DNA from: Lepidodermella squamata | Taxonomy: Eukaryota; Animalia; Gastrotricha | Length of the DNA stretch: 64,000 nt | Direction of reading: 5' to 3' | Assembly: GCA_047495785.1 (NCBI GenBank) | Contig: JBLDXI010000054.1 | Coordinates: 1,488,001 to 1,552,000 of the forward strand | In this document: positions 1 through 64,000 of the stretch, piece after piece | Numbering within the stretch: position 1 is the stretch's first letter | Layout: each line of letters starts with the position of its first letter | Notes under the pieces: model-generated | The model's database searches: none | Told to the model about the DNA's origin: nothing | What the model saw: only the letters and a program-made list of their open reading frames with translations | Program-made: the position numbers and the translations under genes

Positions 1-357
1 CTGGGGGATTTTTCGGATTATTTCATGCCAACAAATTATCGGAATGAATACGTTTCAAGTGACGAAGATGATATGCCTGATGAGTATAAGAATGACGAGA
101 GAAAAATGGCTGGCGAAGCCCGATTTGCTTATGGCGAACGGCATGTTATCGAGTCGATTTGCGAGAATGATTTGTTGACGTCGAAAAATCCGCACAGCAA
201 CAAACAATTTGCTGGATTATGGATTCGCCCATCTATGATCAAGCGATCGAAGAAGCTAGCCGCTAATTGCTCGATGCAATTTTTGGGTAATTTTTGCTTC
301 ATTCGCGCGACTCGAGATATCAAGTCAGGTGAAAAATTGGTTCTGCCTAAGATGTAG
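1..357 (+). CDS. 3' end of TPR + SET-like protein (paralogue of 7974..9578)
   Basis: Translation aligns with the C-terminus of 7974..9578 (SSDEDDMPD..ERKMAGE.RFAYG, SKNPHS, GLWIRPS, KLAANCS, FCFIRATRDIKSGEKLV). The gene starts before the window. Confidence 0.85.
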   Translation: MGDFSDYFMPTNYRNEYVSSDEDDMPDEYKNDERKMAGEARFAYGERHVIESICENDLLTSKNPHSNKQFAGLWIRPSMIKRSKKLAANCSMQFLGNFCFIRATRDIKSGEKLVLPKM

Positions 358-616
358 AAAAGCCCTGAAAAGGTAAACTTTGTGCAATGACCAATTATTT
401 TGATTACCTCTACCTATTTCTACGTGATTATTATCAGTGCTTTTGCAATTTTGCATCACAATCATTTGCTCAACTTATATACCGAAAAATGTCTCATTTC
501 TTGTTGAATTATCAAATGTATAAATTCAATAAATTCTTACCATGACTGTGTTTCTTCTTGCAGTTCAAGAACAAAAATTGTTTTCATTTGATCGATATGA
601 TTCTGAATATATTTTA

Positions 617-783
617 GCGGAGCCAAATTTGACGGAACCAAAATTAATTGTAGCGAAACTTCAGAAAAAGTGTCATTTTCGAATAATTTTCTATATCATG
701 ATTGTCTCGTGTTCTGAAAATGTTGAACAGAATATTTAGAAAAGGCAATTTGGGCGAATTAATTAATTAAAATTCGGTTCCGC
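617..783. mobile_element. Small PIF/Harbinger-type MITE
   Basis: Imperfect 14-bp TIRs GCGGAGCCAAATTT / AAATTCGGTTCCGC, flanked by TTA (614-616) and TTA (784-786). The same TIR family recurs at 57728..58010. Confidence 0.6.
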
Positions 784-786
784 TTA

Positions 787-2167
787 GGGGGATGTGATCG
801 AAGCAAAAAAATTTATTATCCGTCTGAATTTATTATAATTTACCCAAAATTATTAAATATTCGCTGTTTTCGGCCAAAATTAATTTGAAAATTTACTTTG
901 GGGCAAATTTTAAATAAAAACCGAGCGAAATCAAATTGATTCTCCTGCTTTTTACTTTTTGACCTCATTCTTGACATTATTCTAATAAATTTGGCTAAAA
1001 ATAGCTTGAAATCGACGAAAAATACCATAAATCAAATAAAATCTATGTCTTGCTCGAGGCAGGACTTAGATTTTATTAAAATATGGCTGTTTATCGCAAA
1101 ATTAATCAAGTTTTTATCTGAAATCTCTTGCGCAACAATGAAAATGCTGATTCATCGCGTATTCAGGGATACGTTTTCAGCAGCACTTACGAGGACAGCA
1201 ATAGTGCCATAATTTTGTCATTGTAAGGTACTAGGAAAAGTAACCGAAATCTTCGGTTTTGCTGAGCGATGCTCGTACATGGATGCGAATTTTGTTGCTT
1301 CACAAATGGCGCAAATTTCGGCCGTAGGTATTTTAGTATTTCCGGACCCCGAAACCCTCTTGCCTAAAACCCTAACCCCTACCCTAACCTAAAACTGACC
1401 ATAAAATCAGGGCCGTATCAGCGAGCAGCAAAAATTGCGTGCATATCAGATTTATCGGCAGTCATTCTACATTGAATATCAGAAATTATTCATGAATTTC
1501 CAAATCGATAATCCAAATACATAGCTAGATGTTTAGGTTGATTGCCCCGCTGCCAATTTTCAAATCAGGCAAATTGCTGGAAAATTATAATCTTGGTGTC
1601 AGCCATGTGCTTGCATTATTCTCCCTTCTTTCAACCCACACGAATCAAAATTTCGAAACATATCGCAGCTGAAGCTTTTATGAATAATCCGGGCTGTAAT
1701 ATTGGTTTGATTTATACTATCAGCAATATAAAGAGAGCCTGTATTAAACTGAGAGAACAGCGCAACACTTTCGGGTCTGACTAGTCCCGTTAGAAATATT
1801 CTCATTCCAAGAAAATCCGATTCAGGCCTTGATTCAGGCTGCATTGGCCAAATTTCACGAAATAATAGTTCAAATTGAATGTTCGCTTTTGCCCATGTTG
1901 TAAGCAGATTCAGACAAATCAGAGTGCGATAAAAGCCACAAAAAGCTTAAAAATCCGAATTACTGCGCATGTGCTGAAGAGACAGTGTTATGCAACAATT
2001 GTCGTTATTGTTACGAAACAATGAAATGCACGATTTTATTTAAATGAAGTAATTTTCGCCCGAAAACCTGAGTTTATTTACTTCGATCACACTTTCGAAA
2101 ATTTGAAATCAATTAAAAAATATCAGGTTAAACTAAAATTTACTCATTTGCTTCGATCACATCCCCC
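787..2167. mobile_element. Non-autonomous PIF/Harbinger element
   Basis: TIRs GGGGGATGTGATCGAAGCAAA / TTTGCTTCGATCACATCCCCC with TTA on both sides (784-786, 2168-2170). Its internal ~950-1130 matches ~5110-5290 of the autonomous neighbour in inverted orientation. No transposase. Confidence 0.85.
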
Positions 2168-2606
2168 TTAGAGCCATGTGATCGAAAAGAATGTTTTTAT
2201 GAAATCTTATTCTCAGTAAATTTATTAAATTAATATTTTTCCGGGTGTGATCGAAAGGAAATTTGCCCCAATTTTTATTAAATTTATCTGATTTTGAGAA
2301 AACCTGAAAATTATTGCTGTTGCGTAACAAGTGAAAATATTGCGAAACACAGATGTAGAAACTATAAAAATAGAAAAATTTGGTCAATTCCGATTTCATT
2401 CCCATTTTTCATAAACGAAGGCGAGACTTTCAGTTCCTCAGCGTAACTTGAATTTTTCAGTCTTTCTTCAAAATTTCCCAAAGTTTCTAATTTCAAGGTC
2501 ACCCAAGTTAAACCCTTATTTCGCGTTGTTCTAGAACTTGAAACTATATTAGTGGTTGCAATTTTCGCTTCGCGTTGATCGGTTGATCGGTTTTGATTTG
2601 TTCGCG

Positions 2607-3419
2607 ATGGGGAAACACGACGACGATGACGATGAAGACGAGAAGAAGGGCAAGAGAGAAAGGGGCAAGAATTACACCGACAATGATGTCCTCGCTCTGG
2701 TGAACGTATTAAAGCAATTTCCAGCTGGTAGAAAGGCCGCCTTTTACCCGCTTTGCCGTGAAAAAGGTTTCACTGATCCAATATGGGACGAGGTTACGGA
2801 GCTTTTCAATGACTCTTACGACGGCGGCATCAGCTGCACCAGGTCAGCAAAGCAGCTCGAGTTAAAGTTTCGGGATTTGAGGAAAGATGCGAAACGCGAC
2901 ATTGCGGAATGGAACCTGGTTCGAAAAGCGACCGGCAACAAACCAACCAAACCTCTGTCGGCTTTTGCTTTGCTTGTCAAGGAATTTGAACCCTCAACGG
3001 CTATACCGTTATCAGGTGTCCCGGATAGTCTGAAAGGGCGATTCAAGACGGAAGTTCAAGCGATATCAAGCGATGATGATTTGCCCGACATTCCTCCACC
3101 TCCACCTCCAACTTTTACCCCTTCTACTTCAGCTCGGACTTCGAGCTCAAGCCGTGCTGATTCAGGTTATTCTGCTGAAAGCAAGCGCCCGAAATTAACC
3201 ACCGAAATTAAGCTCTCGGCTGCCCAAGGCGACGAGGCCATGATCATGGCTCGTGAACTTCAAGCTCGTCGAATGGAAGTTCTCGACATGGAGTTTAGAG
3301 CATACGAGGCAGTAATCGGCGGTTGTTACGAGCTCACATCGTTTCTGCAGGATCTGCGCGCAAGTAATCGACCAGTCCTTGGCACAGTGATGCCCCCGGC
3401 CGAACAATCTGGCCAGTGA
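2607..3419 (+). CDS. Harbinger Myb/SANT-like (trihelix) DNA-binding protein
   Basis: RGKNYTDNDVLALV...IWDEVTELFN...RSAKQLELKFRDLRK...TGN pattern plus C-terminal coiled coil. First ATG at 2607; lies inside the TIRs. Confidence 0.88.
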   Translation: MGKHDDDDDEDEKKGKRERGKNYTDNDVLALVNVLKQFPAGRKAAFYPLCREKGFTDPIWDEVTELFNDSYDGGISCTRSAKQLELKFRDLRKDAKRDIAEWNLVRKATGNKPTKPLSAFALLVKEFEPSTAIPLSGVPDSLKGRFKTEVQAISSDDDLPDIPPPPPPTFTPSTSARTSSSSRADSGYSAESKRPKLTTEIKLSAAQGDEAMIMARELQARRMEVLDMEFRAYEAVIGGCYELTSFLQDLRASNRPVLGTVMPPAEQSGQ

Positions 3420-3825
3420 AATCAAAGCCCGAGCGCTGAAAATTTCTAATTGACACTTGAAAATCCTAAGAGACTATGTACATTTGAGAAATAATTACCG
3501 ATTTGTTGACTGAATTTTCTACCATGTTCTTACTACTACTGCTGCTACTCAAGTCAAGTTTTTCAAGCTTTTGTGAATAAATAAGGGTGGCATTAAAAAG
3601 TTATGATTTGTCGGCTGATTCTCGAAAATTGGAAATTGTAGAAAACTCAGAGAAGTGTCACATGGCTCAGGTAACTCAATTTTCTCAATTAAACCTTATT
3701 TCATAATTTTTGAAAATTTTGCTATTTTCGAAATTCATTTTTTTAGAATTTTTGATGCGTTTCGTTTTTCTTAGAATTTGTAAATACCTAAATCATTCTG
3801 GATTTTTTCGAATTATACGAATTAG

Positions 3826-4965
3826 CTTACAACGCGCGCGCTTTGAGGAAGGAGCGCGTGTTCAGGTTTCACACCGATGAACTGACGAAATGGGACGATA
3901 ACGAATTTTTTGAAAGATTCAAATTCTCGAAGGCCACGGTCGCTTTGTTGATTGAACTATTTTACGCCGATCTTAGACCACGTCTAACACGTCGAAATCA
4001 TGCGTTGACACCCGCTCAGGTTTTTCTCATCGGTTTGGGATATCTAACTACAGGTGCTAAGCAACGATGCCAAGGTATTTGTTCTGAGCTGATAACCCGG
4101 CTATTTTGAGCCATGGTATTTTCAGGAGACAAGCTAGGCGTTCATCGAACAACGGTAGTGAAAAACGTCCATACCGTCATTCGAGCCATCACAAATCGAT
4201 TTGAAGATTTTGTTTACCTCCCCAGAAATAGAGAAGCTAATAGTTTGTCTCGAAAGGGTCGAAATTATTGCGGGATACCCGCAATTCTGGGAATAATAGA
4301 CTGCACGCATATTCGCATCGTAAGGCCCGGTGGGCAGGTGCCAGACCCCAACTCGTTCTTCTGCGCTCGATATAGTAGGCTCATCATAAATTATTCCTAA
4401 AAAATTCTGATTTTCTGAAAATTTTCCAGATATGTTTTCTGTAAACTGTCAAGTAGTTGGTGATATCAATTACCAAATTCGTCACGTTTGCGCAAGGTTT
4501 GCCGGTTCTGTCCACGACGCTGCGATTTTTCGCGCATCTGGCCTTAGGGAAGAAATTGAAATTCGATATCCTGGTATGAACCTCATCGGCGACTCTGGGT
4601 ATCCATGTTTGGTGTCCCTCATAACGCCTCTGGGTAATCCTTTGAATGAAGCTCAGCGGCGATTCCAGGCCGCGCTCATTAGGATCCGAATTATCATCGA
4701 ATGTATTTTTGGCATCCTGAAAGGTCGCTTCGGAGTCATTCGTGATGATGACAACAAAGTTCGGCTCCGCTTGGGCCAGGCTACTCACGCATTCTGTGCC
4801 TGTTGTGTCCTTCATAACATCGCAACATCGCGAAACGAGCGTGTTGATGAGAACTGGCTACCCCAAGATGACGATGCTCGCATCGTTTTTCCCACTGATC
4901 TAGCGCTTGAGGGTAGTGCAGCTGGCTTTGCTCGTCGGCGTCAACTAGTCGAGTTATTTCGATGA
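3826..4965 (+). CDS. Harbinger (HARBI1-like, DDE_Tnp_4) transposase; introns 4075-4125 and 4375-4429; 5' exon unresolved
   Basis: Spliced frame gives FFERFKFSK, IIDCTH, HDA, IGDSGY, IIECIFGILKGRF and LHN. Both GT-AG introns restore the frame. Confidence 0.92.
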
Positions 4966-5709
4966 AATTTAGACGAAATTGATTGAACTCAAGCTCGGTA
5001 TCAATAAAATTGATATGAAAGACTAACATCAAGTGCGTTTTATGCTCAAATTTGGAGCGTTTCGAACGAGAAACGGTCTGAACAGGAATTCGCGATTTTT
5101 CTAGCCTTACTATTGCGTAATCGATTTTGGGCAAAAATCTATTAATTTTATGAAAATGTCGCCAAAATATATATAAATCTATGTCCTGCTCGGAGCAGGA
5201 CATAGATTTTATTTTATTTTTGGCATATTTTGTCGTTTTCAGCCAAATTTTATTAAAATTTGACAAAGAATTGTCGTAATTGAGGTCAAACAGGAAATTT
5301 AAATACATTTTAATAAATTGGAGGCCGATTTGGTCCAAAAATTATCGAATCGTAAATATTAAATAAAAATTTACCGAAAAACGGTAAAATTTAAATATTT
5401 TTTAGCTCAAAACGACAGAATTTATTTAATTTCAGCTTTTTATAAAAACATTTACTTCGATCACATGGCTCTTAGTAAGAGCCATTTATATTTAACTTAT
5501 ATTAATTTATAATTCAATTATATTTTAATTTGAAAAATATTAATTTATTTTACCCAAAATAGTGTTAATTGCTTTGAATATTTTGGCAAATGTAAGGGAA
5601 TAATCAAAGAATTGATAACTTCTGTGTACAGTGCTTACTCGATAACTGAACGGGAGCCGGGTCCAGGGTCGAGGACAGCTCTATCGACGGTTGAGAGTAT
5701 TAGGAATTA

Positions 5710-5965
5710 CTGCGTGTCCCAGAAGTAGCACAACTATTATTTAATTTGACTTTTTTTTGTACGAAATTCATCTAATTTTTTTAAATTTAACCTACCGAGG
5801 GAATATTCCATCCTTTATCCGCGATTTAACTGAAGAATAATAAATTTTCCGGAGAAAACCCGGAATATCCCGATGGTAACCGGTTCGGTAATTTTCGGTA
5901 TTTTACCCGGCTGGGCAGAATTTCTGCGGACTTTTCAATCCCATTAAGAAGTGACACACTTTTAC
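5710..5965. repeat. Tc1/mariner-like MITE fragment (second copy ~55902-56140)
   Basis: TA+CTGCGTGTCCCAGAAGTAGCACAACTATT...CTTTATCCGCGATT.AAC.GAAGA is shared with 55902-56140. Oppositely oriented GGACACGCTG ends occur at ~9931 and ~28797. Confidence 0.55.
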
Positions 5966-6693
5966 AATGCTCGTGATTTTTTGAATTTTCCCAAGAAAAT
6001 TTCTAAAAGTTTTCTGAAAGTGAATAGTACGTAAGTATTTACTGATTTGTAGAGGTCTTCATCCTAGTTCCTAGTTTCACCAGGCACAACAATTATTAAA
6101 TTATTATGAGTTATACTTATTCTCAGCTTCTTCGACCATATTTTCAGTTATATTGAACAGAGATTTCATGGCATTCCTCAGAATTTATCAATGGAAATGT
6201 TGTGAGAAATATTTTTTCAAAATTGCGTTTATTTCGAATTCTGAATTTTGAAAAAAACCTAATTGCGTTTGTCACAGCTCAGCGTTTTAATCGCTAACAA
6301 AACACTGATTCGAAGTTTGAGTTCTGTAAAGTAGAAAGATTTTATGCGGGCAATTTCTTTTGTATGAAAGACCGGACAATAGCGAAAATGAACGAGAAAC
6401 CTAAACGAACCCTTACCGGGCAACTTCGACCTCCGCATGAATATACATTGCTCGCTTTCGATTTTGTCCTAAGCCGCAACCCCAACGTTAGCATTGAGCC
6501 AAGCAAAGGTAGTCGCCTCGTTATCAGCCATAGGAAACAGCGAACCGATGACCAGGCGAAGGATGTGAAAGAGCGAAGGCGTGACCGATTAATCCTTCGA
6601 GCTCAGGGCTTTAAGGCGGGCCCAGAAGCTTGCGAAGCTCGGCTCCTCATCGTTGCCGATCAGATGAACCGAGGTAGTCAGCTTTGAATTCGG

Positions 6694-6880
6694 CTATAAA
6701 GCAACCGTCCGAGGCCGGGTGGCATTGGGAGGCAGGAAACGGCATTTGATTTTTCTATCGGGCATGGGAAGGCACTCGTGACCTGAGAAATTGTCGATGA
6801 TTAACAACGCCCGAACTAGTCGATTTTTTTCCTGGCATTTTTCTGTCACATCAGGTACGAAATAGTTGCAGAACCAGTCT
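6694..6880 (-). pseudogene. pogo/CENP-B DDE_1 transposase fragment
   Basis: DWFCNYFVP...RALLIIDNFSGH...IKCRFLPPNAT is the characteristic DDE_1 block; flanks are degraded. Confidence 0.8.
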
Positions 6881-7973
6881 TTCCTTGCTGTCTGGTCATA
6901 AATTCGAGTGGAATGCGAGTAGAGAAGTTTATTATGGTCAGTACTATGGTCAGTACTTGGCAAAGAATCTTCGACTGAATAATTTCGGCGCCGCTAAATA
7001 TCAGCACAGATGGAATTTAGTCCTTACCTGCTCATTCCCTTACGGTCGGCAATATTTTCCCATTCCTCTCAAGCAGACCGCGTTTAGTAGTCTACCTGAC
7101 TTCAACGCTCCTCACACTGTTTCGTGACTAATTTGGTAACGAAACACGACGCATAGCTGATCAGCAGCTTTTTATTCTACTTCACTACTGCGTGAGGTGA
7201 TAAGAACTCGAGAGAAAACACGTTCCGCTTCGTTGGCAATAGCTGAATTTTTAAAATAATTTATTTCTTTTTTTTGAAATTTGAAATTAAAATATTCAAA
7301 TAATTAATTATGCGGGTTGCGGAAACGGGGTTGCGGTTATCGAGGGAGCACTGTTCATGAAACACTGTTCATGAAACATGAAACATTAGAGAAAATCCAT
7401 TTTAGGTGATAATCATTGAAAATTGATTATTATGAATTATTCAGCCTAAATTTTGAATGTAAAAGCTATTTAGATTCGGAATATTTGCTGTCATATTAGA
7501 TATTCTGGCTTATTGGAATAAGGAAAATATTTATTTCGCTGAATTTCACTGAATTTTAATTTTTTTTACGATTTATCTCCAAGGCAATGAAAAAATGTTG
7601 ATGACAATTTTTTCCACGCTTTTGCTTTTTTCAAGTTAATCGGCTTCAAAATTTCAGAATTCTAAAGCGATAAGGCGGTTCCTTCAAGAAAATATTGGGG
7701 ATCGATTTCGGCATAGTTTTTTAATTTGTGGAAAAATAAATGAAAGGGACACATTTTCAACACAATTTGTAAGGCTTTTTTATTGACATTTTTTAGAAAA
7801 GCCGTGGGTTCCGCATAAAGCTATAAGTACATATTAGCTTTCAATCCGGTTAGAATAATTTTAAAACTCGATTTTTCGAAAATTAATTCGAACCCCGTAT
7901 ACGACTTAGTTTTAAGAAATTTCTCTTTAATATTTTTAGAATTTAATTTTTAAATAAATATCCACCAATCAAA

Positions 7974-9578
7974 ATGCACTCGATGCCGTTTGAAACCGCG
8001 GAAAGAATCCAAAAAATGTCCGCCTTCGCCGAAAGCATGTACAACCCGCAGTACATGGACGACTTTGCAATCTCCCACCTGCCTCAGGTTGAACTAAAAC
8101 CCGAAAATATGACCACCCTTCGAAAAATCCAACAACGCGGAACCGACGAAGCGAGCCCCGGAAAATTCCTACTCGCCCGAGTTTTAGAGGTCCACTCTAT
8201 CACGCGAGTCACGGTTGGCTTCACCCTGGACGACCCTGAGGCGAAACACGTCCTGCCGCTCGTATTCATCTCACCCGGCGCTGTTTACCAACGAGGCGAG
8301 TTTGTCCCATTCGATTTCAGCAGCTTCATCGACTCAATCCCCGTTGGATCGATCATCGCCCTAATGAACCCGTGGCTGACTATGTCAAACAAGCTGCAGA
8401 GCCGAAATCCGAATCATTTGGTCGTTCTTGGGAAACATCACCCGCTATTCGATGATGGGAAAATCAAATTCCTATCCCCTGGACCTGGTCGAGCTAGCCT
8501 GAAATCGTTCGATAACATGGCTCCGAAAGACGCTGGTGTCAAATATTTCGCGGCTAAAAATTACCTGATGGCGAAAGAGTGCTTCTCAAAGGCGATTTCA
8601 GCCGCTGAAAATGACGAAATTCGAGGGAAACAATACGCGAATCGAGCTATGGCCTATCTCTGCCTTTCAAAACCGAAAGAAGCGCTGATCGATGCGGAAA
8701 AAGGCCTGGAATTCGACTCGAAAAACGTGAAATTGATATATCGAAAGGCGAAATCTCTCTTCATTCTGGCTCGCTATGACGAATGCGTTGAATTTTTGAA
8801 AAAATTCGAGGAAATTGTTGGCGAAAACAACGATTTGAAAGAATTGCTGGCTCAAGCTGAAATCGCTGCGGTCGAGTCGAAAACTGGAAATTACGATTTT
8901 GAAAAAATTAAGGAGGAATTGAAAAATCATGCAAGTCTCGAAAATCACGCTGAATATTTCGACGAAAATTCGCTTGAAATCGTGAAAAAGAAGGAAAAAT
9001 GCGAAATTCGGGTGAAAAATGGCATTTCGAACGGATCTTTGCTAATGGCTTCAAAAGCGTTTGTTTTCTATGAAAAAGTCGAAAAATTCGAGTGTACCAT
9101 GTGTTCGATGGAGGGTAAACACGACCATCCTGAGGTTATGGTCGAACCTTGGAAGCAGATTGAAACGCTGGCTAGTGCAAAAATTTCGGTTGATGCAGCG
9201 GCGTTTGAAAAGTTCAAACAACTCGGCGATTTTTCCGACTATAAAAAGCCGGAAAATTTCAAAAATGAAGATTTTTCGAGTGATGACGACGATTTGCCGG
9301 ATGATTTCAAAAATCCTGAGCGGAAAATGGCGGGTGAGGATCGTTTCGCGTATGGCGGCCGGGGTGAAATTGAGACGATTTGCCAGCACTGTTTGATGAC
9401 TTCGAAAAATCCGCACAGCAGGAAAAATTACGCTGGAGTTTGGGTCGAACCGTCGCTGATCAAGAAATCGCAGAAATTGGCGGCTAATTGCTCGGTGGAA
9501 TGTTTCGGTAATTTTTGTTTCGTTCGCGCTTCGGAAGATATTAAGCCGGGTGAAAAATTGGTGCTGCGCAAGAAATGA
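7974..9578 (+). CDS. Intronless TPR + SET-like domain protein, 534 aa (SET probably inactive)
   Basis: TPR motifs (GVKYFAAKNYLMAKECFSKAI, YANRAMAYL, IYRKAKSLF). Split SET strands: IRVKNGISNGSLLM ... GVWVEPS ... FVRASEDIKPGEKLV. Confidence 0.85.
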   Translation: MHSMPFETAERIQKMSAFAESMYNPQYMDDFAISHLPQVELKPENMTTLRKIQQRGTDEASPGKFLLARVLEVHSITRVTVGFTLDDPEAKHVLPLVFISPGAVYQRGEFVPFDFSSFIDSIPVGSIIALMNPWLTMSNKLQSRNPNHLVVLGKHHPLFDDGKIKFLSPGPGRASLKSFDNMAPKDAGVKYFAAKNYLMAKECFSKAISAAENDEIRGKQYANRAMAYLCLSKPKEALIDAEKGLEFDSKNVKLIYRKAKSLFILARYDECVEFLKKFEEIVGENNDLKELLAQAEIAAVESKTGNYDFEKIKEELKNHASLENHAEYFDENSLEIVKKKEKCEIRVKNGISNGSLLMASKAFVFYEKVEKFECTMCSMEGKHDHPEVMVEPWKQIETLASAKISVDAAAFEKFKQLGDFSDYKKPENFKNEDFSSDDDDLPDDFKNPERKMAGEDRFAYGGRGEIETICQHCLMTSKNPHSRKNYAGVWVEPSLIKKSQKLAANCSVECFGNFCFVRASEDIKPGEKLVLRKK

Positions 9579-11288
9579 AAATTGCCGAGAAAAAATGGGA
9601 CAAAAACAGTGCCAAAGCCCAAATTGACTGGAAATAATTTTGCAATATTTTGACAATTGCTATAATACTTGATTGTTGGTTATCAATGGTGAAATTTTCG
9701 CATCTTTCAAATTGCTCAATTTTTCACTGTGAAATCCTTTGCTCATCCTTTGCTATTACTCGAGTGCCATAATATTCAATAAAATCGTTATCGCTGCATT
9801 TCTGTATTTTTATAATTTTAAATAATTGTTGATACATGAAGAAAGATTCCTAAAAAGCGATGAAAATGAGGAAAGCAATATTTCTTTTTCCAAGGAAGCT
9901 GTTTGAGATCGATCGAATCGGTTACTTATGGGACACGCTGTGCCTAGTGTTTCGCCATTTTTCAGCAAGGCGTGGAAATTCGAATTTTGCCGGCAGCATC
10001 ATGAACTTTTACAGGTAGACGCGTCGAAGTGAGATTAGTGGCTAAATTTCGTTGGATCCAACCCAACGTGTTCAAGTAAGCCTCCCGCAGCTGAAATCAG
10101 ATCACGCAGCTTTGCGACTCTTCCATAGATCATGGGGGGTCCATGTATGATTTTTTTGAATGATAGAACTGATACTCAGCTATGAGCACGCAAAAAATTA
10201 GACTGATCGGATGCAAATTGAGAAAGTTATTGATTTCAGAAATTTCATTTTGAATTTATTTAGGAGTAGCAATTTTCGCGTACGGATAGGCATCCCTTAA
10301 TTATTATTTAATTCGAACCACCCTTTAGATTGAGGCCGTTGATAAGTTGATTTTGGCCAAAAATTGAAGCTAAAATAATAACGAATTTCAGATTTTTTAA
10401 AATTTTTTTCTAGCACCCTGATTTGAGTCTACTTGTATGTAATTGTATTATTTTCGGTTGAATTCTTGTTCGGTTGCTATTTTTGTCATAATATCCTGAG
10501 TAATTTTGATATGAATTTACTAATTGGAGAAAGCGTGTAGCCTTGCAAATTTCCGTCCATGAGTGAAAGTTGTAGCTAAATTTCGATTAGGAATTTAGCC
10601 AAAATTTGATACTTCTGTTGGAATGAGCGCTATAGTGAAATCATTACCAAATTATTGAATTCAGTACCAAATTATTCCAATTAGTTCCAAATCCCAAATT
10701 TTAAGACCCAGCCTTCAACCCTAACTTAACCCTGACCCTAACTCTAACCAGTTAAATAACGAATGAAATGGTTAGGTATTGAGTTAAATGAAATTTAGTA
10801 CCGGCTTAAGACCGGCGTAATTTTTTCAACCGAATCTCGAACGAGGCGTGATCAAACTGGAATATGTTGTGTCACTTTTAGACAATTCTCGAGGAAAGTT
10901 ATCTAATGGTACTCACGGGGTCTTTACCATGTCATCTTCGGGTTTTGCTTAGCCAGCTTTTGAGGCAGTCTTTCCAGAAATGAGAATTTTCCTCATCATC
11001 AACTCAGATTTCCCCCTTTTTATGGAAGGGGAAGTAAGTAAGGGGGAAGTAATTCAAATTAGCGCACTGGTACAGACTGAGTTCGGCAAACAATGTGAAC
11101 CGGATATATAAGGCACAAGAGACGGAAGTTCATCGCACGGGGTTCAGACGGTTTTCCATGTTTCACGATTTTTCTTTCGGAATCCTGAGTTCTTCCCGCA
11201 GAGTCACGACTTGTTTTCATCCGGATGACGAGACCGTCTATTTGCTCATTTTTTAATATTATCACTTCGCAAATTCTTCAGGTTTAAG

Positions 11289-13875
11289 ATGGATTTGAAA
11301 TGGAATATTTTGATCTTTTTCAACCTGCTCACTGCAGCTGTTGCTGCGAAGTTACCGCTTTCTGCCCCATTAACGGGCAGAATATTCTCATCTAGCTACA
11401 ATTCTAGCGATGCATCTCGCTCAGTTTTGAGCCTGATGGCATCGTACAACTACGGCGGACCCGTCCAGCCATTAGGACCCGCTTGCTCTGAGGCCATTCG
11501 ACTTGTACTGGACAGCGTGAAAAAGCTCAACATACTACCCAAACACGAACTTGCAGTTGATATTGTCGATGACATGGTAAGTAGATAACTTGAGATATCC
11601 GATTAGACTAAAATCCTTGGAACTTCAGTTTTCCAGGCCAATTGGAGTTGTTAAGGTTCTGACGCAACTCCAGCTGAATGATCAAATCACAGACCGGTTG
11701 CCCCTAACATTGGGTTCGTTCTGCTCAGCAAATTACCTCACAGGCCAAATAATGCAGCATTTCAACTACGTTGGGCTGACAATGACGTCGGCTCAAAGTG
11801 AACTTCTAATGCAAAGATCGCGTTACGCAAACTACTTCGTCCTATTGCCCCAGTTGAGCTCTAGTTACGATGCTCTAACTAGCTTCCTCGACATGATGAA
11901 CTGGCGGAAAATTGCCATACTTTCAGAGGGTAGCGACTTTTTCGGCAGTATTGAAGCTGAATTCATCGCAAACTTTGAACGGGGAGAGAATGGGTCTAAA
12001 GTCTTAGCTGCTTTCAAGATTCCCTACGTTCTTGGAACACTTCCCGAGCCGCAATTTGTCGAGCAAGCTGTTGTGGATTTGAAAAAAGTGAAGCCGAGAA
12101 TTATACTCCTGAACGCAGTAACTACTGCTAGAGCAGCTTGCTATCTTCATAAGTACAAGTTGTACGGGCCTAATATCGTAATTCTAACCCTTACATCCAC
12201 CGTTTTTGCCCCGAATGACCCGTTTCGCTTCACGGAGTGGTGTACAGAGAAAATGCTGGAGGAAGTCCTCGAAAGCGTGATTGCGTTCAGCTACACGAGT
12301 TTGATGACTCTTGGGCAAAGTAAGGATGTCGACTCTCTCGGTAACTCGGGGACTGATCTAGACAAATGGCTCGATTTTAGAATTCAGAACCCGGAATTCT
12401 TCCCTACCTACACACACAATCGCCACTTTTGCTACGACACTACTATGGCTGGGGTTTTGGTTCTCAACCGAACTGAAGCACTACTACAAACAAGTAAGAT
12501 TAAAAATGAGGTAGTCTAGCGATTATTTTACTAACATTCGTTTCAAGGGAATCAAACTCTGTCACAGTGGGTAACAAATGGTAAGCTATTCAAGGATGAA
12601 GGGGCAGAAATAGCGGAAGTGATGAAAGAAGCGTTGTACTCAGCGAGATTTCGAACTAAAGTTGGAGACATCGGATTCGAGAGGAATACTTCCTTGAATT
12701 CGGGCGGAAATCCTATTCAAGGTTTCGTGCAGTATAGGCGAGACAACGCGACTTCTAAAGTTCGTTTGTACCCTATTTGCATATATTACTCTAGCAGCCG
12801 CAGGTTGGAATGTAATTTGAACTCGTTGAAATGGCGAACTGCATCCGGCAATGCCCCATTGGACCATGTCGTTAAAGTAATATCTGAATCTCCTTTGTTG
12901 GACTTTTCGGCTTATATCTCAGTCACGGTGATCTCCGTCTTAGTGCTATTCCTACTGATGTTCATCGCCATTAGATGGGAGCTCGGAATGACGAAAATTC
13001 GAAAGAATTCCGTACGAATTGACGAATTTATTCTGATTGGAGATGCTGTTGCACTCTGTTTCATCCTATTCCAGCCTCTGGAATGGAATAAGTACTTCAG
13101 AGCTTTATCATACACTGCATATTGCTGCTTATTTGTCGGCTTAGCTATTATGCTGTATGGTTTGACGGCGAAACTCGAGTTTCTTGCCAGAACGCTGAAG
13201 AAATCCACGACTTCACGATTCATAACATCTTCAAGTCGACCTTCATTAAGTACCGGCAATTTGAGGCTTACAGCTATATTACTAAGTCTTTTAGGGATCC
13301 TTCTGGTACTTCTGATGCTACTTCTGATGCTTACATGGTTCTTAGTTTCCCCTCCCGCAGTTTCTGTGAAATCAGTGGAAGATGCTTTTATAACTTCAGA
13401 TGACAGCGTAGAATTTTTGACGCTGGAATTCAGCCTAGTTTTGATCAACTCTTGGGTTTCGGAATCGTTAATCGCTATAATTTGCGCTATATATGGCCTA
13501 ATGGTATTGCGAGGTGGCTTTCTGGCATATAGCCTCAGATCTGTAAGTGTTGAAGTAGTTGGCTTGCATTAATTAATTCTTTTATCACAGAAACCTCCCT
13601 TGAAAGTCAGCAACGTAAAGCTGAGTGTGATTTGCTTCTACAGCACGGTGGTGCTTTTGACCTGTGGCGCTCTAGTAGCAGGAGCCATTTTCGAGGGAGG
13701 CGCTCAACGGCGTATCGCGTTATCAGTTATGATTCTCGCTTGTGCTTTGATAAATTTGGCCTTCCTGTTTCTCCCGCAGTTAAAGAAAGAAATTGCTATC
13801 TCCAAGAGCACGGTAACAACAGCTTTATTCATTGGTTCAAAATTCAATAGTAACGAGCTCAATAGAAATCACTGA
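11289..13875 (+). CDS. GABA-B-like class C GPCR; exons 11289-11576, 11629-12493, 12548-13542, 13591-13875 (~810 aa)
   Basis: Signal peptide, Venus-flytrap motifs (ILPKHELAV, GSFCS, RYANYF, MNWRKIAIL, PRIILL), WRTASGNAPLD stalk and 7TM. Three 48-54-bp GT-AG introns keep frame. Confidence 0.85.
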
Positions 13876-13913
13876 GTTATCTCTGAAATTTATCAATAAA
13901 ATTGTTGTGTAGC

Positions 13914-16124
13914 TTAATCACAATTTCTCCGTCGGCTGAAGTCGGTGAAAATCCATAGAAGTTCGATCAAGAGGCTTAAGGCAAGGCAGAGTGCTGCAAC
14001 AGCTACTTGCTGCTTGATAGGATAACGAGAAAGTAGTATGAATATCAGCACGCCAGCTGCTTCAATACTGACAGCGACTGCTATCTCAATTTTCGCGACT
14101 TGAAATGCTTTTTTAACGATGTGCTTGCGCGAAACTTGCCGCAAATGGATCGCCCAGTTGCAAGCTTGTAAAACAGGCAGAAATTGAACGAGTACCATAG
14201 TCCAAACCCAACCAGATCTGCTTTCTGTCATCGAGATACATTTGTTAAGCTTCGTCTCCAATGTTACGTCCATTTCGTAGTCGTAGTAGATGTTGGAAAC
14301 CGTTAAATCGCATCGGGATGGGTCTGCAGCTTGCCAAGCGGCAAATAATGCACAATTGATAGCGAGAATCAGGAGATAAAGCATAAACAAGCTTCCTTGA
14401 GCAGAGGCAAGAATGGCTTTCTCAACCTGCCGTCTAACTTCAGGTCGTTTCGCGATCTGCTGAGTTCGAAGGGAGACATGAAAGAAAAGTCCCATTCTCA
14501 AAATAAGGCTGCTATTGACCAAGGTAAGCCCAACAAAAAACAGGGTTATTCTAAGGTTCCAATGGGTTGAAGGCGAAAATAAGCCGTCTGTGACGTGAGC
14601 TATGGAAGAGATTTGAAGAAGGGCACATCCAATTAACGCCGCGATTTTTAGGAAAGCAGTGTCGATTGAGTCCATCCACCTGAAGTAAAGAGCCGCCATG
14701 CCTATGGTAGCTATAATCGACAATGCTGAGATGAACTGAATCCCTACCGATTCCCCTCCAGTCGGAGCTGCAACGCTGCTGAGAAATCGTCTGGCATCTC
14801 GAGGTGGCTCGCCATTGTCAGTTTTCCAGATACTGTCGCCGGATCGCTTTATTATGGTCCGATTTTCGATCAAGTAAACACGGCTGAAACGTTTCTCAGG
14901 AGTCCAGTAAGTGAGATAAATCGGTAGGCCCTGTAGTATCCCATTATCGTCGTAGTGTAGCCTCGCAACTCTCAAACCACGATAGTCGACCTCCTTTGCG
15001 GCTTGATTAACGGCGCGCGAGATATCGCGTGGCCTGTGTCGATATTGATCCAGCGACGAATTAATCAAATTTAATCGCGTTTCCACTATGTCTAGCGTAA
15101 TGACAGATTGCAGGACACCATCGTGGCACGAATATCGCAATTCGTAAAACGAACCACGTGAGGTGTTCGTAAAAAGGTCAAAATCTGAATCGAACTTTGC
15201 CCGATTATACCCGAAAGACGAATTCTGTGTCGGATCAATATTTTCGTCAAGATTTGAAAGCCATAGCATGTACTTGAGCTGTTCCATTACTATATCGCGA
15301 TTACAGCCGGGGGCGAAAACATGGTTTGGTATTGTAAGAGGATCTAAAACGGAGCCATAAGTCAGGAAAAAGTAGCGACTGCCAGTGATTCCGGCGGAGT
15401 AAGCGTAGCATAGAAAACTTGTGAGCAAAGACACGTTCGATATCAGGACGAGAATAATTCGAACATCCGAGTTTTTCATTGAGTTGATGACATCGAAATC
15501 GAAGCGGCGAAAGGCATCGAACCAAACAACTTCGACTCCCTCGAGGCTGGCCCTTTTCCGGATTAAATCAGCCTCCCTCGCGAATTTAAACGTTTCAGGG
15601 TCGAAAACTATCCCAACCTTGGTCCAGTTGCTCACCTCTCTAATGAACTTCAAATAAGCCCAATGACGTGCTTCGGTAGGTTCGTTCATTAGGAAGTAGT
15701 TCGGAAATCTCTGGCGATCATTCAAGTAGTCGGATGGGCAGCCTAATGAAATTACTGTGAAATTCATGGTGTAGGCCAACAGTCCTAGAGCTTTACAGCC
15801 ATCGTCATTCATAGGGCCTATAACGATAGGGGATGGTAAGAGCCAAGGTCTGTCCTCCATAAATCTCGTGTAGTTGAAAAAAGCATTCTGACCAGGCCTG
15901 GTAGCTGCAGGATGAGTGTCCCCGAATTCCAACTCGACGTTGTAATCTGGCAGAAACCGGTACTGATTATTCGCGTTTCGTTGAGCGATTTGAGCTGCCT
16001 GCATACATTCCGTCATCACACTGGCCGCGGGATTTTTCGGCAGCTGAAAATTGATGAGCATGTGAAGAGTTTTCTGCTTCATTGCAGCTACAGCAGTTAT
16101 CAAAGCTAGAGCTATAAACCTCAT
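13914..16124 (-). CDS. Intronless GABA-B-like class C GPCR
   Basis: Signal peptide MRFIALALITAVAA, FLPDYNVEL, RFPNYF, NWTKVGIV, DVRIILV, WKTDNGEPPRD stalk, then 7 hydrophobic helices. Confidence 0.88.
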   Translation of the reverse strand: MRFIALALITAVAAMKQKTLHMLINFQLPKNPAASVMTECMQAAQIAQRNANNQYRFLPDYNVELEFGDTHPAATRPGQNAFFNYTRFMEDRPWLLPSPIVIGPMNDDGCKALGLLAYTMNFTVISLGCPSDYLNDRQRFPNYFLMNEPTEARHWAYLKFIREVSNWTKVGIVFDPETFKFAREADLIRKRASLEGVEVVWFDAFRRFDFDVINSMKNSDVRIILVLISNVSLLTSFLCYAYSAGITGSRYFFLTYGSVLDPLTIPNHVFAPGCNRDIVMEQLKYMLWLSNLDENIDPTQNSSFGYNRAKFDSDFDLFTNTSRGSFYELRYSCHDGVLQSVITLDIVETRLNLINSSLDQYRHRPRDISRAVNQAAKEVDYRGLRVARLHYDDNGILQGLPIYLTYWTPEKRFSRVYLIENRTIIKRSGDSIWKTDNGEPPRDARRFLSSVAAPTGGESVGIQFISALSIIATIGMAALYFRWMDSIDTAFLKIAALIGCALLQISSIAHVTDGLFSPSTHWNLRITLFFVGLTLVNSSLILRMGLFFHVSLRTQQIAKRPEVRRQVEKAILASAQGSLFMLYLLILAINCALFAAWQAADPSRCDLTVSNIYYDYEMDVTLETKLNKCISMTESRSGWVWTMVLVQFLPVLQACNWAIHLRQVSRKHIVKKAFQVAKIEIAVAVSIEAAGVLIFILLSRYPIKQQVAVAALCLALSLLIELLWIFTDFSRRRNCD

Positions 16125-16477
16125 TTTAAAGTGAAAAAGCACTTATCAGTATTTTTTAACCTAGCCTACTTGCTAGACGCATCAATCAGGTGTTATGGAT
16201 CACCTGACAATCTCATAAATTCTGACCGTTTCATCGCTCTAATTGATAAAAGCAGGTTTAATTAGATTGCGAAATAAGACACTACCCACCTTAATTACTC
16301 AAATTAATAGGGCGTGACGTCTTCAGGTGTAAAAGTAGCGGTCATTTCAGATTTATGACCTCAGTGAGATTCCGTGGCATTATCGCGGGCGGAGCCCCAT
16401 TAGACTAAATCTTCTTGATTAACCACGATTGAGTACGAAGAGATTTCCTAATAAGCTGTATCTGTAAGTATGTACCT

Positions 16478-18892
16478 ATGATCGCAGATATAAGAGCAGT
16501 CTGCGATCATCTTCTCCTCCGATTTCTCAAATTTTCTGTGCTCGTATTCTTCATGATCTGGCTTAAAATGACATTTCTCATGCTCTCTGCATTTGGCTCC
16601 ATTGACTCGACAAAGCCTGTAAAAATGCAGCTGATGGCTTTCATTCCATTTACTGGCAACGATCCGTTCGACGGATCGATTTGCCAGGCTGCTATGCAAG
16701 TAGCTGTGAATGCATTCAATTCCCAAGCTAAACTACTTCCGAACTATGAAATCGTTCCTATCTACGCTGATGAAGGTCCGCTATCTCTCAACATCGCCAA
16801 AACCTTGATATCATTCTCGGGGGATCAGAATTTGGGAGTGAAGGCTCCTATTAGCCTTGGTTCCTATTTCAGCTCTGGATGCCAAAGAGCCGGGCCTATT
16901 TTTCACCACCTTAATTTTGTATTCATCGCAACTGGCTGCGGGGCCCCGAACTTGCTAGACCGGCGATCAATCTACCCTAATGTTTACCGCTCGCGGGTTC
17001 CGACTCTCAACACTGTCTACCTTCGCCTAGCTTTTATAAAAAAATACACAACATGGAGGAAACTTGCGTTGATAACCTACTCGGACAACATTTTTGACGT
17101 GTCGAACTCGCAACTTTTCTATAACATTGCTAAATCAAATGGATTGAATGTTGGTTGGTACGAAGCTGTGCCGGATATCTATAGAGAGACGCTAAAAGCT
17201 CTTAAGGAGACAAATATCCGAATTATCGTGATCGATATGACTTCGGTTGCTATGGTTACAGTTTTCTACTGCAAAACATACGAAATCGGAATAAGAGGCC
17301 CTCGTTATGTCTTTATCGGGAACAACAACGGCTACCTGGATCTCAGCATACCTAGCTCCTATTCCAGCATTCCCAAGGGATGCACAAAAGACATGCTGCT
17401 CGAGCAATATAGAATCACAGTAAGGATAGGGACCTATTTATCCCCGGCTGAGAACTACGGAATGACGGTGTTAGGCTACGATTTGCCCGGATTCGAAAGC
17501 AGACTAGATCTTCTGACTAATAGATCAAGAGTTGCAGATTATCGAACCCGATTTTATTGCCACGATGCAATGCTTCAAAGCTTGCTGACACTGGCCAACG
17601 CCGAAAGCCGCCTTAATTCCGAGGATTTGACCCTCGCTGATCTTGACCGGTTTCCTAACAAAGTAATGCAAGTTGTTAATCAAAGCACTGCGGAGATTGA
17701 TTTCGTTGGGCTGAGAATCGGACGAACTGTTTATTCAAAGCGGCTTGAGCTTGATTATGAATCCCTTTTCCTCGGAACTTTCGACCGAAATACCAGCTCG
17801 GTACAGGTTGTTTCAAGGGTAACGTTAGCCATCAACTCGACAGTTTCGGATTTTGATAAGTACATCTTCCAAGGCAGCAATTCTAAGTTCATATGGCCTG
17901 GGGCAGATTCGGGTGAGTTGCCCCAAGATCTCTGGCAGGAGAGATTTCTAACCCAGGAGACCCCGATTCGGTACACTGTTGTTCTTGCTTCGTTGAGTTT
18001 CGTAATTGTTATCGGTCTTGCTCGATTTGTAGTGAATTTTATCAGTGTTCATAGACAGAGCCAATTTGTATTCAAATACTTACTCGAGTACGAATTGTGG
18101 TTAGCTTTTGCTTGCTTTACTACTAACATCTCTGCTTTAACTTTCGTCTTTGATATCCCGTTCTGCGCTGTGAGAGTTGGCCTTCTATTAGCGGGTCTAT
18201 CCTTACTCCATGGCCAATTATTCGGCGCAGCTCTGCAAATTCATAGCAAAATGAATGAGATTCAGGATATTGAATTATTACGACCTCCGTCTTCAATACG
18301 CCTCTCCGAAAAGAGTCGCCATCGCCATCATAGAGCGCGCTTAAACCATTCAAGTGTCGCTAAATGTACCGTTATATTCCTCCTTCTGAATCTCTGCATT
18401 TTCGAAGCTTGGGTAATCACTCATCCCGAGGAGATGTCGACAGCTCACGTGAGATTGGCCCCTTACTACGTCGAGCTGGAGGACACTATGGTCTACCCAT
18501 CAGCTGTGCTCTGCAAATTTACATCAGGCTTCAGCTGGCCGATTAGCTTCATCGTAATTCACGTATTCGTGATTCTTTTAGCTGTGCTGCTTATTTTCAG
18601 GGCAGCTCATTCGAGCGCGGCTCTTTTCTCGCTCATTAAGAAGCACCGCATGCAACTGATACTAGCTAATTCGTTCACGATCGTAATTGCATCGATCTTG
18701 CTCGTTGCTACCTTGGAGGATCCTGCGGATCGCAATGCAATACTTGGATTTGCCGCACTCGCCCACTCTGCTTCAACGCTAGTCATTTACTGGCTGAGAA
18801 ATGATAAAATCTTCAAGGTAGATGTAAAAAACTACAACCCTTCCGCGACGCAACTCGTGGAATTACAAGTGACTGGTCATGTAGGCAGCTAA
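16478..18892 (+). CDS. Intronless GABA-B-like class C GPCR (true start may be a downstream ATG)
   Basis: LLPNYEIV, YPNVYR, WRKLALI, NIRIIVI, GPRYVFI, WPG..ELPQD stalk and 7TM. Confidence 0.88.
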   Translation: MIADIRAVCDHLLLRFLKFSVLVFFMIWLKMTFLMLSAFGSIDSTKPVKMQLMAFIPFTGNDPFDGSICQAAMQVAVNAFNSQAKLLPNYEIVPIYADEGPLSLNIAKTLISFSGDQNLGVKAPISLGSYFSSGCQRAGPIFHHLNFVFIATGCGAPNLLDRRSIYPNVYRSRVPTLNTVYLRLAFIKKYTTWRKLALITYSDNIFDVSNSQLFYNIAKSNGLNVGWYEAVPDIYRETLKALKETNIRIIVIDMTSVAMVTVFYCKTYEIGIRGPRYVFIGNNNGYLDLSIPSSYSSIPKGCTKDMLLEQYRITVRIGTYLSPAENYGMTVLGYDLPGFESRLDLLTNRSRVADYRTRFYCHDAMLQSLLTLANAESRLNSEDLTLADLDRFPNKVMQVVNQSTAEIDFVGLRIGRTVYSKRLELDYESLFLGTFDRNTSSVQVVSRVTLAINSTVSDFDKYIFQGSNSKFIWPGADSGELPQDLWQERFLTQETPIRYTVVLASLSFVIVIGLARFVVNFISVHRQSQFVFKYLLEYELWLAFACFTTNISALTFVFDIPFCAVRVGLLLAGLSLLHGQLFGAALQIHSKMNEIQDIELLRPPSSIRLSEKSRHRHHRARLNHSSVAKCTVIFLLLNLCIFEAWVITHPEEMSTAHVRLAPYYVELEDTMVYPSAVLCKFTSGFSWPISFIVIHVFVILLAVLLIFRAAHSSAALFSLIKKHRMQLILANSFTIVIASILLVATLEDPADRNAILGFAALAHSASTLVIYWLRNDKIFKVDVKNYNPSATQLVELQVTGHVGS

Positions 18893-19180
18893 GATTCGTG
18901 CCGATATGGGAACAGGGAACAGGAAACCTTCGAGCTTCAGGAGCCCATCAAGGGAAGCTTTCGAACTGTTAGAAAACAAAAAAATCCGTTATGTCCCGTT
19001 AACGATAAGTACCAACAATGAAATGATGGATAAAAAACCTATACAGCTAGCTTGGTTATGGCTTGTCTCGAAATAAGAGATAACGTATATTGTATGATAA
19101 TTTCAGAGATAGTAAGGCTATCTCTAAAATTGCGGCTTGCTACCGCAGTAGAAAAGCGTTATTGTTGAAATTCTGGTAAA

Positions 19181-20249
19181 ATGACTGATGAGAATAACTC
19201 GGTTTTGAGCCAGCAACTTGAAGCCGAACGGCAGGCAAGAAATGAAGCTGAACGCAATTTGGCTGAGGCAAATGCAAAGGTCTTAACAATTTTTTCTGAA
19301 TGCACCTTTTCAAGATTTTCCTTCTAGATTGAACAGCTTGAGCAACGAATTCGCGAGGTAAAAGCGCTTCTTTGTAAGAAATATGGTTCATTAGCACGAT
19401 AACTTGTTTAGCATGAGATCAACGAGGCAGCTCTAGTCAGCAAAATTCAGCAAGTGGAAGCCGAGAGATTGGTTTGTCCTGAAAATATCTTTATTGAAAG
19501 ACAATGATTGCGCCATTCCAGGAGAGCCAGAGCGAGATCGAAAAACTCGAGAACAAACCTAGCGCCGCCTTGATCGATAGGCAGAAGGTTGAACCATTGG
19601 GCGACTAGAATGTTTAATCTTTTTCCTTTGTATTTAGAAGTTTTTCAGTGCTTGCGTGGCTGGAAACGCCTCGGTCGTCCAGTCGTTCCTCCAAGCGAGT
19701 CGGTCTGACGCTTTGGCGCTCATTGACGCCCGTTATGAGCCGTCTCTACACGGCGCAATGATGTCAGGGTGGAAAATAGCTCGGGGTGAGACTTGCCTGC
19801 ATCTTTGCTCGCGAGCTTCTGTCGACACGGTTGCTCAGCTGATTTTGGTGACGAAACTCCTCCTCGAGCAACATGTCAACGAATTGTCCGAACGAAATGC
19901 TATGCGCCAGTTGCGGCTATTCGTCAACGCTCAAAGCGCAACCGGGCATACGGCGCTGCATTGGGCGGCTGCGAAGGCTAAACTCGCGAGCTTGCGGGTT
20001 CTTTGCGAGTTTGAGACTAGCGACGACGAAGGAACTTTGGCTCAGTTGGATGTTAAGAATAACGACGGGCAAACAGCATTGCTGTGGGCAGTTTACGAGA
20101 ATCGCATCGATGTAGTGAAATATCTGCTTGGGAAGGGCGCGGATGCGAGTGCTCGGGATGCTACTCAACAGACGCCCCTGCGAATCGCACGTTTGTTCAA
20201 TTACGGGGATGTTATTAAACTTCTTGTGCAACATAAAGCCAAAGAATGA
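19181..20249 (+). CDS. Coiled-coil + ankyrin-repeat protein; exons 19181-19279, 19328-19357, 19412-19471, 19522-19587, 19638-20249
   Basis: Ankyrin motifs GETCLHL, GHTALHWAA, GQTALLWAV, QTPLRIA. Four phase-0 ~50-bp GT-AG introns join short coiled-coil exons in frame. Confidence 0.85.
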
Positions 20250-20464
20250 TTGCGTTTTTTGCTGAATCAAAGTAAAATGACAGTTTTCTCATAAATCTGC
20301 TGAAATCGCAAATATATTATTGAGATATGACTTGTGTCACAAATCATCGGAATGAAACATTGATTCAACGAGCAAACAAAAGAAGATGCAAAACAAACAA
20401 AGCTGCTATACACAAGTCAGCACGAAAGCAAATAATTGCGCATATTCACACACGAAACTTTAAA

Positions 20465-21526
20465 ATGCCCATCAACGGTACAGTAGCCTTGCTTGATTTG
20501 TTACTTGCTACGTGTAACATTGATCCGTTGGTGAACTCGCCGAGTGAGCTACTCGGCCAACCTACAGTTGTTCAGCTGGCATTCGCTGCTGACAGGATGC
20601 TGAAAATTGACGATGTCGAAGAAACAATGTCATTGTCTGCGTTTTTCGGCTTCTTATGGCTTGACAATTGCACACAAGAAAATTCGGCTTATTTCAAAAA
20701 TCAGTCTGGCGATCTCGATGGACTGTTTTTTCTCAAAGGCAACGACAAAATTTGGTGGCCAACGGTCATTCATCGAAATAGCCCGAACAACCCAGCTATG
20801 AGTGGCGATGAAATAAGCCGATCAGTCGCGATCAATATTACATTGGGTGCCTATTCAAACCAGATCTATGGTCCTTTCACTTCATACTGTTCGATGCACT
20901 TCTGGCGATTCCCGTACGACACTCAGGAATGTTGCCTTCAATTAATGCTATTAGCGAATTCCAAGTTTGTGGTGATTGGTGACTTACTCTTCCCGAAAGA
21001 GTCGATAAGTAGTAAGTTAATGCCTGAGGGCTCAGTTTGGCAAGCAGTATCACAAGGAGCTCGACTCGGTGATGGAAACTCATCAGCATTTTTCTGCCTA
21101 ACTCTCAAGCGCGATCCGAGTTATGTGATTTCAAATTTGTTCGCCCCAAGCTTCATTCTCACAATTCTGAGCCTGTGCAGCTTCTTCGTACCAGCCGAAT
21201 GCCCGGATAGAGCTGCCTTCGCGGTCACTATAATGCTAGCAATGTTTGTTCTACAATCAGACATGCTGGCAAATCTGCCCAAGACGAGCGAGCCGATCTT
21301 AGCGACTTATTTCCTGTTTGGTCAGATCGTTTTTCAAATGGCTTGCGCTGTCTACGCGGCTGTGATGTGTTCTTTCATCACGTTGTACCCCAGAACGGCG
21401 GCTGTGAAATTTCGATTCCGAAAGACAATATTTCGTGGTTACCTTGTCGTGGATTTCACGGTATTTATACTATTCCTTGCTGCTATGGTCATTTTTTACG
21501 TGTCAATTTTCTTAATCATCAACTAG
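20465..21526 (+). CDS. Cys-loop ligand-gated ion channel subunit, type A, intronless, 353 aa
   Basis: IWWP, Cys-loop CSMHFWRFPYDTQEC, LKR pre-M1, four TMs, LPKTS M2-M3 loop. ATG chosen by alignment to paralogues. Confidence 0.92.
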   Translation: MPINGTVALLDLLLATCNIDPLVNSPSELLGQPTVVQLAFAADRMLKIDDVEETMSLSAFFGFLWLDNCTQENSAYFKNQSGDLDGLFFLKGNDKIWWPTVIHRNSPNNPAMSGDEISRSVAINITLGAYSNQIYGPFTSYCSMHFWRFPYDTQECCLQLMLLANSKFVVIGDLLFPKESISSKLMPEGSVWQAVSQGARLGDGNSSAFFCLTLKRDPSYVISNLFAPSFILTILSLCSFFVPAECPDRAAFAVTIMLAMFVLQSDMLANLPKTSEPILATYFLFGQIVFQMACAVYAAVMCSFITLYPRTAAVKFRFRKTIFRGYLVVDFTVFILFLAAMVIFYVSIFLIIN

Positions 21527-22111
21527 ACCTGAGTAAATCTTGGCTATACAAACCCCGTGCAGAACTCATTAACATCAGTCGCGTAACATCGAACGATCAG
21601 AACTTCTGCAAAATATAATAAAACAGTATAGTGATATGCTCTAGCCTAGCTTGGAGTCAGTTCAGGCTATATCAAAACGTTTTTGCTGCGCGGCTTGTTC
21701 ATTGCTTCACACAAAATTCGTACTAGTAACGTTCCGCTATACCATGTACTGTGGTGATGGGATATGTGTAGAAGAGAACATTGGGATAAAGCGAACATAT
21801 CACAATAAATAATGCGAATTTAAAGCTTTTTTGAAGCTAATTGAAGGCCGCTCACGAGCGGCGCGTCATTCTGTTCAAACTATCATTCAATTCAATTATT
21901 CCTTTTTGAAATTAGGAAGACGTAAGACCCTTCTGTGTTTCATGAGTTTACCTGTCAGGATGGCTTAATTGGATAGCCAAGTACATGATTATAGATCTAT
22001 CCTCAACAGATTAACATCAAAAGCGCCCGAGAAATAGGTATGTAAGCAAACACTTCTGTATGTTTATTGTCAGGCCGGAGGCGTGTTGTATGAATCCTCA
22101 ATCCTAAAAAT

Positions 22112-22122
22112 TAATGCGATTA
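22112..22122. promoter_or_regulatory. Palindromic TAATnnnATTA (paired-class homeodomain P3-type) site; also at 27452-27462 and 30647-30657
   Basis: Conserved in all three peptide-gene upstream regions within the block GCCGGAGGCGTGTTGT..GAATCCT.AATCCT.AAATTAATG.GATTAAA. Confidence 0.45.
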
Positions 22123-22256
22123 AAGCAATGACGAAATGTGAATCTGCCTGGTGGAGGCCAAATGAGTCATTTTATTCAGCGCATAAAAAGCATTGATTCC
22201 TGCGATCGGATGACCATTTTCCGGGTTGTTATCTCTATTTACTTTTTCCGGTGGAA

Positions 22257-22586
22257 ATGTGCGGAGTCTTATTAGCCGGTCTAACAACTGCCCTTGCCGT
22301 GCTGGAAGTAATCAATGGCTATCCCCTGCAGCAACCATCCGGGGAGGATTATTTTCCAGTTTTCATCACTCGAGAAAATCCTGCGATTGAAACTACAGGC
22401 AATTTTCTTGTTGAAAAATCCGCGGCTATGGATCGTCATTCTGCACTATTGGGACCATCGAACATCTTCGAACCAACCGAGATAAGCAATGTATTCCGGT
22501 TTCCAACCCCAACTACCAATTTCAAATTGTCGTACCTCAACGGTTTGATGGCGCCTTTGCAATCTTACTATATGTCCAGGGAGTAA
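22257..22586 (+). CDS. Small secreted peptide precursor, unrecognised family (copy 1)
   Basis: Signal peptide ending ING|YPLQ. C-terminus TTNFKLSYLNGLMAPLQSYYMSRE is identical to copy 3, with synonymous divergence. Confidence 0.8.
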   Translation: MCGVLLAGLTTALAVLEVINGYPLQQPSGEDYFPVFITRENPAIETTGNFLVEKSAAMDRHSALLGPSNIFEPTEISNVFRFPTPTTNFKLSYLNGLMAPLQSYYMSRE

Positions 22587-22767
22587 TATTGTTTGAATTG
22601 GTCGACATATCGAGACTGGACCCACGACCTTCTTAATTTAAATAAATGTCAAGTGAATAGAGGCTAAACACTAATGGACAAGCTTAGATCACGTGTTAGC
22701 TATGTTGATAATTAAGCCCGTGATTTCGAGTTTCGAGACAATGCCTACCTTAAGAGATCCGGATATA

Positions 22768-23375
22768 CAGTAAAAGTTGTGTAAACCGGAGTAGTCTTAA
22801 CCGGAAATTCTCTAAACCGGACGGATTTCAGTGGCTCTTGCAGAAAGTTTGCACTTTACATTATCAACTTGTCGTCTGAACCGGACTCTGTAAACCGGAC
22901 GTTTCCTAATTCGAAGCGATTTTTAGGGAAGGTTAAAAAGTCCGGTTTAGATCACTTTTCTTTGTTTTTCGTCATTTTCATTGCGGTTGGAAGCGTTAAC
23001 TTTGGGGTTGCTCATGAATGATAGCCAAAGCTTGGATGATCCACTGCGCCACTTCCTCTTATGAAATATGACGACGATTAAGTCATTTTGGTGAATAATT
23101 CCGGGAAAAGATATACGATATCACTTGTTACAAGGTCTAATTCATCGGTGAATACCTAAATCAAGGTAAGGGATTGGGATTATGGGTGTTTCAGGAAATG
23201 GGCGCCGATGGACAGGAAATAGAGAATTTAAATTTCTTGAATCTGATATTAACCGTATCATAAAACATTGATTTCCTAAGCTGGACTTAGTTCGGTGGTC
23301 ATTTAGACCAGATTTGCTCTAAACCGGATGATTTTGCCTGGCGCGCTGCTAGTCCGGTTCACACGACTTATACTG
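22768..23375. mobile_element. pogo/Tigger-like MITE
   Basis: TIRs CAGTAAAAGTTGTGTAAACCGGA / TCCGGTTCACACGACTTATACTG, TA TSD, internal AACCGGA repeats. The empty site is visible in the paralogous region ~31350-31380. Confidence 0.9.
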
Positions 23376-23977
23376 TATCTGCAAACTTCACAAAGCAAGG
23401 CAAAACCCGACAAGTAAGGTATGACGAGTTGATGGCCTTAATAAAGACATTAGAAAATGACGTCCGGTGTTGCCTGCTTTATCCCATGGTTCGCTGAAAA
23501 GTCGCCAAAATAGTTCCTAAATTCCATTACTTTTGCAGACTTCCCTTGTCATTCCTAATCAACCAGTGTAGCTCGTTGATGTTCAAATACGAATCTAGAT
23601 TGCGAGCTATCCACAGTGCCACGTTTAATTTATGTTAGACCGACGCCTGATGGTAACTTCTTTGAGAATAGTCTTTATTCATCTATCGATGGAGCTTGGG
23701 AACTGCTGTTTGCTCGTATGATGTCCTGATCAAGTGCGAAGTTCCTGAAATAAGCCTTATAAGTGATGGCAAAGAAAGTGCGAAAACGTCCATACGCTCC
23801 AGCCATGGTAGTTTAATTTTAGATCTTCAGAGCGGAGGTAAACGGCAGAAGAACGCCAACCCCGAAACGTCAATTAGGCCCTATTGGCGGGACTTAATTT
23901 AATGTTTACAAGTCACAGAATATTTAAGGCTGCTGAAAGTGACCTAAGAGAATTTCGCAGTCAAGTCAACTGAAAAT

Positions 23978-25229
23978 ATGAATACTACGCTCAACTCCTC
24001 TTCGGCCGGCAACATTCTCCTCAACTCTGGATGGATGCTGGCTGTAATACCCGGCCGGGACTTGGACACTCCGAGACCTTATTTCATTGCTGGATGCTAC
24101 CACGATTTCAGCGCTAAGACAGCGCAAGATCGCCTGCTGTATATCGGCCCCACCGTTTTTCTGGCGGTCTTAGCCATAATATCAAATATCGTCAGCATCC
24201 TACTCGATTTTAAACGCAAACTCAACCGCGACTTCATGATTTTATGCTCGATTTTCGCAGTGCGCAACATAATTTTCGCTGCTAATCTTGGTGCAACGAT
24301 GCTAATACCTTATAGGACAGGATTTTGGGAAGCTAGCTCCGAGGCTTGTTCTATAGCTCTTTGGATTGACGTCAGCATCGGGGCGTACGGCTGTTTCCTA
24401 AACATGATGATAAGCTCTGAAAGACGGTCTTGCATCCTCTTGGCCACCCGATACCAATCTAAAACGAAGAAAGTAGGAAAAGTTGATTCAAACAATTCAT
24501 GAATTAGGAATTTTATTCTAAAACAGTTATTAGCATGGGCTGTCCTTGGGTTCCTGGTATGTAGTCTAGCTGGCTGTGTAGTGACAGTTTGGCCATATCA
24601 ATCGCTGAGTTTGCAGTACCTTGTAGTTCCCGGCTACAACAACAACACGGCGGTGCCAATTTGCAGCACCTTCGACCTTACTTTCATAGGGTCCACCGAT
24701 ACGCTTGTCTTCTTAGTGACCTACAACCTGTGCTTCGCTCAAGCTACGACGGTCGTGCTGGCTCAAAACTACTGGTATGAGCGCTCGAGGTTATACAGAA
24801 TAGTCGATATTCTTTCTTTTATTCAGGGCTATTTTTTCGCATTATCGATGCCTCAGAAGATCTACTATGGAAATGAAGCGACCATCAACAGATAGCAGCA
24901 GGGACAAACTTTTGATAGCTCGGCAAAAGCGAGAACTTTTCATTGCAGAGCAGTGGTTCGCGGCATTCCTGGTCTACTTTGTCTGCAATCTGCCATGCTC
25001 ACTGCATTTTATACTTCAGCTGTTCTACAACGGCATTGGACCGCGTTACGCCACAAGTTGGACCCTCAAAATCGGCAATATGTGCCTGCTGGCTGAAATG
25101 AGCGTTTCAGTGCTGATTCGTAACATTCGGCCCAAGCCGTGGGGAAGATTTAAACTGCTATGGCAAGCACTGAAGGCGAAGTCTACATTTTCTGTTTTAT
25201 TTCGGCGAACTGTTGCTGTATCAGGATAG
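23978..25229 (+). CDS. Divergent class A 7TM GPCR; exons 23978-24472, 24527-24774, 24827-25229 (~381 aa)
   Basis: 7 TMs, W..SEAC before TM3, ISSERR (DRY position), FVCNLP in TM6, N-terminal sequons. Introns restore the frame. Confidence 0.85.
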
Positions 25230-25600
25230 CGATTGGTGAATGCGGAATCCTAACGCCATCAGATAAAACAATCATTTGTTTGAGCGTGGACCCTCTTATC
25301 GGCCTGAAACGTCTTTTGGATTATTTTGCCCCGAGACTATTTTATATTGTTTTGTATTTTACTCCAGATTAATGACATGAGAAACCGTTTTAGCAGTAAC
25401 TTCAGTCGAGTTTTACCATGTTTAATAAAATGTAGCAATAAATGTTTCAATCAACGTCGACGGGCTGAATTGGAGCGCAGATCAAGGGCCATGATCAGAA
25501 GAAAGCCTGAAAGCTAGGCTACAAAGTTCAGGATACACATTAGCTAAATGGCTGAAGTTGGATACATTCCATACATAGGATACATAGGAGGGAAGGGGTA

Positions 25601-25716
25601 CATAGTAACAAGAAATAACATGAACACCAATCCACCAATTCCACGGCAAGGTAAAAGATAACCATGAAGTGCAGCCGTCAGAAATTGAAATTTGACCGCG
25701 CCCTTCAAGGATACGC
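25601..25716 (-). pseudogene. Relic of a Cys-loop channel 3' end (M3-M4 loop/M4)
   Basis: AVKFQF...HGYL...VFMLFLVTM resembles AVKFRFRKTICRGYL..VFLLFLVAM of 33595..34662, at the same position relative to the GPCR. Confidence 0.65.
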
Positions 25717-26293
25717 TTCTCCAGGAACGCATCTCTGCTGACGTAAGATATTGCTATTTCATCGGCCCTCGACGGCGTCGACGGTGATGCGGGAGACAGC
25801 TATGAGACTTGTGATCTCGAGGAGCCGCGATAAGACGCTCAGCGTGGCTCAGCGTGATTGAAGTTCCGACAATAGAATAACGAAATGGGCGCGGTGCATT
25901 TGATGGGCAAACAATCTAACATTCAGTTTTTACCACCGATTTTGCAAGCGACTAAAACGCCATTCACGCCATTAGTTCCTATTCTGGGAGATCTGTTATG
26001 GCGCCCACGGCAAATAAATTCGCACTCCTAATAATCGTAGTACTACACTGGTAAAGGAAAATTTACTTACTTTATTCATATTAACCGAATAGTTAATATT
26101 TTATCAATGGAACATTTCTCATTTTTTTAAGGCTTCTGGTATTTCGGAACTGCTGTTAAAACAAAAACGCATTGCCAAATGTCAAACAGCAATCGTCCTC
26201 AGGTGGGTGCAACGGGTTATAAGCTAAAGTCTAACTTATTTTATCGTTTAATTTTCTCTCATTTTTCCGAAAAACTCAATTCAAAACATTACC

Positions 26294-26638
26294 ATGGCAG
26301 TAAAGCTTGTTTTCATCTTCGCACTTCTCATCGGTGCTGTTTGTGAGTTGGTTTTCTCGAACAATTGAAGTGCTTAACTTTCTTTTGATACACAGCCGCC
26401 AGCTACCGATGGAGTGAAAAGAGTTGTCTCGCCAATAACTGGTCCAACGTCATCATGCGAGTACCAAGTACCAGGATCAAAATCGCGTCATCAGTGCACT
26501 ATGCTATGCGACTATGATCGTAAATGCAAGGCATTCTGGCACACCAGGCCCGTTAGCAGAGGCGACTGCTAACTGCTTACCTATTGCGCTAATGGTTCAT
26601 CGTACAGAGGCCCTGATGGCCACTACATCAGAATTTGA
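26294..26638 (+). pseudogene. Secreted PAN/apple-like Cys-rich protein pseudogene (intron 26343-26395)
   Basis: Signal peptide MAVKLVFIFALLIGAVSA, then SC...QCTMLCDYDRKCKAFW...DC*LLTYC. Disrupted by a 7-bp duplication (AGTACCA) and TAA at 26570. Confidence 0.7.
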
Positions 26639-27549
26639 GCGTTACGCCGGCACGAATTCTGGCGAGAAAGAGAACATTGTGAGAGAAGAGAGAATAATTG
26701 CGCCAATAGAGGCTGCCAATAGAGGTCAATAAAGATAAGATTGTAATACTACCTTTACGGATTTACTTACATGAAAAACCACAAGTAGCTGATATAAAGC
26801 TCAAATTTATCAAGTCAAAAGAATGCTCCAGATCGGAAGAAAGCTCCATGAACAAGAGCGCTGTTCTCCGTTGTTCACGTCATATTTTGAAGAACAAGGA
26901 TGAGCGCGATTTCCTATCGTTGTCAAAAAAACACCTACATTTTGAGATGGACAACCCAAGCGTTGTTACGATGCAAAACCTCTTTTTCACGATGATTTCA
27001 TTTATTTTGATGCGATCAAGACTGAGCAGCCATTGCCGACCTTAAATCATATACCACGCGAAAGAGCAGCTCTCGTTATATATGCATGCAATTCGGTGGA
27101 AAACGGAGATATCAGTTTTGAGAAAGCAGTCGATTTAATAATGAAGATCAATTTTTAGCTTGAGTGCTTACTCTGATCATTTTTCTCTATAGTCGGTAAT
27201 TGAGTTCAAACTAAGATTTGATTATTCCTCTTGTAAATAGCGTAGGACCCTTCTGTGGCATGAGATTACCTGTCACGGTAGCTTATACTAATAGGATAGC
27301 GGCAGTACTAGTTGATGATAACCACACATTGAACATGGACCTGTCACTCGACAAATGAACATGAAATGGCCGATGAATATGTAACCATGCATTGTTGTCT
27401 GTTCCTTAGGTCAAGCCGGAGGCGTGTTGTCGGAATCCTGAATCCTAAAATTAATGAGATTAAACCAATGATGACTGTAAAGCTGTTTTCTTCATAAGAA
27501 GCGATTGTTTTGGGATAAAATGATCAGGTTTCGCGCTGTTATCCTTCGG

Positions 27550-27896
27550 ATGACAATGTGCTGAGTCTTGTTAGCCGGGCTAGCGACAGCCTTAACCGTG
27601 CTAATGACGATCAATGGCTATCCCCTGCAACGAACATTCGATTCACCCGGAGAGGAATATTTTCCTGTTTGCAGGCTTCAAGAATACCCTGCAGCTGAAG
27701 CAGCGGACAGTTTTCGTGCCGAGAAATCACGGTCTCGCCTTCTTGCTGTGGAACGTCATTCTACACTATCGGGACCAGCGAACATTTTCGAAGCAACAAT
27801 TTTGTTTGGTTTCCAGCCCCAATTACCAATTTCAAATTGTCTTACCTCAATGGTTTGATGGCGCCTTTAAAATCTTACTACATGTCCAGGGAGTAA
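27550..27896 (+). pseudogene. Secreted peptide family copy 2 (pseudogene)
   Basis: TGA at 27562 in the signal peptide and a frameshifting deletion before the conserved C-terminus. Confidence 0.8.
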
Positions 27897-29080
27897 CTGA
27901 CTTTCGAAACTTGTTTGGGTGTGTCGATAAGTCGAGATGAAACGCAATACTTCGTGGAATGCCTAAAATTCAAGTCTATTTTTGTACAAAAATTTCGGCT
28001 CGATGCCTTAAATTTTCCAGGTCAAATTTCAGTGAATGCTTAAAATTCTTAAAATTCGGAGAACCGAAACCTTGGAAAAGTAGTGAGTCCGAAGATTGCT
28101 GCGATGAAGGTTGTACGCAAGGCAGCTATAAGTGAGATGCCTGGTTCCTAAACTGAAAGACTTGAACTTTATTTGGCGTGGAAGCGTCCTCTACATGATT
28201 GTAGTACATAATAAGGCATAAGTATTTGGCACAAACACTCGAGTGCCATTGCTGGTAGAAGGCAGAAGGGTCGCAGCGCCGTATAGGGTGTGAACAAGAG
28301 GGCGTGATGTTTTGAACTTTTGCACCATGTGACACTGCAAGCTCCATTGGCACCTTACTGACCTAGACGAGTGTCGTGCGGCTCCGCTCGATTATTGCTT
28401 ACCGAAATGATTGGGTGGTCGCGATGAAGGATCGACAATCGAGGGTATGACTGACACCGAACCGGAGGAGTGTAGCGGTCAAGTGCTCTGCTCGGTTAAA
28501 CACGCGCCGTTCGCTGCCATTCTGAGAGATTTCACTCTCGCACGACTCGCACAGTCATCTCCAGCCCGTTTATTCACTTGGAAATGGTTGAATCGCAAAT
28601 TGATCGTTGTTTTTAGCTCCCTCAAATGATTGAGTTTAAAGACTTGTTGTTTGCGATCCGTTGATTTCACGACAATGGGCGATTATTTCGAATAACAGGC
28701 GAGAGTCCTCTTTCGAACGGAAGTAGCCAAGTGGAAAAATTTCTCAATTGAAATTTTGATGAAATGGCAGGTTAACAGCTTTAACCTGAATTTCTTGGAC
28801 ACGCTGTAAATTTACATTACTGCTAACTACTACACTGATGAAGGAAAAGTTCGCAGTAAGTAAATTTTCTATTATCGGTGGCGTTCTTCCCTTATATTAA
28901 CCGAATAGCTTATTTTTCAAATGAATAATTCGCATTTATTCTTGTGTTTGAAAAAGCTCTAGGTATTTTCCGACTGCTGTTAAAACAAAAACATCGTTGT
29001 CAAATGCCAAATAGCAATGGAGCCCTGGTGGCTACTGGGATAAAGTTTGAGCTATAACTTGGATTCGCCCAGGATCCCCA

Positions 29081-29870
29081 GGAGAAAATTCAGCTTATTT
29101 AAAAAACCAGTCTGGCAATCTCGATACAATGTTTTTCCTCAAAGGCAACGACCGAATTTGGTGGCCGACATTCATTCATCGCAATAGCCCAAACAATCCA
29201 GCTATGAGCGGGGATGAAATAAGCCGATCTGTCTCGATTAATATTACATCAGGTGGCTACGCAAACCAGATATTAGGTCCCTTCATTTCATATTGTTCGA
29301 TGCACTTCTGGGGATTTCCGTACGATACCCAGGAGTGTTGCCTTCAATTCACCCTAGTAGCTTTTCCGAAGTTTGTGGTGATAGGTGGCCTGCTCTTTCC
29401 GAAAAATGCACTAGTCAGCAACTTTATGCCTGAGGGTTCAGATTGGCAAGTGGTTTCCCACGAAGCTCGACTCGGCAAAGATAATGTAACAGCGTTCTTC
29501 TGCTTAACTCTCAAGCATGATCCAAGTTATGTGGTTTCGAATTTGTTCTCGCCAAGCTTCATCCTGACTATTCTCAGCCTGTGCAGCTTCTTCGTACCAG
29601 CCGAATGCCCGAATAGAGCTGCTTTCGCAGTCACAATATTGCTTGCAATGTTCGTTCTGCAGTCCGAAATGCTGGCGAATCTGCCCAAGACAAGCGAGCC
29701 GATCATTGCGACTTACTTTATCTTTGGGCAAATTGTTTTTCAAATGGCTTGTAGTGTTTACGCTGCTGTGATGTGTTCTTTCATCACGTTGTACCCTAAA
29801 ATAGCGGCTGTAAAATTTCGATTTCGACAGACGATATTTCGTAGCTACCTTGTCGTGGATTTCGCGGTAT
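29081..29870 (+). pseudogene. Truncated type A Cys-loop channel
   Basis: Homology starts abruptly at ENSAYLKNQSG, fused to a copy of 26040-26235 (at ~28826-29060), and ends within M4. Confidence 0.85.
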
Positions 29871-30777
29871 TGTATGACAATCGCGAAATGACAACCTAAC
29901 ATGACTTTTAGAAATTCTGACAATCACATTTGCGAAAAGCTAACTATGGAATTTAAAAAACCCCTGCTAGCAAGAGTTTTCTCCTTTCCAGCCTGTTGAG
30001 TTTGAAACTGGATGCCGGATTTAATACGAATGAACGCGTCATCCATAGTGATTTTACTTTTGTGAAATGAAATGAAATGATTTATTTGTTTCTCTCCCTC
30101 GCGACTAAACGTCTATACCCTTTCGGGTTTTGAGGAAGGCGAAGGCAAGACAAACCAAAAGGAAAAATTTAGTCACCCTCCCCCACAGCCGAGAAAATCT
30201 TACTTTTGTTATAAAATTCAAAATCTTCAGTCAAATCCAGTCAACAGTTTTTTCGGAAATTTCGGTTACATTAACTTTTTTACTTTTTTGATATTCGGAA
30301 TGTCATTTTGGAGAGTAGATTGATGAAAAATTCTGCAAATTTCAAGCTTTTATTTGAGACCGATAGCTAGTCGCTCACATCACGGTTCCGTAATTCTGTT
30401 CAAATTATTAAGATTTCAATTATTCCTTTTACAAATTAGCGTAAGCCCCTTTTTGTGCCACTGTAACCTGTCAGAATAGCTTACTAATTGGATGTTAGCA
30501 GAAGTGCTAACTGATGATAATCATACATGGACCTGTCGTTCATCAGATGAACATCAAAGACGCCCGAGAAATATGTACCCAGGCACTACTGTGTGTACCT
30601 CAGGTCAGGCCGGAGGCGTGTTGTCTGAATCCTGAATCCTGAAAATTAATGAGATTAAAACCATGACGAAATGTGATTGTCTTCTGGGGGTCAAATTAGT
30701 CATTTTCTTCATAAAAAGGCGATTGGTTTTGCGATAAGGTGATCATTTTCGGGCAGTTATCCTTCTGATTTTTTCTG

Positions 30778-31128
30778 ATGGCAATGTGCCGAGTCTTGTT
30801 AGCCGGGCTAACGCTCGCCCTGCTGGAAGCAATAAATGGCTATCCCCTGCAACATGCACTCGATTCATCCGGAGAGGATTATTTTCCTGTTTTCCTAATT
30901 CAAGAAAGCCCTGCAGCTGACGCGACAGACTATTTTCCTGTCGAAAAATCCTCAACCCGTCTTGGAGCAGTGGAACGTCATCCTGCACTATTGGGACCTT
31001 CAAACCTTTTCCAAGCGGCTGAGCCTAGCAATTTATTCACGTTTCCAACCGCAACTACCAATTTCAAATTGTCTTATCTTAACGGTTTGATGGCGCCATT
31101 ACAATCTTACTATATGTCCAGGGAGTAA
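30778..31128 (+). CDS. Small secreted peptide precursor (copy 3)
   Basis: Intact ORF with signal peptide and the conserved C-terminal 24 aa. Confidence 0.8.
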   Translation: MAMCRVLLAGLTLALLEAINGYPLQHALDSSGEDYFPVFLIQESPAADATDYFPVEKSSTRLGAVERHPALLGPSNLFQAAEPSNLFTFPTATTNFKLSYLNGLMAPLQSYYMSRE

Positions 31129-31937
31129 CTGACTTCCTAAATTTGTTTGAAGGGATCGATAATTTGGGACTTGGCGCATGACCTTCTCGCGGAAGGTGTG
31201 AAATTTAACTCTAATTTTAGAAATAAATGGTCAAGACAAACAATAAAAGGTCGAGTGAATTACAGGCTAAACACTATTGAACAAGATTAAATTAGGTGTT
31301 AGCTTTTTAAATAATTAAGCGCGCGTGATTACGAGGCACTATATCCACCTTAAACGATCGGGATATCATCAAACTTCAGAATATAGGACTAGGTCCCGTG
31401 AGCTGGATGGCTAAATCAAAACAGTTGAAAGTGACGTCCGGTCGCCTGTTTTATCCCATCTGGTTCGCTGAGCAGTCGCCAAAATAGTTCCATTATTTTT
31501 GTCATTCTTAATCAACTAGAGCGAGTTATTGATGTCCAATTATGAATCTAGATTGCCTCTTCTCGTGCTATCCACTCGTGCCACCTTCAATTTATGTTCA
31601 TTGCCACCGCCAATCAACGTCTGATGGTAACTTCTTTTGAGGATAGTCCCATGTCTATATTCATTCATCAATGGATGAGTTAGGAATATGCTGTTGCTGG
31701 AAATGTCTTGATCAAGTGCGAAGCTCCCTGAAATAATTGTGATTGCACAGCAGGTGCGAAATAGTCCGTGTGTACACGCCATGGTAGTTTAATTTTAGAT
31801 CAGCTTTAAGTGGCAGGAGATCTCCGACCCCGAAATGTCAGTTTCCTTGTTGTCGGATCTTAAAATAATGTTTACGAGTCACAGAATATTTAAGGGTGCT
31901 AAATGCCCTAGGGGTCGTCACAGTCGCTAAACTCAAA

Positions 31938-33187
31938 ATGAGTGCCACGATAAATTCCTCCTCAACTGGCAACGTTCTCCTCAACTCAGGTTGGATGCTG
32001 GCTGTGATACCCGGTCGCGAGTTCGAAACTCCGAGACCCTACTTCATTGCTGGATGTTACCACGATTTCAGCGCTAAAACAATGCAAGATCGCCTGGCAT
32101 ACATCGGCCCCACAGTTTTACTAGCAATCATCGCTATAGTCTCGAACATCATCAGCATCATCGTCGATCTGAAACGCAAACTCAATCGCGACTTCATGAT
32201 TTTGTCCTCGATTTTCGCGATGCGCAACATCCTATTCGCTGCTAATCTTGGTGCAACGATGCTGATACCTTATCGGACTGGATTATGGGAAGCTAGCTCC
32301 GAGGCTTGCTCTACAGCTCTTTGGATTGATGTCAGCATCGGGGCGTACGGCTGTTTCCTAAACATGATGATAAGTTCCGAAAGACGGTCTTGCATCCTCT
32401 TGGCCACCCGATACCAATCTAAAACGAAGAAAGTAGGAAAAGTTGATTCAAACAATTCATGAATTAGGAATTTTATTCTAAAACAGTTATTAGCATGGGC
32501 TGTCCTTGGGTTTCTGGTATGTAGCCTAGCTGGTTGCGTAGTAACAGTTTGGCCATATCAATCGCTGAGTTTGCAGTACCTTGTAGTTCCCGGCTACAGC
32601 AACAACACGGCGGTGCCAATTTGCAGCACCTTCGACATTACTTTCATAGGGTCCACCGATACGCTTGTCTTCTTAGTGACCTACAACCTGTGCTTCGCTC
32701 AAGCTACGACGGTCGTGCTGGCTCAAAACTACTGGTATGAGCGCTCGAGGTTATACAGAATAGACGATATTCTTTCTTATTCAGGGCTATTTTTTCGCAT
32801 TATCGATGCCTGAGAAGATCCACAATGGAAATGAAGCGACCATCAACAGATAGCAGCAGGGACAAACTTTTGATAGCTCGGCAAAAGCGAGAACTTTTCA
32901 TTGCAGAGCAGTGGTTCGCGGCATTCCTGGTCTACTTTGTCTGCAATCTGCCATGCTCACTGCATTTTATACTTCAGCTGTTCTACAACGGCATTGGACC
33001 GCGTTACGCCACAAGTTGGACCCTCAAAATCGGCAATATGTGCCTGCTGGCTGAAATGAGCGTTTCAGTGCTGATTCGTAACATCCGACCTAAGCCGTGG
33101 GGAAGATTGAAACTGCTATGGCAAGCATTGAAGGCGAAGTCAACATTTTCGGTTTTATTTCGACGAACTGTTGCTGTAGCAGGATAA
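31938..33187 (+). CDS. Divergent class A GPCR paralogue; introns 32433-32486 and 32735-32784
   Basis: Near-identical to 23978..25229 with the same intron positions. Confidence 0.85.
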
Positions 33188-33594
33188 ATGCTGAATCGTT
33201 TTCTGCCAGGACCCTGAATCGTTTTTTAGCTGATAAGGTTATAACGCTGTTGTTTTTATTTTACTTCGAATTCGTGAAGTTAGAAATATTTTTAGCAGAA
33301 ACTATCTGTCGAATATAACCTCGTTTTATTTAAAGAATTTGGGGAGCAGATCAAGGAGATATTACTGGGACCATTGTTCTGAATAAAGGAAGATAGACGG
33401 TGAGGCAGTTTAACGAAGTTCAAGACATACAAAACCTAGTTGGAGTAGGCGTGACTAGCTAGTAGAGGAGAAAAGGTGAAAGAGGGAGAAGGAGAAGGGC
33501 GGGGTAATTTCTGTCGCGTGAAAATTATCCAATATCAGTTAATTGTGAATAAATCAAGTGGTTTTACATTTTTCACGAAAAGCAAGTAATTCTG

Positions 33595-34662
33595 TCAATC
33601 GTACATGATTGTTGCGAGGATTGATAGGTAAAAAATGACCATAGCAACAAGAAATAATAAGAAAACCGCGAAATCCGCGACAAGGTAACCACGACATATT
33701 GTCTTTCGAAATCGAAATTTTACAGCCGCCTTTTTAGGGTACAACGTGATGAAAGAACACATAATTGCAGCGTAGACACTGCAAGCCATTTGAAAAACAA
33801 TTTGTCCAAAGATGAAGTAAGTCGCAATGATCGGCTCGCTTGTCTTGGGCAGATTCGCCAGCATGTCTGATTGTAGAACAAACATTGCCAGCATTATTGT
33901 CACTGCGAAAGCAGCTCTATCCGGGCATTCAGCTGGTACGAAAAAGCTGCACAGGCTCAGAATTGTGAGGATGAAGCTTGGGGCGAACAAATTTGAAATC
34001 ACATAACTCGGATCGCGCTTGAGAGTTAAGCAGAAAAATGGTGATAGGTTTCCACCCCCCAGTCGGGCCTCGTTCGAAATTAGTTGCCAAACTGAGCCCT
34101 CTGGCATTACGTTACTGGGTATAGTCTCTTTAGGGAACTTGACTTCTCCAATCACCACAAACTGGGAATATGCTATTAGCGTTAAATGGACGCAACACTC
34201 CTGAATGTCGTAAGGAAACCGCCAAAAGTGCATGGAGCAATACGAGGTGAAGGGTGCAAATATCTGATTCATATACATGCCCATTGTAACATTGATCAGC
34301 ACCATACGGCCAACCTCGTCGCCATTCATAGCTGGGTTGTTTGGGCTATTGCGATGGATGAAATTTGGCCACCAAACGCGGTCGATGCCTTTGGGAACAT
34401 GCATTGCATCAATATTGCCAGACTGGTTTTTTAAATTTGCCGAATTTTCCAGCGTGCATTTGTCGAACCAAACGAAGCTAAACACGCCAAACAGTGACAT
34501 GGACTCCTCGACCTCGTCGATTTTCAGCACTCTATCAACATAAAAAACAGGGCTGACAGCTGTGGGCTGGCCGAGCAGTTCACTCGGCGAGTTGACCAAA
34601 GGATCGATGTGACACGTTGCGAGCAACAAATCAAGCAAGGCCAATGCACCCTTGTTAGACAT
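33595..34662 (-). CDS. Cys-loop channel subunit, type A, 355 aa
   Basis: CSMHFWRFPYDIQEC, 4 TM, intronless. Confidence 0.92.
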   Translation of the reverse strand: MSNKGALALLDLLLATCHIDPLVNSPSELLGQPTAVSPVFYVDRVLKIDEVEESMSLFGVFSFVWFDKCTLENSANLKNQSGNIDAMHVPKGIDRVWWPNFIHRNSPNNPAMNGDEVGRMVLINVTMGMYMNQIFAPFTSYCSMHFWRFPYDIQECCVHLTLIAYSQFVVIGEVKFPKETIPSNVMPEGSVWQLISNEARLGGGNLSPFFCLTLKRDPSYVISNLFAPSFILTILSLCSFFVPAECPDRAAFAVTIMLAMFVLQSDMLANLPKTSEPIIATYFIFGQIVFQMACSVYAAIMCSFITLYPKKAAVKFRFRKTICRGYLVADFAVFLLFLVAMVIFYLSILATIMYD

Positions 34663-35525
34663 TTCAAAATTGTCTTGTGCGAATTCACGCCAATTGATGT
34701 TCTCGTTTCCAAGCGAGCTGTGAGTTTTGAGTTGGCTTGTTTGTCTAGCATCACGCCGTTTGCTCGTGAAATCAGTCTTTCAACCGCTAGCCTCACTGTT
34801 CTGATTCAGCTGGCACGTGACACGGGGAAATAGCGCGACTGTGTTAGTTCGGATTTTTTAATATCCGCATGTTTTTGGATATTTCAAAAGTTTACTTTGG
34901 CTTCTATTCAAAATCTAAGAGAAGATCACATCAGGCTGAATCCAACAAATGGAAACGCCAGCTGCAAATCTTCATATCCGTTAAGGAATGAGGGCTCTAG
35001 AACAAAAGAATCACAGAAATCAGAATTTGCTAATTTGTCCTCAGTCTCAGTTATCTGAAAAAGTCGGTATTATTCCGCAGATTTAACTAAATAAAAAACT
35101 GATGAGCGTGTTCATTCCGGCAGCGTGCTTCACAGCTAACAAGCAGATTTCAAGAATCATCTGGGTAGGAGAGTGATCTCCTCGTCAGACTTTGATTTTT
35201 GCTCTGAACACCTGCGAGTCAAAGTTTCAGTGACTAAAGTCGATCACATTACCAATCTATGTGAAATTGATCAATGCTAAACTGAAATCAATTTAGAATT
35301 ACGAATTACGTATCATGGCCAAAGCATGTTGTTGCTGCTTAATGATTTTATTATGCGAAATTATGTAAAATTGCACCGCGCTACCATCCTGTACAATTCG
35401 GAAAGTGATTGGGGTCCTTGCTCCTACTGATGCTTTGCTGGTTTCAGAATATCTTAGTACTTAGGGACTTCAAGAATCCATCGATAATCATGATGTCTGC
35501 TTCCCTCAATCGCTTGGCTTTGCCG

Positions 35526-36122
35526 TCAGAAATTTTCCAAGATTTTCGCCCAACGCTGCTCCTCATTTTGGCTGCGAATAACCGGCTCGAAGCCCAATTT
35601 CAAATAGGTTTTTATGGCCGGCAAACGGAAGTCTTGCGTCCTGAGAGTCGCCGATTTTATTGCAGCAGGGTACCGCGCCTTGAAATAGCGGAGCACCGCC
35701 GCGGTAACTTCGCGGCCCAAATGCTTGCCACTGTGCTGTTCATGTACGGCCACCCAATGCAGCAAGCCGGTATTCGGGTACTCCTCGGCCAATTTTGCCA
35801 GATCAGGCGTGCAATTCGCGCTCGCTGCTAAGAAATTAGCGTCTAAAATCCTCGCGCTCGCCATGCCAACAATGTTGCCGTGACTGCGGTGTTTGAGTAG
35901 TATGGTCGCTTTTACGCTGCTGTCTTCGAGTAGGACTTGTCGAACTCGCTCGTGCGTCCATTCGCCCATCTCGGTGTTGTACGTATTTATGTACAGCTGC
36001 AGGATTTCGTCGATGTCCGCTTGTGTGGCGTTTTGCCACTCGTGTAACGTGTAGTCGTCGCTGTGATTCGCATTGGGAAGATTTTCCAAATCTGACCTGT
36101 GCATTAACAAATAGCCTTCCAT
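35526..36122 (-). CDS. GNAT acetyltransferase, bacterial-like, intronless
   Basis: Motif A LHWVAVHEQHSGKHLGR and motif B LRTQDFRLPAIKTYLKLGFEP. Confidence 0.88.
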   Translation of the reverse strand: MEGYLLMHRSDLENLPNANHSDDYTLHEWQNATQADIDEILQLYINTYNTEMGEWTHERVRQVLLEDSSVKATILLKHRSHGNIVGMASARILDANFLAASANCTPDLAKLAEEYPNTGLLHWVAVHEQHSGKHLGREVTAAVLRYFKARYPAAIKSATLRTQDFRLPAIKTYLKLGFEPVIRSQNEEQRWAKILENF

Positions 36123-36650
36123 TTGCTGTGTGACGGAACAGAAATATAAGCGGCAAAAAACTGAATGTTTACAACACGATGCGATTATAACTTGATTCTT
36201 ATCAGGTTTTGGGTCTAGTGTTGATTTGCTATCGTACTATTTTGTTGGGAATAATCTACATAGCTCAACCGCCTCCCTGAAACACATAACACCATATAAA
36301 GGGAACTAACGATTGTCCTGTGGTTAATTTATTCAAGCTGAAATTGTATAAGCGTGGCACGCGAAAACTTCATTTATCCTTCATATGTAATTTGTATTAA
36401 CTATAATATGTGTTACAAAAGTGAAAGTGGTAGATCAGGAGTGTCAGCGAGACTGCACTAATCACTACCTGTCTGTCCCGAAGAGAACCAATTGAACCAA
36501 TTCTTTTGGACCAATTGAACTAAAATATAAACAATCCATAATTGAAATAGGTACAAATGACCGAACGAGCTGATTTAATAATATTATCTATAATGGTGCA
36601 TATGTCGTAGTCTTTCATTTGAAAATATTATTATATTGATATTAGTGCTA

Positions 36651-37718
36651 TCAAGTGTTAAGAATCTTTGCGAAAATTGAAGAGTAAAAGACGACCAGAA
36701 CAACGAGGAATACTACGAAAACCACGAAATCGATGACCATAAAAGCGCGATATGTAGTCGTTCGAAATTGCCATTTCGCAGTCGCCTGCTCCGGATACAA
36801 CGTGATGAACGAACACATCGCAGCTGCGTAAGCAGTGCAAGCCATTTGGAACTCAACTTGTCCAAAGATGAAGTAAGTCGCAATGATTGGCTCGCTTGTC
36901 TTGGGCAAATTCGCTAGCATTTCGGAATGCAGAACGAACATTGCAAGCATTATTGTGACAGCGAAAGCAGCTCTATCCGGGCATTCGGCTGGCAAAAAGA
37001 AGCTGCACAGGATCAGGATTGTCAGGATGAAGCTTGGCGCGAACAGATTATTAACCACGTAACTTGGATCGCGCTTAAGAGTTAAGCAAAAATAAGCTGT
37101 TACGTTATCCTCGCCTAATCGAGATGTTTGTGATGTTAGTTTCCAAAGTGAGCTTTCAGGCATAGCGTTAGCTGATGTTAGATTCATCATTAATGACACA
37201 CCATCTATCACTACATAGCGTCGATTACCTAACAGCGTTAGTTGGATACAACATTCCTGCGTGTCGAACGGGAATCGCCAGAAGTGCATCCGGCAATACG
37301 AGCTGAGAGGTCCGAATATTTGATTCACGTAAGTTCCATTTGATACATGGACAGCAACAGATCTGCTCATTTCATCACCTTTCATCGCTGGGTTGTTCGG
37401 GCTATTTCGGTGAATGAAGGTTGGCCACCAAATGCGATCGTTGCCATTGGGTAGGAACATAGTTTTAACGTGGCCCGATTTCTTTTTCAAATACGCCGAT
37501 ATGTTCGAGGTGCAGGCATCGGACCATATGAAGTCAAGCACGGCAAATACGGAGAAAGCCTCTTCGACATCGTCGATTTTCAGCACCCTATCGATGGCTA
37601 GTATCACACTGACATTGGTCGCTTTTTCGTTTATTTCGTTGGGAGAGTTGACTAGTGGATCAATCGGACACGTTGCAAGCAGCAGATCAAGCAGTGCAAT
37701 AGTTCCCTTGTTGTACAT
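36651..37718 (-). CDS. Cys-loop channel subunit, type B, 355 aa
   Basis: CRMHFWRFPFDTQEC, 4 TM, intronless. Confidence 0.92.
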   Translation of the reverse strand: MYNKGTIALLDLLLATCPIDPLVNSPNEINEKATNVSVILAIDRVLKIDDVEEAFSVFAVLDFIWSDACTSNISAYLKKKSGHVKTMFLPNGNDRIWWPTFIHRNSPNNPAMKGDEMSRSVAVHVSNGTYVNQIFGPLSSYCRMHFWRFPFDTQECCIQLTLLGNRRYVVIDGVSLMMNLTSANAMPESSLWKLTSQTSRLGEDNVTAYFCLTLKRDPSYVVNNLFAPSFILTILILCSFFLPAECPDRAAFAVTIMLAMFVLHSEMLANLPKTSEPIIATYFIFGQVEFQMACTAYAAAMCSFITLYPEQATAKWQFRTTTYRAFMVIDFVVFVVFLVVLVVFYSSIFAKILNT

Positions 37719-37824
37719 GTCATCGACTTTCCTTTACACAGGCTGAAATCAAAATGCGATGAAATATCTCTTGAAACTGCGCCAAACTATTTTAGCTCTG
37801 CGTCATTCTATTTGCTTTGTAATA

Positions 37825-38358
37825 GGCTTAATTCAAACACGTCGCACAAATTTTAAATCTGCAGCACAAAATGGATGTTTGTGTAGCGCATTTAGTGCGC
37901 AGCGCTTTTTAAACACACGCAGCACAAATTAAACAACCTGTCGCAGGATTTAAACAAATGTAGCCCAAACACAGGAAAATTGGAGCAATTTTTGCACAAG
38001 CCGATGAGCAGTTCTGTTTGCTCGATCGGCATGAGCATTGACGGCCTCGGCCAACTGATTTGCAGCCCGACGAGCAGTTGCATTTCACCAGTTTTTTCTT
38101 CTCAACCGGCTCTTCGTCACCCGATCCCGCCGGAGACGAGGCAACGGCCTGTATCACTGGTTGAAGAACCGATGGCTGAATAATCGTGCTTCAAATTTTT
38201 AAATTAGGGCTACTAAAACATGCGTTCGGCTGCACACGTGTTATTGCGGTTACAAAGCAAACATTTGAGCTGCACCTGAGAAACGCGCGCGGGTTTAATA
38301 ATTGTGCTGCGCACGTGTGCTGCAGATTTACAAATTAGGCGACGTGTTTCAGGGCGCC
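37825..38358. mobile_element. Non-autonomous TIR element with 9-bp TSD (Mutator- or Merlin-like)
   Basis: TTTGTAATA duplicated at 37816-37824 and 38359-38367. GGC...AAACACGTCGC..AAATCTGCAGCACA inverted ends. Absent upstream of the paralogues at 41751 and 45912. Carries a Cys-rich coding relic. Confidence 0.8.
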
Positions 38359-39167
38359 TTTGTAATATAGTATTCCGATAGGATGTTGGATCAAACAAAC
38401 GTAGACGCAATTTCGATTTTACTGGCTGTCTGCGTGTGTTTTTCAGGAAGTCAAGGTATCACCCATAGCTCTGACGTATAACAGTGAAAAGTCTGTTAGC
38501 AAGTTTAAAAATGACGTCAAAGCTTAAGCGAAGAAAATGTACGTCATCATAAAAATCGCTGGGAAAGCTATCACTAAGATGTCAAAGTTACTCGTGCGTC
38601 AAAAAGGGTGGGAAGATGTTTGTATGACAAATCTGACATTTGCCAGAAATGCCCTGATGGCATGGAAGGTGGTGCCTTTCTAGTCTGTTTTAAATCTGAT
38701 GTTTCCATTTTGATGAATACCACAAGTCTCCCAAGCCTTCTTCTAATTATGTTTGCCCAGCATTATGTTATTGCTTAGTAAAAAGCATTGCAATCGGATG
38801 TCTGATTAAAAACAAACGTTTCATCAATTTTGATTGCAACTATTTTGGGATTTTTTTGTATGAGAAGTGGCTTATCGATTATCGAAGCTCGGCCCTATTA
38901 GCGCAATATTAGCGGGTACATCACACACAGCGTGTTTTTTAAAGATCGATTTGGTGTTTAAAATTGCGGTTTTGGAGTGCAATTTTGTGGGGTGAAGACC
39001 ATTTTCCTTGCGATTTCAGCCAAATTATCTCTTTTTAATGTTTAAAAATTGCTCGTTTTTATTATAGTTTGCCCCAAAAGGCGAGAATGTTTTAGCGGTA
39101 ACTTTGATCTTTCAATGTTATGCAATGTTAATGCCTTTTGCGTGGAATATGTATGATTGATTTTCCA

Positions 39168-40235
39168 TCAGGTCTGGATGATGCTTGAGAAAATTGAAAA
39201 GTAAAAAATTACCATAGCAGCGAGGAATAAAAGAAAAACCGCGAAATCCACGACAAGGTAACCACGAAATGTAGTCGTCCGGAATTGAAGTAGTGCAGCC
39301 GCCTTTCTGGGGTACAACGTAATGAAAGAACACATCCCAGCAGCGTAGACAGTGCAAGCCATTTGAAAAATAATTTGCCCAAAGAGTAAATAAGTTGCAA
39401 TGATTGGCTTGCTTGTCTTCGGCAGATTCGCCAGCATTTCGGACTGCAAAACGAACATTGCAAGCATCAGTGTCACTGCGAAAGCAGCTCTATCGGGGTG
39501 GTTTGCTGGTATGAAGAAGCTGCACAGACTCAGAATGGTCAGGATGAAGCTTGGCGCGAACCAATTCGAAACCACATAGCTGGGATCACGCTTGAGAGTG
39601 AAACAAAAGAAGGCGGAGAGGTTTTCATGGCCAAGTCGTGCTTCTTGCGATAATAGTCGCCAAACTGAGCTCTCGGGCATGAAGTGACTGGATATAACAT
39701 TTTTCGGGAACGCCACGTCACCAATCACCACATACCTGGAGAAAGCTACTAGGGTGAATTCAAGGCAGCATTCCTGAGCGTCGTACGGGAATCGCCAGAA
39801 GTGCATCGAACAATATGAAGTGAAGGGACCTAATATCTGGTTTATATAGGTACCCGAGGCAAAATCGATTATGACCGTTCGACCCATTACATCCCCACTC
39901 ATAGATGGATTATTTGGACTATTGCTATGAATGAATGTCGGCCACCACATTTGGTCGTTGCCTTTGGGAAAAAACAATACATCTAAATTTCCAGACTGGT
40001 TTTTAAAATAAGCCGAATTTTCTAGCGTGCAGCCGTCTTCCCAAATAAAGCTGACACCGCCAAACAATGACATTGTTTCCTCGACATCGTCGACTTTCAG
40101 CATCCTATCAGCAAAGATAGTGAGGTTGACAACTGTAGGCTTGCCGAGTAGCTCACTGGGCGACATGACCCGCGGATCAATGTAACACGTAGCGAGCAGC
40201 AATTCAAGCAAGGCTACTGTACCGTTTCCGGGCAT
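39168..40235 (-). CDS. Cys-loop channel subunit, type A, 355 aa
   Basis: CSMHFWRFPYDAQEC, 4 TM. Confidence 0.92.
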   Translation of the reverse strand: MPGNGTVALLELLLATCYIDPRVMSPSELLGKPTVVNLTIFADRMLKVDDVEETMSLFGGVSFIWEDGCTLENSAYFKNQSGNLDVLFFPKGNDQMWWPTFIHSNSPNNPSMSGDVMGRTVIIDFASGTYINQILGPFTSYCSMHFWRFPYDAQECCLEFTLVAFSRYVVIGDVAFPKNVISSHFMPESSVWRLLSQEARLGHENLSAFFCFTLKRDPSYVVSNWFAPSFILTILSLCSFFIPANHPDRAAFAVTLMLAMFVLQSEMLANLPKTSKPIIATYLLFGQIIFQMACTVYAAGMCSFITLYPRKAAALLQFRTTTFRGYLVVDFAVFLLFLAAMVIFYFSIFSSIIQT

Positions 40236-40683
40236 TTCAAAGGTTTCTCGTGCGAAAATGCGCGATAATTTGGTTCCAAGTAAGACTTGCGTATATTAAG
40301 CTTTGTTTGTTTTACATCATCTTGTTTGCCCGTGGAATCCATATTTTCTAGAGACGATGCGTCACAAGCTTTCTATATCACGATTGGCTGCATGAATTTA
40401 AGGCTACCCTATCTTGGGCGCAACAGCTTTGCGCCCATTTTAAACAAACAAAATTGTTGATAGCTGCGCATATCCTGCCTTTAGCGTTTACACTTGCCTG
40501 TTATTTATGAACCCTTGGCTGAACACTTTGTGGTTCAGAACGGTCAGGCGACTGGAAAACCGCATGGAGTAAAGTCCGCGAATCTTCATTTTCACCTGAT
40601 TTGCCATGATTATTTAGACTGAGAATTTTCGAATTGCAAATTTTATTCTCCAAACTTAGAAAGTCTCAATCATTCATTATCTG

Positions 40684-41751
40684 TCACGAGTAAATGATAT
40701 TTACAAAAATCGAAGAGTAGAAAACGACCAAAACAACGAGGAATACTGTAAACACCATGAAATCGATGACTAGAAAAGCGCGGAATGTAGCCGTTCGAAA
40801 TCGCCACTTCGCAATCGCCTGTTCGGGATACAGCGTGATGAACGAACAAACAACAGCCGCGTAGACTGTACAAGCCATTTGAAATACAGTTTGTCCAAAG
40901 ATGAAGTAGGTTGAAATGATCGGCTCGCTTGTCTTTGGCAGATTCGCCTGCATTTCGGACTGCAAAACGAACATTGCCAGCATTATTGTGACAGCGAAAG
41001 CAGCTCTATCCGGGCATTCGGCTGGCAAAAAGAAGCTACACAAGCTGAGAATTGTTAGGATGAAACTTGGGGCGAACAGATTATTTATCACGTAGCTCGG
41101 ATCGCGCTTGAGTGTTAAGCGGAATAAAGCTGTTTGGTTATCCTTGCCGATTAGATAATTGTGGGATTTTAGTTTCCAAAGTGAGCTTTCTGGCATAGCG
41201 TCGGCTGCTGTTTGATCTAGTGGAAAAATCACACTCTCTAGTACTACATACTTTGGAAGACCCAACAGCATCAGTTTGATGAAACACTCCTGGGTGTCGA
41301 ACGGGAATCGCCAGAAATGCATCGGGCAATACGAGTGGAGAGGTCCGAATACTTGGTTCACGTAGGACCCAGCAGATACAGATACAACAACTGACCTACT
41401 TATTGCTTCTCCCTTCATAGCTGGGTTATCTGGGCTATTTCGGTGAATGAATGTAGGCCACCAAATGCGATCGTTCCCATTGGGTAGGAACATTTGTTTA
41501 ACATTGCCCGCCCGCTGTATCAAGGCAGCTGAGTTTTTCGAGGTGCATGAATCATACCAAATGAAGTTGATCATGCTAAATACTGAAAATGTCTCCTCGA
41601 CATCATCGATTTCCAGCACCCTATCAATGAAAAGCATCACGGTAACACCAGTAGGTTTTCCGTATGTTTCGCTGGGCGAGTTGACCAGCGGATCAATGTT
41701 ACACGTTGCGAGCAGCAGATCAAGCAAGGCGATAGTTCCATTGTTAGGCAT
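40684..41751 (-). CDS. Cys-loop channel subunit, type B, 355 aa
   Basis: CPMHFWRFPFDTQEC, 4 TM. Confidence 0.92.
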   Translation of the reverse strand: MPNNGTIALLDLLLATCNIDPLVNSPSETYGKPTGVTVMLFIDRVLEIDDVEETFSVFSMINFIWYDSCTSKNSAALIQRAGNVKQMFLPNGNDRIWWPTFIHRNSPDNPAMKGEAISRSVVVSVSAGSYVNQVFGPLHSYCPMHFWRFPFDTQECFIKLMLLGLPKYVVLESVIFPLDQTAADAMPESSLWKLKSHNYLIGKDNQTALFRLTLKRDPSYVINNLFAPSFILTILSLCSFFLPAECPDRAAFAVTIMLAMFVLQSEMQANLPKTSEPIISTYFIFGQTVFQMACTVYAAVVCSFITLYPEQAIAKWRFRTATFRAFLVIDFMVFTVFLVVLVVFYSSIFVNIIYS

Positions 41752-41949
41752 ACCTTCTTCCTATATTCAGGTTAAAGCTGAAATGCGATAGAATTTACTC
41801 TCAAACCTCCATCATACTATGTGTGCCTAGCATCATGTTATTTGCTGCGCAAATAAACAGTTCGATCGGATGTTTGATCATTTTCGATTTCAATCACGTT
41901 GAGATCTCTTTGAGCATATGTGCTGTGAATGGTGCTGAGTGTGTTTTGT

Positions 41950-42140
41950 GTAAATTTGTGTAGCTGTGCATGCGAAGAGGCCGATCGAAGCTGTTGCACG
42001 GCCCTTCTTGCGGGTACATCATAGTTGGTCTAGATAGCTGGGGGTGGTACTGATTGCAGATTGGCGCTGATGGAGAACGGAAGGAGAGAAATTGAATAGC
42101 TAGCTTGAACATTTGGGCCTCTGGGTCTGTTCGGCCATTG
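41950..42140 (-). pseudogene. Duplicated last exon of the SLATT-like gene
   Basis: RPTMMYPQEGPCNSFDRPLRMHSYTNL matches RPTVMYPQVGPNNSLDRPLRMHRYTNL at 46092-46170. Confidence 0.75.
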
Positions 42141-42159
42141 AATCTTATATAAGGAATCA

Positions 42160-42345
42160 CTGATGCTTATGCCGATGACCTCACCATCAGTACCACCGGC
42201 ATCAACCTCCAAACCGCCCAAGAAATTGCCCAGTCTGAAATAAACCGAACCACCGCGAAGCCATGGCATTCGGCCCTCTGCCAACCAAACGCACCTTATC
42301 TGTCAACGGTGAGGCGCTACGACGCTGCTCTCGGTACTTGCCATT
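42160..42345 (+). mobile_element. Non-LTR retrotransposon reverse-transcriptase fragment
   Basis: DAYADDLTIS followed, after a deletion, by AMAF...LSVNGEALRRCSRYL. Confidence 0.7.
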
Positions 42346-42655
42346 CTTCCCCCGATTAGCCATCTCTATCACTCCGTTCTCTGTGACTGTAGAACTACGG
42401 AAAAAACTCCGGGCGCGAGAAAATCATCATGGAGTTCTGCATCCGGTACTTATCATCTAAAGGATGTTTGAGAATCGGAGCTGAAATGCCTGCACTGTAT
42501 AGAAATAAATTATATTTATGCCACCTACTGTATTTTAGCATAACAAGCTTTCGAAATGAAATGTTACAGCAGAAACTATGATCGATCAACTTAATGCGGC
42601 TAATGTTTACGCCTTTTGCGAGGATTATGTATAAGTAATCAATTTTTAGTCTAGT

Positions 42656-43708
42656 CTAGATGATGGTTAAGAATATTGACAGATAAAAAATGACCATGGC
42701 ACCGAGATATAACATAAAAACCGCGAAATCCACGACAAGGTAACCACGAAATGTAGCGTTCCGAAATTGAAATAGCGCAGCCGCTTTTCTGGGGTACAAC
42801 TCTATGAAAGTACACATCGCAGCTGCGTAGACACTGTAAGCCATTTGAAAAATAATTTGCCCAAAAAGTAAATAAGTCGCAATGATTGGCTTGCTTGTCT
42901 TCGGCAGATTCGCCAGCATTTCGGATTGCAAAACGAACATTGCAAGCATCAGTGTCACTGCGAAATCGGGGTGTTTTGCTGGTATGAAGAAGCTGCACAG
43001 GCTCAGAATAGTCAGGATGAAGCTTGGCGCGAACCAATTCGAAACCACATAACTTGGATCACGTTTGAGAGTTAAGCAGAAGAATGCGGTTGCGTTATCT
43101 ATACCGAGTCGTGCTGTGTTGGATATAAGTCGCCAAACTGAGCCCTCGGGCATGAAATTATTTGGTATACCATCTTTGGGGAAAAGCTAGTCCCCTAACA
43201 TCACAAAACTTCGAAACGCTTCTGAGGTGAATTCAAGGCAGCATTCCTGAGCGTCGTACGGAAATCGCCAGAAGTGCATTGAACAATATGAAGTGAAGGG
43301 CCCAAGTATCCGGTTCGCATAGGAACCATGTTTAAAATTGATCGCGACAGATCGGCTCATTTCATCACCACTCATAGCTGGGTTGTTCGGATTATTTTGA
43401 TGGATGAAAGTTGGCCACCAAATACGGTCAGTGCCTTTGAGAAAAAATAAGTCATCAAAATTGCCAGACTGGTTTTTAAAATAAGCCGAATTTTCTAGCG
43501 TGCAGCCGTCTTCCCAAATGAAGATGACCCCGGAAAACATAGAGATTGTTTCCTCGACATCGTCGACTTTTAGCATTCTATGACCATAGAAAATCAGGCT
43601 GACAACTGTAGGTTTGCCCTGCAGCTCACTAGGCGACATGGCCATGGGATGAATGTTACACGTAGCGAGCAACAAATCAAGCAAGGCTACTGTGCCGTTG
43701 TTGGGCAT
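42656..43708 (-). pseudogene. Type A Cys-loop channel pseudogene
   Basis: In-frame TAG at 43187-43189 (GD*LFPK vs GDLLFPK) and a 9-bp deletion removing RAA at the start of M2. Confidence 0.88.
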
Positions 43709-44844
43709 TTTATAGTTTCCTTGTGGAAGAATGCGCAATACTTGCGTATACCAAGCTTTGTTTGTTTTCTATTATCTTGCTTTCTCGTGGTGTTTATATT
43801 TCCTTAGGATGATGTATCACAAACATCCTACCTGTATCGAATATTTGTTTTAGGAAATACCAACGATCCAGAAGCTTTCGGAGGCCTTCACTTCAGGTAG
43901 GTATACAGGTGTACGCACGCAATGGAGTTCCAAATAAAGTAAATCAAAGCAAATTTACTTGCAAATCACTCAATCAATTTACTTGCACGTAGAAAGGTCA
44001 TTGACTGACGTGCCGCGGAGAATTAAGTCCGAATCTATGGTGGGGCCTGGCACGCGACCAACGTCATACATTGAATTGTTATCTTAGTTTCATGATCTCG
44101 TGCTAGGCGACCTTGACCCCGCTGAACTGTTATCGATTCAAAGTTCGAAGTAGCCTGATTCGCGACGTTACTTAATGCGCGAATGCAAAATCACTGATGC
44201 CATTTCTTGAAGCTTAAAGCCTTCGAAGTCTTCATCGCTGTTCTAGGGGAAGTGTCTATTGCCTGAAAAACAGGAAAACAAATAACGACTAAACAAAATG
44301 GTCAAATTCATTGGCAATTCGCCTTCGAAAATACGAAAATGAGCATTCAGAAGTAAAGCTTTTATGCAAATTTAGGGCACCCTCGAGCGATTTTCAATGT
44401 TTGCCTTTTTTAACTTTGAGCAACGATGGCTTGCTAACGGTGAGGAAGTGGCTCATGAGATGCAAGCTTGGAATGACTAGGGTTTGAAAAAAGTGGAAAT
44501 GTTTTATGCATATTTAGGTAACAACACTCCACCTAATAAGCACCAAAATAGCGAATTTCTAACTAATAAAATGCCAAAATCTGACCGCCTTCACAAGGTC
44601 TCAAAAGTGTACGCCGATTAACTATACCCCTGCCCTTTTCTCAACGGTTTTGATAAGGAATATTTTTTGTGTCTGCCACTGAGCATGGTCCAGTGGCGAA
44701 AAATCTGAAGCTACTACTTACTACTACCTAGTTGTACTACCTACTACAAATCTTCGTTTTCAACGGACTCACCTTGATTATTATTTCGACAGAGAGTTGC
44801 TCATTTTATTCCAAAACTTTGGAAGCCTCAATCATTCATTTTGG

Positions 44845-45912
44845 TCAAGAGTTAATGATCTTTACGAAAATTGAAGAGTAGAAAACGACCAAAACAACGA
44901 GAAATACTACAAACACGACGAAATCGATGACCAGAAAAGCGCGAAATGTAGCCGTTCGAAATCGCCACTTCGCAGTCGCCTGTTCGGGATACAGCGTGAT
45001 GAATGAACACATGACAGCCGCGTAGACGGTACAAGCCATTTGAAACACAACTTGTCCAAAGATGAAGTAAGTCGCAATGATCGGCTCGCTTGTCTTGGGC
45101 AGATTCGCCTGCATTTCAGACTGCAGAACGAACATTGCAAGCATTAGAGTGGCTGCGAAAGCAGCTCTGTCTGGGCATTCTGCTGGCAAAAAGAAGCTAC
45201 ACAGGCTGAGTATTGTAAGGATGAAACTAGGTGCGAACAAATTATTAATCACATAACTCGGATCGCGCTTGATAGTTAAGCAGAAGAATGCTGTTGCGTT
45301 TTTCGGGCCAACTCGAGTTGTATATGATTCTAGTTTCCAAAGTGAGCTTCCTGGCATAGCATCGGCTATTGTTTCCTCCACTGGAAATACCAAAGTCCCT
45401 AGTACAACATACTGAGAAATTCCCAACAGCATTATTTTGATACAACACTCCTGGGTGTCGAACGGGAATCGCCAAAAATGCATCGGGCAATACGAGCTGA
45501 GAGGGCCGTATATTTGATTCGTATAAAATCCCTCTTGTACAAGCACCATAACAGATCTACTTATTGCCTCTCCCTTCATAGCTGGGTTATCTGGGCTATT
45601 TCGGTGAATGAAAGTCGGCCACCAAATGCGATCGTTGCCATTGGGTAGGAACATTTGTTTAACATTGCCCGACTGCTGTATCAAGTCAGCTGAGTTGTTA
45701 GACGTGCATGCATCTTCCCAAGCAAAGACGACCAAGGCAAATACTGAGAAAACCTCTTCGACATCGTCGATTTTCAGCACTCTATCAATGGCAAGTACCA
45801 CAGTGATATTGGTCGGTTTGTCGTAGATTTCGCTAGGCGAGTTGACCAGTGGATCTATGTGACACGTTGCAAGCAGCAAATCAAGCAAGGCAATAGTTCC
45901 CTTGTTAGGCAT
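44845..45912 (-). CDS. Cys-loop channel subunit, type B, 355 aa
   Basis: CPMHFWRFPFDTQEC, 4 TM. ATG chosen by alignment to paralogues. Confidence 0.92.
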   Translation of the reverse strand: MPNKGTIALLDLLLATCHIDPLVNSPSEIYDKPTNITVVLAIDRVLKIDDVEEVFSVFALVVFAWEDACTSNNSADLIQQSGNVKQMFLPNGNDRIWWPTFIHRNSPDNPAMKGEAISRSVMVLVQEGFYTNQIYGPLSSYCPMHFWRFPFDTQECCIKIMLLGISQYVVLGTLVFPVEETIADAMPGSSLWKLESYTTRVGPKNATAFFCLTIKRDPSYVINNLFAPSFILTILSLCSFFLPAECPDRAAFAATLMLAMFVLQSEMQANLPKTSEPIIATYFIFGQVVFQMACTVYAAVMCSFITLYPEQATAKWRFRTATFRAFLVIDFVVFVVFLVVLVVFYSSIFVKIINS

Positions 45913-46091
45913 GTCTACGTTCCTATATACAGCCTGAAGTTGAAATGCGACAGCAATTTCTGCATAACTGTGTTTGCTATGCTCCATGTTATTTGCTTTG
46001 TAAATAAACATTTCGATCGGATGTTGGATCAATTTCGATTTTAATCACTTTGAGATCTCAACCATTATCATGTGGTGCTGTGTGTGTTTTT

Positions 46092-47825
46092 TCATAAATT
46101 TGTATAGCGGTGCATGCGAAGTGGCCGATCTAAGCTGTTGTTCGGCCCCACTTGCGGGTACATTACCGTTGGTCTAGGCTGCACAATCTTCCCTGGTGTA
46201 GCTGGGGGTGGTACTGAAAATGCAGATTGGCGTTGATGGAGAACGGATGGCGGGGCTGCAGACGGGAATTTGAGTGGGTAGTTTGAAGATAAGGGCCTCG
46301 GGGTTAGTTCCGCCGCTGAATCATCTAAAGGAATATTCAAATAATTCAAAAATTCAGAAATTCGAAAAAAAACTTTAAAAATTATAATAAATTTTAATTT
46401 TTAATTGGAAAAAGTCAGATTAAAAAAATGAAAAATTTATTTTTCAATTTGAAAATTCAATTTGAAAATTGAAATTCGATTTTTTCAAATAAATCTTTAC
46501 CTGGTTTCCATAGAGCACTTCGGCTTCGAGCAGGTAAAGACCCAGTTGCTGAATCCTGTTCTAGCTGCAAAGGTGGGACATATGCCGGCCTCTGAGGCGG
46601 CATTTGTTGTTTCTTCACGTACACAGGCTTAATATAGCCCGAAGAACTCGAAGGTTGTGTTTGGAAACCCCGCGGAAGGCTCTCCTGAAAAAATGCGCTC
46701 ATCGGCTGAGGAATCGGTATTTCCTCCTCGATAACAACGGGCGACTTATTTTCCTTGCCAGATTTTGATTTTCCTGATTTTTGCTTAACAGCTGCTGATT
46801 TTTTAGGTATTATTGGCGAATGTTTCGGCGTTTGTGTAGCAGCTTCAGGGTTATTAAGATTGAGCTGCAGCCGATGTTGTTCGAATTTTAGAGCGATCCA
46901 AGCTAAAAGAAATCATCAATTAAATTTGAAAATAATTCGAATTTCTCGAATAATTTATAGTTAATTTAAATAAAAATTTGGAATAACTCGATTTTTCTGC
47001 TTACAAGGAGGGATTGGCGTTGTATCTTGAATTTCTTTCTCCAACAGCCTAAAAATTAGAAATGTTGACATAATTAGTACTAAAAATGTCTCTACTTAAA
47101 TATACCCAGCGTCTTTAACGAATTCGTGAAAATCGCCGTCTGACATCGAATCCGCTGTCAGCCATTTGAAGAACGATTCGGAGGAAAGCAGAGCATATTG
47201 CCTGGCACCAGCTAAAAATTTCTCCGCTTTTTCGCCATATTTCAGCTTCATTTGAATAGCTATTAATATCGCTGATACAGCCGCAGCACAGCCACTAAAA
47301 ATTCTCTGAAATTCCGCTAAAAAAAATAAGAAAATTCAAGATTTCAAGAATCAAGAAAATTTTGAAAATTTTGAAAATTTTAATTTCGAAATTTTAATTT
47401 TAATTAAAAAAAATTTCGAGTCTCTAACCGTTATCTTTAGCAGCGACAAAAACCATGGCTACAGAGCATTGAATCAGCATAAGAGGTACAAAGAACAGAA
47501 ACGAGTCGAGTTGCCGGTAGACACTCGCCGAATACGTGAAAGTCGCACGTTTCTCGCGAAATCGAACGTGCATAAAAGCTAGCAAGGTCGGCCTATCGCC
47601 TGTCCGGCTCGAAATTGCAACTGGCGGCAAATCGTTTGGCGGCTCAGGTGTTGATGATCCAGATCGATTCGAATTTACTACATGCGGCTCGAGAACTTTT
47701 ATCGAATCGATTGCTAACATGGGGGAAATACTCCGTCGAGCGGTATTTTCGGCGCTTTTAATATCGTCATCCTCAGGATCGGGGGAGGCGAGAAATTTTA
47801 CCTCTGGCTTTGGAGAGACTGACAT
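46092..47825 (-). CDS. SLATT-like 2TM protein; exons 47825-47429, 47316-47106, 47048-47005, 46902-46501, 46324-46092 (~428 aa)
   Basis: All four GT-AG introns are phase-consistent. Core reads ASVYRQLDSFLFFVPLMLIQCSVAMV..IFSGCAAAVSAILIAIQMKLKYGEKAEKFLAGARQYALL...EIQDTTPIPP, with disordered flanks. Confidence 0.75.
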
Positions 47826-48555
47826 TATTTTTGAAAATTCTAAAAAAAAATGAAAAAATTCTAATTTAGGGATTTTGCGTTTTTTCTGATCATTAAGGGA
47901 GCTTTTGGCGGCGCTTTTGATTAGAGGGCCAAGAAAATTTTTATTACGTGGCCATGCGTGTACCTGGCACGCGCAAACAAGGCTTTTTTATTCACTGTGC
48001 GCAATAAAATGCTGCGTAATAAAATACGCGCAGTCGCCGCGCTAAACTTTTCTACTATAAAATAATGTTATATATTATATACGGCGTAAATTTTATAATT
48101 TACAATGATGTATATTTTTGTGGTTTTAGTACCAATTTTGAGGTTGAAAGTGCCGCTTGTTTTTGCGCGCACACTGTCAGATCTTTTTACTATGTATTAC
48201 TTTTTACTTTTATCAAGTTTTTTTAATAATTTTTAGAAACATGCGATAAACAAAATCTTGAAAATAAATAATAATATATTTTTACGCTATCAAATGCGAC
48301 TGCTTTTGTGTATAAATGATAAATTGTGGGTAATGGTCATTAAGCATTCTATGATCATCTCTAAAAAGCTGTATTTATGATTCATCAGTCGACAGGTGGA
48401 TGATTGATGTAGAATAAACGCGTCATTTTGTTTATTTACAAGTCACATCAGTGAAATTATGATATTTACCGGCAATTATGAGCTGAGCTCATCGTTTTTA
48501 CTCCTCACATGATTATAAAAATAAAAATAAAAAATAAAAAAAATGAAAAATTGTG

Positions 48556-48611
48556 CGTCGCCAGTAGGATTCGAACCTACGCGCGGAAACCGCATCTGAT
48601 TTCGAGTCAAA
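48556..48611 (-). tRNA. tRNA-Ser(CGA), 3' portion only (anticodon arm to discriminator)
   Basis: Minus strand reads TTTGA-CT-CGA-AA-TCAGA, long variable arm GCGGTTTCCGC, GTAGG-TTCGAAT-CCTAC, TGGCGAC-G, then an oligo-T terminator. D-arm and 5' acceptor strand are absent. Confidence 0.85.
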
Positions 48612-50333
48612 TTTGAGTGTCCCTTTTTAACCGTGTTTTTTTGCCGTCATCTTTACCGTGCAGCTGCCGTAGTTTTACGAGCTCTCAAAAACTAATTTTT
48701 CTTCGATTTATGTTTGCCGTGTTTGCCATACTTGTTCGTTGGATTTTCCAATACTTCAAGCAGATCCTAGAGAAAAACTTATCATTTTGTGTGTAAAAGT
48801 TTCTGTTTTCGCAGAAAAACTAGCAGAAAACGAGCGTCTCTTTGTGTAACACGGTAAAAAACGCTACAGTAAAGCTGGAAACCAGTCACTTCGCGAAATT
48901 GGCACAGTTTTTTTCATGAAACTTGGGAAATTCGGCGTTTTGCCACCCGAGACCCAAAGTTAACTGCCAGGTGAAAATATTTCTTCGTCGCCGTTGAACA
49001 AACTTACGATTTTCCGTTATTTTCACTGCGAAGTGAGAAGTAGTGAACGAAAGTGAACGAAATTCGATGCCTCGACCTCTAGTTTTTTCGCGGAAAATTC
49101 CCTGGCTCGAAAAACTGCCTTCTACCTTTCCGGATCAAAGTGTTTTTATTTATCATAAAATTTCTCGTTTTTTCCCTAATTTTTCCTAATTATTTACCTG
49201 GATCCTGAAAATAACCGAATTTTTATCGTTTTCAGCCTGAACCATCAAGAATATAAGAATGCCAACAAAATTCGATAATTTAGATATTTCGTAAAAGCCA
49301 AATTTGTAATGACTGAAAATTGTCGTTCTAAATAAAAGCTGAAATAGGGCAAAGTCATTGTTATTATGGCGCTCGATTGTTGTGCACAATCGGGGTGCCT
49401 CGGGGTGTTGCGTAATCACGCCATGCTTCAATGTGGCTTTTTGGTTCATGCAAATCATCTTATTTTTGTTTTTAATTCCAAAACATCAATGACCTATTTA
49501 GTAAGAATTTTTCGTCCGACCTCAATTTCGTATTTTGAGCTTCATCAATCCCCGCCGCCTTGCTACCAGGTGTGTCGATCATACAATCTGGACAAGTCAA
49601 ATATTTATCGAATTTTCAAGGTAATTTTGAAATTAATTCCATTTTCTTTAATTTACCCGCAATTTTTGAAGGTTTGTCCCGCGAATCGATTTAGCTGTCG
49701 AACCAGTCTTAACCAGTCGGTCAACAAATCGTAACGGTATCGATGAAAAATTGACAGGTAGGTATTTTCGTGTTTAATTAATTTCAATTATTAATTGTTA
49801 TTTATTTCCATAGTTTCTTCGGGCCTGTCGCAGTGGCGGTTTTCTGCGAAGTCAAAGCAGCTATTCGAGCATGGCGCCTCGTGAAACAGCATCCACAATT
49901 AACTTGACAATATTTCATTATTGCAATTGATCCATTTTTGATGAATAAAATGAAACTGGCATCAAAGGATTTCCGTTTTAAACTGTCTTTTTTGAAGCAG
50001 TGCAAGCCACGTTTTTTCAATAATAAAAGTAAAAACTGCCCGAAGTGAAAGTTCTATTGGCGACGAGCAAGTGACTGCGCAATATAGAAAACATTTCTCA
50101 CAGCGAAACTCTCACCGCGGTTCCGCTGGCCCAGCTCCGCAAAAAACTACACTTTCAACAGAATACTGTCCTCAGACAAACTCTCGCTAATTTGCATCTT
50201 TAGTTTATTTTATTTAGGCAGTTAGAAGGCCTGAAATTGTCGCTCAGGGTATACCGCAATTTTTTCTTGTCGTGGTTTTACGAAGTTTTGCCATGAAAGC
50301 CTCGTAAAACTTACGGTAAACTTTCGTATTACG

Positions 50334-51076
50334 GAAAAATGCAAAATGCAAAATGTAAAATTGTAGTGGGAAAAATGCAAAATGCAAAATGTAAAATTGT
50401 AGTGGGAAAAATGCAAAATGCAAAATGTAAAATTGTAGTGGGAAAAATGCAAAATGCAAAATGTAAAATTGTAGTGGGAAAAATGCAAAATGCAAAATGT
50501 AAAATTGTAGTGGGAAAAATGCAAAATGCAAAATGTAAAATTGTAGTGGGAAAAATGCAAAATGCAAAATGTAAAATTGTAGTGGGAAAAATGCAAAATG
50601 CAAAATGTAAAATTGTAGTGGGAAAAATGCAAAATGCAAAATGTAAAATTGTAGTGGGAAAAATGCAAAATGCAAAATGTAAAATTGTAGTGGGAAAAAT
50701 GCAAAATGCAAAATGTAAAATTGTAGTGGGAAAAATGCAAAATGCAAAATGTAAAATTGTAGTGGGAAAAATGCAAAATGCAAAATGTAAAATTGTAGTG
50801 GGAAAAATGCAAAATGCAAAATGTAAAATTGTAGTGGGAAAAATGCAAAATGCAAAATGTAAAATTGTAGTGGGAAAAATGCAAAATGCAAAATGTAAAA
50901 TTGTAGTGGGAAAAATGCAAAATGCAAAATGTAAAATTGTAGTGGGAAAAATGCAAAATGCAAAATGTAAAATTGTAGTGGGAAAAATGCAAAATGCAAA
51001 ATGTAAAATTGTAGTGGGAAAAATGCAAAATGCAAAATGTAAAATTGTAGTGGGAAAAATGCAAAATGCAAAATGT
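50334..51076. repeat. Perfect 36-bp tandem array, ~20.6 copies (GAAAAATGCAAAATGCAAAATGTAAAATTGTAGTGG)
   Basis: Directly visible; identical units with an internal 7-bp AAAATG(C/T) subrepeat and no spacers. Confidence 0.97.
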
Positions 51077-51240
51077 CGGGGAGGCTTGAAAGCCTATATA
51101 ATTGCATTTTGCAAAGTGCAAAAAGAAATGAGCAACGTGCATTAATTGCATTTATGCAAAATGCAAAAAGTCAAAAAAGCTCGGTGGTAAGCCGAAATGG
51201 TTAGTAAAAAGTGTTTATAATAAAAAAAAATATATAAAAC

Positions 51241-51311
51241 GCGCCATCATCGCGCATCGAACCATTGATCATTGGCCTTGATAGTGTAATAAATCCACCA
51301 CTCGGCCATCG
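51241..51311 (-). other. Degenerate tRNA-derived (SINE-like) Pol III promoter segment
   Basis: A-box TGGCCGAGTGG and B-box-like GGTTCGATGC at tRNA-like spacing; no cloverleaf. Confidence 0.45.
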
Positions 51312-53930
51312 TAATATTGATAATAATCAAATAAAAATTGTAAACAATATAAAGTGTAACATCCAATCTCCGTCACACCTATTATCATCAATTTCGGATA
51401 TTATCTCGACACGTTTTTTTGTATAACCATGCGATGATATACATGATATACAAAATATCTAATGTAAAACTTTCGATTAAAAAACTTTTCGCGAAAATAT
51501 GGGGTCGTCGCCCTACAAATTATTAGATATTTAAAAAAAAATATTATTTTATAAAATCGTGATTTGTAGATACCTGTTGATAGATTACAATAGAGGCTAA
51601 AGGCGTCGCGTTGCTTTTGAAAGGGGTCGCACTCGAAATAATGATCACCAATATAATAAAAACTTAACAGCCCCCCTAGTGAAAAAAATCCTTATTGCAC
51701 CTCTAAAATACCCTATTATACACTATAATAGCACTAAAATACCTAAAAAGTCAGGATTTTTTCACTAGGGCCCTTACAAACAACGCGACAAAGGTATACC
51801 GTATAACGGCATATTCGGAATATTAATTTTTTCATCGTCGAAAATGCATTGTGAAAAATGTAGGTAGAAAATCAGCTCGTATAATATAAGTCTAAAAATA
51901 ATATAAATTTCGAATTTACCACCAGGATTTTCGTGGAACCGTAAAAGACTGAGAATCGTCGTTAGGGTTTAAAGGACAGCTGACGGCTGGCGATAGGCTT
52001 CCGGGGCCGACAGATCGGTCGCGAACAACTTGCTTTCACCCAGCAAACAGTAACAACAATAAATATATTTACCGGATGCTTATATATATATATATATATG
52101 TGTTCAGTCTGTCAATTTCGAAAACTGCCATGGAAATATTAAAACTTAATTTCTTGAAACGGCTTTCAATGAATAAAAAAGACATCGCCAATGCAATATC
52201 CTATTTCAGTTCTTTGAGTGTGTTACTAAAATAACCATTCGTAACATGAAAATGTTTATCATGACATGATACAAAATTTGATACTTCCATTATTTTCCTT
52301 TAAATAAACATCACGTGTAATGCATATTTTAGGCCATAGTGATTCTCAAACCCTGTTTTTCCGGCCACAAGCTGCCGGCGAGGCCCACTTTTGCGGCCGG
52401 CAGAGTTCCGCCTATCTCATGCATTGCGAGCAGCCGGGCGGCTCTTTCGAGGCGAACAGCCCATGGTTTCACATAATTTAGGCAATCATTTGGGAGCATC
52501 CGCCGGTTCATTCATTGCTTATTACAAACCATGTTGTATTTTATTGCCAAAGATGTGCGCGTGACCTAGATTCAGCGTAACACCGCCTTAATTACGGCGT
52601 GCGGTCACCGCTATTCGAATAGACAGCACGTGTCAAAACATAATTCGAATTTTAATACCTCCGATTATTTTATAGTAACCCTTATTTTTAACGCCCCTTA
52701 TCGCACAAAAATTTGCCGAAGCGGATGTTAAAACTTCGACAGCCGCAAATAATGTTGTAACAAAATGTTTACACTGCGAGGAATGTAATAAATGATCTTT
52801 TATCGACAGTGAATTACAATTTTTAGGTTTATTACTCGCCCGGATAGTAATTGCTTTTATTAAACAGCAAGTTTATACTATTTCTGACAGTAACTTTTAT
52901 TGGCGATTTCTCTATACGATGATGCCGATTTTTCTTTAGCCGATTTTCGGATTTCTAATTTGGGTTATTTCCCAAAAAATTACAAAAAAAATGTGAGCCG
53001 CGACGAAACCTAAGCCGCTATTAAAAAACGGCCGTATACAGTATTAACTGAAATTATGACCAAAATTTTAGTTGGGCTCGTTTTTTTTAAGTTTTTTTTA
53101 TATTTTATTTACGTCGGACCTGCCTGAAATTTTCTTTAGAATTAGAAGGGGGGTCGTGCGTGACATCTCCTTATCGTCGATACCGCTGATGAATTTTGCG
53201 TCGCGACATTTCCGCCGAAGCCAGCAACTATTGCGCCCACGACGTTTCAGAAACGAATAATTATTTTTCATATTTCGCGATAATCCCATCAGGGCGAATT
53301 TAACGCGGTGATTTTTTTAAATAAAACAAGACTTGTTGCTCGCGCCGTTAATTTGGCGACGCCAGCGCTGTTTAAATTAATTTAATTCCTGCGCTTCTAA
53401 CCAAGAGGCCATATGGCTTAATCGATCAGAAGCTCGCTGAATACATGAAAGACCAATGCCATAGCCGCCAATTCCACGTCGACACGGGCTATCACGCCAA
53501 CGACCACCCCTCTCTGTAACCGCCCCATTACTTTTCGCTAGAATTTTTCGTTGAAAATGAACTTAACTGTTTGCGTCAAGTTGAATTTCTCTGGTAACGG
53601 CGAGTTATTGCCATAATTCCATCCTAAGAAAATTGTCGAATAAACCCTTACGATCCCAAAACCTAAAAATTTCTCAAAAATTATTCTTTATAACAAAAAT
53701 TCGTAAAAACATTTTTGCCATTTATTTCATCGCACTAAACCCTTCTAACGAGAATGTCAGACAAGTTTTCAAAGACTAGATAACTATCGATTGGGAAAAA
53801 ATTCCTCATGTAGGCTTGTGATTTCGAATGGCTCTTGAAACATTGCGAATTATTGGAACATTTACGTTTTGGAAAAAATGAGTATTGAACCCTTCTTTTT
53901 TTATTATCGAATATTTTATAGTTTTAAAAA

Positions 53931-55585
53931 ATGAGTGTTGAAACTTTCACGTGCAGATCCTTGACTGTTATATCGTATTCGAACCCGAGGTTTCAGACAG
54001 GCAGATATCTGGTGAATGCAATCGTATCTACAGTCGACGAGCCGGAAGTACGTATGGCAGCCGAGTTTAATAGCGTTGACTTGAGTCGCTACGACGATAT
54101 TGACTTTCTCTCGACATTGGAATTTCCTCGACTCCTGAGCCCCAAGCAGCGGACAATTGTCAATACATGGGCGCCACGGTCTGACTTTCCAGATTATTAT
54201 GTCGATCAATCACTCGATCTCGAAAATTTGCGAATTAGTTTGCCGTCCTATTTGGGTCGGAGCCATTTTTTTCCTATAAATCGAAACTGGGAAGCCGAAA
54301 ATTTGGAACTGCTTTTCGCATCAAATCGACCAAGAAAAGATGTGTCTGCGCACGTCATTATCACCCGTGTTGGAGTCACCAGAGACTGGTCACCGGACAT
54401 CGTTGAAAGGCCCTTATTCCTAACAATGGCGCGATTTAAGGATGTGATATCTGATTTCGAAGGAGGTAGGAATGATAGGCGGGGTGAACCTTAATTTTAA
54501 CTCAGATTTAAGCTTAATTTCACTCAGATTTACCTCTGATTTAAGCGACTACCGAATTTTTTGATTTTATCAATTTTAATAAATTTAGTATTAATTTACG
54601 ATTTTTCTTCTCACAATTTTTATGTTTTTATTAACGTTGAAAAATAATCTGAGGTGAAGCTATTTTCATATAGGCTCATCAACCCCACGGTTTCACTTGA
54701 TTTATTATATTTTGGAAAAGCCGCATGAACGCAAATTTGGAGAAAAATTACTGCGTATTATAATAATTTTTTTTAAATATTTCAGCCCCGATTTTTATCT
54801 CTAAAATATAATTTCGGAAGTATCAATGGGCCTAAAGCCTTCATTCAGAGCTTTCAAGGTTGCCCTGATCAATCAGCATAATTTAAAATAAATCATCATT
54901 GAATTTAGCGTAAAATTCTGTTTAAAATTCTGTTTATAACTCATCACTGCGGAATTCATGCATTGCCTTAATTTCGAAGAAATATTCTAAAAGTGACCTT
55001 ATGCTTAACTGTAATTAGGTTCCGCGACATGCCGATTTCGTTCCGCTAAAAGTTATTCTGATAATATAAAATGATGATAAAAGTTTACGATTTGTGTTTA
55101 TAGATTTCAAACTATGGGGTCATGAATGGGCTCGCTTCGCGAAGCGCGTGAAAAACTGTCATTTGTTACTGCGCGATGTGGAATATCTGTACGAAGACAA
55201 GTATAAGCGTAGCTACCTCGTTACTGGCGGTAGAACTACGTACTCACTTCTCTACAACGACGCCACCATGGAAGCCATCGCTGTTAATGAACGAGATCTC
55301 GCCGTTGATGTCCGTAAACGCGCACTGGGAAACGCTCCCGACGCCTCATCAGTTGCTGCAAAGCATCGCCTGGTCGACCCTCGAGGTTTGGTCGTTACTT
55401 CAGATCCCGCAGGCCCTGTTGATGAACATCTCCCTAGCAATCGCCGGATCGAACCCGAACCAGTACCCGGCCCTTCTAGCCGTCGCCAACCAATATCGCC
55501 GCCAATTATTATCCCGCACGGATTAGGAAATCTGCCTACCGTCGCCATGCATCTAAGGGAAGCCATTCGGCAGACGAAAAATTAA
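53931..55585 (+). CDS. Uncharacterised protein, probable OB-fold; exons 53931-54465 and 55104-55585 (~338 aa)
   Basis: Phase-1 intron keeps frame. VSAHVIITRVG...ARFKDVISDFEGDFKLWGHEWA...LLLRDV...YLVTGGRTTY resembles RPA/SSB OB strands. Pro-rich tail. Confidence 0.55.
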
Positions 55586-55759
55586 TGACGTGGGTCGAAA
55601 GCTATTAAAGCTCGTGAACATGCGTAAAAGTGATAAGATGATGTGATTTTGTTGTTGTTTTAGTTTGCTGCTTTTACTGACCAATGATATTGTCGAGATG
55701 GAATTGTGCTGAAATGAAGCTCTATAACTGTTCACAATTTTTTTTTCACAATTTTTTAG

Positions 55760-58700
55760 ATGGAAATTAGTTCAAATTTAGCTGCCCTGGAAGTTCTGTT
55801 GTGTCTGTATTCCGATAGCGACAACGCCAGCACCCTCGAGGCGAAATTGGCTCAGCTTGGCGCGAAATCGACATACGACGAGTAAGAATTTGAAAATACT
55901 ACTGCGCGTCCCATAAGTTGCACAACTATTTCCTAATTTGGAATTTTTTGTTGGAAATTTAATTAAATTGCATTGAACCTATCGAGTGAAAACTCCAACT
56001 TTTATCCGCGATTCAACCGAAGACATACAAAAATGTACAGGAATAAACGCGGGAAAAACCCCGATGTTTACTTGATTACTATTTCCGTGATTTTTTGAAT
56101 TTTTCTAAAATTTTACTGGCCGTGAGATGTGACTCTCTTACATTTCACAGTTTCTAAATTCTTTTTTCCGTATACAGTGAAAGTTGTCTTAACCGGACTA
56201 AGGTCGCGCCAGGCAAAATCGTACGGTTTAGAGAAAGTCCGAATTATTTTAAACCGGACTGAGTCCGCTATAAGAAATACCAAGTGAAATTCGTGGAATT
56301 TTTAAGTTTTACAATCCAAATAACAGTTTTTGAGTACGGAGTACTAATTAATATAAATAATAAAAATATTAAGCTATATTCGCAATAATTGGGAAGTTGA
56401 TTTTTTTCAAAATTTTGAGGCTACAGCCGTCAGGCAGGTGCTGGCACTTTCTTCAAAATTATATAGAAAATTGGCCTTTTTATTGCATAAACCGGACTTC
56501 GAGCCCTAATCCGTCCGGTTTATACCACAGTCCGGTTTAGACAATAAAATTATAATGTCCACGCTTTCGGATCGAGCCACCCGAAATCGTCCGGTTTAGA
56601 GAAAGTCCGGTTTAGAGAAAGTCCGGTTTAGACCGGTCCGGTTTAAACAACTTTCACTGTACTTTCTTGCTTGTGTTACTTAGAGACACTTGATTTAGCA
56701 TCATCTCGAGCCGGTTGAAAAATATGGGCTGAAAATCCGAAAAAAGGATCTCCCGCAATTTTTACATTATTTATAAAAAAATTCATTTAAAATTACAATT
56801 AGCGACACCCTTTAAACGCAACTCGTCGACGTCAATACTTGCCAAGTCCAAGCCTCTAGCATTTTCGATCTGGCAGATTTTTTTCGAATTAAGGTTACTA
56901 ATAACATTGTTGAGTCAGAAGTCGTAGCCTATCCTGAAATATATATGAAAAGATAACTTCCAATTTTAAACTATTTTTTTAGGACTCTCCAGTGCGTTCT
57001 GTTCGAAGCCGGCTTCCTTATTGCACCTGCTGGCGATTTTGTCCTGGCCTATAAGGACGAAATATTTGCTTTCGGCGCTGTTGAGAATGGGTCTACCGTC
57101 GCAATGACGATTTCTATAAAAGACGCTATACACAAAATCGAGGGAACAATTGGCTTTCTCAGGGACGCGTTCCAAACTGATGGAGCTCGTTTCTGCCATG
57201 TAAGTCATAGGATTTATGTTTTATTGTAAATTTAGGTTAATTTTCAAATATGATTCTACAGGTGAATATTGACCCAACCCGTAGTCGTTTAGCCGCCGAG
57301 GTATGGATGGCCCGATTCCTACGATGCGGCAACGGAGAAAGCGGTTTACTCCAGCTCATCTCTGATGTCGAGGAATTTGGAAATTCCCGTGCCGTCGCTG
57401 AGGCCTCGGAAAGCCGTGGCCTACACTTCACAGCAGCCCTGATATACTCTCGCTTAGACTATCCCTTCGAAGCGCTTCGCAATTTTTACCGGTGTCGCGA
57501 TGCTATCGATCTTTCCAGCCTCGTAATAACTCTTATTTTCTATATTAATCAATTTAATGGGAATATTATAGATTCCAGAGTACATTGGATATGAAGTTGT
57601 CAGGGAACTCGCCAGAGTCGACCCGGAATTTAAGCAAGTCGCATCGCAAATCAATTTTCCCGCTCAACAACCCGTCCCGCTGAAGGTGAGCATGGTTTTA
57701 AATATTTCAATTTGGTTTTTACTCTGAGCGGAACCGAAAGTGCCTATTGCGGAACCAAATTTTCAGAAATAAATTCGTCCAAAAATGGATTTCCATTTTC
57801 CATACTTTCTGGAATTCCCCGATAAATGTGAAAAAATTCGAATTATTGATCATAAAATTGTCCGTGATTTTCAGTAAGAAGCCTGCAATCATTTTACGAA
57901 GAACACATGATCATGAAGAAAAATTATTGGAAAAATGACATCTTTTGATAATTTGCGTTTGGTGCCGCTACAGCCAATTTCGGTTCCGCAACAGGCAAAT
58001 TCGGTTCCGCTAAAAGATATTCCGTTTTAATTTAATTTTAATTTCTTTTTTTTTCTTGAAATTGTTTTTTCGCTCAATTCGTGCGATAGCAGGCCTATTT
58101 TTTTTAATTCCGCGATTCTGCGCATATGGCTATGGCTGGTTGCTTATGAGCTAATATACAATATGAAAATCGATGAAAAATATTACAAGCTTTATAAATC
58201 GACTCGGGTCACATTTTATTCAACATCAAATTCACTTTTTTCAACATCAAATTACTTTTTCTATCATCAAACTCTTTTTTCAACAGCAAATTGCGATTTC
58301 ATAATTTTTGCGATCAACACTCATCAAAGCCCTTGATGATGACCAGTCCGGAAAAATAACAGAAAATTTGGGCGAAGAATGTAGTTTATTGCTGTCGAAC
58401 CCGTTCATAAAATTATGGAAAATTGAGTTAGCTGTAATTTTGCAAAGTTACTGACAAATATTTGATTTTTGGTCAAAAAATTGAATTTTTAAATATTTAA
58501 ATATTAAATGAGAATAATTTGACGATTCTCATTTTTGCGAAGACAATGATTCAAATGAGTGAAATTAGTCCGGGCCCTTCAAGGTTAAGCTGCCGGAAGG
58601 TTTTACGCCGTTGCGCTCCACTGAATAGCCGCATGCGCTCCCTGTCTTCCGGGCGGGTATTGCCAATGTCGATAGATTTTCAACTCGCACCCTAGGCATG

Positions 58701-61700
58701 TGTCATACCAGCGAAGAATACCGCATCGGTAGGTAACACTTGTTCGCCCAAAAAATTCAGGCATTTAAGGCGACTTTCCTGCGCAGCACATATCTTCTGC
58801 ACGCGCAAACAAATCGCACGCCAAAAATCAATTGTTAAATCAATTGTACCCCGCAATTATCACCCGAGGTCATACATAACACTTAAAACCCACAACTTCA
58901 CCGCGAAAGTATATTATTCCTTATGAATTGTTAATTTCTGAAGTTTGCTGTCGAAAAAAGAGTTTGATGATAGAAAAAGTAAATTTGATGTTAAAAAAAA
59001 TATTTTCCATCGACTCCATCGAGCTAAGATTTGCTAATTTTCGCGACGGTAAAAGCGGCTTATAAGCGGCGTTGCCATTCATCATGAATCATTGTTACAT
59101 TTATTCGTAAAAATTAAAATTAATCGTAGAAATATTCAAGTAATTTGATGGACACTTGAAATGCCGCATTTTACCGTGTAAGAAATTCCGCGCGATTATT
59201 TTATTCCCGCGTTTTGAAGAAACTTCAAATTATTCGCCGATCAAAGACAAAATGTCGTAATCGATCGGCCGCGAATTAAAAAAATATCGCGAAAATTACC
59301 ACGCTTACAATATTCGACGTACGAACTTCAATAGAACCAGAATCCTCACTCATTAGTAGCAGATACGGAATCATTCCTAACTATCATAATTTGCCATCAT
59401 CTGCCTTGGCGATGGTGCACTCCTCTGATTTTTTTCATGTCCGGCGCTGGAAGAAAAACTGCAAAAAACAACGCTAATTTGAATAATCGTAATTTTTTTC
59501 CGCTGAAGTATTGGTTCGATTGGTTCGTAGTTCGTAGTATAACGAAATTGAATGCGGTTACTGCGCGAATAAAAAATTAACGATTTAATATTTTTTGAAA
59601 CCTAAGCCTGAAGTCTTAGCCGCTGTTCCAAGGGAATAATGTCTTTTTAATTTCTTAAAAAAGGAACAAAATTAATGACTAAAGATGAAGTACGATTCCC
59701 TCGAATAAGAATATTTTTTTGCACCTGCCACTGAGCAACATCCAGTGGCGAAAAATCGGAAGCCTGTTATTTTATTTTCTATCAATTATTATTAATTATT
59801 TTCCGTTATTTTTTTAATGTTATTTTATCTAACATCTATTTCTAAAACAGGCTTCGAAAATCGCTGATATCAATTCGCTGCATAACCGCGAGGCGATGTC
59901 TACCATCGCTGATACTCGAACGCCCTCTATTGCCAGTGTTGTTCCTGTTCCTTCTGATGTAGCCGGAAATGAACAAATGGATTGCATGGCTGTGGGTGGA
60001 GATCTGTTCGAGCTTGCTCGAGATCCTCAACGGCAACAACCCGAACAGACCAGTCCTCATCGTGAACAGGCCGACGAGAACTTACCTCGGTCAAGGAGTG
60101 CTTCATCTAGCGGCGAAGAAATGGATTCTGATAATGAAAATGAATCGGATGGTGAATCTGAGCAGCAGATCAATGAAATTTCGATAACTGAAGTCGCTGC
60201 TTCATCCGCTGACCCGGTGAGTATAGCTTCTTTATATTTAATTCAATAAAATTGCTTTTCTCTTACAGAATCATATCGCGAACCTGACCCCGAAGATCAC
60301 ACCAGTGGATTACCTGAGATTCGTCGCGATGTCGTGCGGCCGAATGTTCCCCGAGGGCAAGAAAACGCTAGATAGCTTTAATGTACTGGTTACGAAGTCG
60401 GGTGGTGACGTTGGACGGGCGCTGGACGCCATGTTTCTCGACCTTGGACACGCCACCGCTGATTTTCCATCTTCGAACATGGCGCCCAAGGAGTGCGTAG
60501 CGGTCGTTGCATTCTCCGTTTCAAGGGGTGACATTATATGCTGGTCGCCTAGTCGCGAGAGGAATGGCTATGCGACTTACACCGCATATCCCGTTCACTC
60601 CATCTCGAATAAATGTGCGAATTCCAACGATTTGCTCGAGGCTATAACGGCTTTTGCGGTACAAGGTTACACAATAATCTTGGTCGTGCCAACATTTCCT
60701 AGCGACGTTCCCCGTTTGGGTCTTAATTTCGAGTCCTTTCGGCCGACTGATAAATTTACCGAGAACCGAAACTCGAAGAGACTTCATGATACGAGAGAGG
60801 CCGTAGCGTCTGCGGACGCCAAGAGAAGCGTTGAGTTTCTGCTTGCTAGCAAACAACTTCACGCCCTCGATGACGCCCTGCGTCAAGAATTCGGACCCGT
60901 GGACGGCTGTATTTACTGGGTGTTCGCTAAACAAAAAGGGTCCAGCGCTACCATTGAGGAGCTTCTCATTGTCGTTCAATTCCCAGATAGAACTTCGGCG
61001 TCTTCCTGGATGGATAAAACCGATGGGGTTTTGAAGATCGGCAATCTTATGGTGCATTCTTCGTGGTTAGACCGCCAGTTCCACCGGCCGGGCTCTTATT
61101 GCCTGATCCGTGATGCCTTTCGAGAACACGGCGTCTACGATGAGAAAAGTAACGCTTGGGCTCCATACGACCCTTCGCGTTTAAACGTTTACCGCCATTG
61201 GTTGATCGAGCTAGTCCCGTCTCTACTAAGTCCTGAACTCGATGACAAGGAATTGGATGAATTTGAAAACTTTTGTAGCCGGTCGATGATCGCTCAATTC
61301 TTACCAAGGTCAGTGAAGCATTCTAGCCTCCTACGGTGGCTGAGACAACAGCTTCCATCCACAACGCATCTGAAACTGAAGCTATACAACGACAACTTAT
61401 GTACAACAGCTTATGCTACCATCGAGTTCGATAATCGGCGTGAAATGCTCATTTCTATGCCCAATTTGATGCTGGAAGCCAAAATCAGTGACACGTTCGC
61501 GAAAAATTCTAGAATCGTGCTAGTCGAGGACATTGCAAAAGAAATTATGGCTTTCGAATCGCCTGAAAATGACGTGATTTGTGGATATTATATACTCGAC
61601 CTGCCTCTCCATGCCAGCCTTGAATTTCTTCGACGAATTATTCCCGAAAAGCGCGTCATCATCACCGACCTTCCGGGCTTCAAAACTAAAGCCGCATTTG

Positions 61701-62854
61701 TTTGTTGCGATTCACCGGCCGACCGCGATGAGGCCATTGCATCTCTGTCATCTGAAATTAAAGGATGTCGTATCATTCCGTATTGCGAAGATGCGGCTGT
61801 TATTCGCGATTTCTCAGACGGCCTGAAAAATGGGCGTTATAAGCGTCTTGTTTACGGTGCAGCGGGTTCGAAGGATATCAATGATGGCAGCTGCAGTGAA
61901 ACCGACGAAGAAGAAGATAATCGCCTGCCCGCAGCCGCTAATGTTTCGGATGCCTTTATTTTTCGCTTCCGTTCAACAACAATGTTGGAATCGATTGATA
62001 ATCCAGCCTCGTACGCAGCGCCCTTACATGATGCCTTGACAGCTTATGTTGTTTTCGAGTGCCTTCGAGGACAAATGGCCGTCGATTCGCTGAGCAGCAA
62101 TTGGTTTCTAAGCAATCTGTTCAATTATTTCAGCGGTCGTTTCGACCTAGCCACCTACGCCTTCCTTTCTCACATTTATGGCAAGGCATTTGTACGTGGC
62201 CATTGGAAGTACAGAAGAGCGACGTTGCAATACACACGAATGCGTAGCAATGTTCCACTTTGCGAAATGTCAACGGCGATGCATTGCCGCTACATATTAT
62301 TTCAATATTCCTTGAAAAATATGATGGCCTCCCGTGACACCAAAGCGATCAAGACCACTCTGACGGCGATGAGATGTTTGCATGAGACACGGCGCTGTCT
62401 TGGAAAAGAAATTGTACCTGCTATTGAATTTTTCGACCGTAGCAACAACGTTCTCGTGGGCCTATGTCATCGGCAATGTGCGAATTGCGTCGCCGGGAGG
62501 ATGGATCCGCAGTTTTGCGATACCATCAATTACTTGTCTCTGCTTCTCAATAATTTCATTTCAATCTCGGCGGCCTATATCTTGCTGATGCGGGATGGAT
62601 CTGGATCTTTTTACTGTGGAAGAACCACCGTTATCAGAACACGCTGGGCCAGGCATTGTAGCTTATTCATCGCCGCTCCTAATGATCCCAGTTTAGGCGA
62701 TCGCGTGCATGCTAAACTGGCCAAGTACAACTCTTGTAACCTGCCGGCGAGGCCCTTCCACGGGCTAATGTGGCGCATCGCCGAGGGCTCGAAGCTGCCG
62801 GATTTCGAAAGCTTCCTTCATCAACGGTTCCCTACTTGCCTTGGTATTAACTAA
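55760..62854 (+). CDS. ~1221-aa protein: helical repeat - acidic linker - 3 RRM-like domains - Zn knuckle - GIY-YIG endonuclease; exons 55760-55881, 56983-57199, 57262-57522, 57572-57685, 59851-60216, 60269-62854
   Basis: All five GT-AG introns are phase-consistent. RRM-like segments at ~60830-61080, 61286-61510 and 61580-61790. CHRQCANC, then AYILL..SFYCGRTTVIRTRWARH...FESFLHQRFPTCLGIN. Confidence 0.72.
56175..56659. mobile_element. pogo/Tigger-like MITE (family of 22768..23375), intronic
   Basis: TIRs CAGTGAAAGTTGT.TTAACCGGAC / GTCCGGTTTAAACAACTTTCACTG, TA TSD. Confidence 0.9.
57728..58010. mobile_element. MITE of the 617..783 family, intronic
   Basis: Long imperfect TIRs GCGGAACCGAAAGTGCCTATTGCGGAACC / GGTTCCGCAACAGGCAAATTCGGTTCCGC; TGA and TAA flanks. 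Confidence 0.75.
58215..59000. repeat. Foldback/MITE-like element with ~55-bp inverted repeats
   Basis: AACATCAAATTACTTTTTCTATCATCAAACTCTTTTTCAACAGCAAA at ~58243-58290 is mirrored at ~58944-58995. Termini and TSD unresolved. Confidence 0.6.
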
Positions 62855-64000
62855 TTATTTCTGGCTGTTGTGAAAATACCGCAATTATTGCTACATTGTC
62901 GAGTTGACTCATTTTTTCGACTTATTGACCTGAAATCTTCGTTATTAGCTGCCCACGTTATGCGTAAAACTCATAATTGAGCTGTTTATTATTTGGAGCC
63001 TTTCGTCGTTTTATTTTACTGCTGATACTGTCTTAAATCTTGATTTGTATATTTTTTTCATTCCATAAATGTCTCTCATTGCTATAAAAATAGCCGCGGG
63101 AATTTGAAAAAAAACTGCGAAGCTACACTTTCCAATTGTTGGAAACCATGCTCAAAAACATGTGAATATTTCAGACTTGTCAGTTACAATGATAACAGTT
63201 CACCTTTGTAAACGCACCCGGTTCTACTATCTAGCATCTTATCACTCGTCATTCTCCTTTTACTTGACGTTTTATAAATGTGAAGGCTTTGTTTCTCGGT
63301 TAATATTTCCATATAAACCAATTATGAAACCGAAAGAAAATATTCGCTCTGGTGTTGTGATAAGTGAGGCCAAATAAAAGTTTTCGGATGGAAATTTTCT
63401 TGTCTATTCAAGTGGATTTTTCACGGCCGTACAGCAGTCCTTCGATTATTTTCCTAATTCCAAAATGTCTGTAACTGGAAAAAATTCCGAAATAGTGTGT
63501 GTATGCGATTTCCAAAAAATCGTGAGTTTTTTTTCGAAATTTGCTCTCTGTTCGCTGTTGTCGATTGACTCGAAGTAGCGAAATTCGTCGAATCAGTTGT
63601 AGGCGATTAAAAAAGGACAGATGTCGTTTTCCAAAGTCGATAATCTAGTCTCTGGCGCTGTTCTACGAGAGTAAATAATTTTTATTATAAAATTGGATAT
63701 ATATTGGATATTATAAAACAGGAAAACAATTAATTAAAAACGAATTTTTGTGAGCCAAGCGCGCCGATTTTGTGGCATTACGCCTCTGAAAATAAGAAAA
63801 CGAGGATTCTAAGCTACCGTACAGCCCTTATTTTTCGCGCACCAAATATTATCGCGCAGATGCCTATTTTCACCCGGTTTAATTCGCGCGTTATATTTTC
63901 ACGCGGACATCTGTTGTCAGACTTGCCAATTTTTCCAATTTTTTAAATTTTATCAATGATTTTTCCGATTTTTTAAATTTTATCAATCATTTCTTTCGAT

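Follow-up and report, generated by a model that had tools for sequence, protein, structure and literature searches.

Divergent intronless nAChR-branch channel genes lacking the acetylcholine site form a tandem array in the gastrotrich Lepidodermella squamata

Gene copies, duplications and transcripts

Within the window, the whole 64,000-nucleotide stretch of L. squamata DNA analyzed here, tblastn with one copy as query revealed eight copies of a Cys-loop channel gene, six of them intact and two broken (Table 1). The intact copies are single-ORF genes for proteins of 353–355 residues, and because their coding sequences can be aligned with relatives over the full length, the coding region is without introns. 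The same census of intact and broken genes had been given in a first-pass annotation made from the sequence alone, and tblastn and translation bear it out; the additional relic listed there is unconfirmed as a real copy, with a tblastn E value of 0.13 and no match in the DNA alignment of the duplicated cassettes, though its location fits cassette synteny.

Table 1. Channel genes, pseudogenes and duplicated segments of the array (positions in the window)
Feature	Position	Strand	Evidence
c1, intact subtype-A subunit gene, 353 aa	20465-21526	+	ORF; tblastn 76% to c3 over 352 aa; subtype A clade 100/100
c2, truncated subtype-A pseudogene, without residues 1-71 and end of M4	29084-29899	+	tblastn aa 72-333 only; translation; inside duplicated cassette
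c3, intact subtype-A subunit gene, 355 aa; AF2-modeled copy	33595-34662	-	Pfam LBD 4e-13, memb 1.5e-8; RNA-type contigs depth 5-44 over CDS
c4, intact subtype-B subunit gene, 355 aa	36651-37718	-	Pfam; subtype B clade 100/100; RNA-type contigs depth 4-32
c5, intact subtype-A subunit gene, 355 aa	39168-40235	-	Pfam; c7 sister, 100/100
c6, intact subtype-B subunit gene, 355 aa	40684-41751	-	Pfam; c8 sister, 98/97
c7, subtype-A pseudogene, in-frame stop at codon 174 and 3-codon deletion at M2 start	42656-43708	-	translation; ORF pieces 42656-43153, 43187-43738
c8, intact subtype-B subunit gene, 355 aa from conserved ATG	44845-45912	-	ORF; purine at -3; tree
Doubtful relic, M3-M4 region only	25592-25705	-	tblastn 38 aa, 45% identity, E=0.13
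Segmental duplication unit 1 (channel, ~800-bp repeat, orphan GPCR)	20677-25228	.	paralogous to 29083-33186
Segmental duplication unit 2	29083-33186	.	paralogous to unit 1

The two segmental duplication units share 83% identity in the channel, 74% in the repeat and 86% over 1.8 kb in the GPCR region (blastn). In the tree, subtypes A and B each form a clade with 100/100 support; c7 is sister to c5 (100/100), and c8 to c6 (98/97). A and B copies alternate along the chromosome, and A–B pairs were duplicated as units. The monophyly of the six copies, the two pseudogenes, and the segmental and A–B pair duplications make up a birth-and-death expansion pattern. Neighboring genes include three with an ANF_receptor domain, which we read as class-C-GPCR-like, and duplicated orphan rhodopsin-type GPCRs.

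RNA-type contigs (bulk, low depth) span the coding sequences and are absent from intergenic DNA, which indicates that the array genes are transcribed; the run is labeled 'RNA?', consists of short contigs under a differently coded organism label, and allows cross-mapping of paralogs at 90% likeness. None of the channel ORFs encodes a separate signal peptide, and no upstream coding exon was found, a spliced 5′ exon being only incompletely excluded at the RNA depth examined. In-frame stops lie upstream of the ATG by 4 codons in c6 and 6 codons in c4, and every copy with a preserved 5′ end, seven in all, has the conserved ATG and a purine at -3. Among 43 relatives, 41 carry a hydrophobic leader and an amphipathic helix at the N-terminus; the window copies are without the leader, and their helix segment, with a mean Kyte-Doolittle value of 1.8–2.0, matches a signal-peptide core in hydrophobicity. 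Given that neither a separate signal peptide nor an upstream coding exon was found, the first 16 residues, which are hydrophobic, probably act as the signal sequence. The N205 sequon, the conserved Cys-loop and extra Cys pair, and the strongly positive M3–M4 linker fit a normal outside-in topology.

Fold, pore and ligand-binding site

PF02931 and PF02932 score above the Pfam cut-offs in all four copies scanned (c3–c6), and the AF2 model of c3 (pLDDT 93.1, pTM 0.84) comprises a β-sandwich and M1–M4 with canonical secondary structure. Foldseek matches the model to the muscle nicotinic acetylcholine receptor (nAChR), 5-HT3A, GluCl and Alpo4 at TM 0.7–0.8, with a probability of 1.00 for nAChR, 5-HT3A and GluCl. 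Residue conservation was counted over the six window copies and 43 relatives, with binding-site and pore positions mapped on alpha7. The Cys-loop cysteines C142 and C156 (C-x13-C) are invariant; F149, P150 and D152 of the F-P-F/Y-D motif are present in 6/6 copies and at least 42 of the 43 relatives, and the window copies keep the acidic β1–β2 loop. Pre-M1 Arg216, M2–M3 Pro272 and the 9′ Leu (L258) are invariant in the 49 clade sequences (in the relatives, pre-M1 Arg, M2–M3 Pro, L9′ and R0′ are each found in 43/43, and D-1′ in 38/43). The M3–M4 linker, with a net charge of +2 to +7, measures ~20 residues in the window copies and 14–25 across the clade, compared with 74–80 in nAChR-like outgroups, leaving the window subunits without a large intracellular domain. 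An extra cysteine pair, C17/C69, is conserved, and is absent from the nAChR-like outgroups aligned.

The pore of the window copies is lined by Thr6′, Leu9′ and Val13′, with Asp at -1′, Arg at 0′ and Pro at -2′. Pentamers with Asp -1′ and Arg 0′ would open a cation-preferring pore; selectivity is ambiguous in that Pro at -2′ is reminiscent of the anionic P-A-R motif, and also in that the best solved match of the six-copy profile is the anionic pH-gated SsCl, at 68 bits vs 62 bits for nAChR delta, a lead of only 6 bits where the clade-wide profile clearly prefers nAChRs. SsCl, a chloride channel gated by pH in Sarcoptes scabiei (PDB 9RGM-9RGP; PMC13065796), resembles the window proteins in the M1–M2 and M2 stretches, where both have Pro at -2′ and Arg at 0′, but has Ala at -1′ (the anionic P-A-R filter) where the window proteins have Asp.

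The loop A Tyr, loop B Trp and loop C YxCC of the neurotransmitter site had been reported missing in the first-pass annotation, and HMMER alignments to nAChR delta and alpha7 confirm that the canonical acetylcholine site is lost from the window sequences: all five positions of the aromatic cage and the loop-C Cys pair are replaced. W55 of loop D corresponds to V/F/G/M/L60, Y93 of loop A to R104 (S in c5) next to an invariant His103, and W149 of loop B to I/L/V163. Loop C is cut down to ~7 residues with no cysteine, the vicinal Cys pair being absent, and its tyrosine positions are occupied by A199/R200 and by N205 (from Y195), which forms an N-x-S/T sequon in 6/6 copies.

Invariant columns make up 62% of the transmembrane domain (TMD) vs 38% of the extracellular domain (ECD), in agreement with the high conservation of the membrane region noted earlier. 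A dN/dS comparison, likewise suggested in the first-pass annotation, gave pairwise values of 0.17–0.39 for the ECD and 0.10–0.29 for the TMD (dS 0.4–1.9), and, over the six sequences, 0.60 for the pocket loops vs ~0.16 elsewhere. Most of the protein is under purifying selection, and the duplicates are old. Amino-acid differences between the copies cluster in the canonical pocket loops (G, D, E, B, F and C): of 35 hypervariable ECD sites, 29 fall there (odds ratio 9.8, p=7e-8). The pocket loops are at the same time surface loops, and surface loops change more quickly in any pLGIC family. dN/dS peaks at 0.88 in a 30-codon window in loop F, and no 30-codon window across the six sequences, pocket loops included, exceeds 1. 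The variable, mostly hydrophobic strings initially assigned to β1/β2 and to loop E/F do differ between copies, but the second set (SAFFGFLW and its counterparts) lies in strand β2, that is, loop D, and the hydrophobicity of the β1/β2 strings is partly expected because alternate residues point into the sandwich core.

Placement among pentameric ligand-gated ion channels

The six window copies are monophyletic (100% support) and nested in a 69-row clade (99% support, long stem) of unnamed 350–420 aa proteins from metagenome contigs, some of which carry N-terminal extensions of 190–580 residues. Judged from the aligned sequences, the short linker and the extra Cys pair are the defining marks of this clade. 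Single window copies, or the six-copy profile, are nearly equidistant from all pLGIC branches; the profile of the clade ranks 57 nAChR chains first in the PDB (alpha7, 145 bits), followed by 5-HT3A at 114 bits, and the closest named sequence relatives are scallop and mussel 'alpha-6-like' proteins. The clade as a whole is nearest to nAChR alpha7, and not to cephalopod chemotactile receptors or bivalve expansions. The clade profile places the genes in the nAChR branch, and a phylogeny, as proposed in the first-pass annotation, puts the bivalve genes in a separate clade. The idea of an independent expansion, also from that annotation, is upheld by the monophyly of the six copies and by the octopus receptor CRT1, which, compared with a single copy, ranks below nAChR, 5-HT3A, GlyR and GABA-A subunits. 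Together, these results support the view that non-cholinergic ligand-gated channels of the nAChR branch have expanded independently in this lineage as a tandem array of intronless genes.

Sensory expression and gating by hydrophobic ligands have been demonstrated for the cephalopod chemotactile receptors. Like the window genes, these receptors (octopus CRT1; PDB 8EIS, 9E6B) are nAChR-branch, intronless, tandem products of a lineage-specific expansion in which the acetylcholine cage has been replaced, whereas the window proteins differ from them in having no intracellular domain, in the C17/C69 pair and in the want of a separate signal peptide. Against c3, CRT1 reaches 41 bits, less than nAChR delta (49.6) or 5-HT3A, and it is missing from the top 60 PDB hits of the clade profile; these scores, as a proxy for placement of the cephalopod receptors in the tree, argue against membership of their clade. 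The nAChR-like genes of bivalves and other lophotrochozoans have undergone a massive expansion and are intron-poor, tandem and divergent in ligand-binding residues, with pseudogenes (Jiao et al. 2019, PMC6896357); the bivalve expansions have been associated with development, immunity and stress and include genes with pathogen- and stress-responsive expression (PMC6896357). The window array is similarly intronless, tandem and lineage-specific, with a divergent ligand site and pseudogenes, but the bivalve genes form a clade apart from the 69-row clade. Alpo4 of Alvinella pompejana (PDB 8BX5, 8BYI), ligand-less after extensive screening (PMC10338036), is another orphan invertebrate receptor of the nAChR branch without the loop-C Cys pair, resembling the window proteins in fold and scoring 122 bits to the clade profile. 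It retains the aromatics F103, W159, Y199, Y205 and W65 and an intracellular domain of ~100 residues (PMC10338036), and the window proteins have neither.

The prokaryotic channels GLIC and ELIC share with the window proteins a minimal architecture of ~320–360 residues with a very short M3–M4 linker. To our knowledge, prokaryotic pLGICs lack the Cys-loop disulfide. In contrast, the window proteins keep C-x13-C together with F-P-F/Y-D, a metazoan motif, and fall within the nAChR-like sequences of animals, so that the short linker is a secondary loss and not a mark of bacterial origin.

Possible functions

We propose, with a probability of roughly 0.6, that the array holds functional subunit genes of a very divergent, stripped-down nAChR-branch channel that would assemble into pentamers gated by a non-cholinergic ligand. 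Each subunit consists of an extracellular β-sandwich and four membrane helices joined by the ~20-residue linker, with no intracellular domain. The ligand would bind at the remodeled inter-subunit interface and open the pore, ligand preferences would differ from copy to copy, and gene order suggests that subtypes A and B may co-assemble as heteromers. Since channels without an intracellular domain are unlikely to be anchored at synapses, a sensor on a sensory or epithelial surface would fit better than classical fast transmission.

What such channels would sense can be read in several ways. It is possible, if well short of probable, that they are contact or external chemoreceptors in sensory cells, gated by hydrophobic environmental compounds and convergent with the cephalopod chemotactile receptors. 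The birth-and-death pattern of the intronless tandem array with its pseudogenes, the lost acetylcholine cage, the clustering of variation in pocket loops, the missing domain for synaptic anchoring and the receptor-rich surroundings (the ANF_receptor-domain genes and duplicated orphan GPCRs) are consistent with this reading, and an ionotropic chemosensory role has already been raised for divergent molluscan nAChR clades (PMC13174522). However, dN/dS stays below 1, a conserved loop-A Arg beside an invariant His and a glycosylation sequon in loop C do not make an obviously greasy pocket, and similar bivalve expansions correlate with development, immunity and stress (PMC6896357). Rather doubtful in our judgment is a role as neuronal or neuromuscular receptors for endogenous non-ACh signals (amines, amino acids, peptides, protons or betaine-like molecules), comparable to the nematode LGC expansions. 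Nematode LGCs have been deorphanized with ligands such as amines, amino acids, peptides, protons and betaine-like molecules. The gating machinery, being intact, suits such a role, as does the strong purifying selection that acts on most of the sequence; His103 and Arg104 (S in c5) could coordinate a charged ligand or sense pH, and a pH-gated channel is the best solved match of the six-copy profile; against it, there is no intracellular domain for clustering, and differences that fall mainly in pocket loops are unexpected for one conserved transmitter.

A role as epithelial channels or as channels that respond to immune challenge or stress, which has been suggested for some of the expanded nAChR-like genes of bivalves, appears very unlikely: the expanded intron-poor bivalve genes respond to pathogens and stress (PMC6896357) and same-clade relatives bear the long N-terminal extensions, but the window copies have no extra recognition domain and the bivalve genes belong to a different clade. 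Lastly, the missing signal peptide and the two broken copies of eight might point to non-functional retrocopies or to mis-targeted ('inside-out' or cytosolic) proteins. We consider this highly improbable, as six ORFs are intact despite a dS of 0.4–1.9 with dN/dS around 0.2, RNA-type contigs lie over the coding regions, the N-terminus has the hydrophobicity of a signal-peptide core, and the features of sequon, cysteine pairs and linker charge fit an outside-in topology.

Our results suggest that the channels of the array probably sense some chemical other than acetylcholine, and a chemosensory role is plausible; because the bivalve expansions are tied to development, immunity and stress and Alpo4 is ligand-less, 'chemoreceptor' is one hypothesis among several. 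More speculatively, and in our view unlikely in its entirety, the 69-row clade may constitute an undescribed class of animal sensor channels, with a Cys-loop, an extra Cys pair near the N-terminus, no intracellular domain and, in some members, long N-terminal extensions. Such a class would be present in many arrays in this genome and would be its main ionotropic chemoreceptor family, independent of IRs, GRs and cephalopod chemotactile receptors, with A and B subunits as obligate heteromers and, in this array, a hydrophobic N-terminal helix in place of the signal peptide.

Gene array and surrounding loci

Analysis of the ORF listing together with a tblastn search of the window with one copy revealed eight paralogous single-exon Cys-loop channel genes (c1-c8; Table), in line with the six intact and two broken copies reported in the first-pass annotation. 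The six intact copies are single ORFs of 353-355 aa, while c2 lacks its first 71 residues and the M4 end, and c7 is interrupted by a single in-frame stop at codon 174 and has lost 3 codons where M2 begins. A further relic copy listed in that annotation is unconfirmed, its position being plausible but its evidence consisting of a 38-aa match (E=0.13) with no match at the DNA level. A DNA tree divides the copies into subtype A (c1, c2, c3, c5, c7) and subtype B (c4, c6, c8), each with a support of 100/100, and contains the sister pairs (c5,c7) and (c6,c8), from which it follows that the A-B-A-B-A-B order of c3-c8 arose through duplication of A-B pairs. About 150 nt 5' of the ATG are conserved among subtype-A copies, and subtype-B copies have a different common upstream sequence; these stretches are probably subtype-specific 5' UTR/promoter modules. 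Pairwise dS values of 0.4-1.9 and dN/dS values of 0.10-0.39 point to copies that are old and under selection.

Positions of features in the window
Feature	Positions	Strand	Remarks
Channel gene array, c1-c8	20465-45912	c1 +; c3, c4, c5, c6, c8 -	eight paralogs
Stretch sharing the subtype-A upstream conservation	20250-20464
Duplicated 4.5-kb cassette, first copy	20677-25228		channel, ~800-bp repeat, orphan GPCR
Duplicated 4.5-kb cassette, second copy	29083-33186		same content
~800-bp sequence	21807-22586		within a cassette; copies 73-74% identical
~800-bp sequence	27193-27930		between the cassettes
~800-bp sequence	30328-31162		within a cassette
1.8-kb duplicated segment	23431-25228	+	two ORFs; segments 86% identical
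1.8-kb duplicated segment	31406-33186	+	two ORFs
Unconfirmed relic	25592-25705
ANF_receptor-domain gene	11590-13572	+	directly upstream of array
ANF_receptor-domain gene	13914-16142	-	directly upstream of array
ANF_receptor-domain gene	16478-18892	+	directly upstream of array
GNAT acetyltransferase	35526-36122	-	198 aa, bacterial-type; between c3 and c4

The ORFs of the 1.8-kb segments have a weak rhodopsin-family 7TM match and probably represent the two exons of an orphan GPCR that was duplicated along with the channel genes. Two of the three ANF_receptor-domain genes are single ORFs (742 and 804 aa), and we read the three as class-C-GPCR-like genes forming a small receptor cluster; an ankyrin ORF also lies upstream of the array. 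Every relative of the GNAT gene that has an organism name is bacterial (Armatimonadota, Capsulimonadaceae), and among the others several bear the annotation 'mycothiol synthase'; its best matches are 29-43% identical, making it a candidate for an expressed gene of horizontal origin. Contigs from one run labelled 'RNA?', with 38% of the sampled words, were placed on positions 33100-39000 (5,901 letters), where depth was 5-44 over the c3 CDS, 4-32 over the c4 CDS, highest over the GNAT gene (47-123) and zero in the intergenic stretches 34873-35266 and 37631-38812. The pattern in this bulk run indicates that the c3/c4 region is transcribed at modest levels.

Binding site, N-terminus and pore

The four copies scanned (c3-c6) match Neur_chan_LBD and Neur_chan_memb above the Pfam cut-offs, and an AF2 model of c3 built from a 51-sequence alignment (pLDDT 93.1, pTM 0.84) has the canonical beta-sandwich and four membrane helices, with a small hairpin replacing the intracellular domain; its Foldseek matches include muscle nAChR, 5-HT3A, GluCl and the orphan annelid receptor Alpo4 (TM 0.7-0.8). 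The Cys-loop C142-x13-C156 with its F-P-F/Y-D motif, the pre-M1 Arg216, the M2-M3 Pro272 and the pore residues Thr6'/Leu9'/Val13' are conserved in all six intact copies and nearly invariant in 43 aligned relatives.

Mapping of the binding-site positions by HMMER alignments to nAChR delta and alpha7 bears out the loss of the neurotransmitter site proposed in the first-pass annotation. In alpha7 numbering, the loop D Trp55 corresponds to V/F/G/M/L60 in the window copies, the loop A Tyr93 to R104 (S in c5) adjoining an invariant H103, the loop B Trp149 to I/L/V163, Tyr188 to A199/R200, and Tyr195 to N205, which forms an N-x-S/T sequon in 6/6 copies; loop C is shortened and devoid of its Cys pair. 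With the aromatic cage replaced and this pair gone, a cholinergic cation-pi site is impossible in the window proteins. Among the 43 relatives, 8 keep the loop-B Trp and 17 a loop-C aromatic residue, so that complete cage loss is specific to the window lineage.

At the N-terminus, 41/43 relatives carry a hydrophobic leader and, after it, an amphipathic helix bearing 2-7 charged residues, while the window proteins start with 4 residues and a 12-residue segment of mean Kyte-Doolittle value 1.8-2.0 containing a single acidic residue. A signal peptide encoded by an upstream exon was rejected as unlikely, since all copies having a 5' end (c1, c3-c8) begin at a conserved ATG that has a purine at -3, in-frame stops lie upstream of it (at 6 codons in c4 and 4 codons in c6), no splice acceptor is conserved across copies before or just after the ATG, AG-to-ATG distances in subtype-B copies are inconsistent in phase, and no splice-like joint was seen in the RNA-type contigs. 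We infer that the N-terminal segment itself would serve as the signal sequence, having originated either from the old helix turned hydrophobic or from the old leader joined to Cys17 through a deletion. A normal topology is favoured by the positive charge of the M3-M4 linker (+2 to +7) and by conservation of the sequon and the cysteines.

The cytoplasmic pore mouth reads Pro(-2')-Asp(-1')-Arg(0'). An acidic -1' residue is a known determinant of cation selectivity and predicts a preference for cations, a prediction qualified because Pro at -2' is found in anionic P-A-R filters and because the best solved match of a profile of the six copies is the anionic pH-gated channel SsCl (68 bits, versus 62 bits for nAChR delta).

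A clade of nAChR-derived channels

A profile search run exhaustively over 1.84 billion representatives returned 45 proteins at E<=1e-30 and was needed to recover the family, word-indexed homology searches having yielded only 4 and 10 relatives. Full-length relatives are mostly 350-420 aa, the 18/18 looked up come nameless from ENA metagenome assemblies, and among named sequences those of bivalves are nearest. The window's own protein has no database record, and look-alike clusters in the Atlas carry mainly the labels Arthropoda, Mollusca or Nematoda. A maximum-likelihood tree of 90 proteins unites the six window copies in a monophyletic group (100%) nested in a 69-row clade (99% support, stem length 0.92), which is separate from the scallop/mussel 'alpha-6-like' clade and the remaining nAChR-like sequences. 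The clade is marked by a Cys pair at positions 17 (43/43) and 69 (42/43), which outgroups do not have, and by an M3-M4 linker of 14-25 residues. A profile of 49 clade members and zero outgroup sequences matched 57 nAChR chains (alpha7 145 bits; Alpo4 122), followed by 5-HT3A (114), and neither anionic receptors nor the octopus chemotactile receptor (CR) CRT1 were among its best 60 matches. This ranking and the tree identify the clade as nAChR-derived; the window copies alone look equidistant from all branches because they are so diverged. The sequence comparisons argue against membership in the cephalopod CR clade, CRs having been compared by profile score outside the tree, and place the clade apart from the described bivalve expansion. 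A bacterial origin of the minimal architecture was rejected, as the proteins retain the Cys-loop motif of metazoans and the genes fall within animal nAChR-like sequences.

P0005 from Mactra antiquata, the top match, was rejected as a clade member: it consists of four fused canonical LBDs, and the scores of these domains add up to its total. In the clade members P0042, P0043, P0051, P0074, P0079 and P0112 the channel-profile match lies at the C-terminal end, behind N-terminal extensions of 190-580 residues in which no Pfam match was obtained at E<1e-4. The metagenome contig carrying the relative P0022 (L003:1-11758) is eukaryotic, very compact and intron-poor; its channel gene is a single ORF and adjoins housekeeping genes packed with tiny spacers, which encode Rab geranylgeranyltransferase alpha, a PCI-domain protein, mitoribosomal S12, hexosaminidase and Fuzzy. 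No description of a Cys-loop clade devoid of the intracellular domain was found in the literature (rotifer, copepod and 'Pro-loop' papers), by which novelty is not proven.

Pocket variation and putative sensor function

Selection was examined on the six intact sequences only, with dN/dS pooled within subtypes. The canonical pocket loops (G, D, E, B, F, C) reach 0.60, versus 0.16 in the remaining ECD and in the TMD, and 29 of the 35 ECD sites with at least 4 residue types lie in pocket loops (odds ratio 9.8, p=7e-8), loop A being invariant among copies. No value exceeds 1; the maximum over 30-codon windows is 0.88, at residues 166-195 in loop F. Such a pattern fits diversification of a ligand pocket, and exposed loops usually tend to behave in the same way. 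Gene conversion was rejected as the cause of TMD conservation, since dS is only slightly lower there (0.50 versus 0.65-0.69) and purifying selection, at a dN/dS of 0.16, suffices.

Taken together, the window genes appear to encode functional subunits of non-cholinergic, putatively ligand-gated channels with a diversifying pocket, which are probably cation-preferring and possibly assemble as A/B heteromers. A sensor role would most economically account for four features together: the lack of an intracellular domain, variation focused on the pocket, the birth-and-death of copies and the apparent family size. The specific chemoreception favoured by the first-pass annotation receives a probability of about 0.3 from us; reception of endogenous non-ACh ligands is slightly less likely still, and immune or stress roles are improbable.

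Intronless tandem nAChR-like expansions have already been described (PMC6896357), and a chemosensory role has been raised for divergent nAChR clades (PMC13174522). The established precedent, as cited in the latter source, is the work on cephalopod CRs (CRT1 is solved as PDB 8EIS and 9E6B), according to which nicotinic receptors can be converted into environmental sensors. The general idea is therefore published, and what is new is the clade, its extreme reduction and the leaderless N-terminus; the window channels, structurally more extreme than cephalopod CRs, lack the intracellular domain, the aromatic cage and a classical signal peptide.

Apart from the genome of Lepidodermella squamata, the clade has so far been seen solely in metagenome contigs that carry no annotation. 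If the sensor reading is true, it would constitute a second independent case of a nicotinic receptor turned sensor, meaning that this route is repeatable, and would provide a very small eukaryotic Cys-loop channel (~340 residues mature) attractive for structural work and ligand-discovery screens. Even without a chemosensory role, the array poses a question of assembly, in the duplication of an A-B pair, and one of biogenesis, in the translocation of an ECD without a separate leader.

Follow-up and report, generated by a model that had tools for sequence, protein, structure and literature searches.

A spliced, transcribed gene of the gastrotrich Lepidodermella squamata encodes a predicted two-transmembrane protein that is probably a remote member of the SLATT superfamily

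Introduction

Does an animal genome carry, as a spliced gene of its own, a membrane protein of the SLATT superfamily? The question is raised by a locus of the gastrotrich Lepidodermella squamata, located in a stretch of 64,000 nucleotides (contig JBLDXI010000054.1 of assembly GCA_047495785.1, positions 1,488,001 to 1,552,000 of the forward strand) which we call the window and whose coordinates are used throughout. An earlier note, made from the letters alone, had described here an intron-containing gene for a SLATT-like effector with two transmembrane (TM) helices, in a genome of animal type.

Bacterial SLATT proteins are predicted to be pore-forming terminal or accessory effectors of CBASS, DRT/UG, RADAR-type and GTPase-centred systems (PMC9226505, PMC7159879), and DUF4231 proteins are reported to be enriched in the defence islands of bacteria (PMC10799925). 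Few predicted membrane effectors of bacterial anti-phage systems are as common as SLATT proteins, whose mechanism has nonetheless barely been studied. Outside bacteria, SLATT-type proteins of algae, giant viruses and polinton-like viruses are stand-alone (bioRxiv 10.64898/2026.09.30.755861; 10.1101/2025.10.09.676808; PMC8502044). No report of a SLATT protein in an animal was found in the literature that we searched.

Results and Discussion

Gene structure and genomic neighborhood

The gene occupies positions 46092-47825 on the minus strand, where five exons and four introns give a protein of 428 amino acids when translated exon by exon (Table 1). Its ATG starts at 47825 and its stop codon lies at 46092-46094; the exons total 1287 nt (428 codons and the stop). 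Each of the four introns has GT..AG borders, and base composition separates exons (GC 0.43-0.53) from introns (GC 0.15-0.21). A single copy of the gene is present in the window. The interval given in the earlier note was exact and the strings that it quoted were all located in the sequence: 'SASVY' ahead of TM1, 'AIQMKLKYGEKAEKFLAGARQYALL' past TM2 in exon 2 and 'TPIPP' in exon 3. Its four introns are the count for the whole gene, whereas its three exons describe the conserved core, which extends from exon 1 through exon 3 and about a dozen codons into exon 4; the whole gene has five.

Table 1. Features of the SLATT-like gene, in window coordinates
Feature	Position	Strand	Description
Exon 1	47429..47825	-	Residues 1-132 and first base of codon 133; N-terminal low-complexity tail, basic pre-TM helix, TM1
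TM1 (predicted)	47445..47501	-	Residues 109-127; conserved motif F..PL(M/L)..Q; hydropathy 2.43
Intron 1	47317..47428	-	112 nt, phase 1, GT..AG, GC 0.16; divides the hairpin between TM1 and TM2; X1 cDNA depth zero
Exon 2	47106..47316	-	TM2 and two post-TM helices; NCBIfam SLATT_4 E 4.4e-5; source of the exhaustive phmmer matches
TM2 (predicted)	47255..47311	-	Residues 135-153; conserved motif SA..IA.Q; hydropathy 1.74
Intron 2	47049..47105	-	57 nt, phase 2; junction G equals G of uninterrupted P0001; L001 and L008 lack intron 2
Exon 3	47005..47048	-	44 nt; LLEKEIQDTTPIPP; aligns with the EKEIQDT motif of P0001 and P0006
Intron 3	46903..47004	-	102 nt, phase 1; junction S equals S in 'PPSWI' of P0001; L008 intron three codons upstream
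Exon 4	46501..46902	-	First ~12 codons (WIALKFEQHRLQ) close the conserved core; remainder is a Pro/Ser/Gln/Lys-rich tail
Intron 4	46325..46500	-	176 nt, phase 1; X1 cDNA contig joins 46324-46501, CT..AC ends, equal to GT..AG on the minus strand
Exon 5	46092..46324	-	C-terminal tail and stop codon; X1 contig over 46197-46326
SLATT-like core	46865..47600 (genomic span)	-	Residues ~76-230

The core is ordered as a pre-TM helix, TM1, a short loop, TM2, two helices and then a P..P.W(I/L) motif, and is matched by HMM A1, whose positions 2-57 fall on exon 1 and 58-137 on exon 2. Two hydropathy peaks, one closing exon 1 and the other opening exon 2, agree with the two TM helices proposed earlier; on Kyte-Doolittle means over 19 residues, these are the only hydrophobic stretches sufficient for a membrane helix. 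The loop between them measures about 10 residues, and Arg and Lys abound in the sequence flanking the helices. Basic flanks and a short loop would, by the positive-inside rule, place both termini in the cytosol. On either side of the core, the N-terminal ~75 and the C-terminal ~200 residues are rich in Pro, Ser, Gln and Lys, in keeping with the long disordered tails that had been described.

The window contains two ANF-receptor genes and no fewer than seven Cys-loop channel genes without introns, as expected of an animal genome, which together with the four spliceosomal introns bears out the original description of the genomic setting. One channel gene lies 60 nt from the SLATT-like gene, and a gene for a TPR protein is also a neighbor. 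Neither the protein itself nor the neighboring genes revealed a fused or adjacent SMODS, SLOG, TIR or reverse-transcriptase partner, with the caveat that, in eukaryotes, gene order says little for or against partner enzymes. Family scans found no second domain in the protein. Mobile-element borders, terminal repeats, viral hallmark genes and tRNA genes were not found near the locus.

Expression and allelic variation

Two public sequencing runs were found for this locus, X1 and X2, the latter being a genomic data set. Loose ends of X1 contigs carry what we take to be SMART template-switch adaptor sequence, which identifies X1 as cDNA. Contigs of X1 are confined to exons, with depth zero in introns 1 and 4, and one of them omits exactly the 176 nt that the gene model assigns to intron 4. 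For introns 2 and 3 a comparison is provided by P0001, an ortholog described below, whose genomic ORF runs through this region without a break and reads ...FVKDTGQLEKEIQDTSLVPPSWISS...; the residues created at the exon 2/3 and 3/4 junctions of the window gene (G and S) are the same as in this natural ORF.

Two haplotypes were resolved in X2, both present at the locus at a depth equal to that of the flanks. They differ at 23 positions of the coding sequence, 16 synonymous and 7 non-synonymous, all of which fall in the tails. In one haplotype contig 2 nt are deleted at 46218, which would swap the last 40 residues for 12 others; the cDNA contig represents the allele without this deletion. The GC contrast, the exon-only cDNA, the joint across intron 4, the junction residues and the ratio of haplotype differences place the gene model beyond chance. 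The window gene is a real, transcribed animal gene.

Relatives in a second animal

The window protein was searched exon by exon, with the relatives P0001 and P0003 serving as full-length natural proxies. An exhaustive phmmer search with the 69-residue piece encoded by exon 2 against 1.8 billion representative proteins returned eight matches. Two of these, P0002 and P0005, are repeat proteins whose scores are summed from many weak repeats, and were not accepted as relatives; P0005, a mucin-like protein of Saccoglossus, was the only match with a name. Exon 1 gave no match in a word-index search, and its tail gave no usable match in a language-model search.

The closest relative is P0001, an ortholog of 354 amino acids (phmmer E 4e-22 with exon 2, 65% identity over this exon; 88 bits with the exon 1 tail). 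Over the core the two proteins are 64-68% identical and their tails have diverged freely; similarity of exon 4 to P0001 is limited to residues 1-25. P0001 is encoded on a metagenome contig of 13.8 kb (L001) alongside split DENN, SBF2 and metallo-beta-lactamase genes, which indicate that this contig is eukaryotic. An apparent insert of 20 residues between its TM helices is an unspliced intron of 60 nt (GTAAGA...TTTCAG). Two further sequences, P0006 and P0017, correspond to exons of a paralogous gene carried by contigs L007, L008 and L009; L001 and L008 share a sample of origin. On L007 there is also an RPB1 gene, whose score is 2600 bits with mammalian RPB1 vs 1600-1765 bits with fungal RPB1, by which we assign this organism to the animals. 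Thus, a second animal, known from metagenomes, holds two paralogs, one on L001 and the other on L007, L008 and L009.

The window gene and those on L001 and L008 all have intron 1 at the identical codon and in the identical phase. The next intron of the L008 paralog lies three codons upstream of window intron 3. That two species and two paralog lineages have this intron in common shows long residence of the gene in this lineage. Such residence fits ancient retention as well as an old transfer. The exhaustive phmmer and word searches did not find the family in annotated animal proteomes, so that its distribution looks patchy, as would result from wide loss or, equally, from acquisition long ago from a protist or virus. 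Word searches returned only unnamed environmental proteins. Neither the exhaustive search nor the family scans matched any named metazoan family, all related matches being unnamed, and the earlier statement that this is not a standard animal domain therefore stands.

Tandem-module relatives in plankton

More distant relatives came from the same exhaustive search (P0003, P0004, P0007 and P0008, E 3e-8 to 3e-4), and P0014, P0018, P0019 and P0020 are further members of this group. They are intronless, unnamed proteins of TARA, ENA and Logan environmental assemblies, and all save the shorter P0020 contain two tandem copies of the module. Exon 1 and exon 2 of the window gene each match both modules in collinear order. 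When a profile of the animal sequences only was aligned with a profile of the plankton sequences only using hhalign, the probability was 99.5% with E 3e-23 over 145 columns. These alignments show homology between the predicted window protein and the plankton tandem-module family.

Several motifs are common to the two groups, including RF..K...Y before TM1, F..PLL.LQ in TM1 and SA..IA.Q in TM2, followed by helices with the patterns K(L)(R/K).GE..E(K/Q)(F/Y), Y..L.S(D/E)..F and F(L/V)...Q..EK and then by a P..P.W motif. The F, P, L and Q of TM1 are conserved in alignments A4 and A7, and both the Gln of TM1 (in LQ) and the Gln that ends TM2 (in IA.Q) are conserved from the animals to the plankton proteins. 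Differences are also considerable. P0003, P0004, P0007, P0008, P0018 and P0019, from marine or other environmental samples, have 381-546 amino acids and a tandem arrangement of twice two TM helices without introns, whereas the animal gene has four introns and its product a single module with long tails; the two groups are just 25-40% identical, and the plankton sequences may derive from a protist or a large virus. Covalent doubling in the plankton relatives suggests that the working unit may consist of two or more hairpins.

Similarity to SLATT families

Profile searches returned one family type repeatedly. Exon 2 alone matched NCBIfam SLATT_4 at E 4.4e-5, its sole meaningful match, with 23.4 bits against a cutoff of 55; exon residues 4-59 aligned with profile positions 57-114. 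P0001 matched the same model at E 4e-5 to 2e-4 (21-23.5 bits), with residues 105-198 on profile positions 56-145, and residues 17-87 of P0015 aligned with positions 56-126. Among the rows of the module alignment, SLATT_4 was matched by 9 of 11, SLATT_1 by 6 of 11 and SLATT_fungal by 3 of 11. SLATT_1 was first or second in rank for P0003, P0004, P0007, P0014 and P0018 (E 9e-5 to 2.5e-3). The matches in PADLOC were confined to the models for RT-associated SLATT and the CBASS 2TM effector. P0003 scored 27.0 bits with Pfam DUF4231, above the gathering score of 24.7; we take DUF4231 to belong to the SLATT clan of Pfam. Using language-model features of exon 2, 7 of the 30 neighbors fell in clusters bearing SLATT_4.

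Across four HMM libraries, the only family matches to recur were SLATT-type models, in a consistent register. Matched stretches include a hydrophobic helix, which could inflate the scores; the SLATT_4 match, however, reaches about 40 residues past the TM helix into a soluble helix, and the E-values near 1e-5 already include the composition correction of HMMER. The SLATT models of Pfam and NCBIfam probably have seed alignments in common and for this reason do not count as mutually independent. Neither the window protein nor P0001 passed a curated SLATT cutoff. Other families of small TM proteins, namely VMA21, DUF5392 and DUF3754, appeared at similarly weak E-values. Pfam searches with single exons gave no match at E up to 10, a PDB sequence search with the family profile gave only noise above E 0.1, and tblastn of the modules against plasmids and phages gave noise or no match. 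The earlier claim of a SLATT match is therefore upheld as far as recurring, sub-threshold matches in a consistent register are concerned, and falls short in that the animal protein reaches no curated cutoff.

Comparison with known families places these matches in context. Bacterial SLATT proteins of the models that gave the best recurring matches (NCBIfam NF033632 SLATT_4 and NF033634 SLATT_1; Pfam PF18186 and PF18181) have in common with the window protein a two-TM hairpin with flanking helices. They are either fused to enzymes that generate a signal or encoded in one operon with them, whereas the window gene is without a partner; the window protein is eukaryotic, encoded with introns, carries ~275 residues of disordered tails and scores far under the cutoffs. 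The DUF4231 (PF14015) match of P0003 covers the pre-TM helix, TM1 and TM2, and the window protein itself has no match to this model. Closer in organization are the eukaryotic and viral SLATT proteins, such as EMIHUDRAFT_256646 of Gephyrocapsa huxleyi, the SLATT_4 genes of Tetraselmis polinton-like viruses, those of giant viruses and SLATT_fungal, which are stand-alone like the window protein. However, they come from protists, fungi and viruses and are recognized by standard domain models, for which the spliced animal gene is too divergent.

Membership in the SLATT superfamily, at a remote distance, thus appears quite probable from several consistent weak tests, which establish resemblance rather than demonstrated membership. 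Combining this with the gene evidence, we consider it probable that the locus is a real, expressed and vertically inherited animal gene encoding a stand-alone, highly divergent superfamily member. By these comparisons the protein would belong to a known superfamily as a new, divergent branch in animals.

Predicted structure

Hydropathy and an AlphaFold2 (AF2) model of the homologous plankton module both indicate a hairpin with flanking helices on either side. The module was modeled with pLDDT 90.8 as four helices (3-53, 57-84, 86-123 and 131-152) in a hairpin arrangement; the fold of full-length tandem P0003 reached a mean pLDDT of 63.8 and pTM of 0.54. A fold search of the Atlas returned unnamed viral and bacterial clusters at TM-scores up to 0.56, with no row named SLATT; the top row was an unnamed Nucleocytoviricota cluster at 0.54. 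Foldseek gave no match to the PDB below E 0.001, and the VIA fold search gave generic helical matches with Z up to 10.4, under the level that is meaningful for helical bundles. The modeled fold is not diagnostic for SLATT.

Alternative explanations

The same observations could be produced by a lineage-restricted eukaryotic two-TM protein, common to these invertebrates and some plankton and having no SLATT ancestry, whose matches reflect helix composition and a generic amphipathic helix and whose job is an ordinary one such as organelle membrane organization, trafficking adaptor or channel subunit. This would agree with SLATT scores that all lie under curated cutoffs except for one marginal match to DUF4231, with structure searches devoid of a SLATT-named match, with the comparably weak scores of VMA21, DUF5392 and DUF3754, and with a neighborhood of neuronal-type channels in place of a conflict system. 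It accounts poorly for the recurrence of SLATT-type models, and no others, over many independent sequences and four libraries in one register, or for a match that continues into the soluble helix and keeps E near 1e-5 after composition correction. We give such an unrelated protein a rather low, though real, probability. Our preferred reading is still that of a divergent SLATT superfamily member.

Two other explanations concern the status of the gene rather than the ancestry of its product. Decay into a non-functional copy that is transcribed by chance is very improbable: the deletion at 46218 in one haplotype contig would fit it, whereas the reading frame is intact over five exons, synonymous differences outnumber non-synonymous ones 16 to 7, the core has stayed close to its ortholog as the tails diverged, and the cDNA comes from the undeleted allele. 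A recent foreign insertion from a giant virus, a polinton-like element or transposon cargo, or contamination of the assembly, merits attention since SLATT genes are known cargo of polinton-like and giant viruses and the nearest language-model and fold neighbors are Nucleocytoviricota clusters. On the other hand, the four spliceosomal introns are of the AT-rich style of the host, intron 1 is kept in two paralogs of another animal, both haplotypes carry the gene at flank depth, cDNA supports it, and no terminal repeats or viral hallmark genes surround a locus whose neighboring host channel gene is so close. Presence in both haplotypes, the cDNA, the lack of element borders and the shared intron 1 effectively exclude contamination and recent viral insertion, which we regard as the least probable of these explanations. 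The labels 'effector' and 'horizontally acquired' that had been attached to the gene are still inference.

Possible mechanism and significance

In the reading that we favor, the protein is a membrane hairpin with both ends in the cytosol, in which the long pre-TM helix continues directly into TM1 and the two helices after TM2 pack back onto the pre-TM helix, with the disordered tails of about 75 (N-terminal) and 200 (C-terminal) amino acids flanking this core. By analogy with SLATT proteins, such hairpins could associate laterally, giving an oligomer that acts as a regulated pore or channel. The Pro and Gln of TM1 together with the small-residue face and terminal Gln of TM2 would then line the assembly or contribute to its packing, the helical bundle in the cytosol may serve as its gate, and the tails could be sites of regulation or partner docking.

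Confidence decreases along this chain. Pore formation by the window protein, which is argued from analogy, is conceivable but somewhat short of an even prospect, and a role in defence or cell death is unlikely. More unlikely still is the most far-reaching version, in which a lineage of small invertebrates would keep a family of stand-alone SLATT-type pore-formers as innate-immune or regulated cell-death effectors triggered via the tails or the helical bundle by a signal so far undescribed in animals. Should it be true, a further bacterial abortive-infection module would have been conserved into Metazoa, beside cGAS-STING, TIR and gasdermin.

An expressed, intron-bearing animal family with multiple copies may offer a tractable eukaryotic entry to the localization, oligomerization and membrane perforation of these proteins. 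The findings also widen the list of candidate immune modules shared from prokaryotes to animals, and they expose an unannotated tandem-module family in marine plankton. Even if the gastrotrich protein proves to have a housekeeping role at the membrane, it would still define a new eukaryotic branch of the superfamily.

Allelic variation and paralogs

In the public genomic reads, one haplotype contig lacks 2 nt at window 46218, within exon 5 of the SLATT-like gene (depth 85.7 of 190.7). This deletion is predicted to replace the final 40 residues of the tail with 12 different ones, and the cDNA contig of the gene carries the undeleted form. Two paralogs with very different tails were detected in the second animal (metagenome sample ERZ27332993), one of them with its N-terminal tail nearly absent. 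The stored sequence of P0001, the database ortholog from this sample, is 20 residues too long because an in-frame intron was left unspliced.

Neighboring genes

Seven Cys-loop ligand-gated channel genes are clustered in the window, each a single, apparently intronless ORF, and these include four tandem copies of 355 aa each. Pfam domains Neur_chan_LBD and Neur_chan_memb were found in four of the seven, and the channel identity of the other three is inferred from equal ORF length. The next same-strand channel ORF, for which TTG is the first start codon listed, starts just 60 nt downstream of the SLATT-like stop codon (window 46033-46091), a gap in which a 3' UTR plus promoter would have scant space. 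Two long, divergently oriented ORFs, each with an ANF_receptor ligand-binding domain, were also observed (window 13914-18892).

Coordinates of neighboring ORFs (window) and of second-animal paralogs (contigs)
Feature	Location	Strand	Remark
ANF_receptor ORF, 742 aa	13914-16142	-	ligand-binding domain match
ANF_receptor ORF, 804 aa	16478-18892	+	ligand-binding domain match
Cys-loop channel ORF	20327-21526	+	7-gene window cluster
Cys-loop channel ORF	29129-29899	+	7-gene window cluster
Cys-loop channel ORF	33595-34662	-	7-gene window cluster
Cys-loop channel ORF	36651-37718	-	7-gene window cluster
Cys-loop channel ORF	39168-40235	-	7-gene window cluster
Cys-loop channel ORF	40684-41751	-	7-gene window cluster
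Cys-loop channel ORF	44845-46032	-	7-gene window cluster
SLATT-like paralog, second animal	L008 8686-9619
SLATT-like paralog, second animal	L001 8001-9065

Environmental relatives

An unannotated protein family with two tandem SLATT-like 2TM modules in each member was also observed (P0003, P0004, P0007, P0008, P0018 and P0019). Its genes, from marine and other environmental assemblies (contigs L002-L006 and L010-L015), are intronless. Both by language model and by fold, the nearest neighbors of the module are Nucleocytoviricota clusters.

Follow-up and report, generated by a model that had tools for sequence, protein, structure and literature searches.

Dada DNA transposons are the known class of mobile elements that target tRNA and snRNA genes (Kojima and Jurka 2013, PMC3706591; Kojima 2022, PMC8869645). 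They lack terminal inverted repeats (TIRs), reach 11 kb, and in several lineages lie within the anticodon arm in the orientation opposite to the tRNA (PMC3706591, PMC8869645). The locus described here is a tRNA-Ser(CGA) gene of the gastrotrich Lepidodermella squamata that is split by a 15,511-bp insert; its left part lies in the window, which is the whole 64,000-nt stretch analysed, and its right end just beyond. Like Dada, the insert interrupts the anticodon arm of a multicopy tRNA gene, measures several kb, has no TIRs and codes opposite to the tRNA. Unlike Dada, whose duplications are 6-7 bp long, it is flanked by a 3-bp duplication (extending the overlap yields 4/7 matches), and a Pfam scan of 38 ORFs inside it showed no transposase, of the Dada-type DDE kind or any other. 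Dada elements also occur as several copies at one site of a small-RNA gene family, whereas the insert exists as one copy with unique ends and without a second insertion in the same target.

Among other DNA transposons, the PIF/Harbinger and CACTA superfamilies generate 3-bp target-site duplications, and CACTA elements may be as large as the 15.5-kb insert and may carry host DNA. The 3-bp duplication is common to both superfamilies and the insert, but PIF/Harbinger elements have TIRs, a TWA duplication and a DDE_Tnp_4 transposase, in contrast to an insert with no TIR, a TCA duplication and no transposase, and the matched termini of CACTA elements (CACTA or GG-type) are likewise missing. Site-specific non-LTR and Penelope-like retroelements are characterised by a reverse transcriptase and a 3' poly(A) or simple-repeat tail, neither of which was found in the insert. 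Integrase-driven tRNA islands and Cryptons rely on an integrase or a tyrosine recombinase, of which the insert shows none, and are marked by a longer att-type repeat through which the tRNA is made whole again, whereas here the repeat is 3 nt long and the tRNA is not restored. The insert matches no known transposon class. Another known route, for chromosomal or extrachromosomal DNA alike, is end-joining capture at a double-strand break. The insert resembles the products of such capture in consisting of single-copy, ordinary-looking DNA devoid of element hallmarks, in its short junction homologies and in its location in a tRNA gene, a fragile site, but its clean 3-nt duplication and the absence of target deletions are neater than what end joining usually leaves.

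The 3' piece of the tRNA-Ser(CGA) gene lies on the minus strand at 48555-48609 and corresponds to tRNA positions 29-83, from the last 3 nt of the 5' anticodon-stem strand through the anticodon loop, variable arm, T arm and 3' acceptor strand to one trailer base. It is identical at 55/55 positions to an intact tRNA-Ser(CGA) gene (L011:1473-1555), was also aligned with four array genes of the same tRNA, and is followed on the tRNA strand by a T-run terminator at ~48540-48550, as the original prediction had it. That prediction had also placed a sharp end at 48611 in a small palindrome: a 10-bp palindrome, TCAAATTTGA, does straddle the junction 48609/48610, but identity to the tRNA breaks off two bases earlier than proposed, at 48609, within the 5' strand of the anticodon stem. 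The 5' piece, said to be missing from the window, is indeed not there (only chance matches of at most 13 nt were found), and a downstream search recovered it 121 bp past the window end, at L021:121-151 (64121-64151 in coordinates extended beyond the window). It comprises tRNA positions 1-31 on the minus strand, in the same orientation as the 3' piece, and is identical to an array gene at 31/31 positions. This confirms that a single large insertion has its left junction at 48609/48610 and its far end beyond 64000.

Positions 29-31 (TGA on the tRNA strand) are present in both pieces, and this 3-nt overlap is a candidate for the target-site duplication that had been sought: its left copy, TCA on the plus strand, occupies 48607-48609, and its right copy L021:121-123 (extended 64121-64123). 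Removing the insert together with one copy of this repeat gives an empty-site model that is an intact tRNA-Ser(CGA), 82/82 identical to an array gene. Neither ARAGORN nor Rfam at its gathering score called a tRNA in the window, where Rfam at a lax threshold gave only a sub-threshold partial match of 15.3 bits, and ARAGORN found no other tRNA in the 264 kb surrounding the split gene. Since 15.5 kb now separate the A box from the B box, the split gene is dead. Each tRNA is present in hundreds of copies in this genome, the tRNA-Ser genes inspected elsewhere are intact, and with hundreds of other tRNA-Ser copies available the loss of this one is therefore harmless.

The insert thus delimited extends from 48610 to extended position 64120 (ending at L021:120), equivalent to C54:1536610-1552120, and is a real, well-bounded single insertion. 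Its GC content is 0.392, versus 0.422 and 0.410 in the flanks. To its left lies a ligand-gated ion-channel receptor gene (44845-46032), in agreement with the receptor genes noted originally on that side. No terminal inverted or direct repeats were detected between the two 200-bp ends of the insert, no hairpin was found when both ends were folded on both strands (z-scores -0.35 to 0.95), and neither junction carries a poly(A) or other tail. With up to 3 mismatches allowed, neither the 26-nt left terminus nor the 28-nt right terminus recurs anywhere in the 121-Mb assembly, and the assembly contains neither a donor nor a second copy of the single-copy backbone of the insert. A Pfam scan of 38 ORFs of at least 45 aa on both strands returned sub-threshold noise only, with no recognisable domain of a transposase, integrase, reverse transcriptase or Rep protein. 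A 24-nt right-flank pattern retrieved no empty-site or flank match from metagenome contigs.

About one third of the insert consists of small dispersed repeats; the remainder is single-copy and contains two orphan genes, both spliced. At 11 bp inside the left junction begins a dispersed, MITE-like repeat of ~250 bp (48621-48872); it is 82% identical to two parts of locus L007, with an 800-bp TIR element nested inside the copy at that locus, and other partial copies exist elsewhere in the genome. It is followed on the plus strand by a copy of a longer dispersed element (48870-50250), 86-95% identical to copies at L002-L006 and L008 and diverging by 2.2% from the 6-copy consensus. The other copies extend further upstream while the 3' terminus is common to all, so that this copy is 5'-truncated in a LINE-like pattern, and it sits internally in the insert, not at a terminus. 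The perfect minisatellite noted originally is borne out by Tandem Repeats Finder (50333-51076; 36 bp, 20.7 copies, 100% match). Further repeats comprise a small dispersed repeat of ~150 bp (52335-52491), a repeat with TIRs (58204-59010), and those at 51674-51770, 53151-53296, 56172-56665, 63435-63957 and L021:30-98. An old MITE copy (54810-55068) shares 75-77% identity with five other copies, which resemble one another more closely (85-91%).

This old MITE lies in the intron of the first orphan gene (53931-55585, plus strand), whose exons, 53931-54466 and 55104-55585, are joined in frame across a GT-AG intron (54467-55103; junction placed by hand). The original prediction of an OB-fold-like gene holds in so far as the nearest ESM-Atlas clusters of the second exon are all POT1/RPA/MEIOB-type (0.86-0.90), which makes the putative OB fold a lead-level assignment. 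In homology searches, which were run exon by exon for both spliced gene models, this exon had one paralog in the genome (C34:460145, 54% amino acid identity), and exon 1 had none. The second gene, also on the plus strand, is represented by its last two exons (59896-60216 and 60269-62854), in frame across a 52-bp GT-AG intron, and likely has more exons upstream, e.g., at 57250-57594. Its last exon has an open frame of ~860 aa with a weakly GIY-YIG-like C-terminus: the predicted GIY-YIG identity is matched by one Atlas cluster at 0.90, but the 849-aa ORF reaches only E=0.021 and 15.6 bits against Pfam PF01541, below the cut-off of 22.6. A single-sequence AlphaFold model of the C-terminal 253 aa was unusable (pLDDT 38), and the ORF has no relatives in 1.84 billion proteins by full HMMER, nor did a word search give any. 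Within the genome, near-copies of the large protein on C24 are decayed by stop codons (63-80% amino acid identity), and diverged open copies occur on other contigs; the paralogous loci of the large ORF and the OB gene are C24:4126383-4131396, C24:3799884-3800433, C33:2744508-2746871, C148:4962-5714 and 11871-12623, C13:2817613-2818508, C26:1348979-1349784 and C34:460145-460519.

We propose, at a probability of roughly 0.5, that the locus records the recent single relocation of a pre-existing block by cut-and-paste or break repair. One insertion of a single block disrupted a solitary minus-strand tRNA-Ser(CGA) gene where the 5' strand of its anticodon stem meets the loop; the cut was presumably staggered by 3 nt and then filled in, which would have left the flanking TGA repeat. 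The block would first have resided elsewhere, gathering its repeats there, and would then have arrived recently and as one piece, either through cut-and-paste by an enzyme supplied in trans that uses ends without recognisable features, or as a freed chromosomal fragment that was captured when the tRNA gene suffered a double-strand break. The pristine state of the tRNA halves next to a heavily decayed internal MITE suggests that the block is older than its arrival, and it probably already existed before landing in the tRNA gene. If the MITE, with at least 10% divergence, had entered after the split, the chance of 0 changes in the 86 tRNA letters would be ~1e-4 by our own arithmetic, which presumes that the halves drift neutrally and that none of the hundreds of tRNA-Ser copies has corrected them through gene conversion. 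The lack of a donor copy in the assembly fits a non-duplicative move. Two observations count against plain relocation: transposases leave a clean 3-nt duplication more typically than end joining does, and the occurrence of both decayed and open copies of the large orphan protein looks transposon-like.

Alternatively, though we consider it unlikely, the insert could be a copy of a new kind of mobile element with the OB-fold-like and GIY-YIG-tailed proteins as its machinery: the nuclease would cut the anticodon stem of tRNA-Ser with a stagger, and the entire unit would go in at that point. The insertion is clean and has a 3-nt duplication, its large protein belongs to a dispersed family, and the pair are the sole intact genes of the block, both oriented opposite to the tRNA. 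Against this, an insertion with these ends was found once, the single paralog of the OB exon lies on a contig where no nuclease paralog was detected, the GIY-YIG assignment is sub-threshold, much of the block is non-coding single-copy DNA, and ~400 other tRNA-Ser targets are available that appear unoccupied among those seen. That the two genes form the machinery of an undescribed class of eukaryotic mobile elements, operating without a reverse transcriptase, DDE transposase, tyrosine recombinase or HUH Rep, is a doubtful proposition.

It is also improbable that the insert is a decayed or non-autonomous Helitron-like rolling-circle element on the minus strand, inserted behind TCTGA in the anticodon stem and itself ending in TTTGA, in which case the apparent duplication would be mimicry by the element's end. 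The absence of TIRs is in line with such an element, and target and element end agree in 4/5 letters, an agreement that a 3-nt duplication plus chance explains equally well. Helitrons encode a Rep (HUH) protein and a helicase, though, whereas Pfam finds no trace of either in the insert; their copies share termini and a 3'-end hairpin, whereas folding revealed no hairpin here and the termini are unique in the genome; and their copy-and-paste mode should have left a donor copy, of which the assembly has none.

Stepwise nesting, in which a small element with a 3-bp duplication (e.g., of Harbinger type) entered the tRNA gene first and the rest, including a mobile gene cassette, was nested in it later, appears more doubtful still. 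The 3-bp duplication and the MITE-like repeats situated 11 and 22 bp inside the two ends speak in its favour. Under such a history, though, the tRNA halves would predate the contents of the insert, yet they show 0/86 changes while the internal MITE has diverged by at least 10%; moreover, the outermost 26 and 28 nt fit no repeat family, and ~10 kb of single-copy DNA is not explicable by nested repeats.

Membership in the Dada superfamily is largely refuted and now very improbable: the shared anticodon-arm position, orientation, kilobase size and lack of TIRs are outweighed by the short duplication, the single copy and the missing DDE transposase, the only large ORF being the one without a relative in 1.84 billion proteins. 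An assembly artefact is highly improbable, for although the junctions are known from the assembly alone, a misjoin would not yield tRNA halves that complement each other perfectly, together with two exact junctions and a duplication of 3 nt.

The original prediction went further and saw in the locus a cargo element that targets tRNA genes. This part was not supported, as the insert has one copy, unique termini and no transposase, integrase or reverse transcriptase found in it, and copies of the junction-adjacent repeats, checked for neighbouring split tRNA genes as had been suggested, adjoin no tRNA pieces. No sign was seen that the tRNA gene was a chosen target: with hundreds of copies per tRNA in the genome, a single hit of this kind is statistically uninformative.

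The broken tRNA gene shows its exact empty site and thereby offers a base-resolved view, before and after, of the arrival of 15.5 kb of DNA in an animal genome. The locus also provides the first positional evidence of movement for a block carrying this pair of OB-like and GIY-YIG-like genes. If the pair drives the move, a new kind of eukaryotic mobile element would be defined, with its exact ends, its 3-nt duplication and its target in the tRNA anticodon stem given for the first time. If the pair is not the driver, the locus would represent a clean natural case of a large genomic block relocated into a harmless multicopy target.

A single 15,511-bp insertion, from 48610 to 64120 in coordinates extended past the end of the window, splits a tRNA-Ser(CGA) gene with a duplication of 3 nt. 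On the minus strand, 48555-48609 is identical at 55/55 letters to positions 29-83 of tRNA-Ser(CGA), as compared with an intact gene from a tRNA array of the same genome (L011:1473-1555). This 3' piece spans the last three letters of the anticodon-stem 5' strand, the CGA anticodon loop, the long variable arm, the T arm and the 3' acceptor strand, with a T-run on its 3' side. No tRNA is called in the window by ARAGORN, or by Rfam at the gathering score (a lax Rfam threshold gives a partial, sub-threshold match), and comparison with the array gene across the window recovered no 5' part, in agreement with the original prediction. Querying the 200 kb downstream of the window (L021-L040) with the array gene located this missing half at 64121-64151 (L021:121-151), also on the minus strand, where tRNA positions 1-31 match at 31/31 letters. 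The two pieces thus share one orientation, are collinear and overlap at positions 29-31 (TGA, or TCA when read on the plus strand). The plus strand passes from ...GAGTCA to AATTTGAGTG... at the left junction and from ...GCAACCCC to TCAGACCCC... at the right one. Scripted removal of 48610-64120 together with one copy of the repeat restores an intact tRNA-Ser(CGA) according to ARAGORN, identical to the array gene at 82/82 letters. Since ARAGORN finds zero tRNA genes in the 264 kb examined around it, the split gene is solitary and the match of its halves is not due to chance. The large insertion predicted to begin here and to end past 64000 is therefore delimited on both sides, at 48609/48610 and 64120.

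The original prediction also held that the insertion was targeted to tRNA genes. In the assembly searched (121 Mb, 151 contigs), multi-gene tRNA cassettes form very large tandem arrays, for instance on contigs C9 (~5.55-5.65 Mb) and C10 (~2.38-2.54 Mb), as read in L010-L020 (C10 from 2.40 Mb), with periods of ~3.5 and ~4.5 kb. The array units carry 15-16 different tRNA genes per 3 kb read, three tRNA-Ser isoacceptors among them; tRNA-Ser(CGA) is part of the units, and a first-pass count yielded 424 candidates matching the 3' part of tRNA-Ser. Each tRNA is present in hundreds of copies, which makes these genes a sizeable neutral target, in which one hit cannot show preference.

The tRNA identity stops at 48609/48610 within a perfect 10-bp palindrome, TCAAATTTGA, that straddles the left junction (48600-48616), and its outer arm re-forms TTTGA, which nearly copies TCTGA, the strand of the anticodon stem lost from the 5' side. 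Chance, hairpin-opening nucleotides and end mimicry are candidate readings of this palindrome. Short stretches of flanking sequence also recur beside each junction, GAGT...GAGT at the left one and ACCCC...ACCCC at the right one, and palindrome and echoes could be end-joining footprints or chance. The two ends of the insert share no inverted or direct repeats, neither shows, on the plus or the minus strand, a more stable fold than shuffled sequence, and both junctions lack a tail of poly(A) or simple repeats. The terminal 26 nt at the left end and 28 nt at the right end have no other genome match at up to 3 mismatches, and a search of metagenome contigs with the right flank returned no match.

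Repeats make up ~1/3 of the insert, the remainder being single-copy in the assembly, and, at 0.392, its GC content lies near the 0.422 and 0.410 of the flanking DNA. The first 11 bp from the left end are unique and are followed by a MITE-like repeat of ~250 bp (48621-48872), which matches two parts of L007 at 82% identity, a stretch in which an ~800-bp element (L007:605-1401) with 45-nt TIRs (96% identical) is nested in the 250-bp repeat and carries a D-arm-like tRNA motif (L007:1220-1243). Next to it, 48870-50250 is a 1.38-kb piece of a dispersed element with LINE-like 5' truncation: the other copies (L002-L006, L008) extend further upstream, the 3' end being common to all and the 5' truncation variable. 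The copy in the insert differs by 2.2% from the six-copy consensus, and Pfam finds no domain in the ORFs of this 3' part. Just beyond the element's 3' end in L002, a by-eye translation resembles a reverse-transcriptase motif, and that copy may thus sit inside another retroelement. Copies of the repeats nearest the left junction are not found beside tRNA pieces. The perfect minisatellite noticed originally is borne out, with 20.7 mismatch-free copies of a 36-bp unit (50333-51076), implying very recent expansion or ongoing homogenisation. Small dispersed repeats occupy 51674-51770, 52335-52491, 53151-53296, 54810-55068 (a MITE), 56172-56665, 58204-59010 (with TIRs), 63435-63957 and 64030-64098.

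Two genes, queried exon by exon as spliced models, are encoded by the plus strand and so run against the direction of the tRNA. The first consists of ORFs 53931-54494 and 55094-55585, joined in frame through a GT-AG intron (54467-55103) that contains the MITE. Pfam gives no match, and the first exon has no paralog in the genome; the second has one (C34:460145, 54% amino acid identity) and, as a lead only, may be OB-fold-like, its nearest ESM-Atlas clusters all being OB-fold ssDNA-binding proteins (POT1, RPA, MEIOB, BRCA2 OB2; 0.86-0.90). The second gene (exons 59896-60216 and 60269-62854, whose frames connect over a GT-AG intron of 52 bp) probably has further exons upstream. Its 849-aa ORF shows a sub-threshold Pfam match to GIY-YIG (residues 758-786, E=0.021) and one ESM-Atlas GIY-YIG cluster at 0.90; the single-sequence AlphaFold model of its C-terminus is unusable (pLDDT 38), and a word search and 1.84 billion representative proteins yielded no relative. 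Within the genome, decayed close copies are found at C24:4126383-4127605 (63-80% amino acid identity, stop codons) and C24:3799884, and diverged ones, some fully open, at C33:2744508-2746871 (26% identity, 871 aa open), twice on C148, and on C13, C26 and C24 (C24:897835). At the nucleotide level, C24:4126379-4131396 holds part of the second gene in decayed and rearranged form (88-92% identity, 784-bp internal deletion), in which the piece matching 56962-57643 lies downstream of that matching 60301-62265, the former being upstream in the window. A further 67 bp inside the large ORF (62466-62532) are 94% identical to C3:2278709-2278774.

A new mobile element with the OB-like and GIY-YIG-like pair as its machinery would fit the genes present and the family of dispersed, in part decayed copies of the large ORF, but it has a single insertion and a domain match below threshold as its basis, and we consider it unlikely. 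Among 38 ORFs of at least 45 aa on both strands of the insert, Pfam detects no transposase, integrase, reverse transcriptase, Rep or helicase. A rolling-circle, Helitron-like element, for which the tRNA-strand target ending in TCTGA and the insert ending in TTTGA could be cited, is likewise improbable, since Rep, an end hairpin and a donor copy are all lacking and neither end occurs elsewhere in the genome. Dada transposons, named in the original prediction, resemble the insert in lacking TIRs, in their anticodon-arm site and in their orientation opposite to the tRNA (PMC3706591, PMC8869645), but duplication length (3 nt here), transposase and copy number rule against them.

The order of events bears on the remaining readings. 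The intronic MITE shares 75-77% identity with five relatives and 74-80% with all other listed copies, the five being 85-91% identical among themselves, and is therefore at least ~10% diverged from its source; far more diverged than its family average, it offers the block a useful internal clock. If its insertion had followed the split, the dead tRNA halves should have drifted too, yet they show 0 changes in 86 letters, for which we calculate a chance of ~1e-4 at 10% divergence. Judging from these sequences, the block very probably held the intronic MITE before landing in the tRNA gene, and probably also other repeats, those 83-90% identical to their relatives; the LINE-like fragment (2.2%) could have entered before or after the landing. 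In principle, the many tRNA-Ser copies could keep the halves clean through gene conversion, but the 3' trailer of the split gene already differs from the array trailer. Stepwise nesting is contradicted by this age order, with clean tRNA halves around a diverged MITE. The duplicated 3 nt point to a staggered cut of the same length in the tRNA gene, and as no second copy of the backbone exists, either the move was non-duplicative or the donor has been lost. We favor, at a probability of about one half, the reading that a pre-existing block was relocated once, recently and non-duplicatively, into this solitary tRNA gene.

What the first reader, a model, noticed from the sequence alone, without database searches (positions are those of the whole stretch)
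55760..62854. Multi-RRM protein fused to a Penelope-type GIY-YIG endonuclease, with no reverse transcriptase
Seen: a 6-exon, frame-consistent gene. Its last exon has three RRM-like units (LRQEFGPV..VVQFPDRTSA; AQFLPRSV..AYATIEFDN; YILDLPLHAS..KTKAAFVCCDSPADRDEAI). These are followed by CHRQCANC and AYILL-x-FYCG-T-R-H...E...GIN at the extreme C-terminus. Known: Zn knuckle + GIY-YIG ending E..T..GLN is the C-terminal module of Penelope-like retroelements, normally preceded by RT. The segment SIDNPASYAAP..ECLRGQM..FVRGH loosely resembles the PLE thumb. No YxDD motif is evident. Inference: RT has been replaced by RNA-binding modules while the catalytic Y/G/R/H/E/N residues were kept. This suggests an RNA-binding, possibly RNA-directed, nuclease: either a domesticated PLE or the engine of an unusual mobile element. 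I do not recognise this architecture in a described family.
Basis: partly seen in the sequence, partly recalled or inferred. Interest (0 to 1): 0.9.

Follow-up and report, generated by a model that had tools for sequence, protein, structure and literature searches.

The report
Orphan RRM-like protein with GIY-YIG nuclease
This animal genome holds a real, intact gene for a large protein that joins three RNA-binding-like folds to a DNA-cutting (GIY-YIG) tail; it belongs to a small, fast-decaying family with no relatives found elsewhere, and nothing ties it to Penelope retroelements.

Summary
A 6-exon model is frame-consistent, but no RNA data exist, so only the exon 5/6 junction is convincing.

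Fold searches on a low-confidence AlphaFold model return almost only RRM proteins for residues 325-410 and 423-496. A third unit (175-251) has the same strand-helix pattern.

The C-terminus is a GIY-YIG nuclease. A paralog passes Pfam's cut-off, and Y758, Y770, G772, R780, H784, E835 and N849 are in place.

The "Penelope-type" reading is not supported:
- The two cysteines between GIY and YIG that mark canonical Penelope endonucleases are absent.
- Genuine Penelope elements of this genome show no profile similarity (E 0.17-0.29).
- There is no reverse transcriptase, hammerhead ribozyme or terminal repeat.

The gene belongs to an orphan family. It has one collinear intact paralog (25% identity), shorter C-terminal copies and about 15 decayed fragments. 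Searches of public protein collections found no homologs.

Best reading: a lineage-specific, birth-and-death nuclease gene family whose RRM-like modules deliver a GIY-YIG DNase to single-stranded nucleic acid. A rival is cargo of an extinct large mobile element.

The scan had already noted this family on other DNA (s1-373947).

The parts
55760..55881 (+). Putative exon 1 (ATG at 55760). Its membership of this gene is unproven.
   Evidence: Open frame with a GT donor at 55882. In phase with exon 2. No RNA data. No copy elsewhere in the genome.
56983..57685 (+). Putative exons 2-4 (56983-57199, 57262-57522, 57572-57685) with two short introns of 62 and 49 nt. They may belong to a separate upstream gene.
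   Evidence: Frames and GT-AG sites are. The block is copied with its introns at C24:4130715-4131396 (89% nt), beside a decayed copy of exon 6. Exons are no better conserved than introns in that copy. No Pfam match.
59851..60216 (+). Exon 5: an acidic, Ser-rich, low-complexity segment containing ATG 59896. This is the possible true start of a 2-exon gene.
   Evidence: Open frame. Donor GTGAGT at 60217 and acceptor at 60268, giving a 52-nt intron in phase with the long frame.
60269..62854 (+). Exon 6: the long coding exon. The 849 codons analysed run from 60305; the stop is at 62852-62854.
   Evidence: Uninterrupted frame. A collinear intact paralog lies at C33:2744400-2746988: 25% identity over 830 columns, E 1e-41. 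GC and GC3 resemble host genes.
60827..61057 (+). RRM-like unit 1 (residues 175-251). This is the weakest of the three units.
Evidence: The model shows a beta-alpha-beta-beta-alpha-beta pattern at pLDDT 40-50. The single-domain structural alignments do not span it.
61277..61534 (+). RRM-like unit 2 (residues 325-410).
   Evidence: pLDDT 55-79 with a beta-alpha-beta-beta-alpha-beta pattern. VIA-align: Z 8.6 to the telomerase p65 xRRM, 8.4 to the La RRM and 8.1 to RBM5 RRM1. Faint Pfam RRM_1 match, E 0.19.
61571..61792 (+). RRM-like unit 3 (residues 423-496).
   Evidence: VIA-align: Z 9.5 with rmsd 2.1 over 70 residues to Pes4 RRM4, and Z 8-9 to many other RRMs. Other ferredoxin-like folds also appear in the list. 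It is the best conserved of the three units between paralogs, at 30%.
61985..62239 (+).
   Evidence: Most conserved segment between paralogs, at 46% identity. It is the only confidently modelled part of the C-terminal model, at pLDDT 80-90. No structural match: Z below 5 and Foldseek E above 2. No similarity to PLE.
62465..62518 (+). Four-cysteine cluster (C721, C725, C728, C738). Spacing is C-x3-C-x2-C-x9-C. A probable zinc knuckle about 20 residues before the GIY motif.
   Evidence: Positions. Four Cys are kept in all subfamilies, with varying spacing. The first three fit the CX2-5CxxC linker pattern described for some PLE clades.
62567..62851 (+). GIY-YIG nuclease domain (residues 755-849). 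Key residues are Y758, Y770, G772, R780, H784, E835 and N849.
   Evidence: For W: Pfam GIY-YIG 13.6 bits and 16.8 bits in the six-frame scan. For the C148 paralog: 23.0 bits and 26 bits in the six-frame scan, against a cut-off of 22.6. The family profile's best PDB match is the GIY-YIG protein 1zg2, E 0.05. Residues are listed and their conservation across subfamilies is shown.
56172..56665 (.). MITE-like insertion in intron 1, with 26-nt terminal inverted repeats.
   Evidence: Dozens of copies at 84-90% identity across the genome. Inverted repeat I4.
57722..59002 (.). Two MITE-like insertions in intron 4 (57722-58016 and 58205-59002).
   Evidence: Inverted repeats I1-I3. Dozens of genomic copies of the second one.

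Best explanation
This is an intact member of a lineage-restricted, fast-turnover animal gene family. It is neither a Penelope-like element nor a recognisable derivative of one.

Domain order of the protein:
- an N-terminal region of unknown fold;
- three RRM-like (ferredoxin-like) modules;
- a strongly conserved helical domain;
- a four-cysteine knuckle;
- a C-terminal GIY-YIG nuclease with a complete catalytic set.

Inferred mechanism: the RRM-like modules bind single-stranded RNA or DNA, or a partner protein, and so bring the nuclease to its substrate. The knuckle and helical domain position the GIY-YIG core. The core cuts DNA by the one-metal mechanism of that superfamily.

The family evolves by repeated duplication and decay. 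It has two intact full-length paralogs, several shorter copies and many fragments. That pattern fits genes involved in genetic conflict (defence against transposons or viruses, or selfish behaviour) better than housekeeping genes.

Shown: the frame, the family, the GIY-YIG membership, the RRM-like fold of two units, and the absence of RT or transposase.
Inferred: nucleic-acid binding, DNase activity and the biological role.
For: - Intact 849-codon frame.
- Collinear intact paralog at 25% identity that keeps every module.
- Catalytic Y, Y, G, R, H and E conserved in all subfamilies compared, and N in both full-length paralogs.
- Paralog above Pfam's GIY-YIG cut-off. Profile hit to the GIY-YIG protein 1zg2.
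- RRM fold matches.
- About 20 loci, mostly decayed.
- The one DNA-level duplicate, on C24, copies the introns of exons 2-4, so it arose by DNA-level (segmental) duplication.
- Host-like composition.
- No PLE RT or Helitron helicase in the window or in family loci.
- No hammerhead ribozyme or terminal repeats.
- No similarity to this genome's PLEs.
Against: - Both AlphaFold models are poor (mean pLDDT 42-44). The GIY-YIG fold was not reproduced, and the RRM matches rest on segments at pLDDT 55-79.
- Pfam RRM_1 is far below threshold.
- The window protein's own GIY-YIG score is below the cut-off and covers only the first half of the profile.
- There is no expression evidence.
- Scattered decayed fragments are also what an old mobile element would leave.
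- No orthologs are available to test purifying selection.
Confidence: 0.5

Rival explanations
1. The gene is cargo or a remnant of a large, now inactive mobile element or endogenous virus. On this view it is an accessory nuclease once carried by a multi-gene element, and today's copies are what is left after decay.
For: - Many scattered fragments at 55-85% protein identity, with stops and deletions.
- Orphan status in every protein search.
- The orphan ORF upstream of the C33 paralog has its own four decayed copies elsewhere.
Helitron-like elements of this genome are reported to carry RPA70-like genes and GIY-YIG domains.
- A scrambled degenerate copy lies just upstream of the intact C33 gene.
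Against: - No transposase, polymerase, RT or Helitron helicase lies within the 64-kb window or the flanks I hold.
- There are no terminal repeats.
- There are no near-identical copies. The best DNA-level copy is 88-92% identical and rearranged.
- Fragments share no common ends.
- Neighbour genes are not shared between the window locus and the C33 locus.
- Composition is host-like.
Confidence: 0.25
2. The gene is a domesticated or degenerate Penelope-like element. On this view the C-terminal knuckle and GIY-YIG come from a PLE endonuclease, and the RT was replaced by RNA-binding modules.
For: - C-terminal position of the nuclease.
- C-x3-C-x2-C upstream of GIY fits the CX2-5CxxC linker of Neptune, Nematis and Naiad PLEs.
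- R, H, E and N are retained.
- The Hydra and Chlamys PLE clades also lack CCHH.
- PLEs are present in this genome.
Against: - No cysteines between GIY and YIG.
- hhalign against six PLE endonucleases of the same genome gives E 0.17 over 19 columns. That is weaker than against host SLX1 (E 0.0034).
- No similarity to PLE RT or the region after it.
- No hammerhead ribozyme.
- The E...P...N ending occurs in the genome's PLE endonucleases; from my own recall, not checked here, it also occurs in UvrC and I-TevI, so it would not be PLE-specific.
Confidence: 0.07
3. The gene encodes a structure-specific DNA repair or recombination nuclease. The ferredoxin-like modules would act as protein-interaction or DNA-binding domains, with no role for RNA.
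For: - The best profile affinity of the nuclease core is to the host SLX1 (E 0.0034) and to 1zg2, a UPF0213 GIY-YIG protein.
- Non-RRM ferredoxin-like folds (PII-like, ACT) also score Z about 8.3-8.4.
- The RNP consensus is only partly kept, by my reading.
Against: - RRMs dominate all three structure searches.
- Housekeeping repair genes are normally conserved across taxa and single-copy. This family is orphan and decays rapidly.
Confidence: 0.13
4. The protein is catalytically dead or not a nuclease. The GIY-YIG-like tail would be a degenerate binding module, or the motif match would be fortuitous.
For: - The window protein is below Pfam's cut-off.
- Only profile positions 2-36 of 78 align.
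- The fold was not recovered by AlphaFold.
- The C148 subfamily lacks the final Asn.
Against: - The paralog is above the cut-off at E 1e-4.
- Y, Y, G, R, H and E are conserved at 25-33% overall identity.
- A beta3-like segment followed by an E-containing helix and a P...N ending mirrors the second half of the genome's PLE GIY-YIG domains.
Confidence: 0.05

Closest known systems
GIY-YIG nuclease superfamily, SLX1 / UPF0213 (URI-like) type core
   Same: The order is GIY strand, 11-residue spacer, Y-x-G, Arg eight residues later, His four after that, then a distal Glu helix and a terminal Asn. The closest profile hits are 1zg2 and the host SLX1.
   Different: There is no RING finger as in SLX1. 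The nuclease is C-terminal in an 850-1200-aa protein. About 50 residues lie between His and Glu. It is preceded by a Cys4 knuckle and a family-specific helical domain.
Penelope-like element endonuclease (cd10442) and its Hydra and Chlamys variants
   Same: C-terminal GIY-YIG with R, H, E and N. An upstream cysteine motif fits CX2-5CxxC. Its absence of CCHH is shared with Hydra and Chlamys.
   Different: No RT. No CCHH cysteines inside the core. No profile similarity to PLEs of the same genome. No hammerhead ribozyme. No multi-copy element structure.
Multi-RRM RNA-binding proteins (PABP, Pub1, HuR, raver1, RBM39, La/p65)
   Same: Tandem beta-alpha-beta-beta-alpha-beta modules. These proteins dominate all three structure searches. 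Aromatic RNP1-like positions are partly kept.
   Different: Sequence is below the Pfam RRM threshold. The RNP2 aromatic is missing in unit 3. The modules are fused to a nuclease, a combination I found in no paper.
Helitron-like transposases ending in an SLX1-type GIY-YIG (same genome; earlier notes s1-374056, s1-373941)
   Same: The same genome carries GIY-YIG domains at the C-terminus of large proteins (L051: PIF1 helicase plus GIY-YIG).
   Different: No Rep or helicase is near any family copy. hhalign gives only E 0.084. The architecture upstream of the nuclease is different.

Membership tests
GIY-YIG nuclease superfamily (Pfam PF01541 / clan) | Score above Pfam's curated cut-off (22.6 bits) | tested here: inconclusive
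   The window protein scores 13.6 bits and 16.8 bits in the six-frame scan, below the cut-off. The homologous C148/C13 paralogs score 23-26 bits, above it. The window C-terminus is homologous to them at E 1e-40.
GIY-YIG nuclease superfamily (Pfam PF01541 / clan) | GIY and YIG motifs with conserved Tyr, Tyr and Gly | tested here: met
   Y758, Y770 and G772 are present. They are conserved in the W, B, C148/C13 and C26 subfamilies.
GIY-YIG nuclease superfamily (Pfam PF01541 / clan) | Catalytic Arg and His after YIG, a distal Glu, and a terminal Asn | tested here: met
   R780, H784, E835 and N849 are present. R, H and E are conserved in all subfamilies where that part is present. N is present in W and B and absent in C148.
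GIY-YIG nuclease superfamily (Pfam PF01541 / clan) | Three-stranded sheet with flanking helices (the GIY-YIG fold) | tested here: inconclusive
   The AlphaFold model of residues 546-849 failed (pLDDT 44, all-helical). Structure searches on it were therefore uninformative.
GIY-YIG nuclease superfamily (Pfam PF01541 / clan) | Metal-dependent nuclease activity | not testable with these tools
   Needs a biochemical assay.
Penelope-like element endonuclease (canonical, cd10442) | CCHH zinc-finger motif with two Cys between GIY and YIG (PMC8557442) | tested here: not met
   The spacer between Y758 and Y770 holds no cysteine in W or any paralog. PLEs of this genome have C-x2-C there.
Penelope-like element endonuclease (canonical, cd10442) | Linked PLE/TERT-like reverse transcriptase in the same ORF | tested here: not met
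   No RVT_1 hit. BLASTP against a genuine PLE of this genome gives E 0.6 or worse. hhalign gives E 0.29. W has no [YF]xDD motif.
Penelope-like element endonuclease (canonical, cd10442) | Upstream CX2-5CxxC linker motif (Neptune, Nematis, Naiad clades only) | tested here: met
   C721-x3-C725-x2-C728 is present in W. The C148 subfamily has the same spacing. B and C26 differ. This is a short pattern and weak evidence on its own.
Penelope-like element endonuclease (canonical, cd10442) | Specific sequence similarity to PLE endonucleases | tested here: not met
   hhalign of the family against six PLE endonucleases from the same genome gives E 0.17 over 19 columns. CDD profile cd10442 itself was not available.
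Penelope-like element endonuclease (canonical, cd10442) | Element features: multiple copies with defined ends, and hammerhead ribozyme motifs | tested here: not met
   No Rfam hammerhead at E up to 1 in 47500-64000. No terminal repeats. No near-identical copies.
RRM (Pfam PF00076 and clan) | beta1-alpha1-beta2-beta3-alpha2-beta4 fold | tested here: met
   Units 2 and 3 have the pattern at pLDDT 55-79. VIA-align to RRMs: Z 8-9.5, rmsd 2.1-2.9, about 70 residues aligned. Foldseek's top 50 hits are all RRM proteins. Unit 1 has the pattern only at low confidence. The model as a whole is poor, and other ferredoxin-like folds score similarly.
RRM (Pfam PF00076 and clan) | Sequence match to RRM profiles, with RNP1 and RNP2 consensus | tested here: not met
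   RRM_1 gives E 0.19 and 12 bits on unit 2 only. No family member matches. RNP1-like aromatic positions are partly kept, by my reading of the alignment.
RRM (Pfam PF00076 and clan) | Binding of single-stranded RNA | not testable with these tools
   Needs EMSA or CLIP.

The most novel reading that the evidence does not exclude
The family is a new kind of selfish or immune nuclease system of animals. Its RRM-like modules would recognise a specific RNA (a transcript, a transposon or viral RNA, or an RNA-DNA hybrid) and direct the GIY-YIG domain to cut the associated DNA. That would be an RNA-recruited DNA nuclease with no reverse transcriptase or transposase. Its rapid duplication and decay would reflect an arms race or homing-like spread.
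Probability: 0.12. Interest if true: 0.85.

Novelty: new variant of a known kind. Interest (0 to 1): 0.5.

Why it matters
By my own recall, GIY-YIG nucleases are known from homing endonucleases, UvrC, SLX1, ANKLE1, restriction enzymes and Penelope retroelements. I found no description of one fused to tandem RRM-like modules.

If the RRM-like units bind RNA, this would be an animal nuclease recruited through RNA without an RT. That bears on how eukaryotes assemble new conflict or defence nucleases from old parts.

The family has no detectable relatives in very large protein collections, yet it has two intact paralogs at 25% identity. It is therefore an example of an old but taxonomically narrow gene family with high turnover.

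The practical result is also useful. The locus should not be annotated as a Penelope-like element.

Tried and rejected
Homolog searches, all blank:
- word-indexed search with the full ORF, with a C-terminal profile and with a full-length profile;
- exhaustive phmmer over 1.84 billion representatives;
- metagenome contigs and viral contigs;
- ESM-Atlas by features, which gave only low-score GIY-YIG leads;
- PHROGs and NCBIfam.

Structure:
- Both AlphaFold jobs gave poor models because only 8-12 alignment rows exist.
- The C-terminal model gave no meaningful match, so the GIY-YIG fold is unconfirmed structurally.

RNA evidence: the only public run holding the locus appears to be DNA, probably the source sample.

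Exons were handled one by one by reference. Only its length and frame were checked in a script.

Links tested and rejected:
- Helitron-like elements: no helicase near any copy.
- PLEs.
- Neighbour genes shared between the window locus and the C33 or C148 loci: none.
- A tRNA at the region's edge, noted by s1-374142: ARAGORN found none in the window, and Rfam found none in 47500-64000 at E up to 1. A half tRNA could escape both.

Element boundaries around those copies could not be examined.


Full report
**What is there**

The window is a piece of a 121-Mb eukaryotic (animal-type) assembly, G000:C54:1488001-1552000. On the + strand an uninterrupted frame runs from 60242 to the stop at 62852-62854. 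W has no [YF]xDD motif.

- exon 1: 55760-55881
- exon 2: 56983-57199
- exon 3: 57262-57522
- exon 4: 57572-57685
- exon 5: 59851-60216
- exon 6: 60269-62854

The total is 3666 nt with one terminal stop. Exon 4 has to begin at the AG at 57570/57571. The nearer AG at 57578 gives a premature stop.

Introns 1 (1101 nt) and 4 (2165 nt) are long only because they hold three MITE-like insertions with terminal inverted repeats. Two of the three have dozens of genomic copies each.

The 52-nt intron between exons 5 and 6 is convincing. Exon 5, however, contains an ATG at 59896 that would start a self-contained two-exon gene. Exons 1-4 could then be a separate gene.

No RNA run holds the locus, so the splice model stays untested. 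I did not search or fold the joined product. Only its length and frame were checked in a script.

**The family**

W has no detectable homolog in any outside search:
- the word-indexed 5.8-billion-cluster collection;
- an exhaustive phmmer run over 1.84 billion representatives;
- metagenome and viral contigs;
- the ESM Atlas.

Inside its own genome it belongs to a family:
- One intact, collinear, full-length paralog, B, at C33:2744400-2746988. It has 863 aa and is 25% identical over 830 columns, E 1e-41.
- Open 265-aa C-terminal frames in two inverted copies on contig C148, and a 92%-identical frameshifted copy on C13.
- Decayed C-terminal copies on C26 and C17.
- About 15 further fragments at 55-85% protein identity, with stops, frameshifts and deletions.

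The only DNA-level copy of the window gene is on C24, in two pieces. The first piece joins 60297-60665 directly to 61449-62265, at 88-92% identity. The second, 3.1 kb downstream, is a copy of exons 2-4 with their introns, at 89% identity. In that copy the exons are no better conserved than the introns. It is therefore a decaying, rearranged segmental duplicate.

Between W and B the best conserved parts are:
- the helical domain at residues 561-645: 46%
- the cysteine cluster: 39%
- the nuclease: 31%
- RRM-like unit 3: 30%

GC and GC3 match neighbouring host genes.

**The nuclease**

Pfam gives W only a sub-threshold GIY-YIG hit (13.6 bits, residues 758-786). The C148 paralog scores 23 bits as a protein and 26 bits in the six-frame scan. 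Both are above the 22.6-bit cut-off.

A profile of the family's C-terminal module has the GIY-YIG protein 1zg2 as its best PDB match. The E-value is 0.05, and the GIY-spacer-YIG-R-H segment aligns.

In W the expected residues are Y758, Y770, G772, R780, H784, E835 and the terminal N849. Y, Y, G, R, H and E are kept in every subfamily at 25-33% overall identity. N is kept in both full-length paralogs.

After the His comes a strand-like segment, then a Glu-containing helix, then a P...N ending. This is the layout of the second half of the GIY-YIG domains I could compare in this genome.

The AlphaFold model of residues 546-849 failed (pLDDT 44). The fold is therefore not confirmed structurally. 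I put GIY-YIG membership at roughly 85-90%.

**The RRM-like units**

The model of residues 1-560 is poor overall (pLDDT 42). Residues 325-410 and 423-496 reach 55-79, and both show a beta-alpha-beta-beta-alpha-beta pattern. So do residues 175-251, at lower confidence.

- Foldseek against the PDB returns tandem-RRM proteins in all top 50 rows, with E down to 2.7e-6.
- VIA-align, which does not depend on Foldseek, aligns residues 423-496 to RRMs at Z 8-9.5 with rmsd 2.1-2.9. It aligns residues 325-410 to the p65 xRRM, La and RBM5 RRMs at Z 8.1-8.6. Several non-RRM ferredoxin-like folds score similarly.
- The ESM-Atlas shape search lists only multi-RRM proteins, at TM 0.23-0.30.

At the sequence level, RRM_1 is only faint, E 0.19. 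'RRM-like fold' is therefore supported for two units and plausible for the third. RNA binding is an inference.

**Not a Penelope element**

By PMC8557442, canonical EN+ PLEs and Naiads are marked by a CCHH motif. Its two cysteines lie between GIY and YIG. Some clades add an upstream CX2-5CxxC linker.

This genome contains genuine PLEs:
- L057 carries RVT_1 plus GIY-YIG.
- L053-L059 have the C-x2-C inside the core, and some have the upstream linker.

The present family has no cysteine in that spacer. Profile comparisons give no support:
- hhalign against six of those PLE endonucleases: E 0.17 over 19 columns. This is weaker than against the host SLX1 (E 0.0034) or the Helitron-borne GIY-YIG (E 0.084).
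- Against PLE RT and the region between RT and EN: E 0.29.
- BLASTP: nothing.

There is no hammerhead ribozyme and there are no terminal repeats.

The one PLE-like trait is C721-x3-C725-x2-C728 upstream of GIY. It fits CX2-5CxxC, and the Hydra and Chlamys clades do lack CCHH. A remote PLE origin of the nuclease therefore cannot be excluded, but nothing positive supports it.

**Mobile or host?**

No PLE RT or Helitron helicase occurs in the 64-kb window or in the flanks of family loci that I hold. None of the 87 genomic matches to the Helitron helicase lies near the window, the C33 locus or the C24 locus.

Copies share no common ends, and none is near-identical. On the other hand, scattered decayed fragments and orphan status are what an extinct large element would leave. 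The orphan ORF upstream of paralog B has four decayed copies of its own.

It calls it an 'RPA70-like plus RRM-GIY-YIG' gene pair, and its follow-up also found no evidence of mobility. I could not confirm the RPA70-like call, since Pfam gave nothing. The window locus has no such neighbour.

**Verdict**

Most likely (about 0.5) this is a lineage-specific, birth-and-death nuclease gene family. Its RRM-like modules would deliver a GIY-YIG DNase to single-stranded nucleic acid, plausibly in genetic conflict.

The main rival (about 0.25) is cargo of an extinct large mobile element.

The architecture appears undescribed in the papers I could search. It is a new variant of a known nuclease kind, of moderate interest. 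Interest is limited by the poor models, by the absence of expression data and by the lack of orthologs.

Noticed in passing
window 56172-56665, 57722-58016, 58205-59002: Three MITE-like elements with terminal inverted repeats of 26 to 55 nt sit inside introns 1 and 4. The first and third each have dozens of copies at 84-90% identity across the genome.
   Followed up: partly
window 50189-51244: A near-perfect 36-bp tandem array of roughly 29 units, open in several frames. It is a satellite, not a gene.
   Followed up: no
window 39168-46032 (- strand): Four tandem paralogous frames that look like Cys-loop ligand-gated ion channels, by my reading of their translations. Three are long single frames of 355-395 aa. 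One (42656-43738) is split in two.
   Followed up: no
window 53931-54494 and 55094-55585 (+): Two open frames of 187 and 163 aa just upstream of the finding. They have no Pfam match. The first is single-copy in the genome. Their nature is unknown.
   Followed up: partly
L051 (G000:C29:3525501-3527429) and about 87 other places: PIF1-like helicase frames that end in a GIY-YIG domain, of the Helitron-like type noted by earlier agents. Near-identical copies recur at roughly 15-kb spacing on C42 and C20.
   Followed up: partly
L053-L059 (e.g. G000:C24:4309224-4312460): Genuine Penelope-like elements of two endonuclease types, with and without the upstream C-x2-C-x-C linker. All have C-x2-C between GIY and YIG.
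   Followed up: partly
L015 / L006 (contig G000:C148, 13.9 kb): This short contig carries two inverted, identical copies of the family's C-terminal frame. Frames resembling M17 leucyl aminopeptidase (my reading of the translations) lie beside the first copy. It may be an assembly artefact or a haplotig of the C13:2817-2819 kb region.
   Followed up: no
L014:6733-7410 (G000:C33:2741732-2742409): An orphan 226-aa frame upstream of paralog B, probably the 'RPA70-like' gene of note s1-373947. It has four decayed copies elsewhere (C74 twice, C25, C13). None is next to a known copy of the nuclease family.
   Followed up: partly
L014:2300-4700 (G000:C33:2737300-2739700): A scrambled, heavily decayed copy of paralog B lies about 5 kb upstream of the intact gene, with pieces out of order.
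   Followed up: no
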